Shown here one piece after another: positions 1-64,000 of a stretch of DNA of 64,000 bases (position 1 is the stretch's first letter; the number at the start of each line of letters is the position of its first letter). This DNA is from a virus, in the IMG/VR virus record IMGVR_UViG_3300028920_000035, positions 64,001 through 128,000 of that record. One strand, 5' to 3'. The notes below the pieces were generated by a model. It ran no database searches. It worked only from the letters and a program-made list of their open reading frames with translations, and was not told the origin of the DNA. Both the position numbers and the translations under genes were made by a program.

Positions 1-1
1 G

Positions 2-3000
2 GGCCAGGTCGTTCTTCAGCAGACCCCGGGGGAGGACGACAACGTTCAGATCGACTACCACTGCATCTGTAATCCCACCGTCGAAGTGCGTCGGCTCAAC
101 TCGCGGGAGTTCCGACTCAACTCGTGGAACCGGGACAATGGTTACCCCCGCGATCGGCAGCATCACTACCGCTTCAACAATGTTCTCATTCGGCCGAGCG
201 ACTATGAAGCGACAGACCTGCGCGCCAAGCTCGATCAGCCTTTGGAACGCGAGCTTCACTACCGGGCCTACGAGCGCGCCTACACAGCTCTGCTCAACGA
301 CCCCCAGCGGTTGGTCCTCAACAGCCCCAACCACCGCATCGCGTACCCCCCAGCTCAACGACTTCTGGAAGAGTCCCTCGTCAACTACGAAGGGACGGTT
401 CTGCCCGAAAACGGTCCCACCCCCTGGGTTCGCAAGGGGGTGGGATCGGCATCGGTCTTGGCCGGAACGCTCACCGTGCAAGACGATTCTGACGGGGAGT
501 TTCCCACGGGCCAGCCTGTCTTTTGGACCCGTTCCATCGACGTCACGTTCACCCACACTTACAGCCAAGCATGGCGCTCTCAGATTGACGTCGTGGACGA
601 GTTTGAGGGCGTTTTCACAGGTGTGGCCGTAGGGTACTCCGACGAACGTGTGGCCGTCGTCGTGGGCTTCTTGGAAGAGGGGGGCGTCCAGAAGGTGGGC
701 CTGCTCCAGCGTGGCGCTCTCGACCCAGGAGACCCCCTATCGTGGTCAGGTGGACTCAACCCCGACTTGACGGCGACGGGCGACGCCGCCGAGCTGGACT
801 GGAGCGCGCTGCACAGTTACCGGCTCTACCGAGACCCAAATGGTACGGTGAGCCTTTACGTCGACGGCGACGTCGTGCCCATTCTGCAACTCGCCACTTC
901 GAGCTTGCCGTATCTTCAGAGTGTTCCTTCTCCCTTCGACGAGATTCAGGGTGCGTTCTTCGGCAGCCTTTCGCGCCCGGCACGGAGCACATCGAGCTGG
1001 GACTTCGTACGCGTTCTCATCCAGCCCTCTAACCCGACCCAATCGGGCCCGGTGGCGATAACCCAGTACGAAGCCAACGTCCTACCCGAAAACGACGTTC
1101 GGCCCTGGACCCCGGTTGGCTACCACGGAACTGGGACAATTCTGTCGACAGATTTCCTCCTGTTGGACGCCACGAGCGCTACCGATGTGGCGACGGCTGC
1201 CGAGGCGGGCCTCATGGGTGGGGACTTTCGGGGCTACTTCCGGCTTGAACCCCTACTCAGCGCCGCCAGCGAGTACGTCGTCGATGCTGCGCCCGCCGTT
1301 CTGAACCTGACCCATGGATTTGATGCCAACGCCGTCATGTTTGCCGTGGACGACGGGCGCCGTTTGCTCCAGCTGAGTTTCCTCGCCGACAAGGAAGCTC
1401 CTCGACTGAGCTACGGCGGGCGATCCCTGCCAGAGGACTTTTCCCCCTACGCTTGGACCCCCATGGGCGGTCAGGCAGGAGAGATGGTAGGGCGGTCTTT
1501 GCGGGTCACGGACACCGTGGTGGGGGACGGTCTGATCTATGTTATCGAGGATTCAGAGCCCTCAGGTTCTGACAATCGGGTCGTGGCTACGGCTCTCGAT
1601 TCGGTGCTCGAAGCTCGACTCAAGGTGACATCCTACGTCGTCGACGGGAGTGGCTTTGCGGGCGCCTTCGCGACGGTTGATGACGGCCTACGTACTGTGG
1701 GGTTCCAGCTTCAGGAGGTCGCGGGGGTCAAGCAGGTCGCCTTGCATTCGGACGGCATCGTGGTCGCGGCCTTCGACTTCGATTGGGGTTCCAGCTTCCA
1801 CACCTACCGCGTCCGCAAGAACACGAGCGGTAACCTCGTAACCCTGTTCGTGGATGGTGTGCTGTTGGGGACCGCAGCGTACAGTTCGTTCACGGCGGGG
1901 GCCCCCGAGCTGGTGGGCCGTATTAGCTTTGGTAGCTCGACCCCCAGCAGTGCGGGCTCGACGGGGATCGTCGATTGGGCTTACTGTAACGCTTTCCGTG
2001 TTCATGTTGGGGTGGGCCCCCGGCGGTACGTCGGCGTTTGGAAAGGCTCCGATCCCGACAGCCTGCTGGGCTATCACCTGCCGCTCAAGACAAAGGGCAA
2101 GGGTGCTCGCACCTACAACACCGTTTACCTGATCGACGACAACGCCAACTTCTTGAGCACGACCGTCGCAGGAGACCAGCTCGTCATCGACGTGGGGCTC
2201 AATCGGGGGGTCTACACGGTTCACTCCGTCATCAGCAACACCGAGCTACGGATCGTCGAGACTTGGCCCGCGACGCCCACCGAGGTGGATTACCGCATCG
2301 CCAAGGAGACCGATTGGACGGTCCAGCACCGGTACCGTTTGGTCCGGGATACGTCGGGGGAGATTTCGGTCTTGCTCGATGCTAACCCAACTCCGCTCAT
2401 CTATCTGGCCTACGAGGAGCAGCCCTTGAGCAGCGCGGGCTTGGTCAATGAGCTGGCGGGAGGGCTTCCCACGGTCGTCTTTGGAGCCTTCAGCAGCGAG
2501 CACTTGAGCCAGTCGCGGTGGGACTACGTGCGCTACCAGATCACGCGCTCCCCGACCGAGATGCGGATCGTGCCGTCCAACCAGGTCCTCAACCAGTGGA
2601 ACGTGATGCACAGCCCCGAACGGCTGTTCACAGCGGAACCACACGACCTGACGGATTTCAAGTCGAGTTCAACGGGTATTGTACCCAAGAAGAACCCTGA
2701 TTTTTTGGCCGAAGACCACTTGGTGGCGTTCACCAAGCTCAACGAGGGCACTCCTCTCGTCCCTTTGACCCAGACATGGGAAGTCCGCAAGCCCTTCATC
2801 ACGACCGAGCCCATTAGCGGGCTCAACCGGCCTGAAGACGTCCTCAATTCCGACGGGGATTTCGTGCTCAACGACGGAGCTCTTAGAGCCCGAATGGTTG
2901 TGCCTGACGACGTGCTCTACTCCAGTCTTGACATCATCGAGCAGACGACGGGTGAGATTTCGCTGGTCAAGCCCTTTGATGACCAGTGTCAGCCCAGCTT

Positions 3001-3499
3001 TGACGGTGTTCAGTACCAGAAGCAGGTCTGCCTGACCTACGACGGGAGCGTCCTGCCGGAGATTGACCCTGCCGCCGCGACGCCTTGGGACCTCGTGAGC
3101 GACGACCCTGGCCAGGTGGCGGTGAGCGCCTTCAACGGCATTCTCACCTATGGGACGGGCACAGGGGGCACACGTACGGTCTACCGCAACAACAGCCCGC
3201 TGCCGGACCATCCGAGCCTGCAAAGCGAGGCGACATTCCGCCTGCGCTTGGCCAATGACGGTTCTCTAGGGACCGACGACTCCCAGGTGCGATTCGGCCT
3301 GAGTGCACCAGGGATGACAGCAGCCCTGGCATTCGTCACCAACCCTTCGACGGCCGAGCGGTTCCTCTTGGTCCTCGACCTCAACAACGGGGCTGTGCTG
3401 GGGAGTCAGAGCTTCGACTTCCTTGACGGGGCATATCACACATATCGGCTCGTGCGGGATCCCGCGGCGGGCGAATTTCGCGTCTTCATTGATTCGTGA
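2..3499 (+). CDS. Large virion structural protein (baseplate/tail) with repeated ConA/laminin-G-like beta-sandwich modules; 5' end outside window
   Basis: Frame is open from position 2. The motif H-[ST/R]-Y-R-[LV]-x-[RK]...V-x-[LV]-[FY]-[VI]-D recurs four times (HSYRLYRD..VSLYVDG, HTYRVRKN..VTLFVDG, HRYRLVRD..ISVLLD, HTYRLVRD..FRVFID). Lies in the structural block. Confidence 0.65.
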   Translation, partial: GQVVLQQTPGEDDNVQIDYHCICNPTVEVRRLNSREFRLNSWNRDNGYPRDRQHHYRFNNVLIRPSDYEATDLRAKLDQPLERELHYRAYERAYTALLNDPQRLVLNSPNHRIAYPPAQRLLEESLVNYEGTVLPENGPTPWVRKGVGSASVLAGTLTVQDDSDGEFPTGQPVFWTRSIDVTFTHTYSQAWRSQIDVVDEFEGVFTGVAVGYSDERVAVVVGFLEEGGVQKVGLLQRGALDPGDPLSWSGGLNPDLTATGDAAELDWSALHSYRLYRDPNGTVSLYVDGDVVPILQLATSSLPYLQSVPSPFDEIQGAFFGSLSRPARSTSSWDFVRVLIQPSNPTQSGPVAITQYEANVLPENDVRPWTPVGYHGTGTILSTDFLLLDATSATDVATAAEAGLMGGDFRGYFRLEPLLSAASEYVVDAAPAVLNLTHGFDANAVMFAVDDGRRLLQLSFLADKEAPRLSYGGRSLPEDFSPYAWTPMGGQAGEMVGRSLRVTDTVVGDGLIYVIEDSEPSGSDNRVVATALDSVLEARLKVTSYVVDGSGFAGAFATVDDGLRTVGFQLQEVAGVKQVALHSDGIVVAAFDFDWGSSFHTYRVRKNTSGNLVTLFVDGVLLGTAAYSSFTAGAPELVGRISFGSSTPSSAGSTGIVDWAYCNAFRVHVGVGPRRYVGVWKGSDPDSLLGYHLPLKTKGKGARTYNTVYLIDDNANFLSTTVAGDQLVIDVGLNRGVYTVHSVISNTELRIVETWPATPTEVDYRIAKETDWTVQHRYRLVRDTSGEISVLLDANPTPLIYLAYEEQPLSSAGLVNELAGGLPTVVFGAFSSEHLSQSRWDYVRYQITRSPTEMRIVPSNQVLNQWNVMHSPERLFTAEPHDLTDFKSSSTGIVPKKNPDFLAEDHLVAFTKLNEGTPLVPLTQTWEVRKPFITTEPISGLNRPEDVLNSDGDFVLNDGALRARMVVPDDVLYSSLDIIEQTTGEISLVKPFDDQCQPSFDGVQYQKQVCLTYDGSVLPEIDPAAATPWDLVSDDPGQVAVSAFNGILTYGTGTGGTRTVYRNNSPLPDHPSLQSEATFRLRLANDGSLGTDDSQVRFGLSAPGMTAALAFVTNPSTAERFLLVLDLNNGAVLGSQSFDFLDGAYHTYRLVRDPAAGEFRVFIDS

Positions 3500-3509
3500 G
3501 GCTAGGTAG

Positions 3510-6500
3510 ATGGCCATTTCCCTCATCAAGTTCACCCAAGGCACCAACACCGACGCCGCCGGACATGCGCTCCTCGGAACCATCGCTGGTGGTCCCGTCA
3601 CCGTCGAGAACGGTGGCGACAACACCAACACTTTGTCGTGGCGCATCGAGCTGCTCTATGCCCCGCCGGAAAGTGGCATGCCCACGGGGGTCGTGGCTTC
3701 CAATGCCAACGACGCGAATCCGACATTTGCTTTCACTCCTGACGCGACCGGCTGCTACCGATTCCGTCTGACCGTTTGGACCGGCGTGTCCTATTCAGGA
3801 ACACAGAACGTCGATATCCGTAACTTCGCGGTTCCCCTCAGCGAGAAAATCGTCCAGCCGCCGTATCAGACACACCCTCCAACCCTCCCCATTCAAGGGT
3901 CAGGGTATCCTGGCGAAAAGCCCGATGAGTTGAACTTCGGGGGGCAGCCCTACGGGTGGGCGGGCGATGACGACCCCACCCGCAAGCTCCTGCACCAGCA
4001 ACTGGCCGAGCTGAACGAGCTGGTGGCGCGGGTACCCGCGGTCACAAACGACGCCATCTTGGCGGCGGTCTCGAATATCCAGATGTCGGTTCCGCTCAAG
4101 ATGAACTTCGACGACGCGGGCAACATCTGGGTCGGCGACGGCAACTTGCTCGACAACACCGACCCTACGAACGGCGTCATCAGCGGCCCCACGATCCCAT
4201 CACCGACTCTTTCTCGGGCGTGGACCTATCCCCAGGTGTCTGACGCCCACCAGCGGACGATCGCGGCCGTCTACTCCCCCGTGACAGACACCATCTTCGC
4301 GGTCCGCTACATCGGGCAAGGAACCCACATTCACGAGCTGACCAAGACGTCCCCCATCACGGAGGTGCGGCCCCCGGTTGATCTGTTGACTACCTCCGAC
4401 GCGCGCAACATCATCACGGGAGGGGGTTATCTGTGGGTAGCGAGCCTTAACCAGGTTTGGCGTGTCAACCCTTCGACTTACTACACTGGGGGCATAGACG
4501 TTGTTGCTGATGGCAGTTCAACCACACCAGCTGGCTACAACGACGGCGCGCTTCTTTTCATCGAAGATACCATCTTTGGGGATGGGTTTGGCCGCTTTTT
4601 CTATACCACGGCCAGTGATGGGGGCATTCATCGTTTCCACTCGGACACCTTGGTCCACGAGGCGTCCTTCACTATGCCAGACACCCCGGCCTACGAGGTG
4701 GCACCTCCTGCCTATGACCCGACCAAGGGTCGTATCGGCGTGGTTTATGATGGGTCGTCCACGGGTATCAATTTCGTCACGTTTGACGCCGACACTTTGG
4801 GCGACAACCTACGCTCGATTGACCTGTCGTCTTACGGGCAACAGTACTTCTCGGTCGCCTATGAGCCGGTTTCGGACACCTACTGGATCTACGCTTACAA
4901 TCTCGCCAATCAAAATGGCGCGATCATTCGAGTTCAGGACACTGGTTCGGCCTTGGTGTATGTAGACACCTTGGACTTGGGGGTTACAGCCTCTGACTAC
5001 TACCCCCCCTACTACCCTCAGCTGACGACCTACGATGGGTACGTCTGGGTGGTGTGCCTGGAAAAGTTGTACGCTTCGACCCGGGCCTACCGATTCCTGC
5101 GTATTGATCCCCAAACGGATGTAGTTTTCCAGATCCCCATCAACAGCCGAACTTACTGGCGAGCTCCCACCCTAAGAGGTGATGTTGAAGGGTCTCTCGA
5201 CAATGCAGTGGTCACCCGCATTCGAGGGGTAGATGGTGTTGACTGGGGCACCGCTTGGACTACTTCGTTGAAGCAGGACGGTATGGTGCCGATGGTCCAC
5301 AGTGGTAGGGGCACCATCTCTCCCACGTTCCTTCCTGCCACCCAGCAGTCGTCCGCAACCGGTAGCCTTTTCCAGTACCAATCAAACGATGACCATCAAG
5401 GGTGGACCATTCGCCGGGATTCTGGGGTGGGGGGTTGGACTGCCCAGCTTCGACCTTCGTACGCCGTGGTGTCAGGGTCCATCGCTGACAGTCCTCAGCG
5501 AATGTACATGACAGATGTGAGTGGTCGAATTGGCAACGACGACCACCTAGCAGCGAACCGATCAGGGGTCATCGATCCGACCGCAGGCGGGGCCAACAGC
5601 TCTTACCGCATCTACGGGGTCACGGGCATCGGACGCAGTCCTCAATTTGGCACCGACTCGTTCCGCATGAAGACGGCCTACGAGAGCGTGGAGTTGACCT
5701 GGAGCCCCGACCATGATGGGTGGGTCATCACAAACCGTTACCGGCCATGGGAAGACGTTGTGCGGCCCAATCCGGTCAACCCCTCGACGATCATGGTCAA
5801 CTCGGGCAAGGCCGTCGTTCACGTCGACACGCGTACGGCGGGGCAGTCGGTGGCTCTTGCCAGCACTTTGATGTCCCACGACGACTGGGTCATCATCAAG
5901 GATTCCTACGGCAATGCAGCAGCCAACAACATCACCGTTGATGGGGGCCCCCACCTGATCGATGGGGTGGCTCAGGTCACTATTGATCAGGATTACGGCT
6001 GCTACATCTTCCGTTACGACGCTCAGGGTGACGACGACGCGGGGTCTTGGGAGGTTCTTGCCAACGTTGGTGCTGGTGGAGGCAGCGGCAGCAGTGACGA
6101 GTTGCCATACCCCCTGCCCACTGAAGAGAGAGTTCTTCGGGGGGGCCCCCTTGCCGTGAACAGCCTTTACTATGTCAGCACTGATGGGGTCGATTTGTGG
6201 CTAGGGCAGAGCCAGTTGGTTACCCAAGACCCTAATGGTGAAAAAAACAACTATCTTCGCACCCGGGGCGACGGGACCTTCACCGAAGTGGGAGACCCTC
6301 TCACGGGGACAATGTCCGAGTGGGCGACCGTTATGGTGCTGTACGAGCCGACTTTGGACCAAATGGTTGCGGTTCAATACGACACCGATTCCAACGCTTT
6401 ACGGTTGGCACCATTGTCTCGGACCACGCCCGCGGTCTTGGGGACGTCGACCCTCATTGCCCCACTCTTCTGCCCTACGGACGGTGTGGCAGGTGGTGGG

Positions 6501-9500
6501 TACCTCTGGTTCACCAACCAGTTCGATACCTGGGTGAAGGTGAGTGCTAACTTCGCGTCAGTCACGTCTTTGGGAGCAAGTGACACTTCTGCCCGTCTTG
6601 CGTATGACGACGGACCAGGCAATCGCTATGGCGACAGCGAAGGCCGCGTGTACATCACCAATAGTACTGTCATCGAACGGTACGTTCCCAGCACGGACGC
6701 CTTGGATGGTACCTTCGACCCCAGTGGCGGATCTTCAGAAGATTTGAGGGGCATTACTGTTGACACCATCAACGGTCGGGTTTGGACGATCTATGATGAT
6801 GCAGAAACTTATCGGCTAACGTCCTTCGATTGCGAGACTCTGGGTGCCAATCAACGTTCGGTCAGCGTTGCCTCCTATGTATTTTCCCTCAACTACATCC
6901 TAGACATTCTGTACGCAGATGGCTTTTGCTACGTACTATTGTACGGGTTTTCCGGAGGGATCCTTTTAAAGGTTCAGGACACCGGTTCGGCACTGAATAT
7001 CGTCGATTCCCTGACTGATACCGTCAGCGACATTGATACCTACATCCCTTGGTATCGCCAGTTGGCGGTGCTTAATGGGTATGTGTACTACCCGTCGAAT
7101 AACAGTAGTTCGCAACCAGTGCTCATGCGGACGGACGTCGCGTCCCTAGGGACCCCTACAGAGGTTGACCTTGGCGTTGGCCTCAACTGGGCAGAATGGC
7201 CCGTTAACGTAGCGGCATCCAATAGCGATACTGTGCCCGACAAGCTCTACTTCAAGATCGATCCTGACGAGTCGTTTGAGCTTGATATTCTCAATCCGGG
7301 GGGCAACGAGAAGCTGCACTTCAGAAGCTTGGCGTCAGTCCTTGGGACCTTTGTTTGGGATTTTGACTCCAGCACGGTAATGTCGGACCCGGGAACCACT
7401 GATTTCCGGTTCAACAATTCCAACTGGGCATCAGCTACCCAGCTTGCTCTTGACGACCAGGTGCTCACTCATGGCACCTTCCTAGACGTAGGTCGTCTCG
7501 TCCAGAACTGGGTAGAGGGTGATCGTCTCCTGGTTCGATCAGTGGACAACAACTCTAACCGGTATGGGATTTTCGAAATCGGTGCAGGTGGTCCCATGGA
7601 CCAAGGCGGTTGGTGGCTCATCCCGGTCTCTCATCTGCAAGGTTCCACATTCACGGCATCGTTCAATGAGAGGTTCTTCTTCTACCGTACTTCAGCAGGC
7701 AATGGTGGGGGTGGTGGTCCCGGTTCAGATACGACGGCTATTCACAGGGATACCTCGGCCGAGATCTCGACCATCACAGAAAAAACTACTCCGGCTGGGA
7801 CCGACCTTCTCATCATCGAGGACAGCGCCGCCGCAAATGCTAAAAAGCGGGTTCAGATCGCTAACTTGCCCAGTTCAGGAGGAGCTGACCCAGTATTCGG
7901 AGGCAACTCTGCCCTTCGCGCCTCTGATACCTATTCGGGGCGAATTCACAAGCTTCAGGGTGGCGGGTTTGACCTGACGGGGGGCGAGCCCCGAAGCATC
8001 GTTGTCGACTATGGGATAGCTTTCAGTGTCTGCCCTGTGGGGGGTCCCAACGGGCGAGGGACCATCGTAGGATTTTTCCTAGGGGTCAAATTCGATGGCT
8101 CACTCAATGCTGGGTTTGAGTTCCCAACTCAAGCCGAAGGCCCTGTCGACCTCATCAAAGACCCTTCGAATGCACCGGGCGCCGAGTTCTACGTAGCGTG
8201 CTCGACCACTGGAACCGTCAAGTACTGTACTGTCTTACGTTGGTTCCCTGAGCCGGTTTCCACCACTGCGGGTGCCGTCACTGTCAATAGCACCTGGTCC
8301 GTTGGGACCAACCCATCACGCTTGATCCGATGCAACACACACCTCGCGGTTTTGTGCAACGGGTCCATTCACAGGATCATCGACATCCACTTAGGCCCCT
8401 TCGTCGTGACCCAGGATTCAATAGCCGTCACGGGTGCTGTTTGGGAAGATGCCATCTATGACGGCAACTACCTTTGGGCACTTGACTCGAATGCCAACTT
8501 GCTTCGGAAGATCGACATTAACGGCAGTACAATGTCCGAAGTCAGCTCAGTGTCCGTGACGACCATTACAGGTAAGGGTAACCTGGCTTTCGACGGGGCT
8601 GCCATCTGGCACTGTAGGGGGGAGAGTTCGTTTCTGGAACGAGTGGACGTTGCAAGTGGATCCGTAACCTCCCTGTCTATAGGTGACATTGGCAGTTACA
8701 GTTCTCGTGCGGTCGCGTTCGATGGGGAGGCCCTGTGGGTCTACACGTCGACTCCCTCCCCTGGCGAGGCGGTGTTCACAGTTGACCCCATTTCAGGGCA
8801 GGTTCGTGAGCGGGAAGTTACGGGGGCCACTGCTTTCGACACCTCATACCGGCATATTGGAATGAGCCTCGGTCGAGGCCAGGTCACTTTTATGTCGCGG
8901 GCATCCGTGCGCACATTCCGTCGAACTGGAGGGTACATCTCTAATGCAGACGCTTTGCTCATCGGTCATGTGGGGCGTGTTTTCACGGGGTTCGGACCCC
9001 TACGCATTCGTGATGGGGATACTCATGATTTGATTGCTGAGGCTCCCAATCTTCGATTCCTACTTTTACAGGACGACGTCACCTCTCCGACGACTTTCAA
9101 GTTTCCTGTGGGCTGGACGTTCCACCCCACCCAGCCGACGGGTGTATCAGAGGCCAACCCAGGCTTCCTCTTCATGTACCGCCCAGCAGACGCCTCCGGA
9201 GAGATCACGATTAACGGGTACCATGCGTCTGGGCCGGCCTTCTTCGATTCTACGGAGACCCTTGCCCCTGGTGAGGTGGCGTTGGTGTTCGAACACCAGA
9301 ATCCGGTGACCCAAGCGGATCGGGTGATGTGGAAGATCCCTGACGCTGGATCGGACGTCCCGAACACCGTCACAGTCGACGCTGGGTTTTCCAGTAAGAG
9401 TGCCTGGAACCCCACCGGATGGGGATCAGCGGAGTTCGTTCGCATTACCTCCGGCGCCGCTGTCGACATCAGCGGTTGGTATTCTGAGGTCACCCACTAC

Positions 9501-9668
9501 CGCAAAAAGTTGGTCAACGTTGGGTCTTTTGCCATCACTTTGAAGCATGCAACGGGGCCCACCGCCTATCAAATGCTCATCACAGGGAGTGCCGACCTCG
9601 TGCTCCAGCCCAACGACATGGTCGACATCACTCGGGATGTTTCCAGCCTCAGGTGGAGGGTCGGGTAA
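3510..9668 (+). CDS. Mosaic tail fibre / receptor-binding protein (2052 aa) with several beta-propeller-like regions
   Basis: G/S/T/D-rich. Contains fibre-type modules (IIKDSYGNAAANNITVDG..IDG; EKTTPAGTDLLIIEDS..NAKKRVQIANL), xDGxxLW propeller-like repeats and a duplicated VQDTGSAL segment. Confidence 0.7.
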   Translation: MAISLIKFTQGTNTDAAGHALLGTIAGGPVTVENGGDNTNTLSWRIELLYAPPESGMPTGVVASNANDANPTFAFTPDATGCYRFRLTVWTGVSYSGTQNVDIRNFAVPLSEKIVQPPYQTHPPTLPIQGSGYPGEKPDELNFGGQPYGWAGDDDPTRKLLHQQLAELNELVARVPAVTNDAILAAVSNIQMSVPLKMNFDDAGNIWVGDGNLLDNTDPTNGVISGPTIPSPTLSRAWTYPQVSDAHQRTIAAVYSPVTDTIFAVRYIGQGTHIHELTKTSPITEVRPPVDLLTTSDARNIITGGGYLWVASLNQVWRVNPSTYYTGGIDVVADGSSTTPAGYNDGALLFIEDTIFGDGFGRFFYTTASDGGIHRFHSDTLVHEASFTMPDTPAYEVAPPAYDPTKGRIGVVYDGSSTGINFVTFDADTLGDNLRSIDLSSYGQQYFSVAYEPVSDTYWIYAYNLANQNGAIIRVQDTGSALVYVDTLDLGVTASDYYPPYYPQLTTYDGYVWVVCLEKLYASTRAYRFLRIDPQTDVVFQIPINSRTYWRAPTLRGDVEGSLDNAVVTRIRGVDGVDWGTAWTTSLKQDGMVPMVHSGRGTISPTFLPATQQSSATGSLFQYQSNDDHQGWTIRRDSGVGGWTAQLRPSYAVVSGSIADSPQRMYMTDVSGRIGNDDHLAANRSGVIDPTAGGANSSYRIYGVTGIGRSPQFGTDSFRMKTAYESVELTWSPDHDGWVITNRYRPWEDVVRPNPVNPSTIMVNSGKAVVHVDTRTAGQSVALASTLMSHDDWVIIKDSYGNAAANNITVDGGPHLIDGVAQVTIDQDYGCYIFRYDAQGDDDAGSWEVLANVGAGGGSGSSDELPYPLPTEERVLRGGPLAVNSLYYVSTDGVDLWLGQSQLVTQDPNGEKNNYLRTRGDGTFTEVGDPLTGTMSEWATVMVLYEPTLDQMVAVQYDTDSNALRLAPLSRTTPAVLGTSTLIAPLFCPTDGVAGGGYLWFTNQFDTWVKVSANFASVTSLGASDTSARLAYDDGPGNRYGDSEGRVYITNSTVIERYVPSTDALDGTFDPSGGSSEDLRGITVDTINGRVWTIYDDAETYRLTSFDCETLGANQRSVSVASYVFSLNYILDILYADGFCYVLLYGFSGGILLKVQDTGSALNIVDSLTDTVSDIDTYIPWYRQLAVLNGYVYYPSNNSSSQPVLMRTDVASLGTPTEVDLGVGLNWAEWPVNVAASNSDTVPDKLYFKIDPDESFELDILNPGGNEKLHFRSLASVLGTFVWDFDSSTVMSDPGTTDFRFNNSNWASATQLALDDQVLTHGTFLDVGRLVQNWVEGDRLLVRSVDNNSNRYGIFEIGAGGPMDQGGWWLIPVSHLQGSTFTASFNERFFFYRTSAGNGGGGGPGSDTTAIHRDTSAEISTITEKTTPAGTDLLIIEDSAAANAKKRVQIANLPSSGGADPVFGGNSALRASDTYSGRIHKLQGGGFDLTGGEPRSIVVDYGIAFSVCPVGGPNGRGTIVGFFLGVKFDGSLNAGFEFPTQAEGPVDLIKDPSNAPGAEFYVACSTTGTVKYCTVLRWFPEPVSTTAGAVTVNSTWSVGTNPSRLIRCNTHLAVLCNGSIHRIIDIHLGPFVVTQDSIAVTGAVWEDAIYDGNYLWALDSNANLLRKIDINGSTMSEVSSVSVTTITGKGNLAFDGAAIWHCRGESSFLERVDVASGSVTSLSIGDIGSYSSRAVAFDGEALWVYTSTPSPGEAVFTVDPISGQVREREVTGATAFDTSYRHIGMSLGRGQVTFMSRASVRTFRRTGGYISNADALLIGHVGRVFTGFGPLRIRDGDTHDLIAEAPNLRFLLLQDDVTSPTTFKFPVGWTFHPTQPTGVSEANPGFLFMYRPADASGEITINGYHASGPAFFDSTETLAPGEVALVFEHQNPVTQADRVMWKIPDAGSDVPNTVTVDAGFSSKSAWNPTGWGSAEFVRITSGAAVDISGWYSEVTHYRKKLVNVGSFAITLKHATGPTAYQMLITGSADLVLQPNDMVDITRDVSSLRWRVG

Positions 9669-9671
9669 CCT

Positions 9672-11081
9672 ATGGCTGGTTCCCAACCCTGGGGTGGGGC
9701 AACGAGCGCTGACATCACGGCCGTTGTCCATGAAGACATGACGATCAGCGAAGGACTGATCGTCTTGCCGGCGGTCGCCGAGCCTGAGCTGTACCCGTCG
9801 GAGACCCCAGGTGGTTGGGGTGGCAAGCTAGGCAGTGGCTGGGGTGGTGCATACCAAGTTCTGCTGACCGAGGTTGGCCTCGGGGACACACTGCTCCTTT
9901 CCGAGTCCCTGTCCATTGACTTCCCGTTGGCAGTCATCGGAGCCACTCCCCTCAGCCCCTACGCAGTGAGGGTCCAGTTCAGTCAGGTTCTCGACCCTTC
10001 CTGGGCACCTAACTACGATCCGGTCAACTACACCCTCAACCCGTTCCTGACGGTCCACGAGGTCTTGCCCGGACTCAACCCCGCGGCGGTCATCCTCATC
10101 ACGAGCCCCCAGCAGCCGACGCTGTATGCGCTGACGGTTTCTGATGCGCGGTCCCTCAGCGACTCCCTCGGGCCGCAGAACACAGCGTCATTCCTGGGCT
10201 TCCCCGTTGCACCGAGTTTCATCGCAGCGGCCCAGAGCACTTCCAAACTGGCCGTCTGGTTCAGCGTGCCGATGCGAGTCGATGCCGAGTTCTCTGCCCC
10301 CGAGAACTACATCGTCACCGACTTGAAGGGGAATCGTCTCTTCGTGGTGTCGGCAACTCCCTCGGGCCCAGACCCTATTTCGCGCGTTGATCTGGAGCTG
10401 ATGCCCGCCTATGAGTTCGAGCCCCTCGACTACTATGCGGTCCAGGTGCTGCCCAATGTCATCAGCTTGCAGGGGGCCACCTGTACGCCAGACACCCAGG
10501 TTTTTCAGTGGCGCGAACACCTGTGGGCGGCCAAGGGAGTCGGGCCCATCAACATTCCCATTGCGAGCTTCAGCGGTGAGGTCGAGGGCGGGTTGCTGGG
10601 GCAGCCCGCAGGACAGATTTTCTTCAGTCCAGCGCTGGAGCAGCCAATTGCCAACTCCACGCTCGAAGTGGACGAGGTGTCTCTCTGCACCCGAGCTTTT
10701 GACGTCTACGAGATGCCGCCTCAAGTGCCGGACCCCGTGCCACTCAGAACTTGGGGCGGGTCGGTAGAGACTCACCTCGTTGGTGGAACCAACGTAGGGG
10801 TGCTCTACGCGCCCGCTGAGCACATGGGCGAGGTACGTCTGACCTTAGCTGATCTGCGTCAAGAGACGATGCCAGCGCCCGTCGACGGGCCCTCGACGGG
10901 CATTCTGGAAGAGCCTATCGACATCTTGAAGGGCGGCTTCCTCAACGACCCACGCTGGGGTTTGGCAGACGGAGTGCTTCCCGACCCCAGCCTTGGCACC
11001 TACCCCGCCGCCTTCCACACCATCGACAACTTGACCCCAGTAGGCCCCGGCTCCACGACCAACATTACCCTTCAGCCGTGA
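9672..11081 (+). CDS. Virion structural protein with Ig-like repeats
   Basis: Two Ig-like segments (VRVQFSQ..DP.NY; LAVWFSVPM..PENY). Coupled to the preceding fibre gene. Confidence 0.55.
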   Translation: MAGSQPWGGATSADITAVVHEDMTISEGLIVLPAVAEPELYPSETPGGWGGKLGSGWGGAYQVLLTEVGLGDTLLLSESLSIDFPLAVIGATPLSPYAVRVQFSQVLDPSWAPNYDPVNYTLNPFLTVHEVLPGLNPAAVILITSPQQPTLYALTVSDARSLSDSLGPQNTASFLGFPVAPSFIAAAQSTSKLAVWFSVPMRVDAEFSAPENYIVTDLKGNRLFVVSATPSGPDPISRVDLELMPAYEFEPLDYYAVQVLPNVISLQGATCTPDTQVFQWREHLWAAKGVGPINIPIASFSGEVEGGLLGQPAGQIFFSPALEQPIANSTLEVDEVSLCTRAFDVYEMPPQVPDPVPLRTWGGSVETHLVGGTNVGVLYAPAEHMGEVRLTLADLRQETMPAPVDGPSTGILEEPIDILKGGFLNDPRWGLADGVLPDPSLGTYPAAFHTIDNLTPVGPGSTTNITLQP

Positions 11082-11091
11082 TTCCTCTTAT
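11080..11091 (+). promoter_or_regulatory. Class B (putative late) promoter element GATTCCTCTTAT
   Basis: Matches GATTCCTCTTGT at 24273 in 11 of 12 nt. Intergenic, upstream of the GAGGAG RBS of 11129. Confidence 0.5.
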
Positions 11092-11128
11092 TGGGTCCGT
11101 TTAAGGACACCCCAGAGGAGAATGAAGG

Positions 11129-11791
11129 ATGAAGATTGACAAGGGGCTGATCCGTCGCGAGCACTTCAAGCCGCCCGCCAATGCCTTGAAGCTCGGACTC
11201 GGCGCCCATCACGAGGACCACTATCCTCGAAGTAGCATCCGGGGCGACGTGATTATGTGGCTGCGGGACGGGAAGACCGGCGAGTTACAAGAAGAGCGTG
11301 TGCATCGCAACTTGGTGGTTCGCGACGCCAGCATCCTGATTGCTCGTCTGCTAAAGGATTCCCAGGAGGCTCCCCACGGCGCTTTTGCCTTAGCGATCGG
11401 CACAGGTGACACCGGCTGGGATCCCATGAGTCCACCAGCTGCGACAGACACCCAGCGGTCCCTTTATGGTGAGCTGACCCGCAAGACCTTCACCTCAACC
11501 GAGTTCATCGACTCTGGGGGTAGTCCGACCGCAATCGCGACCAACGTCGTTGACTTTACGACGACCTTTACTGAGTCGGAAGCAGTGGGCCCCCTTGTCG
11601 AGATGGGCCTCATCGGTGGCAACGTCGACTCGAACATGAGCGTGCAAAAGCCGGTCACTCCACCCAACGGAGCCTACGACCCTCTGGTGGACCTGGCCCA
11701 GTACGACACCCTCATAAACTACCTTGTATTTCCAGTAATCAACAAACCAGCAACGAGCACTTTCACCATTACGTGGCGCTTGAGTTTTTAA
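11129..11791 (+). CDS. Baseplate/tail-collar-like structural protein
   Basis: RNLVV..IARLL..LAIGTG..L.GEL.RK..NVVDFTTTF.E.EA.GPL.EMGL pattern resembles myophage baseplate/fibre-attachment proteins. Confidence 0.6.
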   Translation: MKIDKGLIRREHFKPPANALKLGLGAHHEDHYPRSSIRGDVIMWLRDGKTGELQEERVHRNLVVRDASILIARLLKDSQEAPHGAFALAIGTGDTGWDPMSPPAATDTQRSLYGELTRKTFTSTEFIDSGGSPTAIATNVVDFTTTFTESEAVGPLVEMGLIGGNVDSNMSVQKPVTPPNGAYDPLVDLAQYDTLINYLVFPVINKPATSTFTITWRLSF

Positions 11792-11809
11792 GCAGGTAGG
11801 AGGGCCGCC

Positions 11810-14383
11810 TTGGCAGTCAAAGAGTACGGAACCGGTGTCAGTGGTTATCTCGACCCAGAGGGTCGGAACTGGGAGACTGTTGTCTACCAGGCTGGTAAAC
11901 CGGTCATTGACACTGAGCAGAACCTGATACAGGACTCCATCCAGAATCAGGCTCGCAAGAATGGGCCACCTTCTGGTTGGCTGATGCCGGAGGTTTTGGA
12001 CCGTTTGGACCAGTCGGTGGTGATCAGCAGCGCTACAGCCAACGAGCTGGAGCTCGACCCTCTGGATGCCTATGTGAATGGGTGGCGGATTCGGGTGACT
12101 GACACCACGACGACGGGCTCGAACGTGCTCGACCTGGGCGCGGGGCCCACGGGTGCCGGCGGCAAGCGGTTTGACCTCGTGGTGTTGGAAGTGTGGCGGC
12201 GCGTGCTCATCGCGGCTCCCTCGCCGAATGGTAAGAGTCCTGCTGGGTACATCTGGCGATTCGGCAACGTCAAGGCGACCGACCAGGACGCCACCCTCAA
12301 CCATGTAGACGACATTCAGGACCCCAACGTCGCCGCGCCCACGACCAAGCGTGTCCAGATCCAATACCGCCTGCGCGTCATCCAGGATGTGGACCTGTGG
12401 TCGTACCCATGGGGTGTAGGCGACCCGGCAGTGCCAGCTCAGACGGTTCCGCCCGATCCCAGCACTCCTGACGGCAACGCCACGGCATTCACGTACACGA
12501 ATCAATCGGTAGTGGGTGACCCAGGGTTGTGGCGCGCGGGGGACGGCAACCCCGCCAACGGTTTGGGGACCGTGGACGGGTACATCTATGCGCTCCCTCT
12601 GATGGCGGTGGCTCGGCGCAACGACGCTGCGTTTGACCGGATCTCGAATCACAACGGAGGCGTGCCCACGCCAGGGCCCTCGGACCGCCCGGACGGGCTG
12701 CTCAACGACATCATCGACCCTCGGGACGTCATTGATCTCCGCACGGCGGTGAGCCATCAGGGATGGAGCTACCATGAACTGCTCCAGAAAAACTTTCACT
12801 GGTTGCTCGACAACGCCCTTCGTGGCGAGGTAGGGGAAACTCTGCTTGGCGGCGGGGCCCAAGGGGCAAACCTCCTGACGGCGGTCGAAATCGGGCTCAG
12901 CAATGCCAACGGCGGCGCTCCCCCGGCGACGGGTGACACGGCGGGAGCCGACTTCATAGCCGAGTTTGATGGGGTTCGGCGCACGTTCAGCGACCAGCCG
13001 ATCGTCGAAACCGTGTGGTTACGGTACGGCCCCTCGGACTTTGGCTACGGGGCAACCTGGCCCGCGACCGATTTCACCATCACCGTCACGCCAACGACGA
13101 ATTTCATCCCTGAAGGGCACTCCCTCTTCAACTGGGCGGCCCACGTGCCTCCCACAACCAGCGTCCTGAGTGTCGAGTCTGTTCTCACCGACGGCCTGAA
13201 CCCGCCGCCTACAATGATGATCTCAGGGGTCGGGACCGTACCTCAAGCAAACCTTTCCCTGCGCTTCCCAAATGGGATTACGTCAGGGGGCACCCACGAC
13301 CTCATGCTGAAAGTCGTGGTGGCCTACCCCGCGGGCATCGGCATGGTGGTCCACCCTAGCCGACTCTTTGGGTCGGACGGCTTCATCTGGAACAATCCAG
13401 GTTCGCTACCAGCCGACTATGAGGGTGACGAGGTGAAAGACATCGACATCCCACACCGAGGCGTTCGGTACGAGTACCGGACAGTGACCTTGACCAAGAC
13501 CTACAATGTGCTGGGAAATCCCAGTGGCTACTACGAGGACTTTGATAGCGCCCGAGACGTTCCGCTGTTCGATCGCATCGAGTCCGTATCGAGCGTGACC
13601 ATCGACGCGGCGCCCTACGTGGGTAGCATCGAGATTCGTAACTCGAACCAGACCATCCGCTTGGACCCCGCGTCGGTTGGGCTTGGGCAGACCGTGGTCA
13701 CCCAGTTCAAGGCAATTCGGCCAATGCAGCAGGTTGGCGCCCAACTGACGGTCTTCTACGAAACCGTGCCGATGCAGACGGTACGAGAGGCACTGTCGGG
13801 GACGAGTCTCAAGCTCACCCCCCGCTATGTGTCGCCCGAGCTGTACGTCCTGGTGGCAGGCACATCATCGTTGGGGGAGGGCTACCCCTTCCCCTCGCAA
13901 GCCACCCAGAGCGGAGGCGTCTACCCCACTTCAGGGGGCAGCCCCGTGGGGGACCATCACCTCCGTGCGGGGCCTCGGTTTGCGACCCAATCGTTCGACG
14001 CCGACACTGGCTTCGGCAAGGTGCTAGCCACCGTACCAATGGTAGCCAACCCCGAAGAGTTGGAAATCCAGCGGGATCCTGGTGACCGAGACGGCGAGGG
14101 CCGTGTCTTTTACAAGACGGTTCCGGCGGGGTACCTCCCCAGCGCGTTTGGGCCCTCGCTGAGCGACCCAGTTGCGCACAAGGTCCTTCTCCCCATCTTG
14201 GCCGAGCTGCCTGAGGATGGCCCCTTCGGCTACAAGGGACAGCTGGTGCTGGTGACCCTGCAACGATGGGCTCCCAGCTCCTCGGACAATGCGGTGGCCT
14301 TCGACCTCGACCTGGCCTCGAACTGGACGGCGGCTTCGGTTTACCGCCTCAAGGGTAATCCACTGAATGGTAGGGTGGTATGA
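11810..14383 (+). CDS. Baseplate/tail structural protein, paralog of 18421..22449
   Basis: TTG start with GGAGG RBS. N-terminal ~330 aa shares GTGVS..LDP, Q.GKP, SGWL, VNGW, LEVW, RVQIQYRLRV, DPGLWRAGDG, TVDGY.YA.PL and RPDGL with 18421. Confidence 0.7.
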   Translation: MAVKEYGTGVSGYLDPEGRNWETVVYQAGKPVIDTEQNLIQDSIQNQARKNGPPSGWLMPEVLDRLDQSVVISSATANELELDPLDAYVNGWRIRVTDTTTTGSNVLDLGAGPTGAGGKRFDLVVLEVWRRVLIAAPSPNGKSPAGYIWRFGNVKATDQDATLNHVDDIQDPNVAAPTTKRVQIQYRLRVIQDVDLWSYPWGVGDPAVPAQTVPPDPSTPDGNATAFTYTNQSVVGDPGLWRAGDGNPANGLGTVDGYIYALPLMAVARRNDAAFDRISNHNGGVPTPGPSDRPDGLLNDIIDPRDVIDLRTAVSHQGWSYHELLQKNFHWLLDNALRGEVGETLLGGGAQGANLLTAVEIGLSNANGGAPPATGDTAGADFIAEFDGVRRTFSDQPIVETVWLRYGPSDFGYGATWPATDFTITVTPTTNFIPEGHSLFNWAAHVPPTTSVLSVESVLTDGLNPPPTMMISGVGTVPQANLSLRFPNGITSGGTHDLMLKVVVAYPAGIGMVVHPSRLFGSDGFIWNNPGSLPADYEGDEVKDIDIPHRGVRYEYRTVTLTKTYNVLGNPSGYYEDFDSARDVPLFDRIESVSSVTIDAAPYVGSIEIRNSNQTIRLDPASVGLGQTVVTQFKAIRPMQQVGAQLTVFYETVPMQTVREALSGTSLKLTPRYVSPELYVLVAGTSSLGEGYPFPSQATQSGGVYPTSGGSPVGDHHLRAGPRFATQSFDADTGFGKVLATVPMVANPEELEIQRDPGDRDGEGRVFYKTVPAGYLPSAFGPSLSDPVAHKVLLPILAELPEDGPFGYKGQLVLVTLQRWAPSSSDNAVAFDLDLASNWTAASVYRLKGNPLNGRVV

Positions 14384-15060
14384 GCACGATTTACCTCTAC
14401 GACGGGCACACGACCCCAGTAGCTAGCTCACCTCTGGTTGACGTGATCAAGGCGCCGCCTTCGACCCCGGTCGAGATTGGCACGAGCTTCCCCGTCCGCA
14501 TCCCAGAGAATCTTTCGCTGCCTCGTGAGCCGGCGGACGTGTACGACCTGGTGAGTTTGAAGGTTGAAGCTCTGGAGCAGAAGACAGGCTTCGGTGACAG
14601 TCTGTACGAAGATTTCATTGAGAACCCGTCAATCTCGACAGCCTCCCCCGACCTGTATTCGCGGCGTATGGGGGATCGGGTCTCGTTCGCCCTGATGTAC
14701 AACCCAAGTTACGTCTGGAGCACGATCACCAACATTGGCCCAGCCACCCCTGATGTCGTGCAGCTAGAGTTGGACATGTTCCTCCTGACCTACGAGGCGG
14801 ACCCTCTTACCGGGCGAACGCGGAGGATGCTGACGGACGTGTCGGACGAGATCCTTGGCGGTACTGGAGTTCGGGCCCGACTTGATTTCCAAGGCACCCA
14901 AGCTCCCCCCACCGTCTTCACTACTGTCCCGGGGCAGCCTCAAGTCGTCGCGCCTGCATTCCAAGGCTCCGACTTCTCCGTGGGGCTACAAGGGGACTTC
15001 ACACAGCTTTCTGGAAATCCCCTTCACGCCATCATCGGTTTCTGGGGGCTATTTTACTGA
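14380..15060 (+). CDS. Hypothetical virion protein
   Basis: ATGA overlap with upstream gene; structural block. Confidence 0.55.
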   Translation: MSTIYLYDGHTTPVASSPLVDVIKAPPSTPVEIGTSFPVRIPENLSLPREPADVYDLVSLKVEALEQKTGFGDSLYEDFIENPSISTASPDLYSRRMGDRVSFALMYNPSYVWSTITNIGPATPDVVQLELDMFLLTYEADPLTGRTRRMLTDVSDEILGGTGVRARLDFQGTQAPPTVFTTVPGQPQVVAPAFQGSDFSVGLQGDFTQLSGNPLHAIIGFWGLFY

Positions 15061-15068
15061 GGTGACGC

Positions 15069-16511
15069 ATGCCATCCACTAGGACCCCCACTCAGATCAC
15101 GCCCCGCTCGGGCCAGGCCCCCACCAACACCGTGGATGGGTCAGCCCTGTCGTTCCCTGTTGATGGTGGTGGGAACCATGATGGCCTTTACGCATTGCTG
15201 TCGGGTATCGACGATAAATACCGACGGGCCACGACTCCTTCGTTTGGCATCCCCAACACCCCAGGTTCTGGTGCTGTGTGGACCCGCGATGGTCAAGCCA
15301 TTGAAGCTACACCAGTGGTGGATGATTGGACCGCTAATCGACCCCCTGACCCCTTCCAGTCCTTCTACCGAGTCGGGTTGGCAGGGGACCTTACTGCTAC
15401 AGCGCGAGATCCCTCTCGGCAAGGTGACATGGGATACGTCCTGATGGGGACCTATCGATCTTCCGACAGTGACCCTGATGGTAACGAAAGGTCTACGCTC
15501 AACCAACCCCTAGCAGGGTTTGCCACCCTGAACGTTCGAAGCATCGAAGGCGAAACGGTTGACGGGAACCAGGTACACACGCGGTTCTCCCAGGGTGCAG
15601 CAGCGACCCTGAATCCCGGTGGTTCGCTGCCAGATACCATTGAAATCTCTGCACCCAACTACTTCCGGCACACCAGTGGTAATTCCGCGATTTGCCTTAA
15701 GCACGACATTATCTTGGTGGAGTACCCCGACGGCACAGAGCAAGCATACATTCCATGGTCAATGACCGCGGACAATCGAGTCAGGGTCGCCAACCTAGGC
15801 CAAGGCCCTTACAGCTCAGGGTATCCGGTGTTCCCAAACCCCGACGAGGCGGTCAATATCACCTGGGTCCAACCCCTGTTCGCGGCGGGCGGTGGCGTAT
15901 CAGGTAATGTTTTCGGTGGCAACAACTCCTGGGCCCCTCTGACGGTCATCTACCCCACTCGCATCACAGACGACCTCTTCCCCAGCAATCAACTTCCGGC
16001 CATGCGCATTGTGGGGGAGTCTCCTAGCCGGACAGTTCTTATCGTCGGGCACCATGACCCCTCCTACGCAGGTACCTCTGCTCCTTTCTCGCTCCAAGCA
16101 GATGGGTCCTTGTGGGCGTCAAGGGTCACAGGCATCCTCAATTCCAAAGGGGAGGCTGTTACCGGGATTACAGGAAACTATACGTACACTTTCGCCCTCC
16201 CCGAAGGTGCCTCGTCGGTAGGCCTTAGGTGCAGTGCTGGAGTCGGCACTCCCTTGACCCTTGGGATCAATATCGCAACGACGTCAAACCTCAGCCAAGG
16301 GGACCGGATCGCCGTCACCCTGGACAACCAGAATGGCGCCAATATTACAATAGACTGGGGGTCTATCCTACCTTCTGGTACAGGGTTCCTTTTCAGTGGG
16401 GGCGATGACCAGGCTCTACCAAACGTTCCGGGAGTCTACAAGTGGGAAGGTCTGGTTCATGGGGGGCCTCTAGGGTCCTACACCATTCATATGACCCGAA
16501 CGGACTACTGA
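15069..16511 (+). CDS. Tail fibre/spike-like protein
   Basis: G/S/T/N-rich; C-terminal fibre-type domain (ITIDW..F.FS..DD..W.G); GAGG RBS. Confidence 0.55.
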   Translation: MPSTRTPTQITPRSGQAPTNTVDGSALSFPVDGGGNHDGLYALLSGIDDKYRRATTPSFGIPNTPGSGAVWTRDGQAIEATPVVDDWTANRPPDPFQSFYRVGLAGDLTATARDPSRQGDMGYVLMGTYRSSDSDPDGNERSTLNQPLAGFATLNVRSIEGETVDGNQVHTRFSQGAAATLNPGGSLPDTIEISAPNYFRHTSGNSAICLKHDIILVEYPDGTEQAYIPWSMTADNRVRVANLGQGPYSSGYPVFPNPDEAVNITWVQPLFAAGGGVSGNVFGGNNSWAPLTVIYPTRITDDLFPSNQLPAMRIVGESPSRTVLIVGHHDPSYAGTSAPFSLQADGSLWASRVTGILNSKGEAVTGITGNYTYTFALPEGASSVGLRCSAGVGTPLTLGINIATTSNLSQGDRIAVTLDNQNGANITIDWGSILPSGTGFLFSGGDDQALPNVPGVYKWEGLVHGGPLGSYTIHMTRTDY

Positions 16512-16518
16512 GGACACT

Positions 16519-16938
16519 ATGCCGAAATTCAATAGCCCAGTCGAAGGAGCCAAAACCTACCGGGGTTATGAGTTCACTCCCGCAGCCGGCGCCAACCTGA
16601 CCATCTATGTTGACCCCTCGGGATCCGGGACTAATCCAGCGGCAGGGTACGAATGGCTTACGGCTACCATGGACCCCGACGGGGGAGACGTCATCTTGAC
16701 GGTAGAAGCAAGCCTTTTGGGGGGCGTGCACCCAGAGTTCTGGCTGTTCGTGAGGCAGTCATCATCGGGGCAAGTCACCATGAACTGGAGTGGAGCCTTC
16801 CAGTTCAGTTCCCCCGAGGACAAGCTCATTCCCGATGACGATGGTCGCCGTTTACACGTCTGGCATGGGGTACAAGCCCCCGGGTATGGTCAATACCTCA
16901 TGCAGCGGTGGGGTGACTACGACCAGAGTATCACCTGA
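16519..16938 (+). CDS. Small protein resembling the C-terminal domain of 15069..16511
   Basis: VTMNWSGAFQFSSPEDK..HVWHG aligns with ITIDW..GFLFSGGDDQ..YKWEG. Confidence 0.5.
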   Translation: MPKFNSPVEGAKTYRGYEFTPAAGANLTIYVDPSGSGTNPAAGYEWLTATMDPDGGDVILTVEASLLGGVHPEFWLFVRQSSSGQVTMNWSGAFQFSSPEDKLIPDDDGRRLHVWHGVQAPGYGQYLMQRWGDYDQSIT

Positions 16939-16950
16939 GGAGCGGTTTGA

Positions 16951-18402
16951 ATGCGACACGGAGTAACAGACGTCACCAATCTTCGATACATTTCCGAGAC
17001 TGTTGAAGCCAATGGGTATGGCACCACCGCTTACGAGTGGAACCCTCTCAAGGTGGGGCAGGTTACCTTTCGGTCGGACGTTATGCGAGTTTTCACCGTC
17101 GACTTGGTGCCAGGGTACACCCCCAGGGTAGGGGACCGTCTGCGGGTCAATTATCAAGCTACATCAACTTCTCATTATGGGAATGTCGTCATCGATTTCA
17201 GCAACCTCATCAGTGAGGCTTCTGAAGAGATGTACATAAATGCCTACTACTCTTGTCCTGGGTGGTTGCAATACGTCGAGGGGCAGTATGGCCCAAGATG
17301 GGTGTACCATTCCGACCGGTCCATCAAGACACTGCGAAACCGTCTTGACTTGACCATGGCATCCTTGGGGGTCGCTGGAAAACTTAACCCTCAAGGGTCA
17401 GGATCTGACACGGTGATTGGCCCCATCGGTGAAGGGTACCAAGGGTTCCCCCTTTTTACAGGCTACAATTCGCTCGCTGACGACGGAGTATTTTGGTTCC
17501 TACAGCCAGGGGCCACTCGCAACGGGAGCACAACGGGGCTGTCATCCAATTTCAAGTACCCTGGGTCCCTTCTTCTAACTACCGGCTATGGTTGGATGAC
17601 AGGAGCACCTGATGGTGGCACCTCCTCTACATTGGTATCTAGATCTGTGGACGGAGGTCAGAATTGGAGTCAACCAGCGGGTCCCCACTCGGCCGCGGTG
17701 TCAGCGTGGCTCCTTTGGGTAAATGGTACAACAAGCTGTACCATCCTGCTGCAACTGGATAATGGGACATGGCGCGTCCAGCGTACAACTGATAGTGGGG
17801 CTTCCTGGACGACCATCCGCACGACTAGTGCCAGGTCAGGTGATATCCAATACGTGGCTATGGACAAGCTCAATTATCAAACTGCGGTAGTCGTCACAGA
17901 TGCGGGGGAAGCTTACGTTTTCACAGATACTGACGATACCGCTGACGACTACCTAGCCGTCAGCACTGGAGGCGATGCCCTGAAAGCCGCGGTCATCCAC
18001 CAGAACCGGTTTGGGGCGATGGTAGGGGGGGAAGACGGGGCATTCTGGTACTCCCCAGACCCTAGCACTCCGGGGTCCTGGGTAGATAGGACCAACCTTA
18101 GCTTGAGCAACTACGATATACACTCCATGGACACGAACGAGAGAGGTCTTCTCTACCTGCTCCTACGTGTTTCAGGAGCAGGTGACGCCCGCCGTTACCT
18201 CGCGATGTCGGACACCCTGGGGATCTCAATCACCAGCCCAGGAGGGGTTTTCCCTACACTCCTTCTTGGAGGTTCTGGTTCCTCCACACGCCCGGGGGCC
18301 ATTTACGTGGGAGGCCAAGGCTGGATCTACTTCTGTCAAGGCCGCAGTGTGACCGCCGATGACGGTTACCTTGTCTATCGAATGCGCCACCTGTACTTTT
18401 AA
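16951..18402 (+). CDS. Beta-propeller (BNR/Asp-box) receptor-binding-like protein
   Basis: Asp-box motifs SRSVDGGQNW and RTTDSGASW; GAGGAG RBS. Confidence 0.6.
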   Translation: MRHGVTDVTNLRYISETVEANGYGTTAYEWNPLKVGQVTFRSDVMRVFTVDLVPGYTPRVGDRLRVNYQATSTSHYGNVVIDFSNLISEASEEMYINAYYSCPGWLQYVEGQYGPRWVYHSDRSIKTLRNRLDLTMASLGVAGKLNPQGSGSDTVIGPIGEGYQGFPLFTGYNSLADDGVFWFLQPGATRNGSTTGLSSNFKYPGSLLLTTGYGWMTGAPDGGTSSTLVSRSVDGGQNWSQPAGPHSAAVSAWLLWVNGTTSCTILLQLDNGTWRVQRTTDSGASWTTIRTTSARSGDIQYVAMDKLNYQTAVVVTDAGEAYVFTDTDDTADDYLAVSTGGDALKAAVIHQNRFGAMVGGEDGAFWYSPDPSTPGSWVDRTNLSLSNYDIHSMDTNERGLLYLLLRVSGAGDARRYLAMSDTLGISITSPGGVFPTLLLGGSGSSTRPGAIYVGGQGWIYFCQGRSVTADDGYLVYRMRHLYF

Positions 18403-18420
18403 CCTATCGAGACAGATGAA

Positions 18421-21400
18421 ATGGCAAACAACTTCGGAACTGGCGTCTCGCGCGCCCTTGACCCTTCCCAACGGCAGATGGTCCAGGTCATCTGGCAAGA
18501 GGGCAAGCCTCCGCTCGACAGTGAGCTGAACCTGCTCCAGCAGCTGGCCGCAGAATGGCAACGGACTGCGGTCCTGCGCAACTCCCCCTCGGGGTGGTTG
18601 GGCAGTGCTTCTAACCCGTCGGAGGTCTACGAGACCAACGTCAACTGGTCCAACTGGTTCAAGTTCGGACGGCAGCGTACAGGCGACCAGCTCGATGTTC
18701 AGTGGGCTGTCGTGAATGGGTGGCTCATACCCGTCACGGGCACGGGCACTGGCACCCCGCCAGGCTCCCCAAACGACAGCGACACCTGGAACAAGATCAC
18801 ACTGAATCCACCTCCCTCGAACAGCGGCGACGCTCGCATCGATTTCGTGTTCCTGGAGGTTTGGCAGGCTCGTGTGCCCCCGAACCCATCAGACGTCAAC
18901 AAGCCTGCCGTCGACTCGATCTATCGCTACGGCAACATCGAAGGTGGGTACAGCTACCTGGCAGATGACCTTCAGGATTCTGCCATTGGGTTCGAGACGA
19001 CTGCGCGCGTTCAGATCCAGTATCGCCTGCGCGTCGTCAGCGGCCTTGTTGGCCTCACGAGCTACCCCGATGGGTTTGACCCCTCGGTGGTCAAGGCCCG
19101 CGGCGCGGCCTCGACCGACACGAGCTTCACTTTCACCAACATGGCAAAGACCCTCAACGACCCGGGTCTGTGGCGTGCAGGTGATGGGAGCGCCAACGCT
19201 CTCAACACCGTGGATGGGTACACCTACGCCATTCCGTTGGCAGTCATCTTCCGCCGCAACAGCGTGGCTTGGGATGGGGACCCCGCCCAGAATCTCAACG
19301 GTGGCGTCAACCGCAACCCGACAGCCATCGACCGCACGGGCGCCACGACGTTCACCACGACGCCGACCTTGGCGTCTGATCTCGACGCCTCGTCCCTTTC
19401 GCTCATCCTGTCGTCGATCTCGAACATCCCGCTACCCTTGAACCCGGCTAGTGATGTTCTGATCCGCATCGGCGACGAAGTCATGAGCTACAGCTCGATC
19501 ACAGGCTCAACCATGACCTTGACGGCCCGCGGCGCACAGGGAACCAAGGCTGAGTCACATGCGGCAGGTACTGAGGTGGAGATCTTGAGTGGGCGCCCCG
19601 ACGGACTGTACGCCGATCAAATTTCCAAGACCGACCTCTACGACGTGCGGCATGTCGTCAACCCCAATGGGTTCGACTACGACACGCTCCTGCGCACCAA
19701 CCTCGACCGGTTGCTCCGTGGCACCATGCGTTCGAACTGGAAGCGCACGGGCGCGGGACCCCGCGGCACCTTCGTCAACTACCAGGACAAAATTGGTTCG
19801 TCAGCGGCGCTTGGTGTAACCACCGTGGGTGCGGCCGATAACGTACGGCAGGTCTACTCCGATGCCTCAGTAGTCCAACCGTACACGGCCATCGTCCGCT
19901 CGACCACCAACGGCATCATTGCGGCCGAGCCAATCTCATTGACTTGGGACCTTTCGGTCGAGGCCAACCTTCAACGTCCCGCCAACACCCAGTACATCGG
20001 GTCCGCAGGGGACACGGTTACCATCGGAATTGCCCAGTTCAAGAACTCGGGCATCGACTCTGACCAGGTTCGATTCGCGACGACCCAGGACTTCGCGGGC
20101 GCCGTTGAGATCCGTCAAGAGACTTCAGGTTCCCCCTTGGTTGAAGGACCCGACTACACCCTCACCACGCCCACGACCTCCGATGACGATCTTGTCATCA
20201 CGTTCACGGGTTCGTTCGGGACCTACGATCGAGAGTTCCACATCAAGTTCCACCTGATCTACGGCCCAGGTGTGGGGTTGAGTCGACGACCTGATTCGGT
20301 GTCGAGTGTCGTTTTGCTGAACCCGGACAGCTCAATTCTGAGCCAGCAGGAGAACATCCCGACCAACAACGTCCCCATGCGGGCGGCGTGGCTCCCCTTG
20401 TGGAGCAAGCACCGAGCCGACAGCGCCAACCCAACGCTTCTGAACAGCCTGCCAGTGACGGCCGAGGCTTATGTAGACCCCGGCAGCAAGACGGTAGCGT
20501 TCACGCCTTTCCGAAAAATCGAGTTTTCCAACTACCAGCCCTTGATTTCGAGCACAGGACCTCACGAAAACGACCCCCTGGCCTTGTTCTTGCCAGCCCC
20601 CAGCACATTCCACTTCCTTCAGGTTGATGATGACCTGATGCCCAAGTGGGGCGCCGTCCGCGTACCTATCCGCCATACTGCGGACGCTACCTTCAAGGGA
20701 GGGATCAACTTCGGGGTGTGTGATGACCCCACGGGGGCGTTCAACTCGGACTTCCTCGCCGATGCCAAGTTCACGACTTGGAACTTCGTCAGCTCGTCTT
20801 CGGCGGCCTACAACACCCTGATCGCTACTCCTGGCCAGGATTATGCGGGAATCCGCCATTTCACGGATACCCGCGGGCTGGGGCGAAAGGGTCTGGAGCT
20901 ACCTCCCCAGTACGGCATTGCTCGACTCTATGCGGTCTATGAAGCGCTCGACTTCGACAACCCCGTGACCCCCGGTCAACCCGTCAACCTGCTGAAGCAG
21001 ACTTTCGACGGAGACACCTTCTGGATCGAGACCAACAGCGGGGAGGAGACCTTCATCCTCAACGCCGAGTGCATCGACATCTCGCGGTCCCCGAACCCCA
21101 TCGTGGACTTTGCGTCGGGGCAGTATGTCATTGAGGCAGTGATCTTTGGCTTCACCGCAGGATCGTGGGACCGTGGAGGCAGCCCCTTCGGACTGTTGCT
21201 GCGGACCGGGCACGCGGACCCCGTTGACATGCCCACCTTGGTCATCCCAGCGCCTCTCCCCGACAACGACGAGGCCGCCATCAACTACTCGCGGACTCCT
21301 TACATGGGCGACGCTTGGGCGAGTCAGACCACCCAGACAGACTTGCCCTATCTGCCGGGCCCCATCGCCAGTTCGGTGGCATATCAGCTGGCGACCACGG

Positions 21401-22449
21401 AGCTGGACGAGACCGCGCTGTCCCGTCCCAACGAGAAGGTGCTGGAGGTCCTGTCGAGCGTGAGTTTTTACACCACCTTGGGCACAGGTCGCCTCTCCGG
21501 TGACTTCGAGGGTACCAACGTTCTGACCAACGTGTGCTTCGAGGATGCCGCCAACTACCCTCCAGGCAGTCCCACCGACGACCGCCCGACGCTCCTAGTG
21601 GGCGCGCTCCACGACGAGACCTTCTCTCTCGGCACCGAGTACTTGGGGTGCACCACTCGCCTTCCCATGGGCGCGCTCTTCCGGGACAAGGACTTCCGCG
21701 GCAACCTGCCAGGTGGAGGCTCAGTCCAGCGTCCATTGGTCATCGTGGATGACCACTCCCCAGGTACGTTCGCGGCGGGCATCCAAGCCGGCAAGACCTA
21801 CGAGCAGAACGAACTACCCGTCAGCACGTCCAGCGTGGCCGCCGGGCATGGTGGTGAGGTCGTGGTCCACGTGGACGGCGAGACCGGCAATTACGGCCTA
21901 CTAACCAACTACCGTACGACCCGCGGGGGCTCGGCCTTCGTGGCAAGCGGGCCTCATCCCGGCGGCGAACTGGGAAATGCCTTCGCCGTGGCGGGCCCCA
22001 GCCCCAGTTGGGCTGGTGTACTTACGGGCACAGCGTACCTCGTGCGCAATACCCCGACCAACATCGGCGCCACCGAGGTCAGCGCGGGCAGCGAGCTGAT
22101 GATGCTGGTTGTCACCACGGCCCAACGACGGGGCCCGTCGGGCGCTGAGATGCGGACCATCATCGGCACCAGTGGATCCTGGGAAGGCTACTCCGCGGCG
22201 GACCTCTACCGTCTGGATGGGCACCCCCTGGTTAACGACCATGTGCGCCTCGACCTTGATCCGGGAGAGGTCGCGCTCTCTCGAAAGATCCCCTGGCAAG
22301 CCTTTGCTGGCGGGCCCCTATCGGTTTCGGCCCTGGCCGTCGCACCTTCCCCAGAGCCTCCAACCCCCGCCCAAGGGCACGTCATCTGGTCCGATGGAAC
22401 CTCACTATACGTGAAGGATTCCAACGGCTCCATCAGCACTCTTCCCTGA
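18421..22449 (+). CDS. Large baseplate/tail structural protein, paralog of 11810..14383
   Basis: Shares N-terminal motifs with 11810. LIRIGDEVMSYSSITG..LT.RG.QGT.A.SH.AG fibre-associated module. Confidence 0.7.
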   Translation: MANNFGTGVSRALDPSQRQMVQVIWQEGKPPLDSELNLLQQLAAEWQRTAVLRNSPSGWLGSASNPSEVYETNVNWSNWFKFGRQRTGDQLDVQWAVVNGWLIPVTGTGTGTPPGSPNDSDTWNKITLNPPPSNSGDARIDFVFLEVWQARVPPNPSDVNKPAVDSIYRYGNIEGGYSYLADDLQDSAIGFETTARVQIQYRLRVVSGLVGLTSYPDGFDPSVVKARGAASTDTSFTFTNMAKTLNDPGLWRAGDGSANALNTVDGYTYAIPLAVIFRRNSVAWDGDPAQNLNGGVNRNPTAIDRTGATTFTTTPTLASDLDASSLSLILSSISNIPLPLNPASDVLIRIGDEVMSYSSITGSTMTLTARGAQGTKAESHAAGTEVEILSGRPDGLYADQISKTDLYDVRHVVNPNGFDYDTLLRTNLDRLLRGTMRSNWKRTGAGPRGTFVNYQDKIGSSAALGVTTVGAADNVRQVYSDASVVQPYTAIVRSTTNGIIAAEPISLTWDLSVEANLQRPANTQYIGSAGDTVTIGIAQFKNSGIDSDQVRFATTQDFAGAVEIRQETSGSPLVEGPDYTLTTPTTSDDDLVITFTGSFGTYDREFHIKFHLIYGPGVGLSRRPDSVSSVVLLNPDSSILSQQENIPTNNVPMRAAWLPLWSKHRADSANPTLLNSLPVTAEAYVDPGSKTVAFTPFRKIEFSNYQPLISSTGPHENDPLALFLPAPSTFHFLQVDDDLMPKWGAVRVPIRHTADATFKGGINFGVCDDPTGAFNSDFLADAKFTTWNFVSSSSAAYNTLIATPGQDYAGIRHFTDTRGLGRKGLELPPQYGIARLYAVYEALDFDNPVTPGQPVNLLKQTFDGDTFWIETNSGEETFILNAECIDISRSPNPIVDFASGQYVIEAVIFGFTAGSWDRGGSPFGLLLRTGHADPVDMPTLVIPAPLPDNDEAAINYSRTPYMGDAWASQTTQTDLPYLPGPIASSVAYQLATTELDETALSRPNEKVLEVLSSVSFYTTLGTGRLSGDFEGTNVLTNVCFEDAANYPPGSPTDDRPTLLVGALHDETFSLGTEYLGCTTRLPMGALFRDKDFRGNLPGGGSVQRPLVIVDDHSPGTFAAGIQAGKTYEQNELPVSTSSVAAGHGGEVVVHVDGETGNYGLLTNYRTTRGGSAFVASGPHPGGELGNAFAVAGPSPSWAGVLTGTAYLVRNTPTNIGATEVSAGSELMMLVVTTAQRRGPSGAEMRTIIGTSGSWEGYSAADLYRLDGHPLVNDHVRLDLDPGEVALSRKIPWQAFAGGPLSVSALAVAPSPEPPTPAQGHVIWSDGTSLYVKDSNGSISTLP

Positions 22450-22472
22450 GGACACTATCCCGGTGCTCTGAG

Positions 22473-22685
22473 ATGACCAAGAGACACGCCACCCGCAAGC
22501 CCTCCCCTCTGATGCTCATGCGTAGGCAGGCCAGAGCGACTCGCCAGGCGCTCCAGGAAGCGGCCCTAGTAGTGAGTACCCTCCCGTCAGAGCCGCCGTC
22601 AGAGCCGCCGTCAGAGCCGAAGAAAGGCAACCACCACCAAGTCATCGTCACTGAGACGCTGGCCTCAAATGAATCTGCGGGATAG
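22473..22685 (+). CDS. Small hypothetical protein
   Basis: Fills the intergenic gap; contains an in-frame 12-nt repeat. Confidence 0.3.
   Translation: MTKRHATRKPSPLMLMRRQARATRQALQEAALVVSTLPSEPPSEPPSEPKKGNHHQVIVTETLASNESAG
22584..22619 (+). repeat. 3 x 12-nt tandem repeat CCGTCAGAGCCG
   Basis: Read directly; encodes (PSEP)3. Confidence 0.9.
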
Positions 22686-22716
22686 AGCCCCGCGGTAGAT
22701 ACGGAAGGAATGTAAA

Positions 22717-23124
22717 ATGGACCCCATTCAAGCACTTTGGAACCCAGGCACCCTCATCGTCGCGATGGTGGCCGTTATCGGCACGTTTTTCATTCGGCAG
22801 ATCGTCGAAACCATCGTGCCAGACCTCAAGAAAACCAGTGACGAGAACGACCTGACTCAAGCCACCTACAAGACCCAGTTCGCACGGTGGTGGAACAAGG
22901 TCATCCTTCATGCACTGCCCGTCTTCATCGGCGGCCTGTGTGGGTTGGGGCACAGCGTCTGGCTCTTCCCTGGGGTCGACACTACCGGCGCCCGCGTGAT
23001 GGTCGGCATCGTCCTTGGCTGGTTCAGCACTTTCCTTTACAAGATCATCCGCAAGGTCGTCAAACAGAAGACCGGTGTCGAGATCCATGAAGGTCCTCCA
23101 CCCGTGGGCACACCCCAGGATTGA
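22717..23124 (+). CDS. Putative holin (about 3 TM segments)
   Basis: Hydrophobic segments LIVAMVAVIGTFFI, VILHALPVFIGGLCGL and VMVGIVLGWFSTFLY followed by basic KIIRKVVKQK. Located after the tail genes. Confidence 0.6.
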   Translation: MDPIQALWNPGTLIVAMVAVIGTFFIRQIVETIVPDLKKTSDENDLTQATYKTQFARWWNKVILHALPVFIGGLCGLGHSVWLFPGVDTTGARVMVGIVLGWFSTFLYKIIRKVVKQKTGVEIHEGPPPVGTPQD

Positions 23125-23133
23125 GAGGTCCCC

Positions 23134-23664
23134 GTGGCGTTCTGGAAGTCTTTTGGCCAGACGCTCAAGAAGGGATGGGACTGGTTCTCGGTTTGGATTC
23201 TGGGCCCCGGTGCGGCCCTGTTCGTAGTCCTGGGAGCCCTCGTTCTACTCTTCTTCGGCGCCAAAAACGTTCAGGTTGGTGGGATCCTCGACAAGCTGTT
23301 CAATCGCGACCGCAAGGACGGGGGCGGAGGCAAGGCCGTAGACGTTGCCAACACCGTCCCCAAGGGTCGTGTCGACAAGGACGGCAAGATCATCAAGCCA
23401 GGCGAACCCGACAGCAAGGGCACGACCCAGGCGGTGGTGGTCCCCATCAAAAAACCCGGGCTGTTCAAGCGGCCCGACAAGGTAGAGATTGTGCCACCGG
23501 GCAAGAAAGAGCCCGTCGAGATTGATCTCCCCGACGGTGTGAAGGCAAAGGACGTGGATGCCGTTATCATCGTCAAGCCCAACGTGAAAGTCGTCGCCGT
23601 CAAGCAGCACAGCCAGGTCAAGGGCAAAGACCTTGACGACTTGCTCGACAGGTACGGAGGATGA
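23134..23664 (+). CDS. Single-pass membrane protein, possible lysis/spanin-like inner-membrane subunit
   Basis: GTG start with GAGG RBS; N-terminal TM (WILGPGAALFVVLGALVLLFF); Lys-rich soluble domain. Confidence 0.55.
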   Translation: MAFWKSFGQTLKKGWDWFSVWILGPGAALFVVLGALVLLFFGAKNVQVGGILDKLFNRDRKDGGGGKAVDVANTVPKGRVDKDGKIIKPGEPDSKGTTQAVVVPIKKPGLFKRPDKVEIVPPGKKEPVEIDLPDGVKAKDVDAVIIVKPNVKVVAVKQHSQVKGKDLDDLLDRYGG

Positions 23665-23671
23665 GGTAGCG

Positions 23672-24274
23672 ATGATTCCCTTCATCATCTTTGGAGCTGA
23701 CACCGTCACCACGACGGCCGCGCCCGTGCAGGAATGCCAGGGGACCTGCGTCCCTGATGAAGACCTCCAGACGCTGCTGGCGGCGGCTCGCGAGCTACGG
23801 TGCTACAAGCCGGACAGCGACCACTACCAGGCGCCCACGCTTGAAGCTGACCCCATCACCATCATCGTGGACGAAGACAACCGTGTCTTCTTCAGCGGCG
23901 CCGAGCCCCATCCCTACAAGCTCCACCTCAAGTGGTGCGAGACCGAGGTGGAGTTCGAGGGTAAGCTCAACGTCGTTGCTGCCGTCCAGGAGGACCCCTG
24001 GTGGGGGTTCCGCTTCCGACCCAAGGCGTACCTTGGGTACCTGCCCCTCGTCGCTCTGGAGAGCAAGGAGGGGCTCGACGGGATGGATGCGGGGCTGCTC
24101 CTCGATTTCTTCTATGTCAGCTGGTTCAACGTCAATGCCGCGGTCGGATTCCGCAGTGTGGGCGCGGGATTTGGCATCGATATCACGAAGAACTTCGGGG
24201 GCTACGTCGGCTATGGGCTGAGCTATCAAGAGCCCTACCACGGGGTCAATGGTGCTCTTTGGTTCGCGTTCTGA
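23672..24274 (+). CDS. Putative outer-membrane beta-strand protein
   Basis: GAGGT RBS. C-terminal ~80 aa of amphipathic strands ending GALWFAF (terminal Phe as in OMP beta-signals). Confidence 0.5.
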   Translation: MIPFIIFGADTVTTTAAPVQECQGTCVPDEDLQTLLAAARELRCYKPDSDHYQAPTLEADPITIIVDEDNRVFFSGAEPHPYKLHLKWCETEVEFEGKLNVVAAVQEDPWWGFRFRPKAYLGYLPLVALESKEGLDGMDAGLLLDFFYVSWFNVNAAVGFRSVGAGFGIDITKNFGGYVGYGLSYQEPYHGVNGALWFAF

Positions 24275-24284
24275 TTCCTCTTGT
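24273..24284 (+). promoter_or_regulatory. Class B element GATTCCTCTTGT, 15 nt before ATG 24300
   Basis: Same motif and spacing as at 56933, 48129 and 25357(-). Confidence 0.6.
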
Positions 24285-24299
24285 GGGTCGGGTCTGGTG

Positions 24300-24875
24300 A
24301 TGGCCTATCGCTATGACCGTCGGACGGCGGCCGGGCCCATTCCCCTTGACAAGGGTGATATCAAGGAGCTGGCGGACCGCATCCTGAAGAAGCTGCCTCT
24401 ATACCTCAAGTTCCGTGACGACTACATGGACACTCCCATGCAGAGGGCGCGGGGGTACAATCCCAACCGTTGGCAGTACGAGGTTGAGGAAGGTTTCTCG
24501 ACGACCAACGTGCGCAACCACCCGATTCAGGTCGAGGTACATGTTGGCTTCAAAAAGCCTGAAGTTGCGTGGGGTGGGCGTGACTATGTCACCGGGGGAG
24601 CGGTTTCGTCACGATGGTATGGGGCGGATCGACGCGGCCGGGGGCGCGGCTTTGGTCTGCACACCAAGCTGACCGTCAACTCCACGCAATTTGTCGAACA
24701 GGCGTTGAAAGCATCAGCAACCTGGAAGCGCATTCAAGGCGCATTGAATCCCCACAACGAGCGCAAGATTCGAGAAGCCGTGTCACGGGCCCTGGTGCGT
24801 GAATGGCCACGTCTACAAGAGCTGTACCCTCAGGACCCTGACGACGAGTGGGACGAGACGCTCAACCTACCCTAG
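24300..24875 (+). CDS. Hypothetical protein with N-terminal YDRRTAA tag (candidate virion cargo)
   Basis: Starts MAYRYDRRTAA, similar to MTYDYRIAA of 60638. Confidence 0.6.
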   Translation: MAYRYDRRTAAGPIPLDKGDIKELADRILKKLPLYLKFRDDYMDTPMQRARGYNPNRWQYEVEEGFSTTNVRNHPIQVEVHVGFKKPEVAWGGRDYVTGGAVSSRWYGADRRGRGRGFGLHTKLTVNSTQFVEQALKASATWKRIQGALNPHNERKIREAVSRALVREWPRLQELYPQDPDDEWDETLNLP

Positions 24876-25329
24876 CGACTAGCTGCCGTTGTTTGATTTC
24901 GCCGAGCAGCTCGCGAGTGGCACGCATCAAGGCCATCCCTGCGACCTCAGGGGCGGACTTCTTGACGACCTCTACTCGCTTGTCAAGCTGGGGGCGCCGG
25001 TCGAAGTCGAAGGGTACATAGGAAACCAGAACCTGGGCAGCGCGGGGTACTGAAAGGGCAATAGAAAAGGCGTCCAGGTGGTGACGTCCGGTAAAGAAGT
25101 AGTAGACCACACCACGGGACTCGCTCGCTCCCAGCTGGTAGCGCTCCCCGGTAGCCTTCGAGATCATGAACATAAAGCGCTCAAGCATAGCGTTGAGGCT
25201 CAGCTTGGCTTCGACGAACCCCTCGCCTGGGTCAAAGGCAACACGCGTACGAACCCAGTTGGGTACCTCCAGCGTCGGACGAAGTCGGTGAAGGTAGTAG
25301 CGGGCGGCGACTCTCTTTGCGATGCTCAT
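24862..25329 (-). CDS. Hypothetical protein with N-terminal IAKRVAARY tag (candidate virion cargo)
   Basis: Start reassigned to ATG 25329 (MSIAKRVAARY); class B element 16 nt upstream. Confidence 0.65.
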   Translation of the reverse strand: MSIAKRVAARYYLHRLRPTLEVPNWVRTRVAFDPGEGFVEAKLSLNAMLERFMFMISKATGERYQLGASESRGVVYYFFTGRHHLDAFSIALSVPRAAQVLVSYVPFDFDRRPQLDKRVEVVKKSAPEVAGMALMRATRELLGEIKQRQLVARVG

Positions 25330-25345
25330 CACCGTAGCGAGCGGA

Positions 25346-25357
25346 ACAAAAGATTGT
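25346..25357 (-). promoter_or_regulatory. Class B element ACAATCTTTTGT, 16 nt before ATG 25329
   Basis: Reverse complement of acaaaagattgt. Confidence 0.55.
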
Positions 25358-25423
25358 GGTGTCGTTGAGGGTACACCACTACCGGTTGTGAGTGGCTGAA
25401 AAGACGTGGTTCTGCTTAAGGGC

Positions 25424-25434
25424 CGGTGTAGCCT
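25424..25434 (+). promoter_or_regulatory. Class A promoter CGGTG-TAGCCT, 6 nt before ATG 25441
   Basis: CGGTGTA is conserved upstream of eight genes/operons. Confidence 0.65.
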
Positions 25435-25440
25435 GAGGAA

Positions 25441-28329
25441 ATGCCAGATCCGATCAAGCTGTCGACCAAGCAGCGGGAGAAGTACGATCATCTTCTGAAG
25501 GTTCGAGCCAGCAAGACCTGCACGCTCAAGGGTACGCCACGGATGGCGAAGGAGATCACGGGTCTCGATGGGCAGCGAGTCCCTTTCAAGTTGCGGTACT
25601 ACCAGGTCCAGGGTGCATACCATTTGCTGGCGATGCGGCGCATGGTCTTGGGGGATGCGACGGGTCTAGGTAAGACCGTTGAGGCACTGGTGGCCATGGC
25701 GCACATCTGGGGCATTGAGCCATCGACGCGCTTCGTGATCGTCGCTCCCAAGAGTGCCCTGTACCAGTGGGCTAGCGAGATCGAACGCTTTCTCGTGGGC
25801 GTTGAGCCCATCGTGGTCGAAACCCCTAAAGCGGCCAAGGGACGGGCTCGCATCCAAGCTCGCGGAGATGCCTACCGTCGTTGGCTCGAAGCCATGAACG
25901 AGCGTCGGCATGCCGTGCTGATCATGAACTACGCAACCCTGATCCGGGACTGGAATCACGGCGCGTTTCAACCCGCGTTGCCCAACGGCAAACCCGACCC
26001 TAAGGCGCCCGTCAAGCCAGGACTCCTCGACCGAGTGATGGCGGCTGCGACCCGACGTAACCTAGGTGTCTTCTTTGACGAATGTTTCGACTACCACACA
26101 CCAATCACCTTGGCGGATGGGTCCACTGAATTGATCGGCAAGATTGTCTGCACCAAGACTCCGGTTGAGGTGCAATCGTGGAATTTTGAGAAGGGTTGTG
26201 CAGAGACGAGAAGGGTCGTGTCCTGGTTTCGCAACCCGTTGCGTGACCATCACCTGTTGAAGATATCGTTTCGATATGCCAACTCTTGCCGGGTCACCAA
26301 GAGCCATAAATTCTACAAGACCAACGGCAAGTCTGTTCGTGCCGGCAGCCTGAGGCCCGGCGCTGAGACGGCTTTCTTGAGTCTGAAGGTCCCCTCCTTT
26401 GACCAAGAGCAAGTTGTCTTGGGAAGCCTGCTTGGCGACGCTTGCATCCGCAACCCAGAAGGGGCTTGGGGGGTCACGTTTACCCAAGGTGAGGACCAGC
26501 TAGACTATCTGACTTTCAAGCGAGAGGTCCTGTTGTCGCTAGGAGTGTCTGAGTTCAACTCCGGGCCCAGTGGCTACAACCCTGCTAAAACCGTACACCA
26601 CTTCAGGTTGGGGGCGAACCCTTTCATCAACTCGCGGCACCACCTGCACAATGGGGCCCGTAAGACGGTCACAGTCGATTGGTTGGACGCCATTCAACCT
26701 CTCGGCTTGGCGGTCTGGTACGGAGACGACGGCTCTCTTGGAGAGTATCGCTCCAAGAAAGGTGCAATTCGGCGCCACATCATTCTCAACACACAAGGTT
26801 TCACCAAAGCCGAAAACGACCTTCTAGCAGGTTGGTTAAGGTGGCGGTGGGGTGTCAAAGCCAAGGTGCGCCTGTCGAGCAAAGGTTTCTACCTGTACCT
26901 TCCCCACGATGCAGCCGAACGCTTTTTGGGGTTGCTACCAGGGGCTTTGCCTGGGATCGAGTACAAATTTCCCGACAAGAAGCCTCTCCCGCTTCTCGAC
27001 AGAGAACCTCACACGGGATTAGTTCGAGATGAGGTTGTGGAGGTGGTACCCTGGTCACGGGCGCCCAAGAAGCGCGACTGCCAACAATATGTCTATGATA
27101 TCGAGGTGGAGGGTAACCATAACTACTTCGCGGCTGGAACGCTCGTCTCTAATTGCCAGGCATTCAAGAACATGCGCACGAAAACCTGGGAGATCTGTCG
27201 CTACTTGTCAGACAGATCAGACCGGGCCTATGGGCTTAGTGCGACCATCATCCAGAATCGCCTGGAGGAAGCGTTTGCCATTTTCAAGTGCCTTGTTCCC
27301 AAGCTATTCACCACGAAGACAGCATTCCTGGAGGACTACTGCCACACGCAGCTTCAGCCGGTCAAAGGAGGGCGCAAGGTACCGATCGTCGTAGGGTACA
27401 AGAACCTCAAGCACTTTCGGAATCGCATTGACCCCTTCTACTTGGGACGGCTCAAGCACGAGGTCAGTGATGAGCTACCGGTCCTGACGACACGTGAGGT
27501 CCGGGTCACTCTCAGCAAGGCCGAAGAGGTCAAATACAGGGAAGCCCTGACCGGTGTGCTGGAACTGGGCGATGGTGATGTGCGCGACTATGAAGAGCAC
27601 AAGGCATTGGTCGCCCTGACCTACTGCCAGCAAGTCGTCAACTCGCTCGCCCTGCTCAAGTTCGAGGAAGGAGATGAGGTAGGTCACGACCAATTCGACC
27701 TTGAAGCAGGAGACTACAAATCACACAAGGTCGGATCCCTCAGCAGCAAGGAACAGGCGTTGGTCGATCTGCTCACCGAAGAGTTGGATGGTCAGAACGT
27801 CATTATCTACACGCGGTTCGAGTCATGGGTCGGCCGCCTCCAGACCATTCTGAAAAGGCACAAGATCGAGGCGGTTCGCATCACGGGCAGGGAGACCAAT
27901 GCTAAATTGAGGCGAGAGGCCCAGGAAGCCTTCCAGGACCCTCAGAACCCGGTGCGAGTTGTGGTCATCACCGACGCCGGTAGCGAGTCTATTAACCTCC
28001 AGACGGCCATCGCCGAGGTCTTCCTCGATAGTCCCTACAATTGGGGCAAGTACGTGCAGATCATTGGTCGCATGATCCGCATTGGGTCCCCTCACCGCGG
28101 TGTGCTCGCCTACCATTTCATTGCCGAGCGGCCCCTCAAGAAGGACGCACGGACTATTGACGATCATGTGCTCAAGCTGTTGGCGAAGAAGAAGAACCTC
28201 GTTGACAAGGTGCTGGGAGAGGCAGCTGTGGGCGCCTTGGAGTTCGACTCTGACGACACCAACTCCATCCGGGCGCTTATCAACGCGATGGCCGGCAAAG
28301 AGGGAGACGCGAAGAAGGGGAAGAAGTGA
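25441..28329 (+). CDS. SNF2-family helicase/ATPase with intein
   Basis: LRYYQ, GDATGLGKT, FFDE|CQ (after splicing), LSAT, SESINLQ, QIIGRMIRIG. Confidence 0.92.
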   Translation: MPDPIKLSTKQREKYDHLLKVRASKTCTLKGTPRMAKEITGLDGQRVPFKLRYYQVQGAYHLLAMRRMVLGDATGLGKTVEALVAMAHIWGIEPSTRFVIVAPKSALYQWASEIERFLVGVEPIVVETPKAAKGRARIQARGDAYRRWLEAMNERRHAVLIMNYATLIRDWNHGAFQPALPNGKPDPKAPVKPGLLDRVMAAATRRNLGVFFDECFDYHTPITLADGSTELIGKIVCTKTPVEVQSWNFEKGCAETRRVVSWFRNPLRDHHLLKISFRYANSCRVTKSHKFYKTNGKSVRAGSLRPGAETAFLSLKVPSFDQEQVVLGSLLGDACIRNPEGAWGVTFTQGEDQLDYLTFKREVLLSLGVSEFNSGPSGYNPAKTVHHFRLGANPFINSRHHLHNGARKTVTVDWLDAIQPLGLAVWYGDDGSLGEYRSKKGAIRRHIILNTQGFTKAENDLLAGWLRWRWGVKAKVRLSSKGFYLYLPHDAAERFLGLLPGALPGIEYKFPDKKPLPLLDREPHTGLVRDEVVEVVPWSRAPKKRDCQQYVYDIEVEGNHNYFAAGTLVSNCQAFKNMRTKTWEICRYLSDRSDRAYGLSATIIQNRLEEAFAIFKCLVPKLFTTKTAFLEDYCHTQLQPVKGGRKVPIVVGYKNLKHFRNRIDPFYLGRLKHEVSDELPVLTTREVRVTLSKAEEVKYREALTGVLELGDGDVRDYEEHKALVALTYCQQVVNSLALLKFEEGDEVGHDQFDLEAGDYKSHKVGSLSSKEQALVDLLTEELDGQNVIIYTRFESWVGRLQTILKRHKIEAVRITGRETNAKLRREAQEAFQDPQNPVRVVVITDAGSESINLQTAIAEVFLDSPYNWGKYVQIIGRMIRIGSPHRGVLAYHFIAERPLKKDARTIDDHVLKLLAKKKNLVDKVLGEAAVGALEFDSDDTNSIRALINAMAGKEGDAKKGKK
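26083..27153 (+). mobile_element. Intein with LAGLIDADG endonuclease in the SNF2 Walker B motif (357 aa)
   Basis: Begins CFDYHTPI, ends YDIEVEGNHNYFAAGTLVSN, +1 Cys; blocks LGSLLGDA and AVWYGDDGS. Confidence 0.92.
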
Positions 28330-29285
28330 CCGACGAGCTGTGCCCCCGTTGTGGAAAGGCGCCCATTGAAGGGTGTCGGGGGAAGGGGTTCATCCTGAAG
28401 GAGTCCGCCACTGGAGAGACCTCGCGGACTTGCCCGAACATCTTGATCGGACGCTTCTACGCAAAGTGGCAGCGAACCTTGGGGCAGGATGCTCAGCCTA
28501 TGATCGACATTCCGCCCGACAAGCGGTATCGGGAGTCCCCCCTCTACGTGAAGGGGGAGATCGACCTGACTCGGAACAACCTGCTCATCACTGGGTGTGC
28601 GTGGATTCGCTTCTTGAACCACCTGCGCTGGGTTCTGCTTGTGAAAGGTCTTGACTTTCATGCGCGGACCACAACGGATGCCCGCATCCAAAACGTGTTT
28701 GTCGGAGCTGAGGCCACGAAGGGCAGTCCCGACAACAAACACGAGTTCCTCACCACAAACCGGTCCCTTTACGACCACGCGGCTCCGCCGGATCTGCTGA
28801 TTATTCGACTAGGGGTGTTGAGCTACCGGTACAAATCAGCTCCTGGTGCTTTACTGGATACATTGCGTATCAGGGAGTCGCTGCACCGCCCCGTTTGGCT
28901 AGTGGAAATCCCAGGCCGCCCCTTCGAGGATTGTGCTTCTCATGACGGGGACGTTGAGGTGGAAATCAGCCGATTCCCTCGACTGGAGCTTGGAGCCGAT
29001 GACCACGACCCGAGCGCCCTTGACATGACCGAGGGGGAAGACCTGTTGGGAGAATTGGGTGAACCCGAACCCATAGACGAACCCGTAGACGAGCCGATGG
29101 GAAGGGTCGAGGAAGGAGTCGAAGAAGACGAAGAAGACGAAGACGAAGACGACAAAGAAGAAGATGAAGAGGACCTTTGTGGCGAAGATAGTCCGATCGG
29201 CGGTCCTTCTAACCCCTGGGCCCGCGGTCGGGGTTATCCAAAGAAGCGAGGGGGAGGGGGAGGGGGAGGGGGAGGTCCAATATGA
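28326..29285 (+). CDS. Degenerate DnaC/IstB-like helicase-loader homolog with N-terminal Cys cluster and acidic tail
   Basis: CPRC..C..TCP; NLLITG (eroded P-loop); DLLIIRLG (cf. DLLILDDLG); immediately upstream of dnaB. Confidence 0.5.
   Translation: MTDELCPRCGKAPIEGCRGKGFILKESATGETSRTCPNILIGRFYAKWQRTLGQDAQPMIDIPPDKRYRESPLYVKGEIDLTRNNLLITGCAWIRFLNHLRWVLLVKGLDFHARTTTDARIQNVFVGAEATKGSPDNKHEFLTTNRSLYDHAAPPDLLIIRLGVLSYRYKSAPGALLDTLRIRESLHRPVWLVEIPGRPFEDCASHDGDVEVEISRFPRLELGADDHDPSALDMTEGEDLLGELGEPEPIDEPVDEPMGRVEEGVEEDEEDEDEDDKEEDEEDLCGEDSPIGGPSNPWARGRGYPKKRGGGGGGGGGPI
29250..29275 (+). repeat. (GGGGGA)4GG G-quadruplex-capable tract overlapping the dnaB RBS
   Basis: Four G5 runs separated by single A; GGAGG at 29271-29275, ATG at 29282. 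Confidence 0.85.
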
Positions 29286-32017
29286 AGCGACTACTCCGTG
29301 GTATCATTGCCTTCGACGACAAGACCCCTATGCACTTGTTGGTGGCCAATTTCCGCCGCCTTCGCACGAGCGGGTATCAGTGGCAGCCCACCGACAAGCA
29401 GATCTTCGACTTCTGTGCGGACCACCTGCACCGCTACATGGAGATGCCATCCGTTCGTAGTCTGGTCGACTACTACGAGGTAGCCCACGACACCGAGGCG
29501 TTGGAGCGACTCAAGGACATCTCCAGCGCACAGCTCTACACGGACAGTGGGTATGCCCGTCTACTCGACGACGAGCTGGAGAAGCAGGTCCGCGTCAAGA
29601 TGCGGGCCCTCGTCAAAGAAACCAATGAGATCCTCGAAAGGGGGCTGACCTTTGGGGAGGGGCAGAAAAAGCGGCGCGTCCAAGGACCACGTGAGGCACT
29701 GGTGCATTTCACCGAGAAAGGGCATGACCTCCTACCCCCGGTCGGAAACGCCCTGACCCGTGGTGACCTACGCGATACTGTTGAGTGGGCTCGTGAACGC
29801 TACCACGAGGCCGAGATCAACAAAAGCAAGGTTTACGGCGCTTTCATGGGCCTCAACCACGTGGACACCCAATGCCATGGGTGCAAGCGCGGCGAGCTGT
29901 GGCTCCATGCAGCTTTCCCAGGCGAGTTGAAGACCGCCACAGCCCTGAACTGGGCCTACCACCTCGTCACGCGGTATAGGCACAATGTCTTCTATGTCAA
30001 CTTGGAGATGAAGTACGAGCAGGTCATGACACAGGTCTATGTCCTGCACTCATCACACGCCAAGTGGGGGCGCCCCCCGCTCGACTATCGCAAGGCCCGT
30101 GATGGGGAACTGAGTCCCAAAGACAAGGATTTTTACTTCGAAGTTCTCAACGACTTCGAGAGCAATCCCGAGTACTGTCGGTTCGAGCTTTGGTGCCCGG
30201 ACCACAACGTGACGATTCAGTCGACTCGGACCGAAGCTGAGACACTCCATCGTAAGATGGACGTGGGAATGACGTTCATCGACCACGGAGGCATCGTGAC
30301 GCCGCCTCCGGATCAGAAGGGGAAGGGTACTACCGAAGCTCTGAACGCGGTGATTCGAGAAACCAAGAAGTTTGCCCTGCATTTCAACAATGGCGAGGGG
30401 ATGGCGATCTGCATGCTGTTCCAGATCAACCGCTTGGGGAAGGATGACGCCGACAAAAACGAGGGTCGCTACAAGATGAAAGCGTTGTCATACGCCAATG
30501 AGTGCCTAGTTGAAGGGACGTTGGTGCGAACGGCCAACGGCCTTGTCCCCATTGAGTGCGTCCCGAAAGGTATGCGCGTTTGGAGCAGTACGGGCTGGAA
30601 GACGGTTCAGGCTCGCTTGGACAATGGCATTCGCGAAACTGTTGAAGTGCGTACCTCTGGAGGTCAAGCAATTCGAGTAACCCCAGACCATTTGTTTCGG
30701 ACGTTGACACCAGAGGGCAAGGTTGGGTGGACCGCTGCCGCGGAGTTGAGGGGGCGGTGCGTGCTATCTGACCTGGTGACGTCCTGGGTGTCTGGAAAGG
30801 CAGTCACATTACCACCTCTAGTTATCCAGAAGTATGAGAAGCCCTCAGGAGAGCAGAGCACACCTTTGCAGACCCCTAAGGTCATGACTCCAGAGCTTGC
30901 GTACCTGCTGGGCGCTCACGACGGCGACGGCCTAGCATTGGACGCCTATCGTGTAGGCTGGACGGGCAACCTCGAAGAGAGGGCCGTGTGCTGCCAGATT
31001 CAAACCGCATTTAAGGCTACGTTTGGGCACGAGATCAAGGAGACTAACTGTCCCTCACGGCCTGGTTCGTTTGAACTGACTAAATGGTCAAAGCCCTTGA
31101 AACGTTGGTGCCTTGAGGTTGGCATGGACCGTCAGCCCTGTATTAGCCCCTACGTGCTGCAAGCAGGGTCGGAAGTCCAGTGCTCGTATCTACGAGGCCT
31201 TTGGGATACGGACGGTAGCATCAACAATCAAGGTGTCTTGTCGATCAACATGGCCGCTGTCAAGGAGCCTCTTCTACGACAGGCCCAACTGCTGCTTGCG
31301 GGGTTGGGCATCGCCTCAACGTTGCGCCCTGGAAAGGACCGTTGCCTATTGTGGATCACGTCACAAGATGCGCGTGACCGGTTTGCTGCTGTCATTGGGC
31401 TCTCTGAGTCTTGGAAGCATCGTCGTCTACAGCTACAGGCCCGTAAACGACCCTTGGAAAAGGGAACCTGGCCCCTAGGCGAGGTCTACCTGAAGCTGTA
31501 CGAACGCTATGCACGCAAGCGTGGATGCCTCGACGGCATGGTCTTCCACCGCACTTGCTCGGTGGCAGCAACACAGGTGCGAAAAGGCCGACGGGACGTC
31601 CCTCAAGGGGCGTTGGTCAAGCTCTTGAGTGCCCTTGGGGGTGTTTGTGACGATCAGGTCGATTTCTTGAAGGCATTGGTTCTCAACTGCCGCCCCCAAA
31701 TAGTGGAGAGTGTCACACCTGCCGGTAAGGCCCCAGTGTATGACCTGGATGTGGGAGGAGACCACGAATTCTCTGCCGGAGGGCTTCTCGTTCACAATTG
31801 CGAACGGTCGGCGGACTACATCACCACGACGTACCTGAACGACGAGCTGCGAGAGAGCGGGGAGACCATCATGTGCAATCTGAAGAACCGGGACAATCCG
31901 ATCTTCAACCCCATCATCTTGAACATCGACTGGGGTTCGCGGCGCCTCTACGACCGGTCTGTGCCCGGGGAAGACGACGCTGTCGAGGATGCTGATCTGA
32001 TGACAGCCATGGCCTAG
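29282..32017 (+). CDS. dnaB: DnaB-like replicative helicase with intein
   Basis: RGELWLHAAFPGELKT (Walker A), NLEM, FIDH, FQINR, ANE|CERSAD, LKNRD. Confidence 0.88.
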   Translation: MKRLLRGIIAFDDKTPMHLLVANFRRLRTSGYQWQPTDKQIFDFCADHLHRYMEMPSVRSLVDYYEVAHDTEALERLKDISSAQLYTDSGYARLLDDELEKQVRVKMRALVKETNEILERGLTFGEGQKKRRVQGPREALVHFTEKGHDLLPPVGNALTRGDLRDTVEWARERYHEAEINKSKVYGAFMGLNHVDTQCHGCKRGELWLHAAFPGELKTATALNWAYHLVTRYRHNVFYVNLEMKYEQVMTQVYVLHSSHAKWGRPPLDYRKARDGELSPKDKDFYFEVLNDFESNPEYCRFELWCPDHNVTIQSTRTEAETLHRKMDVGMTFIDHGGIVTPPPDQKGKGTTEALNAVIRETKKFALHFNNGEGMAICMLFQINRLGKDDADKNEGRYKMKALSYANECLVEGTLVRTANGLVPIECVPKGMRVWSSTGWKTVQARLDNGIRETVEVRTSGGQAIRVTPDHLFRTLTPEGKVGWTAAAELRGRCVLSDLVTSWVSGKAVTLPPLVIQKYEKPSGEQSTPLQTPKVMTPELAYLLGAHDGDGLALDAYRVGWTGNLEERAVCCQIQTAFKATFGHEIKETNCPSRPGSFELTKWSKPLKRWCLEVGMDRQPCISPYVLQAGSEVQCSYLRGLWDTDGSINNQGVLSINMAAVKEPLLRQAQLLLAGLGIASTLRPGKDRCLLWITSQDARDRFAAVIGLSESWKHRRLQLQARKRPLEKGTWPLGEVYLKLYERYARKRGCLDGMVFHRTCSVAATQVRKGRRDVPQGALVKLLSALGGVCDDQVDFLKALVLNCRPQIVESVTPAGKAPVYDLDVGGDHEFSAGGLLVHNCERSADYITTTYLNDELRESGETIMCNLKNRDNPIFNPIILNIDWGSRRLYDRSVPGEDDAVEDADLMTAMA
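30503..31798 (+). mobile_element. Intein with LAGLIDADG endonuclease in DnaB motif H4 (432 aa)
   Basis: CLVEGTLV...YDLDVGGDHEFSAGGLLVHN, +1 Cys; YLLGAHDGDG and YLRGLWDTDGS. Confidence 0.93.
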
Positions 32018-32088
32018 AAAGGAATGCAGGATGGACTACAGAGATCGACAAGAGCGTGCGGAAGCGATAGGGCAACGAGAGGTATTCC

Positions 32089-32322
32089 ATGGCTGACCTG
32101 AAGAAGGAGCCGACGAAGGAGAGAATCAAGCTTGGCTGTCAATTCGGCCCGCACACGCTGACCGAGCTGGGCCCTTATCAGGGTTCGGGGTACCACATCA
32201 CGATGCGCAGTTCGATGGACCCCCCGACGTGGGGAATCCAAACCCGCCACTTCAGTGTGGAGTTCACCGCGGCGGGCGACGTCGACATCGGGTGTTCCGA
32301 CGGGAAGGAGCGGAGTGGCTAG
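32089..32322 (+). CDS. Small hypothetical protein
   Basis: GAGGT RBS; fits between dnaB and the primase Zn-finger gene. Confidence 0.45.
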   Translation: MADLKKEPTKERIKLGCQFGPHTLTELGPYQGSGYHITMRSSMDPPTWGIQTRHFSVEFTAAGDVDIGCSDGKERSG

Positions 32323-32983
32323 GGACTACGAACGTCAAGCCGCCGCTGAGGATGCGGTACACCAAGCCTGGCTAGATTGGCTGAAGCAGCGGGTCGATAA
32401 CATCCACAATCATGTCACGGCCCACTCCATCCTTCAGCGGTTTGGCGTCGAGCTGGTAGCTTCGGACGACGACGAGGAGCAGTTCCGGTGCCCCTTCCAC
32501 GGACTGGATCGGAAGCCTAGCGCCCGGGTGTACCCTTCGAGCCCGTTGGGACCGAGCCACGCCTGGTGCTTCGTCTGCCGTGAACGGTGGGATGCCATTG
32601 CCTTGTGGCGGAAATTCGGTGACTCCAGCGCGAAGTTTTCGCAGTCCGTGCGCGAGATTGAAGACGCCTACGGATTGACGAGGCCCCCACGTCCGAATGG
32701 GTCCCAGCTGCCTGTGCCGCTGGACCCCAGCATCGAGGCAGCCAAGCTAGCCAAGGGGGAATTCGACCGCCTGCTGCTTGCGGTAGACCGCCGCCTGAAG
32801 TCGACCCGGAGCGTCTTCAGAGCGCTGGATGATCTCCAAGGATTCCTGGCCTTGGGGCAGGTAGCTGACAAGCTTGCGGGCGCGGTCGAGCGGGGCAAGG
32901 CTGACCCGGCCAAATCGATGCCAACGTTACGGCGTCTGCTGGACAAGATCGCGGAGAAGGTGCGGTCCGTACCGGAGGGGTGA
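32315..32983 (+). CDS. Stand-alone primase-type CHC2 zinc-finger protein
   Basis: GTG start after AAGGAG; CPFH..DRKPSA.VY...AWCFVC..WDAI; no TOPRIM motifs follow. Confidence 0.8.
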   Translation: MARDYERQAAAEDAVHQAWLDWLKQRVDNIHNHVTAHSILQRFGVELVASDDDEEQFRCPFHGLDRKPSARVYPSSPLGPSHAWCFVCRERWDAIALWRKFGDSSAKFSQSVREIEDAYGLTRPPRPNGSQLPVPLDPSIEAAKLAKGEFDRLLLAVDRRLKSTRSVFRALDDLQGFLALGQVADKLAGAVERGKADPAKSMPTLRRLLDKIAEKVRSVPEG

Positions 32984-33420
32984 TGCGGCAAGTCCAAATC
33001 AACTTGAGGGAACGTGGTGGCGATGTGCAGGTTTTGCTCATTTCCTCACATCGAGGGTGCTGGGAAGAGCCTTGGGACTTGTTGCGTGGCACGGCCCCTG
33101 GGGCCCTGCTGAGCGTCGTTTTGCGAGAAGATGTGGAGCACGCTCTCCACGGTCTGTCTCAGCCTTTGAGTGCCGCCCTGGGCCTACCCCCAGAGGGGTG
33201 CCTGCTCAAGCTCCCGAAGACGGCTCGGCGCTGTCATCGAGAGCAAAAGTGCCCTCTTTACGACCCACGGGTCTGCCATCTCCAGAGTGGCAAGCTGCCG
33301 TTGAGTTTCGAGCCCGCCGGCTTCGACGACGACCGGCTCCGGCTCCAAATCGCGGAACTGGTCCGGTACTGGCGGGAAGAGGTGTATGTAGTAGTCGTCG
33401 AGGAGCCAGAGCCCGCATGA
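32983..33420 (+). CDS. Hypothetical Cys-containing protein in the replication operon
   Basis: TGATG and ATGA coupling on both sides. Confidence 0.55.
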   Translation: MRQVQINLRERGGDVQVLLISSHRGCWEEPWDLLRGTAPGALLSVVLREDVEHALHGLSQPLSAALGLPPEGCLLKLPKTARRCHREQKCPLYDPRVCHLQSGKLPLSFEPAGFDDDRLRLQIAELVRYWREEVYVVVVEEPEPA

Positions 33421-36400
33421 GTGACGATGACGACGACCTGATGGCTGACGTGATGGCCGAGATCCTGCCCACTGCTGCCAAGGAGGAGCAGAAGGCACCT
33501 GATCTGGATTCTGACGAAGCGGCTGATCTGGACGATTTCATGGCCGGTATGAACCTCCAGCAGGAGGACACCATCGACCCTGAGCTGCTCAAGCCGTGGA
33601 TGAAGTACCACAAGATGGAGCTGGTCCAGGACATCGGTCGGGTGAAGGAGGTCATCAACGGCGCCATCGAGTTCGGGACCTGCTCGCTCGATCTTGAATC
33701 CACGGGGCTTGACACCCGCATCGACTTCGACAGTGGGGGGAAGCCCCACACCAAGTCCAAGGTGGTGGGCTACTGCGTCGGCTACGACGGCAACGGTTAC
33801 TACATCCCGGTGCGGCACAATTTCGACCCCATCATGGGCGAAGAGAATCCCAACGTCTCGCCCGCTCTGGTGGACCCCGAGATCACGCGCCTGTGTTACG
33901 CGGCTCAGCCGGTCCTGACGGAAGAAGGCAAGGCCAACGACCCTTTGGCGTCCAACGACATCGCCGAACCCGGTAAGGTCAAGCTCCTGTTCTGGCATGC
34001 CAAATTCGACCAGGAAATGCTGTACCCCGTCACAGGTATAGACTTCTGGCACCCGGAATCCTACGAGGACGGGATGCTCATGTTCTACTGCGTCTATAGC
34101 GACGACATGAGCTACGAATTGAAGCAAAAGGCCAAGCAGTTCCTGCGCATCAAAGACCCGGAAACAGGGGAAGAGTACCCCTACGAGATGATCAAGTACG
34201 ACAAGCTGTTCCCGAAGGGTACCCCCAAGGAGAACCGTCGTATCCACACGCGCTACCCCCGCCCCGACAACGAGGTCACGCGCTACGGTTGTTCAGACGC
34301 CATCTGCACGGAGCTGCTCTGCAAGCTCCCCTGGCTGGTCGAGAGGCTCGAAAAGACCAACCGAGGAATCTACCGTTTGGAGAAGATGACGACTCAGGCC
34401 GTGCGCATCATGGAACGGTCCCGAGTGCTCATCGACAAGGCGGCCATCGAGGCCGTGCGCCAAGAGGCCATCACAGCTCTTAAGGAAGTTGAGAAGCAGA
34501 TCAAAGGCATCGCTGAGGGGGTCGGATTCCACGACTTTAATCCAGGCTCAACGGAACAGTTGGCATCCCTGCTCTTTGACAAGAAGTGGCTCAACCTTGA
34601 ACCGAAGCCTGATAAGACCACCGAAGGGCAGTACAAGACCGACGCCAAGACCCTGGAAAAGTTGATGGAGCGCCCCGGCGCCCCGGCGATTCTCAAGCTG
34701 TCCCTGACCTACCGCCAGATCCAGAAGGTCCAGGGTACCTACCTCGACAAGATGGTCGAGAACGTTGACGAGTTTGATCAGCTACGGTTCGATTTCAAGC
34801 AGCATGGTGCTGCTACAGGCCGCTTCTCGGCGCCTCAGGAGCAGAAGGAGGAGCGTGCGTTTGGTCGGGAGGGCTACTCGGGCATCCCAATTCAAGGGAT
34901 CCCCGCTCGCGACAACCCAAAGAAGCCAAAAGTGGCGGGCTCGCTCCGAAAGGGTTTCATCGCCCGGCCCGGCTACGTCATCGTGAAGGTGGACTACGCG
35001 GGGCAGGAACTGCGAATCGTCACCAACCTGTCGGGCGAGCCCGTTTGGGAGAAGGAGTTCCTCGAAGGCACGGGCGACCTCCATACCATCACGGCGAAGG
35101 CGTTCTTCCCTGGTCTCCAGCGAACCGACCCCGACTTCAAGGTCAAGCGAACCTCGGGCAAGTGTGTCCACCCCGACACCCTCGTCTGCGGCGTCAAAGG
35201 CTATCGGCCTCTACGTAGCCTGACGCTATTCCCAAAGGAAAGTGACCGATTTTTGGGGGCCTCGCCTCCCGACGTAGAGATCGACGGGAACCCCGTCGTC
35301 GATACCTACAACGGCGGAGTGAAGAAGCTCTACCATGTCGTGACGAGCAAGGGCATCGTCACTTGCACTGCCAACCATCGTTTCAGGCTTGCGAACGGTT
35401 CTCTGGTTCGAGCGGGGGACCTCCAAAAGGGACAAGAACTAGCTCCCGTTGAGCTTCCCTCGTTGAGGGGGAGGGTAGGGGCTTCACGTCGATTAGGTCT
35501 ATGGAAGGGTGTGCCGAGGGGTGAGTATAGACTTGGACTTCCGGAATGCTACTTTGCAGGGCTGTACCTGGGAGATGGTACGGTCAGCAATTCGGGGGCA
35601 CGGTTGACCCATGGTCGAATAGGGAAAACCTGCCCCCTGGGCGTACCCTACAAGGAGTGGCAGCAAATCTTGCTCAAGGCCTGCACTGACGTAGGGCTTG
35701 ACCCCACTCCTGAGGCAACAAGCCTCTACCTAGGTAGCCGAGTAGTGGTACGCTATCTAGAAGCGTTGGAGTTGGTCGTACCTCGACCGGGTACAGCTCA
35801 AGGTCGCATGAAGAACCTGCGGGTGCCCTCGTGGGTGTTAGAGCAGGGGCAGAAAGGCTTCATGGCATTCCTGGCAGGGCTCTTAGATACTGACGGGTCG
35901 GTATCTCACCAAATGCATACTATCGAGGTCACAACCAAGGATTTCATCTTCGCGGGACAGTTGGCAGCTCTGGCACAAGCCTGTGGGCTGCCCTTGAGCG
36001 TTGAACCAACTTTCAACAAGACCTACCGCAAGCACTATGCCCGACTGCACCTGACGGTTGGGTCTGCGTGGTCCTTCCGTAAGCATTTGCGCCATCCAGG
36101 CAAGGTTCTTCGGCTAAAGGCCCCTCAAAAGCAGTCAAGTATAACCAACGAGAACATCGTCAAGAAGGTGTTTCCCGCTGGTAAGAGCGCTTGCCTCGAC
36201 GTGACTATGGGCACAGTCGACCACCTGTACCGTGCCAACGGGATGTTGACTCATAATTCGGCCAACTTCTCGCTCATTTATGGCGGCGGCGTTCAGGCGG
36301 TCATGCGTGCCACGGGTTGCGATAAGACGGAGGCGGCTCGCAAACTCGGCAACTTCCACGACAGCGTGCCGAAGTTTGCCAAGTGGGTGAAGAAGCAGCA

Positions 36401-38702
36401 CGCGGGGGTGAAGAGGCATCTGGGCGTGCGCACAGCATTCGGCCGTTTCATCGCCATTCCAAATGCAGCGGTGAAGGTTGGTGACGTCAAAAAGGACTAT
36501 TGGGGTCGTCCCATCCTTAAGGAAGGGCAAGAGCAGCGGTTAACCGATAAGGACGTCCGCATCATGCGGTCCTCGTCCGAGCGAGTCAGCACGAATTACC
36601 CCATTCAAGGCTGTCTCGATTCAAGATCCTTGGTTAATACCCAAGATGGTTGGGTTTCTATCGGTAGTCTTGTTGAGGCTGGGCAACCTTTTGTAGTGTG
36701 GACCGGCTCTCGATGGGCCGAAGCAACAGCCCATGATATGGGCCCCTGCGAGCTGGCTGAGGTAAAGCTCAAGGACGGCACCATTGTTCGCTGTGACACT
36801 CGCCACAAGCTGCTGGTCGTCAGCGACGCTGGCTATCGGTGGGTCGAGTATCAAGACCTTGAGCCTGGCATGGCGGTAGCCACAGCGCTTTGCGAGCCTG
36901 TAGAGTATGAACCTTCACCTCTACCGTCTATGAGCCAACGCGAACGGTCCCGCGCCCGACCCCAAATCAACGAACTAGAAGCGTTCTGGTATTGGATGGG
37001 GCGCTACGTGGGGGACGGTCGGATCGACCATCGGGGAGGTATACAGTTCTTCTTTGGGGAGCATGAACGTGAGGCTGTCGACCGGTGCCTTCAATTTTGG
37101 GAGGTATTTGGCCTCAACTCAACGTGGGGCCTCAAGATACACACGCCGCATAAAAAGGAGTCCTCTCGATACACGGTCAATGTGTGGAGCGTGGACCTTC
37201 TGGATTGGCTTAAAGAGTTGGGGTTTGAGCCCGCCACAGCTCACACCAAGCGATGCCCGCGCCGCATCTTCGGAGAGACTTTGGCTCACCGTCGAGCGTT
37301 TTTACGCGGCGTCATGGCGTCGGATGGCCGCAAGCCTCCGCTTGTTACGGCCAAAGGCAACCCCTACAACGTCCACCTCTGTCAGCGGCCGCTACTTGAG
37401 GACCTCAAGCTGTTGTTCCGCAGCGCTGGGGTCGAATCGGCCTTGCGAGGCCCTTACCGTAGTGGTGAAGACCAGAACGGCGACGATACGATCAGCTACC
37501 GTCTGGATCTGAACCGCCGGATGTATGAGCGCCATGTCGTGGGCTGCACAGACGTTCGACATCCGAAGTTCTGCGACATGTTTGCGCCTCAGTTCTTGGT
37601 CGGTGAGCTTCTGAAAGCAGGCTCCTGGACACGTGCAGACTTCCCCGATGAGTCGAGCTATAATCTGTACTTACGCCTCAGAGTTGGAGGACGTGTCACG
37701 GTTTACACTTTGCAACGTCTCTGCCAACTGCTGGGCGTCAAGTTGCCGCTCCCTGTCTATGGGTTCAAGCGAATTGTCACAAAACAGGCACTAGGGTGTG
37801 TAGAGCACACCTACACGCTGAGTGTTCAGGACAAGCTGCATCGCTTCGAAGCTGATGGGGTCATCACCAAAAACTCGGGCGCCGACATCTGCAAGATCGC
37901 ACTCGTCAAGTGCGTCAAGGCGTTCCACAAGCGTGGATGGTTGCGCAACGGCGGCGACGATTCCGTGCGGATGCTGATGACCGTCCACGACGAGATCGTG
38001 TTCGAGATTCGTGAGAGCCGGCTGATGGATGCCGTGCCAGTTATCAGCGAGGCCATGGAAAGCCCGGACAAGATGACGCGGCCCGCGTGGAAGGTGCCCC
38101 TGGTGGTGGAGCCCCTGGTGGGTCACAGCTGGGACGCTAATGTTGATTGGCTATCCATGATCAAGGGTGTGGACGAGGACGGTAAGCCCTATGAAGTGCC
38201 TGAATGGCTGCTCCCGATGATTGACCTGGAGCGAATTCGCAAGGACGAGGCCGCACGTTTGGAGCGCAAGGGTCAGCCTGCCCCAGTTGTCGCCAAGCCC
38301 CAGCCCACCAGTACGCCCGCGGGCGTACCCCCAGCAGCCGCCGCCACGACGGTGACCACAGCGTCTGCCCCAGCCAAGGTCAAGACGAATAGTTTCCCGA
38401 AAGAGACGAAGGAAGCCTACAAAACGGGCTCAATTGCCACGTTTGCTGTGACTCGGGAGCACCTGACACCAGATTCGGTGTGGATGATTGGCAATGCTCA
38501 ACTGAACTGCCACCCTGTACGGGTGGCAGCCGAGCGGGGTTGTAGCAACCGCTGCAACCTGCGCCTGATCACTATCGAGGGGGACCTCCTGATCGACCCG
38601 GCGTTCAACAGCGACGGACGATGGGACATTGACCCAGAGGCGTTCAGTCGCAAAATGAGGGAGCACAACTTCCCCTACGACTTCCGGATTGACGACAAGT
38701 GA
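33417..38702 (+). CDS. polA: Family A DNA polymerase (3'-5' exonuclease + polymerase) with two inteins
   Basis: Exo I SLDLESTG, Exo II HAKFD, Exo III YGCSDA; ATGRFS; motif A VDYAGQELRI; motif B R..GK|SANFSLIYG; motif C TVHDEI. Start at ATG 33417 with GAGGAG RBS. Confidence 0.95.
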   Translation: MSDDDDDLMADVMAEILPTAAKEEQKAPDLDSDEAADLDDFMAGMNLQQEDTIDPELLKPWMKYHKMELVQDIGRVKEVINGAIEFGTCSLDLESTGLDTRIDFDSGGKPHTKSKVVGYCVGYDGNGYYIPVRHNFDPIMGEENPNVSPALVDPEITRLCYAAQPVLTEEGKANDPLASNDIAEPGKVKLLFWHAKFDQEMLYPVTGIDFWHPESYEDGMLMFYCVYSDDMSYELKQKAKQFLRIKDPETGEEYPYEMIKYDKLFPKGTPKENRRIHTRYPRPDNEVTRYGCSDAICTELLCKLPWLVERLEKTNRGIYRLEKMTTQAVRIMERSRVLIDKAAIEAVRQEAITALKEVEKQIKGIAEGVGFHDFNPGSTEQLASLLFDKKWLNLEPKPDKTTEGQYKTDAKTLEKLMERPGAPAILKLSLTYRQIQKVQGTYLDKMVENVDEFDQLRFDFKQHGAATGRFSAPQEQKEERAFGREGYSGIPIQGIPARDNPKKPKVAGSLRKGFIARPGYVIVKVDYAGQELRIVTNLSGEPVWEKEFLEGTGDLHTITAKAFFPGLQRTDPDFKVKRTSGKCVHPDTLVCGVKGYRPLRSLTLFPKESDRFLGASPPDVEIDGNPVVDTYNGGVKKLYHVVTSKGIVTCTANHRFRLANGSLVRAGDLQKGQELAPVELPSLRGRVGASRRLGLWKGVPRGEYRLGLPECYFAGLYLGDGTVSNSGARLTHGRIGKTCPLGVPYKEWQQILLKACTDVGLDPTPEATSLYLGSRVVVRYLEALELVVPRPGTAQGRMKNLRVPSWVLEQGQKGFMAFLAGLLDTDGSVSHQMHTIEVTTKDFIFAGQLAALAQACGLPLSVEPTFNKTYRKHYARLHLTVGSAWSFRKHLRHPGKVLRLKAPQKQSSITNENIVKKVFPAGKSACLDVTMGTVDHLYRANGMLTHNSANFSLIYGGGVQAVMRATGCDKTEAARKLGNFHDSVPKFAKWVKKQHAGVKRHLGVRTAFGRFIAIPNAAVKVGDVKKDYWGRPILKEGQEQRLTDKDVRIMRSSSERVSTNYPIQGCLDSRSLVNTQDGWVSIGSLVEAGQPFVVWTGSRWAEATAHDMGPCELAEVKLKDGTIVRCDTRHKLLVVSDAGYRWVEYQDLEPGMAVATALCEPVEYEPSPLPSMSQRERSRARPQINELEAFWYWMGRYVGDGRIDHRGGIQFFFGEHEREAVDRCLQFWEVFGLNSTWGLKIHTPHKKESSRYTVNVWSVDLLDWLKELGFEPATAHTKRCPRRIFGETLAHRRAFLRGVMASDGRKPPLVTAKGNPYNVHLCQRPLLEDLKLLFRSAGVESALRGPYRSGEDQNGDDTISYRLDLNRRMYERHVVGCTDVRHPKFCDMFAPQFLVGELLKAGSWTRADFPDESSYNLYLRLRVGGRVTVYTLQRLCQLLGVKLPLPVYGFKRIVTKQALGCVEHTYTLSVQDKLHRFEADGVITKNSGADICKIALVKCVKAFHKRGWLRNGGDDSVRMLMTVHDEIVFEIRESRLMDAVPVISEAMESPDKMTRPAWKVPLVVEPLVGHSWDANVDWLSMIKGVDEDGKPYEVPEWLLPMIDLERIRKDEAARLERKGQPAPVVAKPQPTSTPAGVPPAAAATTVTTASAPAKVKTNSFPKETKEAYKTGSIATFAVTREHLTPDSVWMIGNAQLNCHPVRVAAERGCSNRCNLRLITIEGDLLIDPAFNSDGRWDIDPEAFSRKMREHNFPYDFRIDDK
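35163..36257 (+). mobile_element. PolA intein 1 in motif B (365 aa), LAGLIDADG
   Basis: CVHPDTLV...HLYRANGMLTHN, +1 Ser; FAGLYLGDG and LAGLLDTDG. Confidence 0.93.
36612..37874 (+). mobile_element. PolA intein 2 at NYPIQG|SGAD (421 aa), LAGLIDADG
   Basis: CLDSRSLV...HRFEADGVITKN, +1 Ser; WMGRYVGDG and LRGVMASDG. Confidence 0.92.
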
Positions 38703-39307
38703 TTCGCAAGAACGACTATATCCAGCTCTGCAACGAGCAGCGAGCACCAGACTTCGAGGCCAATGTCTGCATCCGGTGTGCTCAATTGGAGTGCTCACGG
38801 AGCATCGCGAGCCGGGTCAGCAAGTTCGATGACCGTACCCAGAACTGGCACGAGAGGCTGTTCACTGACGTGCCGCGCATGGCGGAAACCGACCCAAGAT
38901 TTAGCCAGATCTCAGGCCAGAAGTTCATCGACATCCCCGGCAGGATTCCCGAGGTCGGGCTGGCACCACCGTCGGACTGGGTCGACCTCAACACCACTGA
39001 GCCTGGGGTGAGGGCGCCCCCACGCAAGGTTGGACCTCCCTCACCCCAGCCGGCGCCCCCTGAGCCCAGTCTGGAACCCGAGCCCCCGGCATCTTCAAAG
39101 CTTCCGCTCGTGCGAATGATAAACTCGCCATTGCAGACGAGCATCATGTTGGACGGTGCAAATGCAGCCGTCGCACCAGCGACGACTGACCCTTGGGCAG
39201 TGCCCATTCCGCCGGGCCACGCCCCCGCTCCAGAAACGGGCGGCGTGCAGAAAGTAAAGCCAGGGGCTACAATCCGCTTCGGGGGAGGGGGCGAGTCTAA
39301 AAAATGA
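38699..39307 (+). CDS. Hypothetical protein, N-terminal Cys cluster and Pro-rich tail
   Basis: GTGA overlap with polA; C..CIRC.Q.EC.RS. Confidence 0.6.
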   Translation: MIRKNDYIQLCNEQRAPDFEANVCIRCAQLECSRSIASRVSKFDDRTQNWHERLFTDVPRMAETDPRFSQISGQKFIDIPGRIPEVGLAPPSDWVDLNTTEPGVRAPPRKVGPPSPQPAPPEPSLEPEPPASSKLPLVRMINSPLQTSIMLDGANAAVAPATTDPWAVPIPPGHAPAPETGGVQKVKPGATIRFGGGGESKK

Positions 39308-39343
39308 GCCCCCTCCAATTACCGACGAATTGGGTAAGGGGCC

Positions 39344-39354
39344 CGGTGTATAGT
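39344..39354 (+). promoter_or_regulatory. Class A promoter CGGTG-TATAGT
   Basis: Motif match. Preceded by an inverted repeat (CCAATT-N7-AATTGG, 39308-39342); leadered transcript with AGGAG RBS. Confidence 0.65.
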
Positions 39355-39401
39355 CCAGTACAACCCGATCAACCCAACCAACTCAGGAGTGAAACACACC
39401 C

Positions 39402-39572
39402 ATGATTGTCAAATTCACCGTCGCGAGAAACGGAGAGACCAAGACCGAGGTCGTCGACAGGGAAGGCCAGAACTGTAAAAACGTCTTGAAGGTCACGCAG
39501 GCACTCGGCAAGGAAAAATCTCACGAAATAACCGGCCCCGATTGTGATAAGGTCGATGAGGCACAGCTTTGA
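39402..39572 (+). CDS. DUF2997-like small protein (56 aa, absent from the ORF track)
   Basis: MIVKFTVARNGETKTEVVDREGQNCKNVLKVTQALG...; AGGAG RBS; adjacent to DUF1257 and AAA genes. Confidence 0.7.
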   Translation: MIVKFTVARNGETKTEVVDREGQNCKNVLKVTQALGKEKSHEITGPDCDKVDEAQL

Positions 39573-39603
39573 AGTAAGACGCCACAGCTTGAAGGGAGAC
39601 AAC

Positions 39604-39942
39604 ATGTCACATCGAGTAGTTACCACAACGAACATTACAGATAAGAAGATCGCCACCATGGCGCTCAACAAGAAGGGATGGGCCTTCGTCGACGAAGGTA
39701 CTTCCCTCCGCATCACCAGCGGCCCGATGGATCGCGCGACGATCAACCTCAAGACGGGGGAGGTCGTTGGGGACAGCGACTTCCACGGATACAGCCGCGG
39801 GACGGGAAACAGCTCGCTCGAAGCCCTGAACCAGGAGTACGCGGTTCAGAAGATTCGCGCCACTGTCCGGAAGCAGGGTGGTACCATCCAGAGCCAGAAG
39901 ACGGTCGGCGAGCAGGTCATCTTGATGGCTCACATGGCCTGA
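39604..39942 (+). CDS. DUF1257 (Ycf35-like) protein
   Basis: MSHRVVTTTNITD...AL..GW...GDSD...LNQEYAVQKI..GG.I; GGGAG RBS. Confidence 0.7.
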   Translation: MSHRVVTTTNITDKKIATMALNKKGWAFVDEGTSLRITSGPMDRATINLKTGEVVGDSDFHGYSRGTGNSSLEALNQEYAVQKIRATVRKQGGTIQSQKTVGEQVILMAHMA

Positions 39943-39969
39943 ACCCCAGCTGGTCGTCCAAGCCCGCGA

Positions 39970-40007
39970 GAACCCCGCTCTGGAAACAGTGTGGGGTTCG
40001 TTGTGTC
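39970..40007 (+). terminator. Putative intrinsic terminator / GNRA hairpin
   Basis: GAACCCCGCTCTG-GAAA-CAGTGTGGGGTTC stem followed by GTTGTGT. Confidence 0.55.
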
Positions 40008-40062
40008 TGGACCCCCAAAAAAGAGTACTGGACTTTCAACTTCTACCTTTCGATGAACCAAA

Positions 40063-40073
40063 CGGTGTAAAGG
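40063..40073 (+). promoter_or_regulatory. Class A promoter CGGTG-TAAAGG, 6 nt before ATG 40080
   Basis: Motif match; no SD. Confidence 0.6.
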
Positions 40074-40079
40074 GTCGAC

Positions 40080-41663
40080 ATGAGCATCCCCGAGGCATTG
40101 AATCTGCACCTGCACGCTCTCACTCGCTGCATCTACTACGTCACCGAGGAAGAAGACCAATTTCTCCTCAAGTTTCGTGACAAGCTCGATGCCGGCAAGG
40201 TTAAGAAGTCACAAAAGGCTTTTGTCTTCTCCGCCACTCACGGTTTAATTGGCTTGGAGCAGATGATCAAGGATTGGAGCACCCGCGCCCACCACGAGAG
40301 CGAAGAAGTGGGTGACATCCACGAAGCTCTCGTCCGCGCTTACCGTGACAACCCTGAGGATAAGATCAACTTCTATATCATCACAGACCCGGACCGGTGG
40401 TTGCAGGATCCCCACGTCGTCCGCCGTATACTGAACATCATCCATCAGCTCCACAACGATCTGCGCACCATCAAGGTGCTCATTTTCGTGGGGCCTCGGC
40501 TCTACATTCCCGAGAAACTTCAGAGGTATATTGAAGTCATCACCGACTCAGGCTTGACTGACGAGGAGATTCAGGCGCAGATTGACGACATCTGCGGCCA
40601 ACTCCGCATCGAATCCCCCGCAGGATCGGCCAAGCATTTCCGTGGCCTGACCTCCTATGAGGTCAACAGCGCCATCGCGCAGTCGATCGTCAGGACGCGC
40701 AGAGATCCACCCAAGCGCATCGAGCCGCGCATCGTTGGTGAGTTCAAGCGGGCCCAGCTGAACAAGACCGACCTGGTGAGCTACGTGGATGTGGCAGACT
40801 ACACGTTCGATGCGGTAGGTGGTCTCCAACGCTTCAAGAAGTGGGCCACAAAGAACCATGCCTGTTGGACCACTGAGGGTCAGAAGTACGGTCTCACACC
40901 ACCCAAAGGGGTGCTCGCCGTGGGGGTATGGGGGTGTGGTAAGAGCATCAGCATGAAGGCACTGGCCAATGCTTGGCGGCTCCCTCTCATCCAGCTCGAA
41001 ATGGGCAAGCTTCGTAGCTCGGGCGTCGGTGAGACAGAGGCCAACACCTACCGTGCCATTCGGCTGATCGAGGCTGTAGCCCCTTGCTTGCTTTGGATCG
41101 ATGAGGCCGAGAAGTCCCTGAGCGGATCCCATTCATCGAGCTACTCGGACTCTGGCACCACCTCGCGCGTCGTCGGAATCTGGTCGAACTGGCTCCAGGA
41201 GACGAACGCCCAAGTGTGCATGGCAATGACGGCCAACTCGCTGGCCACCCTTCCCGTGGAGTTCGTCAACCGCATGGACGAGCGGTTCTTCTTCGACTTG
41301 CCCGTCGAGGAAGAGCGGGTCGACATCCTGAAGATCCACATCGCTGCCAAGGGACAGGACCCGTCCACATACAAGCTCGCCAAGCTGGCCGAGGCCGCCA
41401 GCCAGATGGTTGGACGTGAGATCATGCAGGCGGTCAATGCGGCCATGACCGAGAGCTTCGACCAGGACAAGCCGAATCTCGACGGCGAGATCTTGGAGGC
41501 CGAGTTGCGGAACAAGCCGCGTATCTTCAAGACGATGATCGACGAGGTTCGGGAAATTTTAGATTGGGTCGGCTACGACGAGGAACGTGGGGACGGTATC
41601 CGGGCCCGCATGGCGTCCGAGTTCCGGGGTGATAGCTTCAAGTTCGTGAGCGGCGGCGGCTGA
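40080..41663 (+). CDS. Ycf46-like AAA+ ATPase
   Basis: Degenerate N-terminal AAA; VGGLQRFKKW; PKGVLAVGVWGCGKS; LLWIDEAEK; MTAN; RMDERFFFDLP. Confidence 0.88.
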   Translation: MSIPEALNLHLHALTRCIYYVTEEEDQFLLKFRDKLDAGKVKKSQKAFVFSATHGLIGLEQMIKDWSTRAHHESEEVGDIHEALVRAYRDNPEDKINFYIITDPDRWLQDPHVVRRILNIIHQLHNDLRTIKVLIFVGPRLYIPEKLQRYIEVITDSGLTDEEIQAQIDDICGQLRIESPAGSAKHFRGLTSYEVNSAIAQSIVRTRRDPPKRIEPRIVGEFKRAQLNKTDLVSYVDVADYTFDAVGGLQRFKKWATKNHACWTTEGQKYGLTPPKGVLAVGVWGCGKSISMKALANAWRLPLIQLEMGKLRSSGVGETEANTYRAIRLIEAVAPCLLWIDEAEKSLSGSHSSSYSDSGTTSRVVGIWSNWLQETNAQVCMAMTANSLATLPVEFVNRMDERFFFDLPVEEERVDILKIHIAAKGQDPSTYKLAKLAEAASQMVGREIMQAVNAAMTESFDQDKPNLDGEILEAELRNKPRIFKTMIDEVREILDWVGYDEERGDGIRARMASEFRGDSFKFVSGGG

Positions 41664-42841
41664 TGCCCGGAGACGACGACCTACTAGAGCGGTACAAGCC
41701 ACAGGACATCCAGTCCACGGCAGACCCTGACCCCGAGCTGCTGCTCGACGGTCGGGCTGCCATCATGGGCGATCAAGAGACCCGCCGCTCTTTGTGCGAG
41801 GGGCGGGAGACTGGACAGGCCCGCACCGATTTACGGGACAACCTGGCCCTCCAGCTCGCCTCCCATTGGCATGGTGAGGTCGGCCTAGACTCGTGCATCG
41901 AGGTCGCGACATACCTCGTGGATGAGTACCTGACGCTCGGGGAGGGCATTTTCCTGATCAACCGCGCCACGGGCAAGGTCGAGGCTCAACTCAGCGAAGA
42001 CGACCTTTACAAGCCGAACCCCGTCCCGCGCGAAGATGGCACGCTCGCCCAGCCTCTGGCCCGCATTCGGCCCAACATCCTGTCCAACCTCGCCGTTTGG
42101 GTGGGGGACCGCGAGCGCGAGTCCCGCATCTTGGCAGAACTCTCCCGTCGGGCCAACCTCACGCCCCTGTTGGAGCAGGAGGGCGACCAACGGCTCCAGG
42201 TCGCCTCCAGACGCGGCCGGGCCCAGATAGTGGCCGAGGTAGCCCAGAACTCTCCCGCACGGCTTTTGGGCTCGTTGAGTGGCCCCCTGGGGGCCTTCAC
42301 GCGCCGCTTTCCGGTAATCAACACTTTGCCGGACCACACAGAGTATCTGGTGGAGGTCACGGGAGAGACTCTGGCTCGTACGCGTCAGGGCGTCCAAGAC
42401 CCACTCACGACCAACTTGGCCTACTCGCCCTCCACTCAACTGCGATCCTCTCTACCGGCCAACTGGCTGAGACAAGTGCTCAAACTGTTCGCCGAAACAG
42501 CTCACCGGCAATCTCCGCCGGGTGCTATCCCCTTGAGCCAGCTGACTCGCCAAGATCTGGCTGATGCGGATCTCTGGATTGTGGACCCCAACCTGATGCA
42601 GGCGTTCCGGGAACTCGACCCCAAGCTCATCCTCATCCCCATTCCGGGGGCGCCTCCGCTTGGCATCGAGCCAGGGGAGACCGGGTGGCTTCAGGTGCCG
42701 AACGCTTTCACGGCCGCGAGTCGCGAGATGTTTGATCGGTGGCAGGTTGAAGCTGGGCTTCAGGTAACCCTTTGGTACAATCCAGACTTTATCAACCTGC
42801 TGGAGATCTCCGACATCCCCCAGCAGGCACAGGTGATCTGA
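41663..42841 (+). CDS. Hypothetical protein (weak resemblance to a capsid-protein paralog)
   Basis: Coupled ORF (TGATG); see findings. Confidence 0.5.
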   Translation: MPGDDDLLERYKPQDIQSTADPDPELLLDGRAAIMGDQETRRSLCEGRETGQARTDLRDNLALQLASHWHGEVGLDSCIEVATYLVDEYLTLGEGIFLINRATGKVEAQLSEDDLYKPNPVPREDGTLAQPLARIRPNILSNLAVWVGDRERESRILAELSRRANLTPLLEQEGDQRLQVASRRGRAQIVAEVAQNSPARLLGSLSGPLGAFTRRFPVINTLPDHTEYLVEVTGETLARTRQGVQDPLTTNLAYSPSTQLRSSLPANWLRQVLKLFAETAHRQSPPGAIPLSQLTRQDLADADLWIVDPNLMQAFRELDPKLILIPIPGAPPLGIEPGETGWLQVPNAFTAASREMFDRWQVEAGLQVTLWYNPDFINLLEISDIPQQAQVI

Positions 42842-43131
42842 TGCAAGGAACCCAAGAAGCTGTTGATTTCCTCCAGAATTTCGCCAAGGCGATGCAAGTG
42901 CCCTACATCGAGGGTCACCTTACGTCCAAGAAGTCTGAAGCCACCTGTACCCGCAACTACTCGACCCTGGAACGGACCTTGGCGGCCGTGAAAGCTGAGC
43001 GCCTGAAGCAGCTCTGGTACCACGAACCAACTCGGTCCGTGGTCATGGGGACCATGAGCAACAACCGGTACAGCATCCTGTACACTGAATTTCGAGCCAA
43101 GATCAGCCTGATTCGGAAGGTTTTTAGCTAA
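42841..43131 (+). CDS. Hypothetical protein
   Basis: TGATG coupling; start at ATG 42841. Confidence 0.5.
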   Translation: MQGTQEAVDFLQNFAKAMQVPYIEGHLTSKKSEATCTRNYSTLERTLAAVKAERLKQLWYHEPTRSVVMGTMSNNRYSILYTEFRAKISLIRKVFS

Positions 43132-43523
43132 TGGCCGACCTCTTCATCCGCCTAGCTCGCACGCTGTCTAACGAGGCCCAGGTGGGGTATGCTGAAGACA
43201 ACGAGTACGCTGATGATGACGAGGGCGCGGCGACGGTGGGGTCCAGCTTCGAGCGGAGTCTCGCTGTCGTCCAGCACGGTGGGGTCCGAGGCATGTGGTT
43301 TCACGTCCCAACCCAGCGGCTTGTCGTCAGCATGGTCAACTTCATTGGGGAAGGACCTGAGTTACGTGTCCTCTCCCGCGTGGCGTTTACTCCCCAGGAG
43401 ATGGTGGACAACTACTACAAGATCAGGGACGCCTTAGGTGTTCGCTTGGAAATGCCTTGGGGCAATGAGGTCCGGGCGGAGTTGCTCACCGAAGCAAAAG
43501 GAGTGCTCAGTGCCAAGTCATGA
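43131..43523 (+). CDS. Hypothetical protein
   Basis: TAATG coupling. Confidence 0.5.
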   Translation: MADLFIRLARTLSNEAQVGYAEDNEYADDDEGAATVGSSFERSLAVVQHGGVRGMWFHVPTQRLVVSMVNFIGEGPELRVLSRVAFTPQEMVDNYYKIRDALGVRLEMPWGNEVRAELLTEAKGVLSAKS

Positions 43524-43908
43524 AGAGGCACAAGCTATCGTCGAGACCCAAAACCACATCATCCTGGTGCGCAATCTGCTCAACTTCGCGGCCATGGAGC
43601 TGTTGCGGCGGGGGGAGGTCCACGACCAGAGCAAGCTGGTCGAACCCGAGCTTTCGACGTTCATCGAGTACACACCACGCCTGAAGGGGATGACCTACCA
43701 GAGCGCCGAGTATCAGCAGTGCCTGGCCGAGATGACACCCGCGCTCGAACACCATTACGCTAACAACCGACACCACCCTCAACATTTTGAGGATGGTGTG
43801 GACGGGATGAATGTCCTCGACCTTCTGGAGATGTTCCTCGATTGGTACGCCTCGACCAAGCGACACGATGACGGCCGCCCGTTCGACGAGGGACTGGTGA
43901 AGAGGTAA
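43510..43908 (+). CDS. DUF5662-like HD-type metal-binding protein
   Basis: HDQSKL.EPE...ALEHHY.NNRHHP.HF..G..GM..LD.LEM..DW; AGGAG RBS. Confidence 0.75.
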   Translation: MPSHEEAQAIVETQNHIILVRNLLNFAAMELLRRGEVHDQSKLVEPELSTFIEYTPRLKGMTYQSAEYQQCLAEMTPALEHHYANNRHHPQHFEDGVDGMNVLDLLEMFLDWYASTKRHDDGRPFDEGLVKR

Positions 43909-43915
43909 GTCTGGT

Positions 43916-44113
43916 ATGGCAGGTTGCTACTCGTTCGTCGTTTGCTCCAAGACGCCCGTGGGCATCGAGAAGCCCATGGTGCTCCTGGACGAGGGCGTGC
44001 AGGTGTTCACGGCCTTCGTTGATGACCTTGAAGAGTTCAAAAAGCGGCTGGAATCGGAAGGGGTCGAGATCCGCAATGTGAACTGTCTCGACGGTTTGGG
44101 GTCCCGAACTTAG
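43916..44113 (+). CDS. Small hypothetical protein
   Basis: GAGG RBS; co-oriented with neighbours. Confidence 0.45.
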   Translation: MAGCYSFVVCSKTPVGIEKPMVLLDEGVQVFTAFVDDLEEFKKRLESEGVEIRNVNCLDGLGSRT

Positions 44114-44122
44114 GGAAACATC

Positions 44123-44383
44123 ATGTCCAAGCTCGCCAAGCTCGCATCCTTCATGCAGGTGCCCAAGAGCATCCCGGTAGCCGTCTGTGCCAAAGGTGTT
44201 GTCTTACCTGTCGGTAGGTACTTGATTTTTGACGACAGCGTCATGCCGGTTACTCGTGAAGTAGCAACCGTTGATAACGGGAAGGTCATGGTGGATAAGG
44301 TTGTTTCTGATGGATTTCATAAGTGGCGAGTTCGAACCATACGGTATGGGGAGCTTGAGGTGTCGTTTAGAGATCAGGATTGA
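44123..44383 (+). CDS. Small hypothetical protein
   Basis: AGGGA RBS; co-oriented with neighbours. Confidence 0.45.
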   Translation: MSKLAKLASFMQVPKSIPVAVCAKGVVLPVGRYLIFDDSVMPVTREVATVDNGKVMVDKVVSDGFHKWRVRTIRYGELEVSFRDQD

Positions 44384-46196
44384 AGTCCGCGGGGGCGATG
44401 AGCATCTGAAGGTGCTCGGGCATCGCTCCGCTGGCGACCATGTTCTGCATGAGGCGCTCGGTCTGAGCCATCCCGCCCTGGTCAGGGGGTACGGCTTTCA
44501 CGGGGGCGGGGAGGATGTGGGCCAGATAGAATGCCTCTTCGAGAGTGAGGAAGCTAGGGGACTTGTCGAACCTCCGCTTCGAGCCCGCGGCGATGCCGTA
44601 AGTCTCGGGCCCGAACTCGATGACGTTCAGGTACAACTCCAGGATTTCACGCTTGGAAAGGCACCCCTCCAGCATCCAGGCTAGGAGGACCTCCCGCGCC
44701 TTGCGCTGGATGGTCTGATGGCGGGTCAGCCACAGGTTTCGCACGAGCTGCATGGTGATAGTCGAGCCCCCACGAACGATGGAGTCAGCCTCGACGTTCT
44801 GCTTAAGCGAGTTGTTGATGGCCAAGAGATGAACCCCTTTGTGGTGAAGGAAGCCGGGGTCTTCGAGTGCAATGAACACGTCGGGGACATGGGGAGGGAG
44901 AAGCCCTAGCGGAGTCCACCCCTTCGTGCCAGGGCCCGTCTCCCGAAGGTAGCGATCCGCCCCATTGGCCTTGTAGACGCTTTGCTTGAAGGAGCGCTTG
45001 AGGTTAGCAATGAGAGCGTGATCACACCGCAGCTTGCAATCCTGTTCGATCTTGAGCTGGGGCGACATCGTCACTGTCGCGGTGAGGTGGCCTGAGACCG
45101 CGTTGCCCAAGGAGTAGTCCGCCAAGTCCCCCGATACCGGTCCTGGGAGGTTTCGGAGCCAGCCCGCACAAGGGGCAGTGGCACTGAGCTGCCCATCCTG
45201 AACTTGTACGTGGATGGCCTCATCATCGCCAATCTGAATGCTGATGCCGGCTTGCCGCCACCGATTGGGGTCCGCTAGTACCTTGACGTGGTTGATGTCG
45301 GCCGCCAGTACCTTGACGTGGTTGATGTCGGCCGCCGTCAAGACCGTACCCGCTCGGTTGACCCTCCGCGTTTTGAAAAGAGGGTGGTTGGTCCGAACAG
45401 TGCGGGCCCAAATTTGGTATCCGCTGGTGTCAGGGTTGCCATTGTCGATGACGCTGAGACGAAGGTCATCGAATGCCCACAGGGGTCCTTGTTTCATGGG
45501 TTCAGGTAGGGAACTCTCCACCTGAACCGACTCAGCTCGTAGCATGAGGCGCTCGGTTTGAGAGCTCAGCGCTTCGTCAATGTCGAGAACGGGCACCGAG
45601 ATGTGTTCGAGCACGACCCGGCTGGGTTCGAAATACAGGAGCTTGCTCCAGCGCTCAGGAAGCTTGAGCCGATTAGGGTCAATTCGCGTGACAGCACGTT
45701 CGACCTTGATGGCCCGCTCCTTTTGGTCATAGCTCCCCCGCCTCAAGGTGACCTCACCCTTCGGGTGGGTGACTCGGGCCGCATTGAAAGTCACCGCGTC
45801 GGCGGTCACATCGAGGTCGGAGCTGTGGAAGGTGAGACTTCCCCGACGCACCGTTGCGTCGAGGTCATATGCCTCAATACTCAGCCCGCGTTGTGCCCCG
45901 CCCGGTGTAGAGCTGGGTTTGGTAAGCGTCAGATCGATCTTACCACCTTGGATTGTAACCTTCTTGTCGGCACTGACGTGCACGTACTTCAGGGTCGCGG
46001 TCAACCCAGGTCGTTCGACGACAACACCTTCACACTCGACGGAGCGGTCCCAGGAGACGTTGAGCTGCTCGATGCTCTTCACTTCTGGGTACTCTTGCAG
46101 CACGTAGTGACGTGCCAACGGATTGACCGCAGCTATTGCAACAACCGTAAAGGCCACCAGGATGGTGGCCACCAAGATCAGCTTGAGTCTACTCAT
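44367..46196 (-). CDS. Peptidoglycan glycosyltransferase (GT51) with N-terminal membrane anchor; no transpeptidase domain
   Basis: MSRLKLILVATILVAF anchor; GT51 motifs ALEDPGFLHHKG, GGSTITMQLVRN, RKARE, SKREILELYLN, YGIAAGS. Confidence 0.88.
   Translation of the reverse strand: MSRLKLILVATILVAFTVVAIAAVNPLARHYVLQEYPEVKSIEQLNVSWDRSVECEGVVVERPGLTATLKYVHVSADKKVTIQGGKIDLTLTKPSSTPGGAQRGLSIEAYDLDATVRRGSLTFHSSDLDVTADAVTFNAARVTHPKGEVTLRRGSYDQKERAIKVERAVTRIDPNRLKLPERWSKLLYFEPSRVVLEHISVPVLDIDEALSSQTERLMLRAESVQVESSLPEPMKQGPLWAFDDLRLSVIDNGNPDTSGYQIWARTVRTNHPLFKTRRVNRAGTVLTAADINHVKVLAADINHVKVLADPNRWRQAGISIQIGDDEAIHVQVQDGQLSATAPCAGWLRNLPGPVSGDLADYSLGNAVSGHLTATVTMSPQLKIEQDCKLRCDHALIANLKRSFKQSVYKANGADRYLRETGPGTKGWTPLGLLPPHVPDVFIALEDPGFLHHKGVHLLAINNSLKQNVEADSIVRGGSTITMQLVRNLWLTRHQTIQRKAREVLLAWMLEGCLSKREILELYLNVIEFGPETYGIAAGSKRRFDKSPSFLTLEEAFYLAHILPAPVKAVPPDQGGMAQTERLMQNMVASGAMPEHLQMLIAPADFNPDL
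45277..45336 (+). repeat. Perfect 2 x 30-nt in-frame tandem duplication in the transglycosylase gene
   Basis: AGTACCTTGACGTGGTTGATGTCGGCCGCC twice; encodes (AADINHVKVL)2. Confidence 0.95.
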
Positions 46197-46223
46197 GCTT
46201 ACATCCCTATACTGGAAAGACCA

Positions 46224-46643
46224 ATGCCCAACTTCATAGCAGTAGAACTGAAGGATGGCGAACACCCCTTACCCATTGTGGGGGAGTTCACCCACCTGGC
46301 CCACCGAAAAGGGGTCATCTTCAGAGAGACCGAAACCCTTGGGGTCATGACCCTTGGGTCGAGGCGATTCCTGCGTTGTCGGACGGATTGCTACCGCCTC
46401 GAAGAGCTGGCCGCCGAAATGGTGACCACTGGAGGAAGAGCCATGGTCATACCCAAAGGTTCAGGAGGTTACACGATTCTCTTGCCCGGTGGTAGAACTG
46501 GGTCCGTCCCAGGGACTACCATGCAGGCCGTACCCCTTCCCGCTCAGCGGGTACAGTACCGAGGGCCAAAACTCAAGTTCTGGGAGCGGCAGTTCCCAAG
46601 CCCCCGTGAGCCTCTCAATCGTGGGCCGCAAGAAGAAAAATAA
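46224..46643 (+). CDS. Hypothetical protein
   Basis: MPNFIAVELKDG...; divergent from the GT51 gene; TATACT at 46208. Confidence 0.55.
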   Translation: MPNFIAVELKDGEHPLPIVGEFTHLAHRKGVIFRETETLGVMTLGSRRFLRCRTDCYRLEELAAEMVTTGGRAMVIPKGSGGYTILLPGGRTGSVPGTTMQAVPLPAQRVQYRGPKLKFWERQFPSPREPLNRGPQEEK

Positions 46644-46661
46644 CATGACCGGTCACAAGGC

Positions 46662-46672
46662 CGGTGTAAAGT
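46662..46672 (+). promoter_or_regulatory. Class A promoter CGGTG-TAAAGT, 5 nt before clpX ATG
   Basis: Motif match; no SD; palindrome TGACCGGTCA at 46646-46655. Confidence 0.65.
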
Positions 46673-46677
46673 GAATC

Positions 46678-47940
46678 ATGCCTGATAAACGTTGCAGTTT
46701 CTGCGGGCGACCCGCAAACGAGGTCAAAAGTTTGATCGCAGCGGCTGACGACGGCCCCTTCATCTGCGACCGGTGTATTGGCCGGGCCGGCCAGAGGATC
46801 GCTCAGTCCAGCAAGACTGAGGGTGACGGTGAGGGGCGCAAGCCGCTGCCCTCACCTCGGGAGCTGAAAGCCCATCTCGACGACTACGTGATTTCCCAGG
46901 AGACAGCCAAGATCGTGCTGTCGTCGGCCTTCTACAAACACTATCTGCGGCGCGAGGCCACACGAAGGGGGGCCCTACCGGGGGCCAGCGAGGCCGAGCC
47001 TGAGAAGTCCAACGTCGTCTTGGCGGGGCCGAGCGGCTGTGGCAAGACCCAGTGTGCACGGGCCATTGCTAAGAAGCTGGGAGTCCCATTCTACGTGGGC
47101 GACGCAACTACCTTGACCCAGGCGGGGTATGTCGGGGCGGATGTTGAGTCACTTCTTCAGGGGCTGATCGCAGAGGCCGGTAACGACGTTGAGAAAGCCC
47201 AGTGGGGCATCATCTTCCTCGACGAGGGTGACAAACTCGCCCGTAAGTCGGGGCGGGGGTCCACGGGCTACCGAGACGTGACAGGGGAGGGCGTCCAGCA
47301 GGCGCTACTTAAGCTCGTCGAGGGGTCGAAGGTGAACGTCCCTCGCGGCATGGCTCGGATGATCTCGACCAACCAGGAGTCGGACATGATCGACACAACC
47401 AACATCCTGTTCGTCTTCGCGGGTTCATTTGCAGGCATCGAGGAAATTGTTGGCCAGCGGCTCAACAAGAATACCGGAGTGGGGTTCGGCAAGGACAGTA
47501 AGCGCGACTTCACGTCGCGCGAGGTCTACGAGAACATCACGGACGAGGACATTTTGGAGTTCGGGATCATCCCCGAGCTGGCGGGTCGCCTGCCCGTAGT
47601 GACCAGTGTGTTGCCGCTCACACAGGACGAGATGTACCGGATCCTGACCGAGACCAAGGACGCCTTGGTCAAGCAATTCCGTTTCCAGTTCCGTCTGGAT
47701 CGAATCGACCTCCAGTTTGAAGAAGCCGCGCTGCGGGAGATTGCCAAGCAGGCGTGTGATAGTCCCAAGGGCGCCCGCGCGTTGCGGGGTATCGTCGAAA
47801 AAGCCCTGGCCCCCTACGTTTTCGCGTTTGCGGGCCCTAACTCGGAAGCAAGCCGCATTGTCGTGACCGAAGCTCTCATCAAGGGCGAGGGTGAGGCCCT
47901 CGTCACACGACGCGCGCATGCTGTGGCTGCACAGGCGTAG
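46678..47940 (+). CDS. clpX: ClpX ATP-dependent unfoldase
   Basis: C4 Zn finger CSFCG..ICDRC; GPSGCGKT; GYVG pore loop; [14 protein letters not shown]; VGF ClpP-docking loop; GARALR. Confidence 0.95.
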
Positions 47941-47945
47941 ACCCA

Positions 47946-48131
47946 ATGATCGGAGCGAGTGCGGGTCCTTACTACGCCCGACTCAGACTTGGCCGTCTGA
48001 GGATTCATTGGATTTTCCCGTGGGGCTGGGTGTATAACTGGCGATCCTATCTTTGGGAGTATACCCCTGACGACGGAACGTGGTTCGTACGCGTCGTGGG
48101 CGTGGAGATCAGCTGGGTTCGTCGCGAGTAG
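47946..48131 (+). CDS. Small Trp-rich hypothetical protein
   Basis: Fills the gap after clpX. Confidence 0.35.
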   Translation: MIGASAGPYYARLRLGRLRIHWIFPWGWVYNWRSYLWEYTPDDGTWFVRVVGVEISWVRRE

Positions 48132-48140
48132 TCTTTTTGT
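48129..48140 (+). promoter_or_regulatory. Class B element TAGTCTTTTTGT, 16 nt before ATG 48157
   Basis: Motif and spacing match. Confidence 0.55.
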
Positions 48141-48156
48141 GGGACGTGCCCCAGTG

Positions 48157-48921
48157 ATGACCGTCGCAAGCCGTGTAGCCACCCGCTGGAAAGCCGCCAA
48201 CGTTGTCCCCTTTAGGGGCCGTCCCAGAGGTCCTCAGGTGGCCATTGGAAGCCGCAAGTACGTTTTGAGCGACTACTGGCCCATGGGAACGGCTGGTGAC
48301 GGTGAGGCTCCCGCAGCAGGAGCCCGGGTCATCGACGTGGGGGGCGACAAGTTCCGCTGGTTGTGGGCCTATGACACTGACAAGCAGGTTCTCGCCATGT
48401 GGCGCTACACAGACGGGGATGAGAAGCACTACGAGAACGCCCACCGTGCGGCTCAGCACATTCACAAGCTGGAGAAGCGAGGGCAGCTCAATCGTGTCAC
48501 CAATGCCGAGTTTCGGATAATCGAGCGCGAGATGAGCCGTCGCTATGAGGATGTCATCAAAACGCTTCGGGAACACGCCCGGTCTCTCGGCGGCGATTGG
48601 CAGGAGCAGGTCAACGCCATCGCCCGTGATTTCTTCGACCACAAGGTCCGCCCCCTCATCGAGCGAGCCCTGAGTGACGCCGCCCGTGGTGCCGTCCCGA
48701 TGGGGTTCAGGTTCAATGAGCGTATACCCCAGAGCCGTGATCAGCAGATTCGGGCTCACATCGTCAGTCAGATGGTCCACCAGCGGTTCAACGAGCGCTT
48801 GATCGAGGACACGATGCGCACCCAAGGGCTCGATCCCGAGATGAGAGGGGTGGATAACCAAGCTGCCTACTGGGCAGTGAGCGAGCTCAGACAAGATGTG
48901 TACGAAGAGTACCTACGGTGA
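48157..48921 (+). CDS. Hypothetical protein with N-terminal VASRVATRW tag (candidate virion cargo)
   Basis: MTVASRVATRWKAA is in register with the starts of 56960 and 25329(-). Confidence 0.7.
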   Translation: MTVASRVATRWKAANVVPFRGRPRGPQVAIGSRKYVLSDYWPMGTAGDGEAPAAGARVIDVGGDKFRWLWAYDTDKQVLAMWRYTDGDEKHYENAHRAAQHIHKLEKRGQLNRVTNAEFRIIEREMSRRYEDVIKTLREHARSLGGDWQEQVNAIARDFFDHKVRPLIERALSDAARGAVPMGFRFNERIPQSRDQQIRAHIVSQMVHQRFNERLIEDTMRTQGLDPEMRGVDNQAAYWAVSELRQDVYEEYLR

Positions 48922-49487
48922 ACACCACCTGGCCGATGCGGGATGTGGACATCAGGGAGCACCTCCACACGTTTCTCGCCCACTACTTCCAAGGTGATTC
49001 AACAGTTATAGACGAGTTGGGTATCTGCCAGGGCCAGGTCAGGGTGGACGTAGCTGTCGTGAACGAAAGTCTGCACGGCTTCGAGATCAAGGCCGCTGCC
49101 GATACGTTGACGAGGTTAGATCGACAGATCGCCTACTATAGTCGCGTGCTGGACTACGCCTATCTTGTAGCCACTCCGAACCATTTGGCGGTAGCGCGGG
49201 ACAAGACCCCCCTTTGGTGGGGTATCTACGAGGCTCGCATTCGGGGAGGCCAGCTGGAGCTACTCAGGCGTTGGGAGGCACACCCCAACCCTCACTTGGA
49301 TGTCCGAGCCCTGGCCGAATTGCTCTGGCATCACGACGTGCTGGGGATGCTGCAACAGCGGGGGGCCTGTCGAGGGGTCAGGGGTAAGCCTCGAAGATTT
49401 GCCTGGGATCGTCTATGCGAGGTCTACGAGGTAAACGAGATCAGGAACGCCGTCAGAGCAAGACTTAAGGAAAGGGCATCCGCTTGA
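48918..49487 (+). CDS. sce7726-family PD-(D/E)xK-like protein
   Basis: DELGI..G..RVDVAVVN..LHGFEIK...DTL.RL..Q..YYS.V.DY. Confidence 0.8.
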   Translation: MNTTWPMRDVDIREHLHTFLAHYFQGDSTVIDELGICQGQVRVDVAVVNESLHGFEIKAAADTLTRLDRQIAYYSRVLDYAYLVATPNHLAVARDKTPLWWGIYEARIRGGQLELLRRWEAHPNPHLDVRALAELLWHHDVLGMLQQRGACRGVRGKPRRFAWDRLCEVYEVNEIRNAVRARLKERASA

Positions 49488-49497
49488 CCCTTGGGAT

Positions 49498-49508
49498 CGG
49501 TGTATAAC
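49498..49508 (+). promoter_or_regulatory. Class A promoter CGGTG-TATAAC, 6 nt before ATG 49515
   Basis: Motif match; no SD. Confidence 0.65.
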
Positions 49509-49514
49509 CATAAC

Positions 49515-50360
49515 ATGACCATCATCAACAGCGGTACCCAGGAAAACATGCTCTACAGTGTATCCCGCTGGACAGACGCCCCTGGCACACCTGGTAAGTG
49601 GCGCTGGTTCAAGAACCAATTCCAGCAGGGGCACATGATGGCCGTAGACCCTCGAACAGCAGTACCCAGTCGCTGGAGCCTGGCTCCAGCGGACGTCCTA
49701 GGGTTCGTCTTCTGGACGCGGAAACCCGCGGCCTTGATTGAAGACCGGGCCCTCCTGGACCCCTACAGGTTCCATGTGCATTATACTTTGACGGGTTGGT
49801 CCGAAGTTGAGCACGGGGCCCCCGACATCCATGAAGGGTTGGAAGCTCTGGACCAGCTGGTCCAGGCATTTGGCCCTGAACGGGTGACATGGCGCTTCAG
49901 CCCGATCCCCACGGTACCGGACGTGGTTGACCGTTTTGAGGTCATCGCCACGATCGCGGCTCTCCTGAAGCTGCCCGAGGTCTACGTTGCGTTTTTGCAG
50001 GAAAACGATTTGATGCAGGAACCGAGGGAGCGGCACGAACGCGAGCAATTGCTCCGATCCATGGCCGCGCGGTCCCATGGGTTGAAGGTCAGGCTGTGTC
50101 AGGAAGACACTACTTTAACCACTCACACGCTTGAACCGAGACTGCCTCTTCCTCGTAACCTTGACACAGGGGTGTGCGAGGATGGGAAGCGGTACTTGGT
50201 TCGGTCGTCAGTAGGCTCTACTTGTAAATTGCCAAAGGAATCATGTGGTTGTGCCTTGGCGGTCGACCCTTTCACCATCAACGAGTCATGCGGCATGGGG
50301 TGTGCCTACTGCTACGCTGCTGATCGGAGCCTTGCTCCCCGCAAACGAAATACAACATAG
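49515..50360 (+). CDS. DUF1848-family protein (spore-photoproduct-lyase-related Fe-S protein)
   Basis: SVSRWTD.P, VFWTRKP, WRFSPI, CGC..VD, C.MGCAYCYA. Confidence 0.8.
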   Translation: MTIINSGTQENMLYSVSRWTDAPGTPGKWRWFKNQFQQGHMMAVDPRTAVPSRWSLAPADVLGFVFWTRKPAALIEDRALLDPYRFHVHYTLTGWSEVEHGAPDIHEGLEALDQLVQAFGPERVTWRFSPIPTVPDVVDRFEVIATIAALLKLPEVYVAFLQENDLMQEPRERHEREQLLRSMAARSHGLKVRLCQEDTTLTTHTLEPRLPLPRNLDTGVCEDGKRYLVRSSVGSTCKLPKESCGCALAVDPFTINESCGMGCAYCYAADRSLAPRKRNTT

Positions 50361-50430
50361 GGTTCTACTTTTCTCGTGAATCGTCGTAAGATTGATCTAG
50401 AACACCCGAGAAACCGAGAGGGGGTACCTC

Positions 50431-50751
50431 ATGCAATCCACGATCGAAAGAGTAGGAGGCGGGAGAAGACCGTTGTCTCTGGAACCGCCACCGCCTGGAG
50501 ACTCCGAGGACCTGTCGGACGTCGAGATCAAGAACGCCGTCGACACTCGTGACCGTCAAGACCTAGCCCAACGCATCGCCACTGCCCTACGCATCATCGG
50601 ACCCGAGGGGTCCGAGTGCGCCTTTACGCTGAAGGGCCATGAACTACGGCGACGCAACCACCATCTCTATTGGCGTGTCCGCCTAGTCTCCCCAGAAGAG
50701 CCAGAGAGGGTGCTGGTCTTCCGGGCAGATTGGCTGAACGAACAGCAGTGA
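50431..50751 (+). CDS. Hypothetical protein
   Basis: GAGGGG RBS. Confidence 0.5.
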   Translation: MQSTIERVGGGRRPLSLEPPPPGDSEDLSDVEIKNAVDTRDRQDLAQRIATALRIIGPEGSECAFTLKGHELRRRNHHLYWRVRLVSPEEPERVLVFRADWLNEQQ

Positions 50752-50753
50752 CC

Positions 50754-50782
50754 TTGATGGCCTGGCCAGTCAGGACTATACT
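50754..50782 (+). promoter_or_regulatory. sigma70-like promoter TTGATG-N17-TATACT
   Basis: 17-nt spacer; intergenic; 8 nt before ATG 50791. Confidence 0.45.
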
Positions 50783-50790
50783 TCCAGGAC

Positions 50791-51210
50791 ATGGCCGACA
50801 ACAACTGCACTCAAGAACCAGGTACCTGTAGTGGCGATGCCAGCCTTGGTGACAGCTTGAACACTGTCCCGGAGTGCAGCACTGAGGGTGAGGTCTGCAC
50901 CTTCTGCGATGGGGACCGCATCCACAACGTGTGGATCGAGGGAGGTGACCCAGAGACGGGGGAGGGTGGAGCCTGCCTGCTCGACACGATGGACCGCGAC
51001 GAGATCATCTACGTCCTTCAGCGTGACGAGAGATCCCGCGCAGACCTGAGGCGGGTCACGACCAATCCCGAGCTGCTCGCGATGGCAGACGAGATCCCGC
51101 GCCTCCCAACGGCGGAGTGTGGGGACCAGCTACAGTCGAGCACCAACCAGAACAGCAATTCCATTCCTTTCTACTCCATCTTCCGTGGCCAGCCGCCTTT
51201 TGCTCAGTAG
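50791..51210 (+). CDS. Acidic Cys-rich hypothetical protein
   Basis: Clean ORF with AGGA upstream. Confidence 0.55.
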   Translation: MADNNCTQEPGTCSGDASLGDSLNTVPECSTEGEVCTFCDGDRIHNVWIEGGDPETGEGGACLLDTMDRDEIIYVLQRDERSRADLRRVTTNPELLAMADEIPRLPTAECGDQLQSSTNQNSNSIPFYSIFRGQPPFAQ

Positions 51211-51217
51211 GGGGCAT

Positions 51218-51535
51218 ATGAGCTCGGCAGCACGAAAGCTTAGGCGCAAGAAAGACTCGACCTCTCGGGATCCGGTACGAGCGCTGAATCAAGCCATATC
51301 TCAGCTCCAGACCATGGGAGGGCTGGATGACCTGGCCCAGGTGCCCCGGCACCTCGATGAGCTGCGACGCCTTCTGGAAACGCTGATTGATGACTACGAG
51401 GGTCTCAATCAGCGGCAGGAGCTTATCAGCCACCTACTGTACCACCTGTCCGGAACCTCTGGTGACAAGAAGGTGCATCAGTTACGAGGTCAGCTTCGGA
51501 CGATGATGGGATCAGAATCGGATGAAGGATCGTGA
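51218..51535 (+). CDS. Hypothetical coiled-coil protein
   Basis: MSSAARKLRRKK; AGGGGG RBS. Confidence 0.55.
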   Translation: MSSAARKLRRKKDSTSRDPVRALNQAISQLQTMGGLDDLAQVPRHLDELRRLLETLIDDYEGLNQRQELISHLLYHLSGTSGDKKVHQLRGQLRTMMGSESDEGS

Positions 51536-51778
51536 ATGGCAAGGGAACTGGGGTCGGTCAAATCGAGGGTGAAACCCATAGCAAAACATCCCACGGGTCC
51601 AGCGGCGTGGAATGGGCTGTTGAAGAAAGTGATCCGGCACGTCGAGGTCACCGACCCGACGCGGGCGGCGTCCCTCAAAACGGCGCTAACCCAGGGGCGA
51701 GCGGAGAGGGCCCTCCGGCAGCTGGGCATCATCAGCGAGAAAGACATCGTACGAGAGTTCCCCTCCCGTACGAAATAG
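51536..51778 (+). CDS. Small basic hypothetical protein
   Basis: AAGGA RBS; more protein-like than the overlapping 5' half of the 51532 ORF. Confidence 0.45.
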   Translation: MARELGSVKSRVKPIAKHPTGPAAWNGLLKKVIRHVEVTDPTRAASLKTALTQGRAERALRQLGIISEKDIVREFPSRTK

Positions 51779-51780
51779 AC

Positions 51781-52092
51781 TTGCTCGAAACCGAGCTTCG
51801 ACAGGCGTTTGAGACTGGAAACCCTCAATTAGCTTGGGGATTGGTGCTCCAACTCGTGGAGTTGGCCCGCCAAGCCATGGACGAAGCCGGCAAAGCGCGC
51901 TTCAAGTCCAATCTAGGGACTGACATCTGCCGTCACTGTACGGGATTGCAGGCTGGGCCCGGGGTGGAAGCTACCTGCTACCAGCTACAACGGTGTCATT
52001 TCACAAACTTGAGGAGCGATAAATTAGACTCCCATCAGGCTATAGTTGCCCGACTCTTGGAGAGCGACCATTGGGCAGATAGACGGGGTTGA
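51781..52092 (+). CDS. Hypothetical Zn-binding protein (CxxC...C..C)
   Basis: 3' half of the 51532 ORF; TTG start 2 nt after the previous stop; CRHC..TCY..RCHF. Confidence 0.45.
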   Translation: MLETELRQAFETGNPQLAWGLVLQLVELARQAMDEAGKARFKSNLGTDICRHCTGLQAGPGVEATCYQLQRCHFTNLRSDKLDSHQAIVARLLESDHWADRRG

Positions 52093-52126
52093 CACTAACC
52101 CCCAACAGTGTTCTTTTTCGACCCAC

Positions 52127-52168
52127 CTAACCCTTGTGTACAGCTAACCCTTGTGTACAGCCAAGGGT
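52127..52168 (+). repeat. 17-nt tandem direct repeat CTAACCCTTGTGTACAG x2 plus inverted repeat ACCCTTG-N8-CAAGGGT
   Basis: 52127-52143 and 52144-52160; palindrome 52147-52168 abuts the class A promoter. Confidence 0.85.
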
Positions 52169-52179
52169 CGGTGTAAAGA
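52169..52179 (+). promoter_or_regulatory. Class A promoter CGGTG-TAAAGA
   Basis: Motif match; leadered transcript with AAGGAG before ATG 52230. Confidence 0.6.
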
Positions 52180-52229
52180 TCGATGAACCGACTGAGACCG
52201 CGCCGAATCACGTCAAGGAGCAGACGAAG

Positions 52230-53546
<1,317 letters not shown>

Positions 53547-53548
53547 TC

Positions 53549-53559
53549 CGGTGTAAGAT
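53549..53559 (+). promoter_or_regulatory. Class A promoter CGGTG-TAAGAT, 8 nt before GTG 53568
   Basis: Motif match in a 21-nt intergenic gap. Confidence 0.6.
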
Positions 53560-53567
53560 CAGAAGAC

Positions 53568-53903
53568 GTGGGCAACCTACAAGCTGCATGCAGAGCGTAC
53601 CTCAATAGCGAACTGAGGTACACAACCCTCCACCACCGTCTGAGCGACTTGCTTGGCGAGAATGCTCACTTGCTCCTGGTGTTCCAGGTCGAGGAAGCCG
53701 CTCGTGACAAGGCCAGGGATGATTTGCAGTGCCTAGCCTCCCAAGAGGGGGCTTCTCAAGAGGCGGTGGAGCGGCTGAGCCAGGCAATCTTACCAGCGGC
53801 ACGGGAACGAGCAATCGAGACGCTAGGTAGAGACCACGGTCAAGAGTTTGTCCAGGAAGCTCTCGACGGTTGGGAACCCGACCTACAAGGAATTGGTAAG
53901 TGA
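53568..53903 (+). CDS. Hypothetical protein
   Basis: First gene of a coupled run. Confidence 0.55.
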   Translation: MGNLQAACRAYLNSELRYTTLHHRLSDLLGENAHLLLVFQVEEAARDKARDDLQCLASQEGASQEAVERLSQAILPAARERAIETLGRDHGQEFVQEALDGWEPDLQGIGK

Positions 53904-54385
53904 AGGTCGGGGACGTCGTTGAGTACCAAAAGGTCTTGTACCGCGTTTTGCGGGCCAACCGCCTGGTGCACGCGATGGTCCTTGCTCCGTGGGGCTCCGA
54001 CAACATCGAGGTCGCCGACAACGACCCCGAAGTGAAGGAACTGCACAATCCTGCCGACAAGTGGCCCGTGGCCATCGTGATGCTTAAGCATCGCGCGGGC
54101 CCCATGCGTGAGGTGATGCGCCGGGGGAAGGCTTTGACGCCGCTGCTAGAGTGGATGCCGGGGGACCCCTTCCGTCCAGGAGGCGCCATCTTCCTGAATC
54201 CCGATCTACACCTGAAACGAGGCGAGGTCCTCACCGTTCGCCACCAGGACGGGACGACAAGCAGGGTCTCCATCAGCGCGGGGTTCGGGACCGTCGCGCA
54301 AAAGCGCAAAGGCATACTCAAGAAGCCCAAGCTCAAGCCCAACGCCTTCGATCGCATCTGGGCAGGTGAGGACGACGATGACTAG
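53900..54385 (+). CDS. Hypothetical protein
   Basis: GTGA overlap; AAGGA RBS. Confidence 0.6.
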   Translation: MKVGDVVEYQKVLYRVLRANRLVHAMVLAPWGSDNIEVADNDPEVKELHNPADKWPVAIVMLKHRAGPMREVMRRGKALTPLLEWMPGDPFRPGGAIFLNPDLHLKRGEVLTVRHQDGTTSRVSISAGFGTVAQKRKGILKKPKLKPNAFDRIWAGEDDDD

Positions 54386-55010
54386 GCGTCTTCCCTTGGC
54401 AACTGAGCATGCCTTCTCTCACGCCCGTCAGAGCCGCATAAGCGAGGTCTCGAGGTTCGAGGCCCAACTGCACCAGCAGCGCGCTGAAAAGACCTTGAGG
54501 ACTACGTGCACACGCGGATGCCACCATTGTTGCTACTACCCTATGACATGCTCCCTCCTGGAAGGGATCGAGCTGCACCATCACTTGAAGGGGAAAGGGT
54601 TGTGGTCAGCGCCGTTGCAGAAGGCGTGTGTGATGCATGTGGGCAAGACTTGGGCCCTCCCGCATCCGGTCTGGCTTCTGAGCATGATCCCCTGCCCATT
54701 GTTGCAAGAAGGGGAGTGCCTTGCCTACGACGCGCGGCCCGTCGATTGCCGCACCATTTGGGCCAAAGGGGACCCCCACTACTGCCACCCCCACCGGTTT
54801 TCGGTGGAGACCCCCTTCGTGGACCGCAAGCAGGTGCAGGCAGAGGTGGCCCGGATCGATGATGCAGCCCTTCAGCGATATCGACTTGTATACATACCGC
54901 TCCCAATCAGCAAAGCACTACTGCTGGCCGAGGCTCTCGACCGCGGAGAGCTCGAACTGGAAGAGCTGGGGGCGAAGCTTTATGCTGACTACCAGAAGGC
55001 CCACCAATGA
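54378..55010 (+). CDS. YkgJ-family cysteine-cluster protein
   Basis: CTRGCHHCC...CPLL..GECLAYDARPVDCR. Confidence 0.82.
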   Translation: MTRRLPLATEHAFSHARQSRISEVSRFEAQLHQQRAEKTLRTTCTRGCHHCCYYPMTCSLLEGIELHHHLKGKGLWSAPLQKACVMHVGKTWALPHPVWLLSMIPCPLLQEGECLAYDARPVDCRTIWAKGDPHYCHPHRFSVETPFVDRKQVQAEVARIDDAALQRYRLVYIPLPISKALLLAEALDRGELELEELGAKLYADYQKAHQ

Positions 55011-55306
55011 AGCCCACCTGTGTCGTCTGCAACCAGCCCGTGGATATCGATCATTGTCAGCGCCTGCCGCTCAACAATGAGGAGCGATCAGTCATCCAAG
55101 CTGTCGAGGGAGTGGCTCCCCAGGAGCTATACTGCTGTCATCCGTGCTGGCGGGTGTTGCAGGACCCCAACGCCGCTAGCCAACTTATGAAGGGCATTTA
55201 CCAGCAGTCAGCACAGCTAGCTGGCGTGCCCTCGCATGAAGCTGAACGGCAGGCGGACGTCTACCACGCCCGCCTGCTCGAACGCACCAAAGCAAGGAAC
55301 ACATGA
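55007..55306 (+). CDS. Small Zn-finger protein
   Basis: CVVC...CCHPC; ATGA coupling. Confidence 0.55.
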   Translation: MKPTCVVCNQPVDIDHCQRLPLNNEERSVIQAVEGVAPQELYCCHPCWRVLQDPNAASQLMKGIYQQSAQLAGVPSHEAERQADVYHARLLERTKARNT

Positions 55307-55992
55307 AGCTCAATGTTGACCAAATACATCAGCACCTCGACCGCATTCGCCATAAGCAGGGGGAGGAAGCCTTCAAAAAGGCCAGGTGCAACTTCGCGCG
55401 GTCCCTGATCCTCGCTGAGGGTGGGAGTCAGTTCCTGTCGGATTCTCTCGGCTTCAAGCCAGACGAGCTGGCCAAGCTGGAGGCCGAAGCTCGGGAGATG
55501 ATGGCGGCGAAGAGCCCCGAGGCTGCAATGTCGATGATGCTGAAGCAGCAGCTCCCTCACTGCAAGACACAGGCGCAGTTCAATCTCTTCATGGCAGCCT
55601 TCGAGGCTCTTCGGGCAGTCATGGATGCCACCTTCGCAGGCAACGAGGTCACGGCGTCCAAAGCTCGTGAGCTGCTGAACCGTATCATCGACCAAGCTGC
55701 TGGGGTGACTCGGGCCGTTAGTCAGCTTGAAGACGAGCCTGAGGCCGCGCAGGGGGCGCTCGCCGAAGAGCTGAAGAAAGAGCCCATCGAGTTCCATGAG
55801 CATGACGAGCAGCGACAATTGCTTGCCGAGCTATCAGTGATCCAAGATCGGTGTGGGCTCGACCAATGGTATGCGGAGACTCAGTCTCGGAGGGAGGGGA
55901 TTCGGGACCAGGCCCTGCGCAATGAGCTGTACGACGAGATTCGGCGTAAAAGGGGCACCCTGACAGCAGTTTTTGGCAATCAGTCGAACTGA
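55303..55992 (+). CDS. Helical hypothetical protein
   Basis: ATGA coupling; AAGGA RBS. Confidence 0.6.
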   Translation: MKLNVDQIHQHLDRIRHKQGEEAFKKARCNFARSLILAEGGSQFLSDSLGFKPDELAKLEAEAREMMAAKSPEAAMSMMLKQQLPHCKTQAQFNLFMAAFEALRAVMDATFAGNEVTASKARELLNRIIDQAAGVTRAVSQLEDEPEAAQGALAEELKKEPIEFHEHDEQRQLLAELSVIQDRCGLDQWYAETQSRREGIRDQALRNELYDEIRRKRGTLTAVFGNQSN

Positions 55993-55993
55993 C

Positions 55994-56004
55994 CGGTGTA
56001 TTGG
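55994..56004 (+). promoter_or_regulatory. Class A promoter CGGTG-TATTGG, 6 nt before ATG 56011
   Basis: Motif match; no SD. Confidence 0.6.
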
Positions 56005-56010
56005 TCGGTT

Positions 56011-56796
56011 ATGGAAAAGGACCGACTACTTTACACCATCTGCTACATTGATGTCGAGACCACGGGCCTCGATGAGGATGTGCATGAGATCACCGAGATA
56101 GGCGCCATTCGCGTGAACTACCCGCGAGACTTCTTCGACGGGGGCGAGCCCGAAGAGGTCAGCCGCTTGTCAGTCAAGGTCAAGATCAAGGGCGTCGTCG
56201 ACCCCAGCGCAGGCTATCTGAACCATTTCGACTCTGAGGTGTGGGCTACGGAAGGGGTCGAGCTGCACGAGGCCATGTACAAACTCTTCCCGCTCATCAA
56301 GGAGGCCAACCTTGGTGGTTGGAACGTGGACTTCGACCGACGACGCATCTGGAATGCTTTCCGTCGGTTCAACTGGCAGTGGCCCTCCGGAACCGGCCAC
56401 CGTTTGCTGGACGTGCAGTCACTCGCTCGACCTTTCATTGCGGCCTACTTCCGAGAGGAGAGGCACTTGCGCAAGATCCGGTTGGAGGAAGTAGCCAGAG
56501 CGATGAAACTCGTCGACCGCGAGAATGAAGACCAGCTGCACTCGGCTCTGTTCGACTGTGAGCTGGCTTGGAAGATCAACGACCTGCTGGCGCATGCCTA
56601 CTACCGAGGAACTCTTGAAACAGGGTTGATCACTTTACCGTCACAATCGGCGACCCCTCTCCCAGTAGAAAATGTACCTGACCCTTCAGCCCCGCCCCCA
56701 GTAGAAAATGTACCTGACCCTTCAGCCCCTCCTGATCGGGACACCCTTGCATCCGGTCTTACACCAGTTGTAGGTAAGCCTGCGACACTGCCGTGA
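56011..56796 (+). CDS. DnaQ-like DEDDh 3'-5' exonuclease
   Basis: YIDVETTGLD, GWNVDFD, LLDV, HSALFD. Confidence 0.88.
   Translation: MEKDRLLYTICYIDVETTGLDEDVHEITEIGAIRVNYPRDFFDGGEPEEVSRLSVKVKIKGVVDPSAGYLNHFDSEVWATEGVELHEAMYKLFPLIKEANLGGWNVDFDRRRIWNAFRRFNWQWPSGTGHRLLDVQSLARPFIAAYFREERHLRKIRLEEVARAMKLVDRENEDQLHSALFDCELAWKINDLLAHAYYRGTLETGLITLPSQSATPLPVENVPDPSAPPPVENVPDPSAPPDRDTLASGLTPVVGKPATLP
56661..56729 (+). repeat. 33-nt duplication (36-nt period) in the exonuclease tail
   Basis: CCCAGTAGAAAATGTACCTGACCCTTCAGCCCC at 56661 and 56697. Confidence 0.9.
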
Positions 56797-56932
56797 GGCC
56801 GCTCCCTTCCATTCAGAGGACTAGGCGTCCAGGAGCCACCTGGGTGGGGGCCTGTCCAAGGCCGTCTGCATCGGGTGTGGTTGTCAAGGTATTTGGTCAG
56901 CCACACAGCACCCAAAATCGGACACAAGCGAA

Positions 56933-56944
56933 TGATTTTCTTGT
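56933..56944 (+). promoter_or_regulatory. Class B element TGATTTTCTTGT, 15 nt before ATG 56960
   Basis: Motif and spacing match; no SD. Confidence 0.6.
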
Positions 56945-56959
56945 GGCCTCGCTTCATGC

Positions 56960-59900
56960 ATGGGTATCGCCGCGCGGGTTGCCGCTCGCTACAAGAGCAA
57001 GAAGACGACCGACAAGGGCAACGTCATCTACGAGTATAGCACTGCTCAGGTCCAGCATCGCAACCGCGAAAAAGCTAAACGCCTGGAAAAGCTGGAGTCC
57101 AACGTCACCAAACTGCGGACTCAAGTTGAGAAGGACCTCAGCGCCAAGGACGTCAAGAAGCGGCAGACCGCACTCGCGGTGGGCCTCATTGATCATACGT
57201 TTGAACGAGTGGGGAACGATGAAAGCGCTGACGAAGGTCACTTTGGCGTCACCGGCTGGCAGAAGAAGCACGTCACGTTCTCGGGCGGCAAAGCGACCCT
57301 TCAATACATCGGCAAGTCGGGGATCGAGCAGGAGAAGACCGTCACCGACCAGAAGCTAGTCACCGAGCTGAAACGGGCCGCAGACGCCTGTGGGGACGAT
57401 TCAGACTGCCTGCTGGCGGATGTGAGCGCAGAGGACGTCAACGCCTATCTCAAGCCCTACGATGTGACAGCCAAGGACCTGCGGGGCTTCCATGCCAACC
57501 GGGTCATGCGAGAGAAGCTCCAGACCGCGCGCAAGGGTCAGCTTCCCAACGACAAGAAGAAGCGAGAGGAGAAGCTCAAGGCTGAATGGAAGAAGGCGCT
57601 TGAGGCCACGGCCAAAGCGGTGGGGCACGAGCCTTCAACGCTGGGTAACCAGTATCTCGTGCCGGGACTCCAGGACGACTTCATGAGGGACGGCGTGGTC
57701 AGCGAGCCCGGCAGCAAGACCGCAGGCGTCGTCAAGCTCGACCTCGCGTGGGTCGAGAAGATGCGCAAGGACTTCTTGACCCTGCTCAAGAACATCCCCC
57801 ACATCAAGACCTTCAAGGAGGCCCATCGAGTCCGCGAGGGCCTTCGGGTCTACCGCGAACAGTTCGACAAGCTATTCCACGAGCGGTTCCTCCGGCACAC
57901 CCTCAAGTACGACTACGAGGACTACGGGATCAGCGAGGACTACGCCAAATACTACACCAAGCAGTTGGGTACTCCGTCGTGGGACTTCTACATCGCGCTG
58001 GCAGAGATGCCGATCGGCTTCGTGGACGACTACTGGGACGAAGACCGCCTGATGGCCCGCTTCACGCAGGAAGCCCCCAAGTGGGAGACTCGCCTCAAGC
58101 GCAAGGCCCAGAAGTTCTGGAAGGTACTCCGAGACGTGCTCCAGGACTTCAAGAACCGGGAGCGGGAGATCCAGGTCAAGACCCTGGACGTGGAACAGGT
58201 GACGCTCGAAGGGTTCCGCGTCCAGGTGCGGGGGTTCGACCCGAGCGACGACATTGACGTCGAGTCACTGGAGGTCTTCAAGAAGGGGCTGAGGATCTAC
58301 CGACGCAACGCGGCGGCTCGCTACCCCCGCTTGCTCAAGGACCAGGTGCCGATCGTCTACGACTGTGAAGTGAATCTGGACAAGGGCGGGACCTACAGTC
58401 ACAGCGGCCTGATCACGTTCTATGCCTCGGCGGTCATCAAGGAGCCCCCCGCTCGTGCCGCCCACATCCTTGCTCACGAGATGGGGCACCACGAGTGGCG
58501 TCTGCTCGATGGGAAGGCACGGGAGTTCTGGGAGACGGCCATCGCAGGCGACTACGGCGACATCGACCTAGCCGAAGTTGTAGCCAAGTGGCCCAGGGGG
58601 GCGTGGGCCTTCGACTTCACCAGGTACATGGCCGACACCGACCCTGTACTAGCCCTTCAGATGGAGGGCCTCGTCCACAGCCAGAACCACGAAGAGCTGA
58701 ACACCAAGGAGGACTTCCAGGCCCTGTTGAGCAGCGGCCAGCGGACGCTGCGGGTGCCCAAGACGCCCATCACGGGGTACGCCAACAAGAACCCCCAGGA
58801 GGCGTTCTGCGAGGCTGTGGGTCTGCTGGTGGCCTACGGACCCCGGGCCCTCCACGAACGCGTACGCGGCTGGCTGGGCATCATCCTGGGCAACGAGGTC
58901 AAGGTCGCGGCCCGCGTGGCCGCCCGCTACCGCGCGGCCTTTGACGGCTCGACGCCGTTCGGACCGATGGACCCCGACAGCGTGATCAAGCGGGCCACCC
59001 TGGCCCATCGCGTGGCGCGCCGCTTCATCGCCGACAGCTACGGCGACCCGAAGACCTACCTCGACGCGATGACCGAGGCGCTCCGACGCTACCAGATGTA
59101 CCGTGACCTCTTGCCGACGATGCGCAAGGCAGAGCGGTGGGTCGACCAGAACCCGGGCGTGCCCCCGGGCACCGCCCTGACGGGGGACGGCGAGCTGGAC
59201 AAGGTGCTGCACAACTTCCGGATGTTCCTCGTGAAGTATGCCTACGCCGTCCAGGCCATGTATCCGACGATGTGGCGCGCAGGCGGGTCCAAGGTCTTCC
59301 TTGCGCTGCTCCAGCAGTACAGCTTCTCCGACCGGCGCCTACGGTCAAGGGTCGAGCAGGGGGCCAAGTTCTATGGCAAGACACGCTCCAGGAAGCCTCG
59401 GCCCGCCCAGTCTGTAGCCGTCTTCGACAAGGCGTTCACCCAGTATCTGGAGCACCTCGAAACCATCCGCGATGCACTGAAGAAGGGCGTCCCTCATGGT
59501 GCTGAAGGTGCAGCCCAGGCGAAGATCCCCGCGGGCCCCTTCACCCTGGTCAACACGGGCGGCTTCGACGACAAGACGATGGATCTCGTCGCCAAGCTCG
59601 CCGTCAAGGCCGCGGGCCTGCTCAAGCAGCACGGGTACGGCCGTGCCGTCTACGGCGACATCCACATCAGCAACACGGTGGGGCGGTCGTCAAAGGTGTT
59701 GGCATTCTACTCGGTCAACACCGACGAGATGTTCGTTCGGGCCAACCTCAAGGGGAAGTTCGACAGCGCGCTTCACACCATCCTGCACGAGCTGGGGCAC
59801 CGGTACGAGAAGTTCGTCGCTGCGAACGACATCCGCGCCATCTACCGCCGCCTGAGCAACCAAACGTCGGACCAGCGCCGGTCCTCCGACCTGAAGTACC

Positions 59901-60193
59901 CCAAGGAGGGGGAGACCGCCGTCGAGCGCGGCAAGACCTTCGTCGTGTCAGGCACCGAGTACACGGGACGTGGCGTCCGCGTGAATCTCAGGCTTCAGGA
60001 CGACGCGACCAAGCAGTTCCACACGACAATCGACGGCTGGTACGCGATGACCGGCCAGGTCAGCCCCGCAGGCGCCTTCATCAGCAAGTACGCCCGCACG
60101 GACCCGAGCGAAAACTTTGCGGAGATGGTCGCCCACCACTGTCTTGGCACGCTGCCCCAGGAGCAAGTCGAGCTGCTCGAAGCGATCATCTGA
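56960..60193 (+). CDS. Type IB topoisomerase domain fused to two zincin (HExxH) metallopeptidase-like domains; RVAxR-punctuated polyprotein
   Basis: TopoIB pentad ERVGN / GKSG / KDLRGFHAN / VGHEP / NQY; HEMGH...EAFCE; HELGH...ENFAE. Confidence 0.85.
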   Translation: MGIAARVAARYKSKKTTDKGNVIYEYSTAQVQHRNREKAKRLEKLESNVTKLRTQVEKDLSAKDVKKRQTALAVGLIDHTFERVGNDESADEGHFGVTGWQKKHVTFSGGKATLQYIGKSGIEQEKTVTDQKLVTELKRAADACGDDSDCLLADVSAEDVNAYLKPYDVTAKDLRGFHANRVMREKLQTARKGQLPNDKKKREEKLKAEWKKALEATAKAVGHEPSTLGNQYLVPGLQDDFMRDGVVSEPGSKTAGVVKLDLAWVEKMRKDFLTLLKNIPHIKTFKEAHRVREGLRVYREQFDKLFHERFLRHTLKYDYEDYGISEDYAKYYTKQLGTPSWDFYIALAEMPIGFVDDYWDEDRLMARFTQEAPKWETRLKRKAQKFWKVLRDVLQDFKNREREIQVKTLDVEQVTLEGFRVQVRGFDPSDDIDVESLEVFKKGLRIYRRNAAARYPRLLKDQVPIVYDCEVNLDKGGTYSHSGLITFYASAVIKEPPARAAHILAHEMGHHEWRLLDGKAREFWETAIAGDYGDIDLAEVVAKWPRGAWAFDFTRYMADTDPVLALQMEGLVHSQNHEELNTKEDFQALLSSGQRTLRVPKTPITGYANKNPQEAFCEAVGLLVAYGPRALHERVRGWLGIILGNEVKVAARVAARYRAAFDGSTPFGPMDPDSVIKRATLAHRVARRFIADSYGDPKTYLDAMTEALRRYQMYRDLLPTMRKAERWVDQNPGVPPGTALTGDGELDKVLHNFRMFLVKYAYAVQAMYPTMWRAGGSKVFLALLQQYSFSDRRLRSRVEQGAKFYGKTRSRKPRPAQSVAVFDKAFTQYLEHLETIRDALKKGVPHGAEGAAQAKIPAGPFTLVNTGGFDDKTMDLVAKLAVKAAGLLKQHGYGRAVYGDIHISNTVGRSSKVLAFYSVNTDEMFVRANLKGKFDSALHTILHELGHRYEKFVAANDIRAIYRRLSNQTSDQRRSSDLKYPKEGETAVERGKTFVVSGTEYTGRGVRVNLRLQDDATKQFHTTIDGWYAMTGQVSPAGAFISKYARTDPSENFAEMVAHHCLGTLPQEQVELLEAII

Positions 60194-60221
60194 CGGTTCC
60201 ATCTATGCCCCGCCCTTGTGC

Positions 60222-60611
60222 GTGGCATCCCTCGACGAGCTGGAACTCTTGGACCGCAGCATCGCTGACCTCGACGCCCGTTGGGAGCGCAACTTCAAAG
60301 CCTGGACTCGTCGACGAAACCTCCAAGAAACGGCGGTTGCCTACCTCGGCAACAAGTGTCAAATCTGCGGTTACGGCACGTGCATCGAGGCCCTCGACTT
60401 CCACCATGTCGACCCCCAAGAGAAAGATTTCAACATCAGCGACCGTATCACGAGCTTCGAGGCCATCAAGCCCGAGCTGGACAAGTGTGAGCTACTGTGT
60501 TGCCGTTGCCATCGCGAAGTCCACGCGGGGATGCATCCGACGCATCTCGTCATGGAAGACGAGGACCGATCATATGATCCAGGAAACTTTCCCATGGCTG
60601 CTATGGGCTGA
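60222..60611 (+). CDS. HNH endonuclease
   Basis: CQICGY..ALDFHH.DP..K...KCELLCCRCHREVH; GTG start 15 nt after the class-B-like GGTTCCATCTAT. Confidence 0.85.
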   Translation: MASLDELELLDRSIADLDARWERNFKAWTRRRNLQETAVAYLGNKCQICGYGTCIEALDFHHVDPQEKDFNISDRITSFEAIKPELDKCELLCCRCHREVHAGMHPTHLVMEDEDRSYDPGNFPMAAMG

Positions 60612-60637
60612 TTTCTTGAACGTTTCAGGATAGAATC

Positions 60638-62182
60638 ATGACGTACGATTACCGCATTGCCGCCGTTACGCTAGAAGAAAAAGGTACTGGGTCGTATAAG
60701 GTTTTTGGACCCTATGCCGAGATGCAGAGGATCATCCCGCTGCTGAAAAAGCAGAAAAAGTGGCGGTACAACGGTCTTGACAAGTCGTGGGAGAGTCGTG
60801 ACTTGGGACCTCGCCAGCTGGCCAAGGTGAAGGAGGCCCTAGGGCTTGCCCCCGCTGCCCCCGCTGCCAAAGCCTCCCCTCGAGTGTTCAACAACTTCGT
60901 CGAGAAAGCCCTTAAAGTACAGGGCCCCAAGGGCAGTTTCGATTTCGATCGGAAGGGTGAAGTCCTCACCCTCAAGCTGGTGGGAAACCCCACACAGGAA
61001 AAGGGCCTGATGGAGGTCTTGGCTACGGCACGGAAAGCGGGCGCCGAGGGTAACTACCCCTACCTCGAGATGACTTCCGCGGCATTCAACGCTAAAGCTG
61101 GGAAGGCTCTTCTTGAGCAACTTTCCAATTTGAACGCGGCCGTTGAGGAGGCCCTTAAAGAGCGTGCAGTGGCGAAGGCGCTCTTGGGAAACATGCTGCC
61201 TTTCCAGGCATTAGGTATTCGAGGCAAGTTTACAGACACAGTTACCTGGGAAGGGGCTACTCGCCCCTACGCCGAATTGTTCAAGAGCAACAAGTTCCGG
61301 TGGACCGGATCTCATTGGGACGCAGCCCTAGTCAAGGGCCTACCCTCTCGTGTCGAAGCCATCATTGACCGGTTAAAGAGTGACGCCCAGGAAGCGGATC
61401 AGGCTGCCACCAAGCTGGGTCTCCCTCAGCTGTACCCGAACCTGGAGATCAGGGTATTCACTGTCGACGGGTACATTCGATTCTTGGGGGACCTCCGAAA
61501 GTACAAGGATGGCCTCTATTCAGCTGGGCTGTTGTGGGACGGCTCCTATTGGGAGGGGAACCTAGCCAAAGTTGATGTTGATGACCTTCAGAACGTTCTG
61601 AAGGCCATTGAAGCGGACGACACTGCCGAAACCACTGACAAGGGTCCGGCTAAGGTGCGTAGGGGTCGCCCCAACCAACGCGGCGACCACTGCCAAGACT
61701 GCGGCGGGTGGGTTGAACCTGGAGACGGCATCATTGAACGGGTCCTTGACGAGGACGACGACAGGATGATCTGGGTCGTCTACCACCGGGATATTGAGGT
61801 TTGTCAGCAGACCAAGACCCGACGGCGGCAACAGCGTGAGGAAGAGGCCAAGCGGCAACAAACTAAGCGCCAAGCTGAGCGCGCACTACGGGATTATGCC
61901 ATCAAACAAGGCAAGTCCCCCGACCCCAACAACAAGCGGGTCACGCTCAAAGGTCGTCGAATCTACCTCGACGAGACAGCGCTCGCCTATGGCGGGGGCT
62001 ACTGGGTTGTCATCGAGCCCGGCAACCAGTACTTCTGGTACGTCATCAACAACGGCGCCGATGGCGACGACTGGTCTCGCAACAACGTTTCCACCGGAGG
62101 CGCGGGCGCTATCGGGTATCGCGTTCCCCTGACTGAAGAGGCCAAGCAGCAGATCGAGATCATCTCGGGTGAGAAGATTTAG
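60638..62182 (+). CDS. Hypothetical multi-module protein with N-terminal YDYRIAA tag (candidate virion cargo)
   Basis: Repeated [FLW]-x-[WY]-[DTN]-G-x(1-3)-W modules, a CQDC motif, and C-terminal DDWSRNNV.TGGAGAIG; class-B-like GATTTCTTGA upstream. Confidence 0.65.
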   Translation: MTYDYRIAAVTLEEKGTGSYKVFGPYAEMQRIIPLLKKQKKWRYNGLDKSWESRDLGPRQLAKVKEALGLAPAAPAAKASPRVFNNFVEKALKVQGPKGSFDFDRKGEVLTLKLVGNPTQEKGLMEVLATARKAGAEGNYPYLEMTSAAFNAKAGKALLEQLSNLNAAVEEALKERAVAKALLGNMLPFQALGIRGKFTDTVTWEGATRPYAELFKSNKFRWTGSHWDAALVKGLPSRVEAIIDRLKSDAQEADQAATKLGLPQLYPNLEIRVFTVDGYIRFLGDLRKYKDGLYSAGLLWDGSYWEGNLAKVDVDDLQNVLKAIEADDTAETTDKGPAKVRRGRPNQRGDHCQDCGGWVEPGDGIIERVLDEDDDRMIWVVYHRDIEVCQQTKTRRRQQREEEAKRQQTKRQAERALRDYAIKQGKSPDPNNKRVTLKGRRIYLDETALAYGGGYWVVIEPGNQYFWYVINNGADGDDWSRNNVSTGGAGAIGYRVPLTEEAKQQIEIISGEKI

Positions 62183-62219
62183 TCCACACTTTGAGGCTGG
62201 TCTAAAGCCCCGTGAACAC

Positions 62220-62477
62220 TCATTTGCAGCCGATGTGCTCCTTGCAACGCCACCGGTAGCTCCCGGTGTTGGACATTCCGGAGTCGCGGTGAACCGCGTA
62301 TTTGGTGCAGCCCCTGACCCCACACTTGTATGGGTGGATACGTGGGCTGAGCCTACCCCCAGCTTGCCGGCGACGATGTCCTAGCACGCCCGACCGATGA
62401 CGGTACACGGGGATCGCAGACCCAGGCGGACTCTCGACCTGCTCCCATTCGGTTTCAGAAGGGACAGGGGCTCTCAT
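62220..62477 (-). CDS. Small putative Zn-binding protein
   Basis: C-x4-C...C-x2-H; GAGGG 7 nt upstream. Confidence 0.35.
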   Translation of the reverse strand: MRAPVPSETEWEQVESPPGSAIPVYRHRSGVLGHRRRQAGGRLSPRIHPYKCGVRGCTKYAVHRDSGMSNTGSYRWRCKEHIGCK

Positions 62478-62544
62478 CCGCCGCCCTCACTCAAGCAGTA
62501 AGGGCCGCTCTTGCGGGGGTTCCTGTAGAAAACATAGTACTTAG

Positions 62545-63408
62545 TCATTCTGGTCTCCCAACGATCACCAGTTCGCCCACGGGACCACGGCGGTCCCCCT
62601 TCGAGTTGATCGCTCGTCGCGCCTGGATTTCGTGCAGCTCAAAGCCAGCGTAGAGCCGGCGGACGAGTTCGCAGTCAGAGTTTGAGGCTACGACGGTCAC
62701 TCCTCGTTCCACGAGTCGCCGGCACGCTGCGACGAGCCTCGACTGGTCGTCAAGCGTGAACCCACCCTGGGTGTACCCGTCGCTGAAGTTGCTGGTTGGC
62801 GAGAGGGGCACGTAGGGTGGGTCGAAGTACACGAGATCGCCCGGGCGCGGCCACTCGCAGATTTCCCAGAAGTCCCCAAGGTGAATCTGGGCCCAGCGGT
62901 TCAGCTCGCGAGAACAGGCGTGAATGGTCTCTTCCTTGTAGACCAGCGGTGGCTTCTGGACCCACCTCTCCCCCTTGGGGTCGCCGTAGGGAACGTTGAA
63001 CTTCCCCTGCTTGTTGACCCGCCACAAGCCGTTGAAGCAGGTCTTGTTGAGGTAGATGAACCGGATGGCGCGAGCCACGGGGTCGAGGTCCTCGGGGTCG
63101 TAGCCCCGAAGCATCATGTAGGTGTCCTTGTCGACGGTGAGGCCCTGGAGGCCGCGCACCAGCTCGTCAGGGAAGTCGCGCACGATCTTGTACGTCGTGA
63201 TCAGGTCGGGGTTGACGTCGTTCAGGACCGCGTGCTCGAACCGCTGCTCGGTCGCGAGGTGAAAGAAGAGGGCACCCCCGCCGAAGAACGGCTCGTAGTA
63301 GGTCCGAATCGTCTCGGGGAAGAACGGCAGGATCTTGTCCAGCAGACCGCGCTTGCCGCCGGCCCATTTGAGGAAGGGGCGGGCACCCTTGGCTTTCGTG
63401 CTAGCCAT
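62545..63408 (-). CDS. dam: Dam-family (D12 class) N6-adenine DNA methyltransferase
   Basis: PFLKWAGGK, EPFFGGGA, YLNKTCFNGLWRVN..G.FNVPYG, YFDPPY, SNS. Confidence 0.93.
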   Translation of the reverse strand: MASTKAKGARPFLKWAGGKRGLLDKILPFFPETIRTYYEPFFGGGALFFHLATEQRFEHAVLNDVNPDLITTYKIVRDFPDELVRGLQGLTVDKDTYMMLRGYDPEDLDPVARAIRFIYLNKTCFNGLWRVNKQGKFNVPYGDPKGERWVQKPPLVYKEETIHACSRELNRWAQIHLGDFWEICEWPRPGDLVYFDPPYVPLSPTSNFSDGYTQGGFTLDDQSRLVAACRRLVERGVTVVASNSDCELVRRLYAGFELHEIQARRAINSKGDRRGPVGELVIVGRPE

Positions 63409-64000
63409 CTTCGTCCATCATCTCCCACAGGCGCTGGGGTTGGTCGTCCTCCAGCTCCTTCACGATGTCGGCCACAGGCTTGTAGCTGCGACGGTGCTGC
63501 GGCGTCGGCCCCAGCTCCCGGAGCTTGGCCTTGTGTTCGGGGGTGACGTAGCCCTTGTTCTCGGCCCAACCGTAGCCCGGAAACTCCTTGCCCAGCTTGA
63601 CCAGCTCTCGGTCGCGCCAGACTTTCGCCATCACGGACGCCAGGGCACACTCAGGGACGTCCATGTCGGCCTTGGGTAGGCTGATGACGGGGTGGTCCAA
63701 ACCCAGCTCCAGAAGTCCGTCGACGACCACCAAGGCGGGCACCTCGTCGGGGACGGCTGCGATGGCTGCGGCAAGGGCGTTGCAGAAGGCCATGCGTCTC
63801 GCCGTCGCGGGGCCCATCTTGTCGACCTCCCACGCCTCATAGCGGCAGACGGTGGTGAAAACCTCGGGATGCTCAGAGTAGGCGCTCCACACAGCCTCGC
63901 GCTCGGCCTCCGTCATCTGCTTGGAGTCCCGTACACGTTCGTCGTCCCAACCTGTGGGCGCGGCCACGGCTCCTACGGCCAGGGGCCCCGCCATGCAGCC
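63401..64000 (-). CDS. rnhB: Ribonuclease HII (5' end outside window)
   Basis: AGPL.V.AV, VRDSK, VVVDG, KAD, ALASVMAKVWRD, GW..NKGY.T.EH, GPT.QHRRSY. Confidence 0.9.
   Translation of the reverse strand, partial: GCMAGPLAVGAVAAPTGWDDERVRDSKQMTEAEREAVWSAYSEHPEVFTTVCRYEAWEVDKMGPATARRMAFCNALAAAIAAVPDEVPALVVVDGLLELGLDHPVISLPKADMDVPECALASVMAKVWRDRELVKLGKEFPGYGWAENKGYVTPEHKAKLRELGPTPQHRRSYKPVADIVKELEDDQPQRLWEMMDEDG

Follow-up and report, generated by a model that had tools for sequence, protein, structure and literature searches.

The window analysed here, 64,000 nucleotides of the 147,622-bp virus record IMGVR_UViG_3300028920_000035, raises the question of why unrelated proteins encoded at scattered sites should begin with the same short peptide. 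Three genes, named here by their start positions, open with MGIAARVAARY (from 56960), MTVASRVATRW (from 48157) and MSIAKRVAARY (from 25329, minus strand). Two others open with a second peptide, MAYRYDRRTAA (from 24300) or MTYDYRIAA (from 60638), and the 56960 protein also contains the internal peptides KVAARVAARYRAA and TLAHRVARRFIA, with their cores at 58904 and 59000, respectively. All seven peptides had been listed in a first-pass annotation, and each was found where it had been placed. We believe that the peptide is best read as an address label.

The tag is a 12-residue helical peptide (…L-x-x-R-V-A-x-R-F/Y…), with the fuller form (D/E)-x-x-[LI]-[IAV]-x-R-V-A-x-R-[FY]-x-x-A. It occurs well above background. 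In a six-frame translation of the whole record, the strict pattern [ILV]AxRVAxR[YFW] matched exactly five times, compared with 0.014 expected from residue frequencies and a mean of 0.025 (maximum 1) in 200 residue shuffles; the expectation is thus about 0.02, and the observation is confirmed and reaches well past the window. The reversed pattern gave 0 matches, and in three of the five strict copies the match starts at residue 3 of the encoded protein. Outside the window, near the end of a 2H-phosphoesterase gene (window-equivalent position 76408), there is a sixth copy, the near-match KRVAARYRF. The proposal that conservation is at the peptide level also held, as the codons of the first arginine vary between copies in the record (AGA, CGG, CGC). 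Because the second arginine uses all six codons across two relatives, selection acts on the peptide. The motif is conserved across genomes of 49-59% GC. A full-text search of the literature for RVAARF, RVAARY and similar strings returned no papers.

Strict back-translation into DNA proved too insensitive when applied to relatives, and whole genomes were used instead. The clade is a large one, of phages of 300-600 kb. Each genome has about 6-16 unrelated enzymes that carry the tag, placed on a floppy linker at the extreme N- or C-terminus. In three genomes (this record plus two relatives), a loose form of the motif had 55 matches, of which 29 fell 2-14 codons from a start (p ~6e-24); the reversed control gave 1 of 23. 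A test for such N-terminal enrichment had been suggested at first pass. The tagged cargo includes TopoIB, several zincin peptidases, a 2H phosphoesterase, an ART, an HD-nucleotidyltransferase, a DnaJ protein and many unknowns. The tag is genuine and common to unrelated proteins. Many TopoIBs carry the motif at the C-terminal end, and many have tags at both ends. In the 48157 family, the tag is retained in most of 26 further members (32-61% identity). The tag is terminal, modular and interchangeable. It was seen across hundreds of metagenomic contigs, and about 140 IMG/VR contigs encode the TopoIB; no cultured relative was found.

AlphaFold2 models place the tag apart from the rest of the protein. 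The 48157 protein was predicted to form a helix at residues 3-13, a disordered stretch at 13-19 and a domain from about residue 21, and in two families the models contained low-confidence free tag helices with disordered linkers. In these predictions, the tag is structurally detached from the cargo fold. A fold search with the 48157-family model gave no PDB match, and a profile search against PDB sequences gave none either.

The tag is coupled to a dedicated upstream DNA element. The first-pass annotation had assigned a 'class B' element to all five genes, with a variant at 60638, and this is correct: each carries T(C/T)TTG(T/A)(G/T/A)(G/C) beginning 18-25 nt before the start codon, counted from the first base of the element. 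The element class of the tagged genes can be written as the TCTTGTGG / ACTTATAGG class. Four of the five genes have no evident Shine-Dalgarno sequence. A search for a T7-type RNA polymerase (PF00940) gave no match, but neither did its controls, so that this negative is uninformative.

Table 1. Tagged genes, tag copies and upstream elements in the window
Feature	Position	Strand	Basis
Element TCTTGTGG, gene 24300	24279..24286	+	
191-aa protein, alternative tag AYRYDRR; homologue of tag-1 zincin-like G003_19274	24300..24875	+	
155-aa protein, tag IAKRVAARY coded at 25323-25297	24862..25329	-	
Element TTTTGTTC, gene 25329	25344..25351	-	
Phage ClpX: zinc-finger N-domain, GYVG pore loop, VGF ClpP-docking loop	46678..47940	+	
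Element TTTTGTGG, gene 48157	48135..48142	+	
254-aa protein, tag VASRVATRW coded at 48163-48189	48157..48921	+	
Element TCTTGTGG, beginning 21 nt before ATG of gene 56960	56939..56946	+	
1077-aa fusion protein: tag, TopoIB, zincin module 1, two tandem tags, zincin module 2	56960..60193	+	Pfam; relatives
Tag copy IAARVAARY, residues 3-11 of 56960 protein	56966..56992	+	
Internal tag VAARVAARY, in linker after zincin module 1	58904..58930	+	
Internal tag LAHRVARRF; aligns with N-terminal tag of stand-alone zincin G003_218105	59000..59026	+	
Element TCTTGAAC (variant), gene 60638	60614..60621	+	
514-aa protein, alternative or truncated tag TYDYRIAA; homologue G001_59326 has tag 1	60638..62182	+	

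The 56960 protein explains how a terminal tag can come to lie inside a protein. Residues 32-227 match Pfam Topoisom_I (E 4e-27), there are weak Peptidase_Mx matches too, and the three modules of this protein are separate tagged genes in relatives G001 and G003. Its internal motif copies, first taken as recurrences of the tag, are indeed present but are relics of gene fusion, each having once been the N-terminus of a protein that relatives encode by a gene of its own. A polyprotein cut site was considered for them and rejected, as fusion of separately tagged genes accounts for their presence. At one older fusion junction, the tag has already decayed. In all, four independent fusions (the 56960 protein, G001_279499, G001_273096 and P0023) join modules that are tagged separately elsewhere, which implies that the joined modules probably share a destination.

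The second tag (YDYDRR) takes the place of tag 1 among homologues. Its peptides at 24300 and 60638 are real, but because homologues swap tag 1 and tag 2, we rejected the idea that it represents an independent system.

What might the destination be? Portal, protease and major head protein were identified in relatives by PHROGs, which left the structural genes of this record almost blank. In G001, G002 and G003, a tagged TopoIB and a tagged 129-aa gene sit between the probable terminase and the portal. The TopoIB gene begins within a few bases of the end of the probable terminase (from a 1-nt overlap to a 6-nt gap), with the portal four to five genes further downstream, and the 129-aa gene overlaps its upstream gene by 4 nt. 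Besides the probable terminase, portal, protease and major head protein, the conserved head-module proteins of G001 and G003 include one of 417-479 aa, encoded ahead of the major head protein, and one of 669 aa. Thus, the statement that tagged genes lie outside the structural block is true of this record but not of these relatives, which have two tagged genes inside the terminase-portal module. We propose, with a probability of roughly 40%, that the tag is a docking helix, by which accessory or effector enzymes are brought to the head or to the packaging machinery. The first-pass suggestion of capsid-loading signals draws indirect support from this gene context and from domains like those of polyvalent proteins, but the majority of tagged genes are located outside structural modules. 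Three further observations go against head docking. The strongest neighbourhood of many tagged genes is ClpX rather than head genes; a phage would not have to inject a CCA-type nucleotidyltransferase or a DnaJ protein; and the tag has no conserved cleavage site after it, unlike the T4 capsid-targeting sequence (CTS).

It is possible, though less probable than head docking, that the tag docks on another hub, such as a host chaperone (DnaK), a replication or transcription factory, an intracellular phage compartment, the membrane or other copies of itself, with self-association into a body of several enzymes. The tag helix is amphipathic, hydrophobic and flanked by arginines, a DnaJ domain occurs in one of the tagged proteins, the 56960 protein and some TopoIBs are multivalent, with two or three tags, and the fusions imply co-localisation at a place that they do not name. 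However, the strict R-V-A-x-R-[FY] core favours a specific protein groove over lipid or generic chaperone binding. Pairing of the N- and C-terminal tags of TopoIB was considered and dropped, as AlphaFold2 did not pair them with confidence; this speaks against self-association.

The main rival to head docking, which we regard as rather unlikely, is that the tag is a tether or degron for the zinc-finger N-domain of ClpX (phage or host), so that ClpX docked on host ClpP would unfold the tagged enzymes and degrade them on schedule, or would use them as adaptors. A full-length ClpX was present in all five of the first relatives and in 17 of 25 further records. A single-sequence ClpX scan of viral contigs gave no matches. 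The window's record and four relatives, of which two are complete genomes, showed no ClpP, yet the [VLI]-G-F-G ClpP-docking loop is invariant in six phage ClpX proteins, as are the four zinc cysteines and GYVG. A cognate ClpX with N-domain, pore loop and docking loop is therefore present. In the window, its gene is directly upstream of tagged gene 48157. Among 15 loci with a 48157-family gene, 6 have ClpX 2-3.5 kb upstream of that gene and a seventh has ClpX about 6 kb downstream. Tagged genes flank ClpX in G000, in G001 (a run of five or six) and in G003. The XB tether of SspB has the sequence LRVVK. The XB peptide binds the ClpX N-domain at any polypeptide position, and its fusion to a protein suffices for degradation (PMC12373786), which fits a tag found at either terminus and in linkers. 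The N-degrons known for ClpX, such as TNTAKILNFGR of lambda O and STAKLVKSKAT of Dps, are short peptides with basic and aliphatic residues (PMC8138137). The likeness of the tag to LRVVK, to N-motif 1, and to TNTAKI and STAKLV (PMC8138137) is loose, and the tag consensus is longer and helical; binding to ClpX is putative.

Many tagged genes, however, lie far from ClpX, and the co-occurrence of tag and phage ClpX fails across genomes. ClpX is missing, even at E 0.01, from G018 and G024 (complete, CheckV 100%) and from G025 (92%). These genomes still contain 11, 13 and 9 RVAxR[FY]-coding sites, where the control gave 4, 3 and 2; of the 20 sites that were read in G018 and G024, about two-thirds are terminal. 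Because tags persist in complete genomes that lack ClpX, the partner of the tag must be universal. Host ClpX could still fill this role.

The first-pass annotation had also suggested that the tags are prohead-protease sites, possibly cut after [KR]-x-A. The relatives do encode a head maturation protease, and alanine is common at position +3 after the aromatic residue (18 of 35 aligned tags). However, these 35 tags have no conserved acidic or other cleavage residue at any downstream position, alanine suits the hydrophobic face of a helix, and in TopoIB the tag merges with RYKxKK, where the conserved part of the enzyme begins, so that there is no space for cleavage. We thus consider cleavage at the tag improbable, and the [KR]-x-A rule is unsupported. 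Finally, a motif without a shared partner, serving translation or mRNA function of short-leader transcripts or acting as a neutral helix cap, would fit the tight coupling to the upstream element and the scarcity of Shine-Dalgarno sequences, but is very improbable given freely varying synonymous codons, copies at C-termini and in linkers, and conservation over a wide range of GC content.

Returning to head docking, we propose a model in which the tag is a short amphipathic docking helix on a flexible linker, usually N-terminal but sometimes C-terminal or between fused modules. Its presence on a co-regulated set of accessory enzymes would give unrelated proteins one common binding partner, most likely some conserved component of the head or of the packaging machinery. 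The tagged TopoIB, zincin peptidases, ADP-ribosyltransferase, 2H phosphoesterase, nucleotidyltransferase and DnaJ protein may then be encapsidated and delivered with the DNA, and the role of the tag would be similar to that of the T4 CTS or an encapsulin cargo-loading peptide.

In T4, a 10-residue CTS is found on unrelated internal proteins, and Alt has propeptides at both ends (PMC9026906), much as many TopoIBs are tagged at both ends. Like the tag, the CTS (IPI-III, Alt) is a terminal peptide of about 10 residues on unrelated proteins from scattered genes with their own regulatory signals. Unlike the CTS, the phage tag can be C-terminal or internal and is followed by no conserved protease site; there is no evident sequence similarity. 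A virion location is putative for the tagged set. Encapsulin cargo-loading peptides and microcompartment encapsulation peptides are short and terminal, occur at either end of unrelated enzymes and are joined by a flexible linker; the microcompartment peptide is an amphipathic helix, and the encapsulin shell has the phage-capsid fold. The tag resembles them in position, linker and predicted detachment from the cargo fold, but has another consensus and belongs to a true virus, and its binding to a shell is putative. A broader version of head docking, which we find doubtful, is that this portable 12-residue helix is a general, encapsulin-like cargo-loading code of a viral capsid, by which a tag at either end would cause an enzyme to be packed and injected, with ClpX, in genomes that have it, as loader or timer for that tag.

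Two other systems deserve comparison. Phage polyvalent proteins contain zincin, ART, 2H and NTase domains, are often fused and are predicted to be packaged (Iyer et al., 2017; PMC5512222). The tagged proteins share this domain repertoire, and multidomain fusions with peptidase modules are frequent among them too. However, no tagged protein scanned had a Pfam hit to a MuF or portal-type head-anchoring domain; the short tag appears to act in place of the MuF or portal fusion, and most modules are separate genes. In extracellular contractile injection systems, unrelated effectors share an N-terminal signal, and the AAA+ unfoldase Pvc15 is encoded alongside. The tagged phages also combine an N-terminal signal on unrelated effectors with an AAA+ unfoldase, but their unfoldase is ClpX, whose ClpP-docking loop is conserved, and some tag-bearing genomes lack it; we take this likeness as a lead only.

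To our knowledge, very little is known about how the hundreds of accessory proteins are organised in phages of 300-600 kb. Here, a defined group of enzymes, host-directed or DNA-handling, can be recognised by one short peptide, so that the group can be listed from sequence alone in any related genome. If ClpX is the partner, the tag would represent a phage-encoded re-targeting of the host ClpP protease. If the capsid is the destination, it would be the second known capsid-targeting code after that of T4, with no evident likeness to it in sequence and able to act from either terminus.

The short peptide of the L-x-x-R-V-A-x-R-F/Y type found at protein ends (tag 1) is a real address-type peptide. 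All seven peptides that the first-pass annotation reported are present where it placed them, and the strict pattern [ILV]AxRVAxR[YFW] matched five of the 295,240 six-frame positions of the whole record, against 0.014 expected from residue frequencies, a shuffle mean of 0.025 (maximum 1) and none for the reversed pattern. In three of these five matches, the motif begins at the third residue of an open frame. A looser pattern, [RKHNQ][VIL][AVLMIC]xR[FYW], was run on the called proteins of this record (G000) and of the relatives G001 and G003; for 29 of its 55 matches, the distance to a start codon was 2-14 codons (binomial p 6e-24), compared with one N-terminal match out of 23 for the reversed pattern. 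Each genome encodes about 6-16 tagged proteins. No paper with the motif strings came up in a full-text literature search.

When 35 tags were aligned on the aromatic residue (position 0), the consensus was acidic at -11/-10, L/I at -8, I/A/V at -7, R at -5 (27/35), V at -4 (30/35) and A/V at -3 (32/35); R at -1 and F/Y/W at 0 were both required by the search pattern. Past the aromatic residue there is an A at +3 in 18 tags and then a Pro-rich stretch. The consensus positions form one face of an amphipathic helix. In AlphaFold2 models of the 48157 family (that of the 254-aa 48157 protein of unknown fold; mean pLDDT 84) and of a doubly tagged TopoIB (mean pLDDT 87), the tags are low-confidence free helices joined to confident cores by disordered linkers, and the two TopoIB ends do not pair. 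As modelled, the tag is structurally detached from the cargo core.

The tag is a clade-wide feature. The 48157 family comprises 27 sequences (32-61% identity, contigs up to 473 kb), most of which retain the tag (e.g. MDPLAKKVAARY and MDPIAKRVAVRF). The TopoIB family has 467 matches on contigs of up to 659 kb; among the best 120, 78 carry an N-terminal tag, many others carry an R-to-K variant, and more than 30 also have this motif at the C-terminus, a few residues short of the stop codon (e.g. …ERVAARFRAR and …AFRVIERYLKG). Whole relatives were also compared: G001 (512,571 bp) and G002 (447,761 bp), both with terminal repeats, and G003 (363,484 bp). Domain assignments agree with the initial claim that the tagged proteins are unrelated: they include TopoIB, several zincin-like peptidases, an HD plus poly(A)-polymerase-type nucleotidyltransferase, a DnaJ-domain protein, a DRAT-like ADP-ribosyltransferase, a 2H phosphoesterase and many proteins without a family. 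In the 2H phosphoesterase, about 30 His/Pro/Arg/Cys-rich residues, non-coding in look, continue in frame past the tag-like KRVAARYRF; this tail may be read-through or a frame error.

We believe that the tag could be a virion-loading signal, as was first proposed, with a probability of roughly 0.4. G001 and G002 share the gene order of the G003 head module, which in all three genomes includes two tagged genes as fixed members. The start of a tagged 129-aa protein shares 4 nt with the gene upstream. The tagged TopoIB directly follows the probable large terminase (1-nt overlap to 6-nt gap); the portal lies four to five genes downstream of TopoIB. Head or packaging association is favoured by this fixed position, by a domain repertoire matching that of phage 'polyvalent proteins', for which packaging is predicted (PMC5512222), and by the precedent of T4, which has a 10-residue CTS and processes Alt at both ends (PMC9026906). 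Between genomes whose remaining head proteins share 50-75% identity, the major head protein reaches 94-95%, an unusually strong constraint. At 1119 aa, the probable large terminase of G003 is much longer than those of G001 and G002 (about 660 aa), which points to an insertion, possibly an intein, in G003.

It is doubtful that the tag docks on another hub instead, and we consider it unlikely that it is a ClpX tether or degron. Tagged genes surround ClpX in G000, G001, G003 and several further loci. Additionally, the XB peptide of SspB binds the ClpX N-domain wherever it is placed in the chain (PMC12373786); by this likeness, a ClpX tether would fit tags at either end. However, ClpX is absent, even at E 0.01, from the TopoIB-bearing G018 and G024 (both rated 100% complete) and G025 (92%), which have 11, 13 and 9 RVAxR[FY]-coding sites versus 4, 3 and 2 in the control; in G018 and G024, 20 of these sites were read, about two-thirds of which lie no more than a few residues from a start or stop. 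As tags persist in these genomes, phage ClpX cannot be the obligatory receptor; the host's own ClpX may yet serve in that role. Six phage ClpX proteins retain the four zinc cysteines, GYVG and the [VLI]GFG ClpP-docking loop, and the RKH loop is not retained. Since the docking loop is kept and searches of five genomes, including two complete ones, turned up no ClpP gene, phage ClpX probably uses host ClpP. In G001, G003 and G015, ClpX has a ~350-aa insertion, probably an intein, that directly follows the Walker A residues GPSGC.

That the tag is a cleavage site has a low probability, and the prohead-protease part of the first-pass annotation is not supported, because no position beyond the Pro-rich stretch is conserved across the 35 tags. 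Non-peptide readings of the motif are likewise improbable: as the annotation had argued from differing codons, Arg, Val and Ala codons vary among copies (the first Arg is AGA, CGG or CGC in this record) and all six Arg codons occur at the second Arg across two relatives; therefore, the conserved thing is the peptide.

The upstream DNA element ascribed to all five tagged genes of this record is indeed there: T(C/T)TTG(T/A)(G/T/A)(G/C) begins 18-25 nt ahead of each start codon, and no Shine-Dalgarno sequence is evident in four of the five. The element precedes very few other genes in this record; a similar one lies farther upstream of some structural genes and is followed there by a normal ribosome site. 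Its G001 counterpart, ACTTATAG(G), occurs 18-21 nt ahead of the start in five places, all at tagged genes. The record is 147,622 bp (59% GC), of which the window covers bases 64,001-128,000; its CheckV completeness of 31% implies a full genome of ~470 kb. A tail/baseplate block continues through the initial ~24 kb of the window; the remainder holds replication genes, a transglycosylase, ClpX, an exonuclease and many unknowns.

Features of the window and of related genomes
Feature	Location	Strand	Evidence or remark
SNF2 helicase	window 25441-28329		intein and LAGLIDADG-type homing-endonuclease insertions
DnaB-type helicase	window 29282-32017		as above
Family-A DNA polymerase (PolA)	window 33417-38702		as above
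632-aa protein, penicillin-binding-protein-type transglycosylase domain	window 44367-46265	minus	Pfam Transgly E 3e-45; between replication genes and ClpX
ClpX	window 46678-47940; G001:277071-279446; G003:215783-218077		window copy matches E. coli ClpX full length, E 8.5e-98
2H phosphoesterase	genome 139868-140515 (window-equivalent 75868-76515)		LigT-like, weak Acb1 (anti-CBASS) match; tag at C-terminal end
Probable large terminase	G003:79359-82718; G001:415906-417894		weak TerL_ATPase match, E 8e-4
Portal	G003		PHROGs E 2e-27
Head maturation protease	G003		PHROGs E 6e-12
Major head protein, 290 aa	G003:96778-97650		PHROGs E 1e-49; orthologues in G001 and G002
56960 module 1, TopoIB			stand-alone, ~350 aa, in G001 and G003
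56960 module 2, middle zincin			counterparts G003_303587, G001_279499
56960 module 3, C-terminal zincin			counterpart G003_218105

The 'second tag' of the first-pass annotation (genes 24300 and 60638) does recur in G003 as YDYDRR-type N-termini (MMGPDYDRRWVTLAA and MSYDYDRRASD), and homologues exchange it with tag 1. Tag 1 is present on G003_19274, a relative of the 24300 protein, and on G001_59326, a relative of the 60638 protein; the middle-zincin family has tag 1 in G001 and tag 2 in G003. Resemblance between the 24300 protein and G003_19274 is confined to a 26-residue stretch past the tag (50% identity, E 7e-5) and to a C-terminal segment; neither retrieves the other by BLAST at E 1e-5. 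As homologues swap them, the two tags are alternatives for one role.

The 1077-aa 56960 protein consists of three modules, each a separate tagged gene in relatives. Its second internal tag aligns with the N-terminal tag of G003_218105, and only a decayed relic is left at the TopoIB-to-middle junction. Judged from these alignments, fusion of separately tagged genes accounts for the internal copies. In records G018, G021, G022 and G024 (loci L120, L139, L147 and L167), the TopoIB module lies inside a >1,250-aa open frame running past the fetched locus; here the same set of modules takes a giant, multidomain 'polyvalent' form. Three more fusions (G001_279499, G001_273096 and P0023) join modules that are separately tagged elsewhere. 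Such fusions are a Rosetta-stone signal that the tagged proteins share one place of action.

Follow-up and report, generated by a model that had tools for sequence, protein, structure and literature searches.

The 64,000-nucleotide stretch of viral DNA analyzed here (the window; positions 64,001 to 128,000 of the IMG/VR record IMGVR_UViG_3300028920_000035) carries a gene whose product appears to consist of three self-contained units joined end to end: a minimal type IB topoisomerase (TopoIB), a zinc peptidase (M2) and a second, paralogous zinc peptidase (M3). This protein belongs to the network of phage-type polyvalent proteins. The explanation that we favor, and to which we attach about an even chance, is that the gene comes from a huge phage not yet cultured and encodes a polyvalent protein in which three tagged units have been fused and serve either as tag-addressed cargo or as early enzymes. 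The reading frame is intact, no Shine-Dalgarno sequence is present upstream of its ATG, and the borders of the modules in the 1077-residue product (Table 1) were set by BLAST comparison with 120 relatives, a comparison in which the modules proved to be shuffled exactly at the tags and the spacer between the second and third tag matched no conserved module.

Table 1. Features of the fusion gene and its product, in coordinates of the window
Feature	Position	Strand	Remarks
T-rich motif TCTTGTGG	56939..56946	+	13 nt 5' of the ATG
Whole gene	56960..60193	+	1077 aa; tag, TopoIB, SKTA, zincin M2, tag, spacer, tag, zincin M3
N-terminal tag AARVAARY, aa 4-11	56969..56992	+	aligns with N-terminal tags of stand-alone TopoIB genes
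Minimal TopoIB, aa 12-250	56993..57709	+	last hairpin of the N-domain (Y24, Y26) and catalytic domain
Degenerate junction S-K-T-A, aa 252-255 (K253)	57713..57724	+	between Topo and M2
M2 helical bundle, aa 256-402	57725..58165	+	AlphaFold2 model, pLDDT 92
M2 zincin core, aa 410-647	58187..58900	+	H506, E507, H510, Y607, E614, E618; HEMGH at 506-510, EAFCE at 614-618
Tag 2, V-K-V-A-A-R-V-A-A-R-Y, aa 647-657	58898..58930	+	C-terminal tag of the M2 unit; AARVAARY at 650-657; aligns with C-terminal tags of stand-alone M2 and Topo-M2 proteins
Spacer, aa 658-675	58931..58984	+	between tags 2 and 3
Tag 3, I-K-R-A-T-L-A-H-R-V-A-R-R-F, aa 676-689	58985..59026	+	N-terminal tag of the M3 unit; HRVARRF at 683-689; aligns with N-terminal tags of stand-alone M3 genes
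M3 helical bundle, aa 690-849	59027..59506	+	AlphaFold2 model, pLDDT 92
M3 zincin core, aa 851-1077	59510..60190	+	H943, E944, H947, Y1044, E1051, E1055; HELGH at 943-947, ENFAE at 1051-1055

The elements on which the initial annotation of this gene had built its reading were found where it had placed them: the SKTA linker with K253 behind the TopoIB domain, the zincin motif pairs HEMGH...EAFCE and HELGH...ENFAE, and the two RVAxR tags between the zincins. A third tag, AARVAARY at the N-terminus, was missing from its list. Internal translation starts at the tags were considered and discarded, as the V647 codon (GTC) is no start codon and an SD-like sequence is not evident.

The TopoIB module, with a core of ~235 residues, matches the Pfam model Topoisom_I (PF01028) over aa 32-227 (E 4e-27; 95.4 bits against a cut-off of 23.7). 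Its pentad, R83, K119, R175, H223 and Y232, pairs in a phmmer alignment with R137, K174, R239, N280 and Y289 of the Deinococcus TopIB (2f4q), and all five residues are invariant in an alignment of 29 members of the family, whose mean column identity of 52% denotes strong conservation. The complete pentad that had been recognized within residues ~12-250 is thereby borne out. The module shares its catalytic domain and the R-K-R-H-Y pentad with the enzymes of poxviruses (vaccinia/variola) and bacteria (2h7f, 1a41, 2f4q); unlike these, it keeps only the last hairpin of the N-domain, is preceded by a tag and is fused to peptidases. Its free-standing relatives measure 263-280 aa, the vaccinia enzyme 314 aa. 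Since residues 18-20 of our protein align to chain residues 64-73 of 2h7f and 2f4q, where the alignments to the solved enzymes start, the greater part of the N-terminal DNA-binding domain is missing; the tag alone lies upstream, and no Pfam model of an N-terminal domain was matched at E up to 1. This DNA-binding domain is typical of poxvirus and bacterial TopoIB and is dispensable for catalysis, an ATP-independent relaxation of DNA that proceeds via a 3'-phosphotyrosyl intermediate. The premise that TopoIB is normally a stand-alone enzyme does not hold for this phage lineage, in which it is more often fused: 36 of the 52 distinct IMG/VR architectures containing Topo are open reading frames of at least 500 aa.

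According to the structural models, M2 and M3 share one plan, a helical bundle joined to a core that resembles anthrax lethal factor (LF) and the Pro-Pro endopeptidases (PPEPs). The active-site set HExxH...Y...ExxxE occupies invariant or nearly invariant columns in the alignments of both families (41 sequences for M2, 72 for M3). The best fold matches of the M2 core are LF (1yqy; Z 9.5, rmsd 3.4, 158 aa), PPEP-3 (Z 8.4) and PPEP-2 (Z 8.2), and those of the M3 core PPEP-2 (Z 9.0, rmsd 3.3, 138 aa), LF (Z 8.9) and Peptidase_Mx (4l7a; Z 8.6). LF and the PPEPs are the top non-bundle matches for both cores, with scores (Z 8.2-9.5, rmsd 3.3-3.6, 138-158 residues) that lie in what the fold-search tool terms the "middling" range; for the helical bundle of M2, generic four-helix bundles were the sole VIA-align matches. 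The previous assignment of the two HExxH domains to the zincins accords with these modeled folds and with the complete active-site sets. Compared with each other by hhalign, the M3 and M2 cores gave a probability of 95.5% (E 1.6e-8), and the two zincins are, judged from these profiles, paralogous.

Neither zincin family has a Pfam model above threshold. No M34 match was obtained, Peptidase_Mx1/Mx appeared below threshold only, and MPTase-PolyVal matched neither M2 nor M3 at E up to 1; searches of the PDB sequences with profiles of the M2 and M3 alignments yielded nothing meaningful, neither LF nor a PPEP, and Foldseek searches of the PDB with both models yielded nothing at E up to 0.001. The weak PDB matches that Foldseek did list were nearly all zincins. 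Among cluster representatives at 50% identity, M3 itself has 547 matches (E up to 0.001). The M34 zincins (LF catalytic domain and PPEPs; 1yqy, 6fpc, 9g0j) are the best, though middling, fold matches of the phage cores and have the HExxH...Y...ExxxE pattern in common with them; the phage modules differ in having no sequence-level match to LF, PPEP or any solved structure, and in bearing an N-terminal helical bundle of their own.

Each of the three modules, Topo, M2 and M3, occurs as a tagged gene of its own among hundreds of metagenomic relatives, with products of ~265-350 aa (Topo), ~410-420 aa (M2) and ~400 aa (M3) that carry the tag at the N-terminus and often at the C-terminus as well. At one syntenic locus, the relatives display the arrangements Topo/M3, Topo/x/M2-M3 and Topo-M2 (slashes separate genes, hyphens join fused modules). 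The existence of stand-alone tagged genes and of split and fused forms at the same locus supports an origin of our gene by fusion of separately tagged genes; the fusion step of the initial proposal, which had suggested a search for the same domains as separate tagged genes among relatives, is sustained by the abundance in which such genes were found. Topo and M2 occur in both orders, and the partners of the modules in relatives, on contigs of up to ~490 kb, comprise NUDIX, ART-PolyVal, InPase, PolyA_pol, 2H, RNA ligase, ParB and SprT domains, with M2 being fused to ART-PolyVal and InPase in the relative P0068. Among the phages of INPHARED, the Topo and M2 modules were found in LR745208.1 only, and weak, partial matches to M3 in LR745208.1 and in Virus Rctr197k (KX853510.1); both are uncultured.

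Phage-type polyvalent proteins have been proposed to be packaged and injected, and they have as their hub domain zincin peptidases that were grouped with anthrax lethal factor (Iyer, Burroughs, Anand, de Souza and Aravind, 2017; PMC5512222). Our protein resembles them in that at least two disparate catalytic domains, here TopoIB and two zincins, reside in one polypeptide, and in that the modules of its relatives are linked to ART-PolyVal, InPase, 2H, NUDIX and ParB. On the zincins the signals diverge: the modeled fold of M2 and M3 is LF-like, as is that of the MPTase in the study cited, but the MPTase-PolyVal model gave no match. Our protein departs from them in that TopoIB is absent from the domains discussed in that study, where "topoisomerase" occurs only in the title of a reference, in that no conserved inter-module tag is described there (PMC5512222), and in the replication and repair genes that surround it. 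Neither TopoIB as a polyvalent module nor the tag was found in the searchable literature.

The tag follows the consensus A-x-R-V-A-x-R-Y/F at the N-terminus of the protein and at the M2/M3 junction, and the Topo/M2 junction, which in relatives consists of a full K-x-A plus RVAxR[YF] tag, retains only S-K-T-A. In its broader form, it is a short amphipathic helix, [ILV]-A-x-R-V-A-x-R-[YFW], situated on a flexible linker and often preceded by K-x-A. The strict motif lies within 40 residues upstream of 74 of the 99 Topo modules in relatives, where ~6% would be expected; the tags are hence not a product of chance, and these counts, along with the module borders set by BLAST, confirm that domain boundaries coincide with the tags. 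The 8-mer AARVAARY is identical at aa 4-11 and 650-657 but its codons differ at five of eight third positions, which rules out a DNA-level repeat as the source of the tags and argues for selection at the level of the protein. The tag also persists in relatives of only 30-60% identity, on unrelated folds and at either terminus. Elsewhere in the window, the genes at 48157 (+) and 25329 (-), which are unrelated, begin with the same tag, and altogether five proteins of the 147.6-kb record bear it, three at the N-terminus and two internally or near the C-terminus. The motif class of TCTTGTGG recurs 11-14 nt before the starts of three other tagged genes of this record and, apart from these, at that distance before one Ig-like structural gene only. 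An ESM Atlas search with a tagged protein of 254 aa gave no usable match.

The AlphaFold2 models of M2 and M3 both depict the tag as a flexible helix; tag 2 is helical with low pLDDT and therefore seems not to be packed against the M2 domain. Among relatives the tag occurs at the N-terminus, internally and at extreme C-termini, and this last location is easier to reconcile with a docking peptide than with a mere site of cleavage. Of the earlier notion that the tags punctuate a polyprotein, the placement at module borders stands; as plain cleavage sites the tags are less apt, for those at the extreme C- or N-terminus cannot themselves be useful cut sites. We consider it a credible but rather unlikely reading that the protein is a self-processing polyprotein, packaged or otherwise, in which one of the two zincins attaches to the RVAxR[YF] helix and cleaves the K-x-A linker next to it. 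Tagged modules have zincins of the M2 type as their most frequent partner, yet many tagged proteins and loci have neither M2 nor M3 nearby. M2 units regularly close with P-G-x-V-K-x-A followed by the tag, and a hydrophobic-K/R-x-A/S motif precedes 32% of the tags as opposed to 3.7% of random windows, a ninefold enrichment; against this, a cut would serve no purpose where the tag lies within the first or last 10 residues of a stand-alone protein. Both zincin active sites are intact, and autoprocessing by the MPTase has been proposed for polyvalent proteins (PMC5512222), but the tag of M2 itself is undocked in the monomer model. A complex prediction for the M2 core (aa 256-640) with the junction peptide (aa 641-700) gave a score of 0.01, which, obtained without controls, carries no weight either way.

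Several observations that count against a role as cargo stem from the genomic neighborhood. Around the gene and its orthologues lie genes for replication and repair (DnaQ-like exonuclease, methyltransferases, RNase HII, Ku, with PolA, DnaB and SNF2 also near the locus) rather than head genes, and of a polyvalent protein a late or virion context would be expected; this comparison is to be read in the light of a 147.6-kb record that is ~31% complete. In this fragment, to which the head-gene negatives apply, neither a terminase (PF03237) nor a head protease (PF04586) was detected; the head-protease model PF03420 found nothing, and its control gave no match either. PHROGs searches with 20 open reading frames of the upstream large-ORF region revealed no capsid, portal, terminase or protease, their matches being one that is baseplate-hub-like, one to a DNA-binding protein, and others to HNH/homing endonucleases and to unnamed families. 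The position of Topo is syntenic across phages in records of 147 to 432 kb, and in this conservation it resembles a core function rather than variable cargo.

The same neighborhood and synteny, and the strong conservation of the Topo family, would suit an accessory enzyme that acts inside the cell without being virion cargo. Topo would then serve genome replication and transcription, the fusion would keep the partners stoichiometric, and the tag would recruit enzymes to a common scaffold or compartment, for instance a replication factory. We judge this unlikely, as the partners to which the modules are fused in relatives (ART-PolyVal, InPase, NUDIX, 2H, CCA-adding enzyme, RNA ligase) represent the classic injected repertoire of polyvalent proteins (PMC5512222), the core replication proteins of the record are untagged, and the motif upstream of the tagged genes is unlike that of the replication genes.

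Improbable is the idea that the zincins are dedicated partners of Topo, namely Wss1/SprT-like proteases that clear trapped covalent Topo-DNA complexes. At five of the eight loci examined around a Topo gene in relatives, M2 or M3 is joined to Topo or lies next to it, but the two zincins occur much more frequently as separate genes or in fusions with unrelated enzymes that lack Topo, which in turn is often found alone or in polyproteins lacking M2 and M3; the similarity of the M3 core to Wss1 (5xbn; Z 7.8, rmsd 3.5, 111 aa) ranks below that to LF and the PPEPs, and no SprT/Wss1 Pfam match was found. We give hardly any credence to a tag without function in the protein, be it a DNA-level recombination linker or a recurring part of each domain's fold, for in spite of the shuffling exactly at the tags and the fixed spacing at which the tag abuts the Topo fold (RVAARYKxKK), the codons of identical copies diverge, unrelated folds carry the motif, and the tag is detached in the M2 model.

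We thus return to the tag-addressed polyvalent protein, for which we infer docking, capsid loading, cleavage and a role of the topoisomerase as follows. The tag helix would act as a docking or addressing peptide through which accessory enzymes that are otherwise unrelated gather at one shared receptor, most likely in order to enter the capsid and be delivered together with the DNA. Separation of the modules would take place at the linkers that contain K-x-A, with one of the zincins or the head protease as the cutting enzyme. Once freed, the topoisomerase would relax the genome as it comes in or undergoes early transcription; it would need no ATP for this, like the poxvirus enzyme that is packaged in the virion. 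Vaccinia TopIB is carried in the virion and helps early transcription. Processing of P1 DdrB before packaging is a further precedent, as is, for a shared cargo peptide, the capsid targeting sequence of phage T4 on IPI-III and Alt. Like the latter, the tag is a short conserved peptide on unrelated accessory proteins of one phage (five here), and Alt-like ADP-ribosyltransferases are among the tagged relatives; its sequence differs, and it is no strictly N-terminal leader, as it is also found internally and at the extreme C-terminus. The cargo peptides of encapsulins and bacterial microcompartments, short amphipathic helices on flexible linkers that in terminal or inter-domain position address unrelated enzymes to one shell, offer an analogy to the tag, which has no sequence similarity to them. 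The match between the fused partners of the relatives and the repertoire of proteins proposed as packaged and injected (PMC5512222) counts in favor of the injected-cargo reading.

A bolder extension, which we advance tentatively as a serious possibility, is that the RVAxR[YFW] helix, together with an alternative Y-x-Y-D-R-R leader, serves a large clade of uncultured huge phages as a general address code, which a dedicated receptor would read in order to load a changeable set of enzymes into the capsid. In that case a minimal TopoIB and a pair of LF-like peptidases would be delivered with the DNA by way of this gene, Topo being the first topoisomerase that a bacterial virus injects, and the cargo would evolve by shuffling of modules at the tags.

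The processing enzymes whose existence in polyvalent proteins has long been postulated may be zincins such as M2 and M3, and the Topo family, a natural minimal TopoIB with almost no N-terminal domain, is useful for enzymology. Should the tag be an addressing peptide, it would permit a listing, from sequence alone, of the delivered or co-localized accessory proteome for hundreds of uncultured huge phages, and it would also provide a portable handle for loading foreign proteins.

The open reading frame at 56960-60193 (+) runs without interruption and encodes 1077 residues, in which the motifs that the initial annotation had read for the topoisomerase IB module (Topo) and for the two HExxH zinc-peptidase modules (M2 and M3) are all borne out by translation. 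A further copy of the RVAxR[YF]-type peptide that bounds the modules (the tag), absent from that annotation, lies at the extreme N-terminus. It is the same 8-mer as the first tag at the M2/M3 junction, and since the third-position bases differ in five of the eight codons, the repeat is maintained at the protein level. The succession of tag, spacer and tag between M2 and M3 is exactly what an end-to-end fusion would be predicted to leave, and the Topo/M2 junction is decayed to S-K-T-A. Since protein-level conservation lies with the Topo frame, a 188-aa ORF that overlaps its initial 400 nt in another frame (56793-57359 (+)) is probably spurious.

Motifs, tags and upstream sites of the Topo-M2-M3 gene and of other tagged genes in the window
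Feature	Position	Place
AARVAARY (tag)	aa 4-11	extreme N-terminus
SKTA	aa 252-255	Topo/M2 junction
HEMGH	aa 506-510	M2
EAFCE	aa 614-618	M2
VKVAARVAARY	aa 647-657	C-terminal tag of M2
AARVAARY (tag)	aa 650-657	M2/M3 junction
Spacer, 18 residues		between M2 tag and M3 tag
IKRATLAHRVARRF	aa 676-689	N-terminal tag of M3
HRVARRF (tag)	aa 683-689	M2/M3 junction
HELGH	aa 943-947	M3
ENFAE	aa 1051-1055	M3
T-rich motif	56939-56946; 48135-48142; 25344-25351 (-); 24279-24286	upstream of tagged genes

BLAST against 120 full-length relatives sets the module borders at aa 1-250, ~253-660 and ~680-1077 and finds Topo and M2 in both orders. All three modules also occur as free-standing genes (Topo, ~265-350 aa; M2, ~410-420 aa; M3, ~400 aa, for which 547 cluster representatives score an E of 0.001 or lower), whose products open with M-x(2-4)-h-A-x-R-V-A-x-R-[YF] or, alternatively, with M-x-Y-S-Y-D-R-R, and many of which carry a second tag copy in their final 10-20 residues. 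The strict motif [RK][VILM][small]x[RKE][YFWH], sought at most 40 residues upstream of Topo modules, precedes 74 of 99 (~6% expected), and the borders fit the tags, in keeping with the coincidence that had been proposed.

Relatives share a neighbourhood with a CxxCxxCC protein upstream and MethyltransfD12, response-regulator-like and RNase HII genes downstream. In this setting, Topo stands alone, is fused to M2 (654-684 aa), or is followed by a 714-aa gene and then an x-M2-M3 protein. On two contigs where the neighbourhood was not seen, Topo either stands immediately before a separate M3 with 55% identity to that of the window gene (3.8-kb contig), or is free-standing and separated by a NUMOD3 homing-endonuclease-like gene (L012:6971-7705 (+), 163-kb contig) from a tagged 963-aa M2 protein; the NUMOD3 gene may mark where an earlier fusion split. 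Because the arrangements range from split genes to Topo-M2-M3, the most fused form among those compared, and because tagged units stand alone in relatives, the comparison of sequences supports the proposal that separately tagged genes were joined.

The premise that TopoIB is normally a stand-alone enzyme is reversed in this lineage: among 80 IMG/VR Topo-module loci on contigs of up to 618 kb, 36 of the 52 distinct architectures are ORFs of at least 500 aa. Fusion partners in relatives, on contigs reaching ~490 kb, include NUDIX, ART-PolyVal, InPase, PolyA_pol, 2H phosphoesterase, RNA ligase, ParB and SprT domains. With this range of partners, the protein belongs to the network of phage-type polyvalent proteins (Iyer et al., 2017; PMC5512222). 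In LR745208.1, a 485-kb uncultured phage, a HAD-like N-terminal domain (FDFDGTLF) and a degenerate tag (ARNVAAKY) precede the Topo module (L009:5476-7002 (+)).

The predicted complete catalytic pentad is confirmed by a Pfam Topoisom_I match (aa 32-227; 95 bits, cut-off 23.7), by a phmmer alignment to Deinococcus TopIB (2f4q), and by the invariance of the pentad, Y24 and Y26 among 28 free-standing relatives. R83, K119, R175, H223 and Y232 lie opposite R137, K174, R239, N280 and Y289, the catalytic residues of 2f4q. Alignments of the poxvirus and bacterial enzymes to the module start at their residues 64-73; the N-terminal DNA-binding domain is reduced to its last hairpin, with the tag in place of the remainder. 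Free-standing relatives have 263-280 aa, or ~345 aa with a C-terminal extension; vaccinia TopIB, at 314 aa, is longer than the former.

No Pfam model exceeds threshold on M2 or M3; Peptidase_Mx appears sub-threshold at the extreme C-terminus. In confident AlphaFold2 models built from 41 (M2) and 72 (M3) homologues (pLDDT 92 each), both modules consist of a helical bundle on the N-terminal side and then a zincin core. The best non-bundle matches are anthrax lethal factor (LF; 1yqy, Z 9.5, rmsd 3.4, 158 aa) and the Pro-Pro endopeptidases PPEP-3 (Z 8.4) and PPEP-2 (Z 8.2) for M2, and PPEP-2 (Z 9.0, rmsd 3.3, 138 aa), LF (Z 8.9), Peptidase_Mx 4l7a (Z 8.6) and Wss1 (Z 7.8) for M3. As these Z values are middling, the models point to a resemblance of fold rather than family membership; Foldseek gave weak matches, nearly all zincins. 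The zincin core of M2 is homologous to that of M3 (hhalign probability 95.5%, E 1.6e-8), and since the HExxH...Y...ExxxE set is invariant or nearly so in both families, both modules look catalytically competent.

The protein may be cut, packaged and injected as cargo. In favour of this reading are the polyvalent-protein repertoire of its relatives and several precedents. The T4 capsid targeting sequence is a leader common to internal proteins that are otherwise unrelated, among them the ADP-ribosyltransferase Alt, and poxvirus TopIB is carried within the virion. P1 DdrB is processed and packaged (PMC5512222). In the 147.6-kb IMG/VR record that holds the window, the motif T[TC]TTGT[GT][GC] (TCTTGTGG-like) stands 11-14 nt before the start of four tagged genes and elsewhere only before one Ig-like 424-aa gene, probably structural, whereas CGGTGTA lies ~10 nt before SNF2, Ycf46-like ATPase and other non-tagged genes, the replication genes included; no obvious Shine-Dalgarno sequence accompanies either class in the regions upstream of the record's start codons.

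Against the cargo reading, the locus sits among replication and repair genes with synteny conserved as for a core function, and no head genes were recognised in the record, which CheckV rates ~31% complete and which thus represents part of a huge phage. The window's SNF2 helicase (25441-28329 (+)), DnaB-like helicase (29282-32017 (+)) and family A DNA polymerase (32874-38702 (+)) each contain one intein that carries a LAGLIDADG endonuclease (Pfam matches to Intein_splicing and LAGLIDADG). Very large ORFs (857 to 2433 aa) follow one another across window 1-22449 (+) and further upstream, with no Pfam and almost no PHROG match, and the upstream ORF L002:14532-16538 of the same record resembles a baseplate hub.

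The tags are modelled by AlphaFold2 as short, linker-joined helices at low to moderate confidence, and the motif logo suggests an amphipathic helix with hydrophobics at -3, +1 and +5, adjacent alanines and two arginines. Also weighing against the cargo reading, many tags are terminal, which argues for a docking element rather than a scissile site. The K-x-A linker would be the better candidate for any cleavage. A hydrophobic-K/R-x-A/S element stands before 32% of the tags that are internal or C-terminal, versus 3.7% of random windows.

Other genes of the window open with MTVASRVATRW (48157-48918 (+), with a competing 261-aa ORF on the opposite strand) or MSIAKRVAARY (24865-25329 (-)); neither has a Pfam match, and an Atlas search with the former found none. 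The gene at 24300-24875 (+) starts MAYRYDRRTAA, the alternative Y-x-Y-D-R-R leader that substitutes for the tag on many stand-alone M2/M3 relatives and is seen at some C-termini. Past the window end, in the same record, an 813-aa protein (L005:9423-11861 (+)) has an internal IAARVAAEY tag and is directly followed by a 2H/LigT-like phosphoesterase (L005:11868-12512 (+); weak Acb1 match) with PKRVAARY near its C-terminus. The Topo-M2 gene of a 239-kb relative adjoins a gene for a small GNAT-like acetyltransferase (L010:12757-13104 (-)) that starts with the tag, as HTAARVAQRF.

The 2017 polyvalent-protein paper (PMC5512222) discusses neither TopoIB nor any inter-module tag, and in the 2021 jumbo-phage survey a phage-specific TopoIB comes up solely as a free gene, present in a few cultured phages; by tblastn, these gave no match to the Topo module, and only uncultured LR745208.1 did. 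Full-text literature searches turned up no account of either the tag or polyproteins containing TopoIB. The window adds a three-way series of split and fused forms at a single syntenic locus, the paralogy of M2 and M3 with their shared bundle-plus-LF-like plan, the K-x-A statistics upstream of tags, and the replication-region, non-head context. The interest of the gene lies in its tag system and its minimal topoisomerase.
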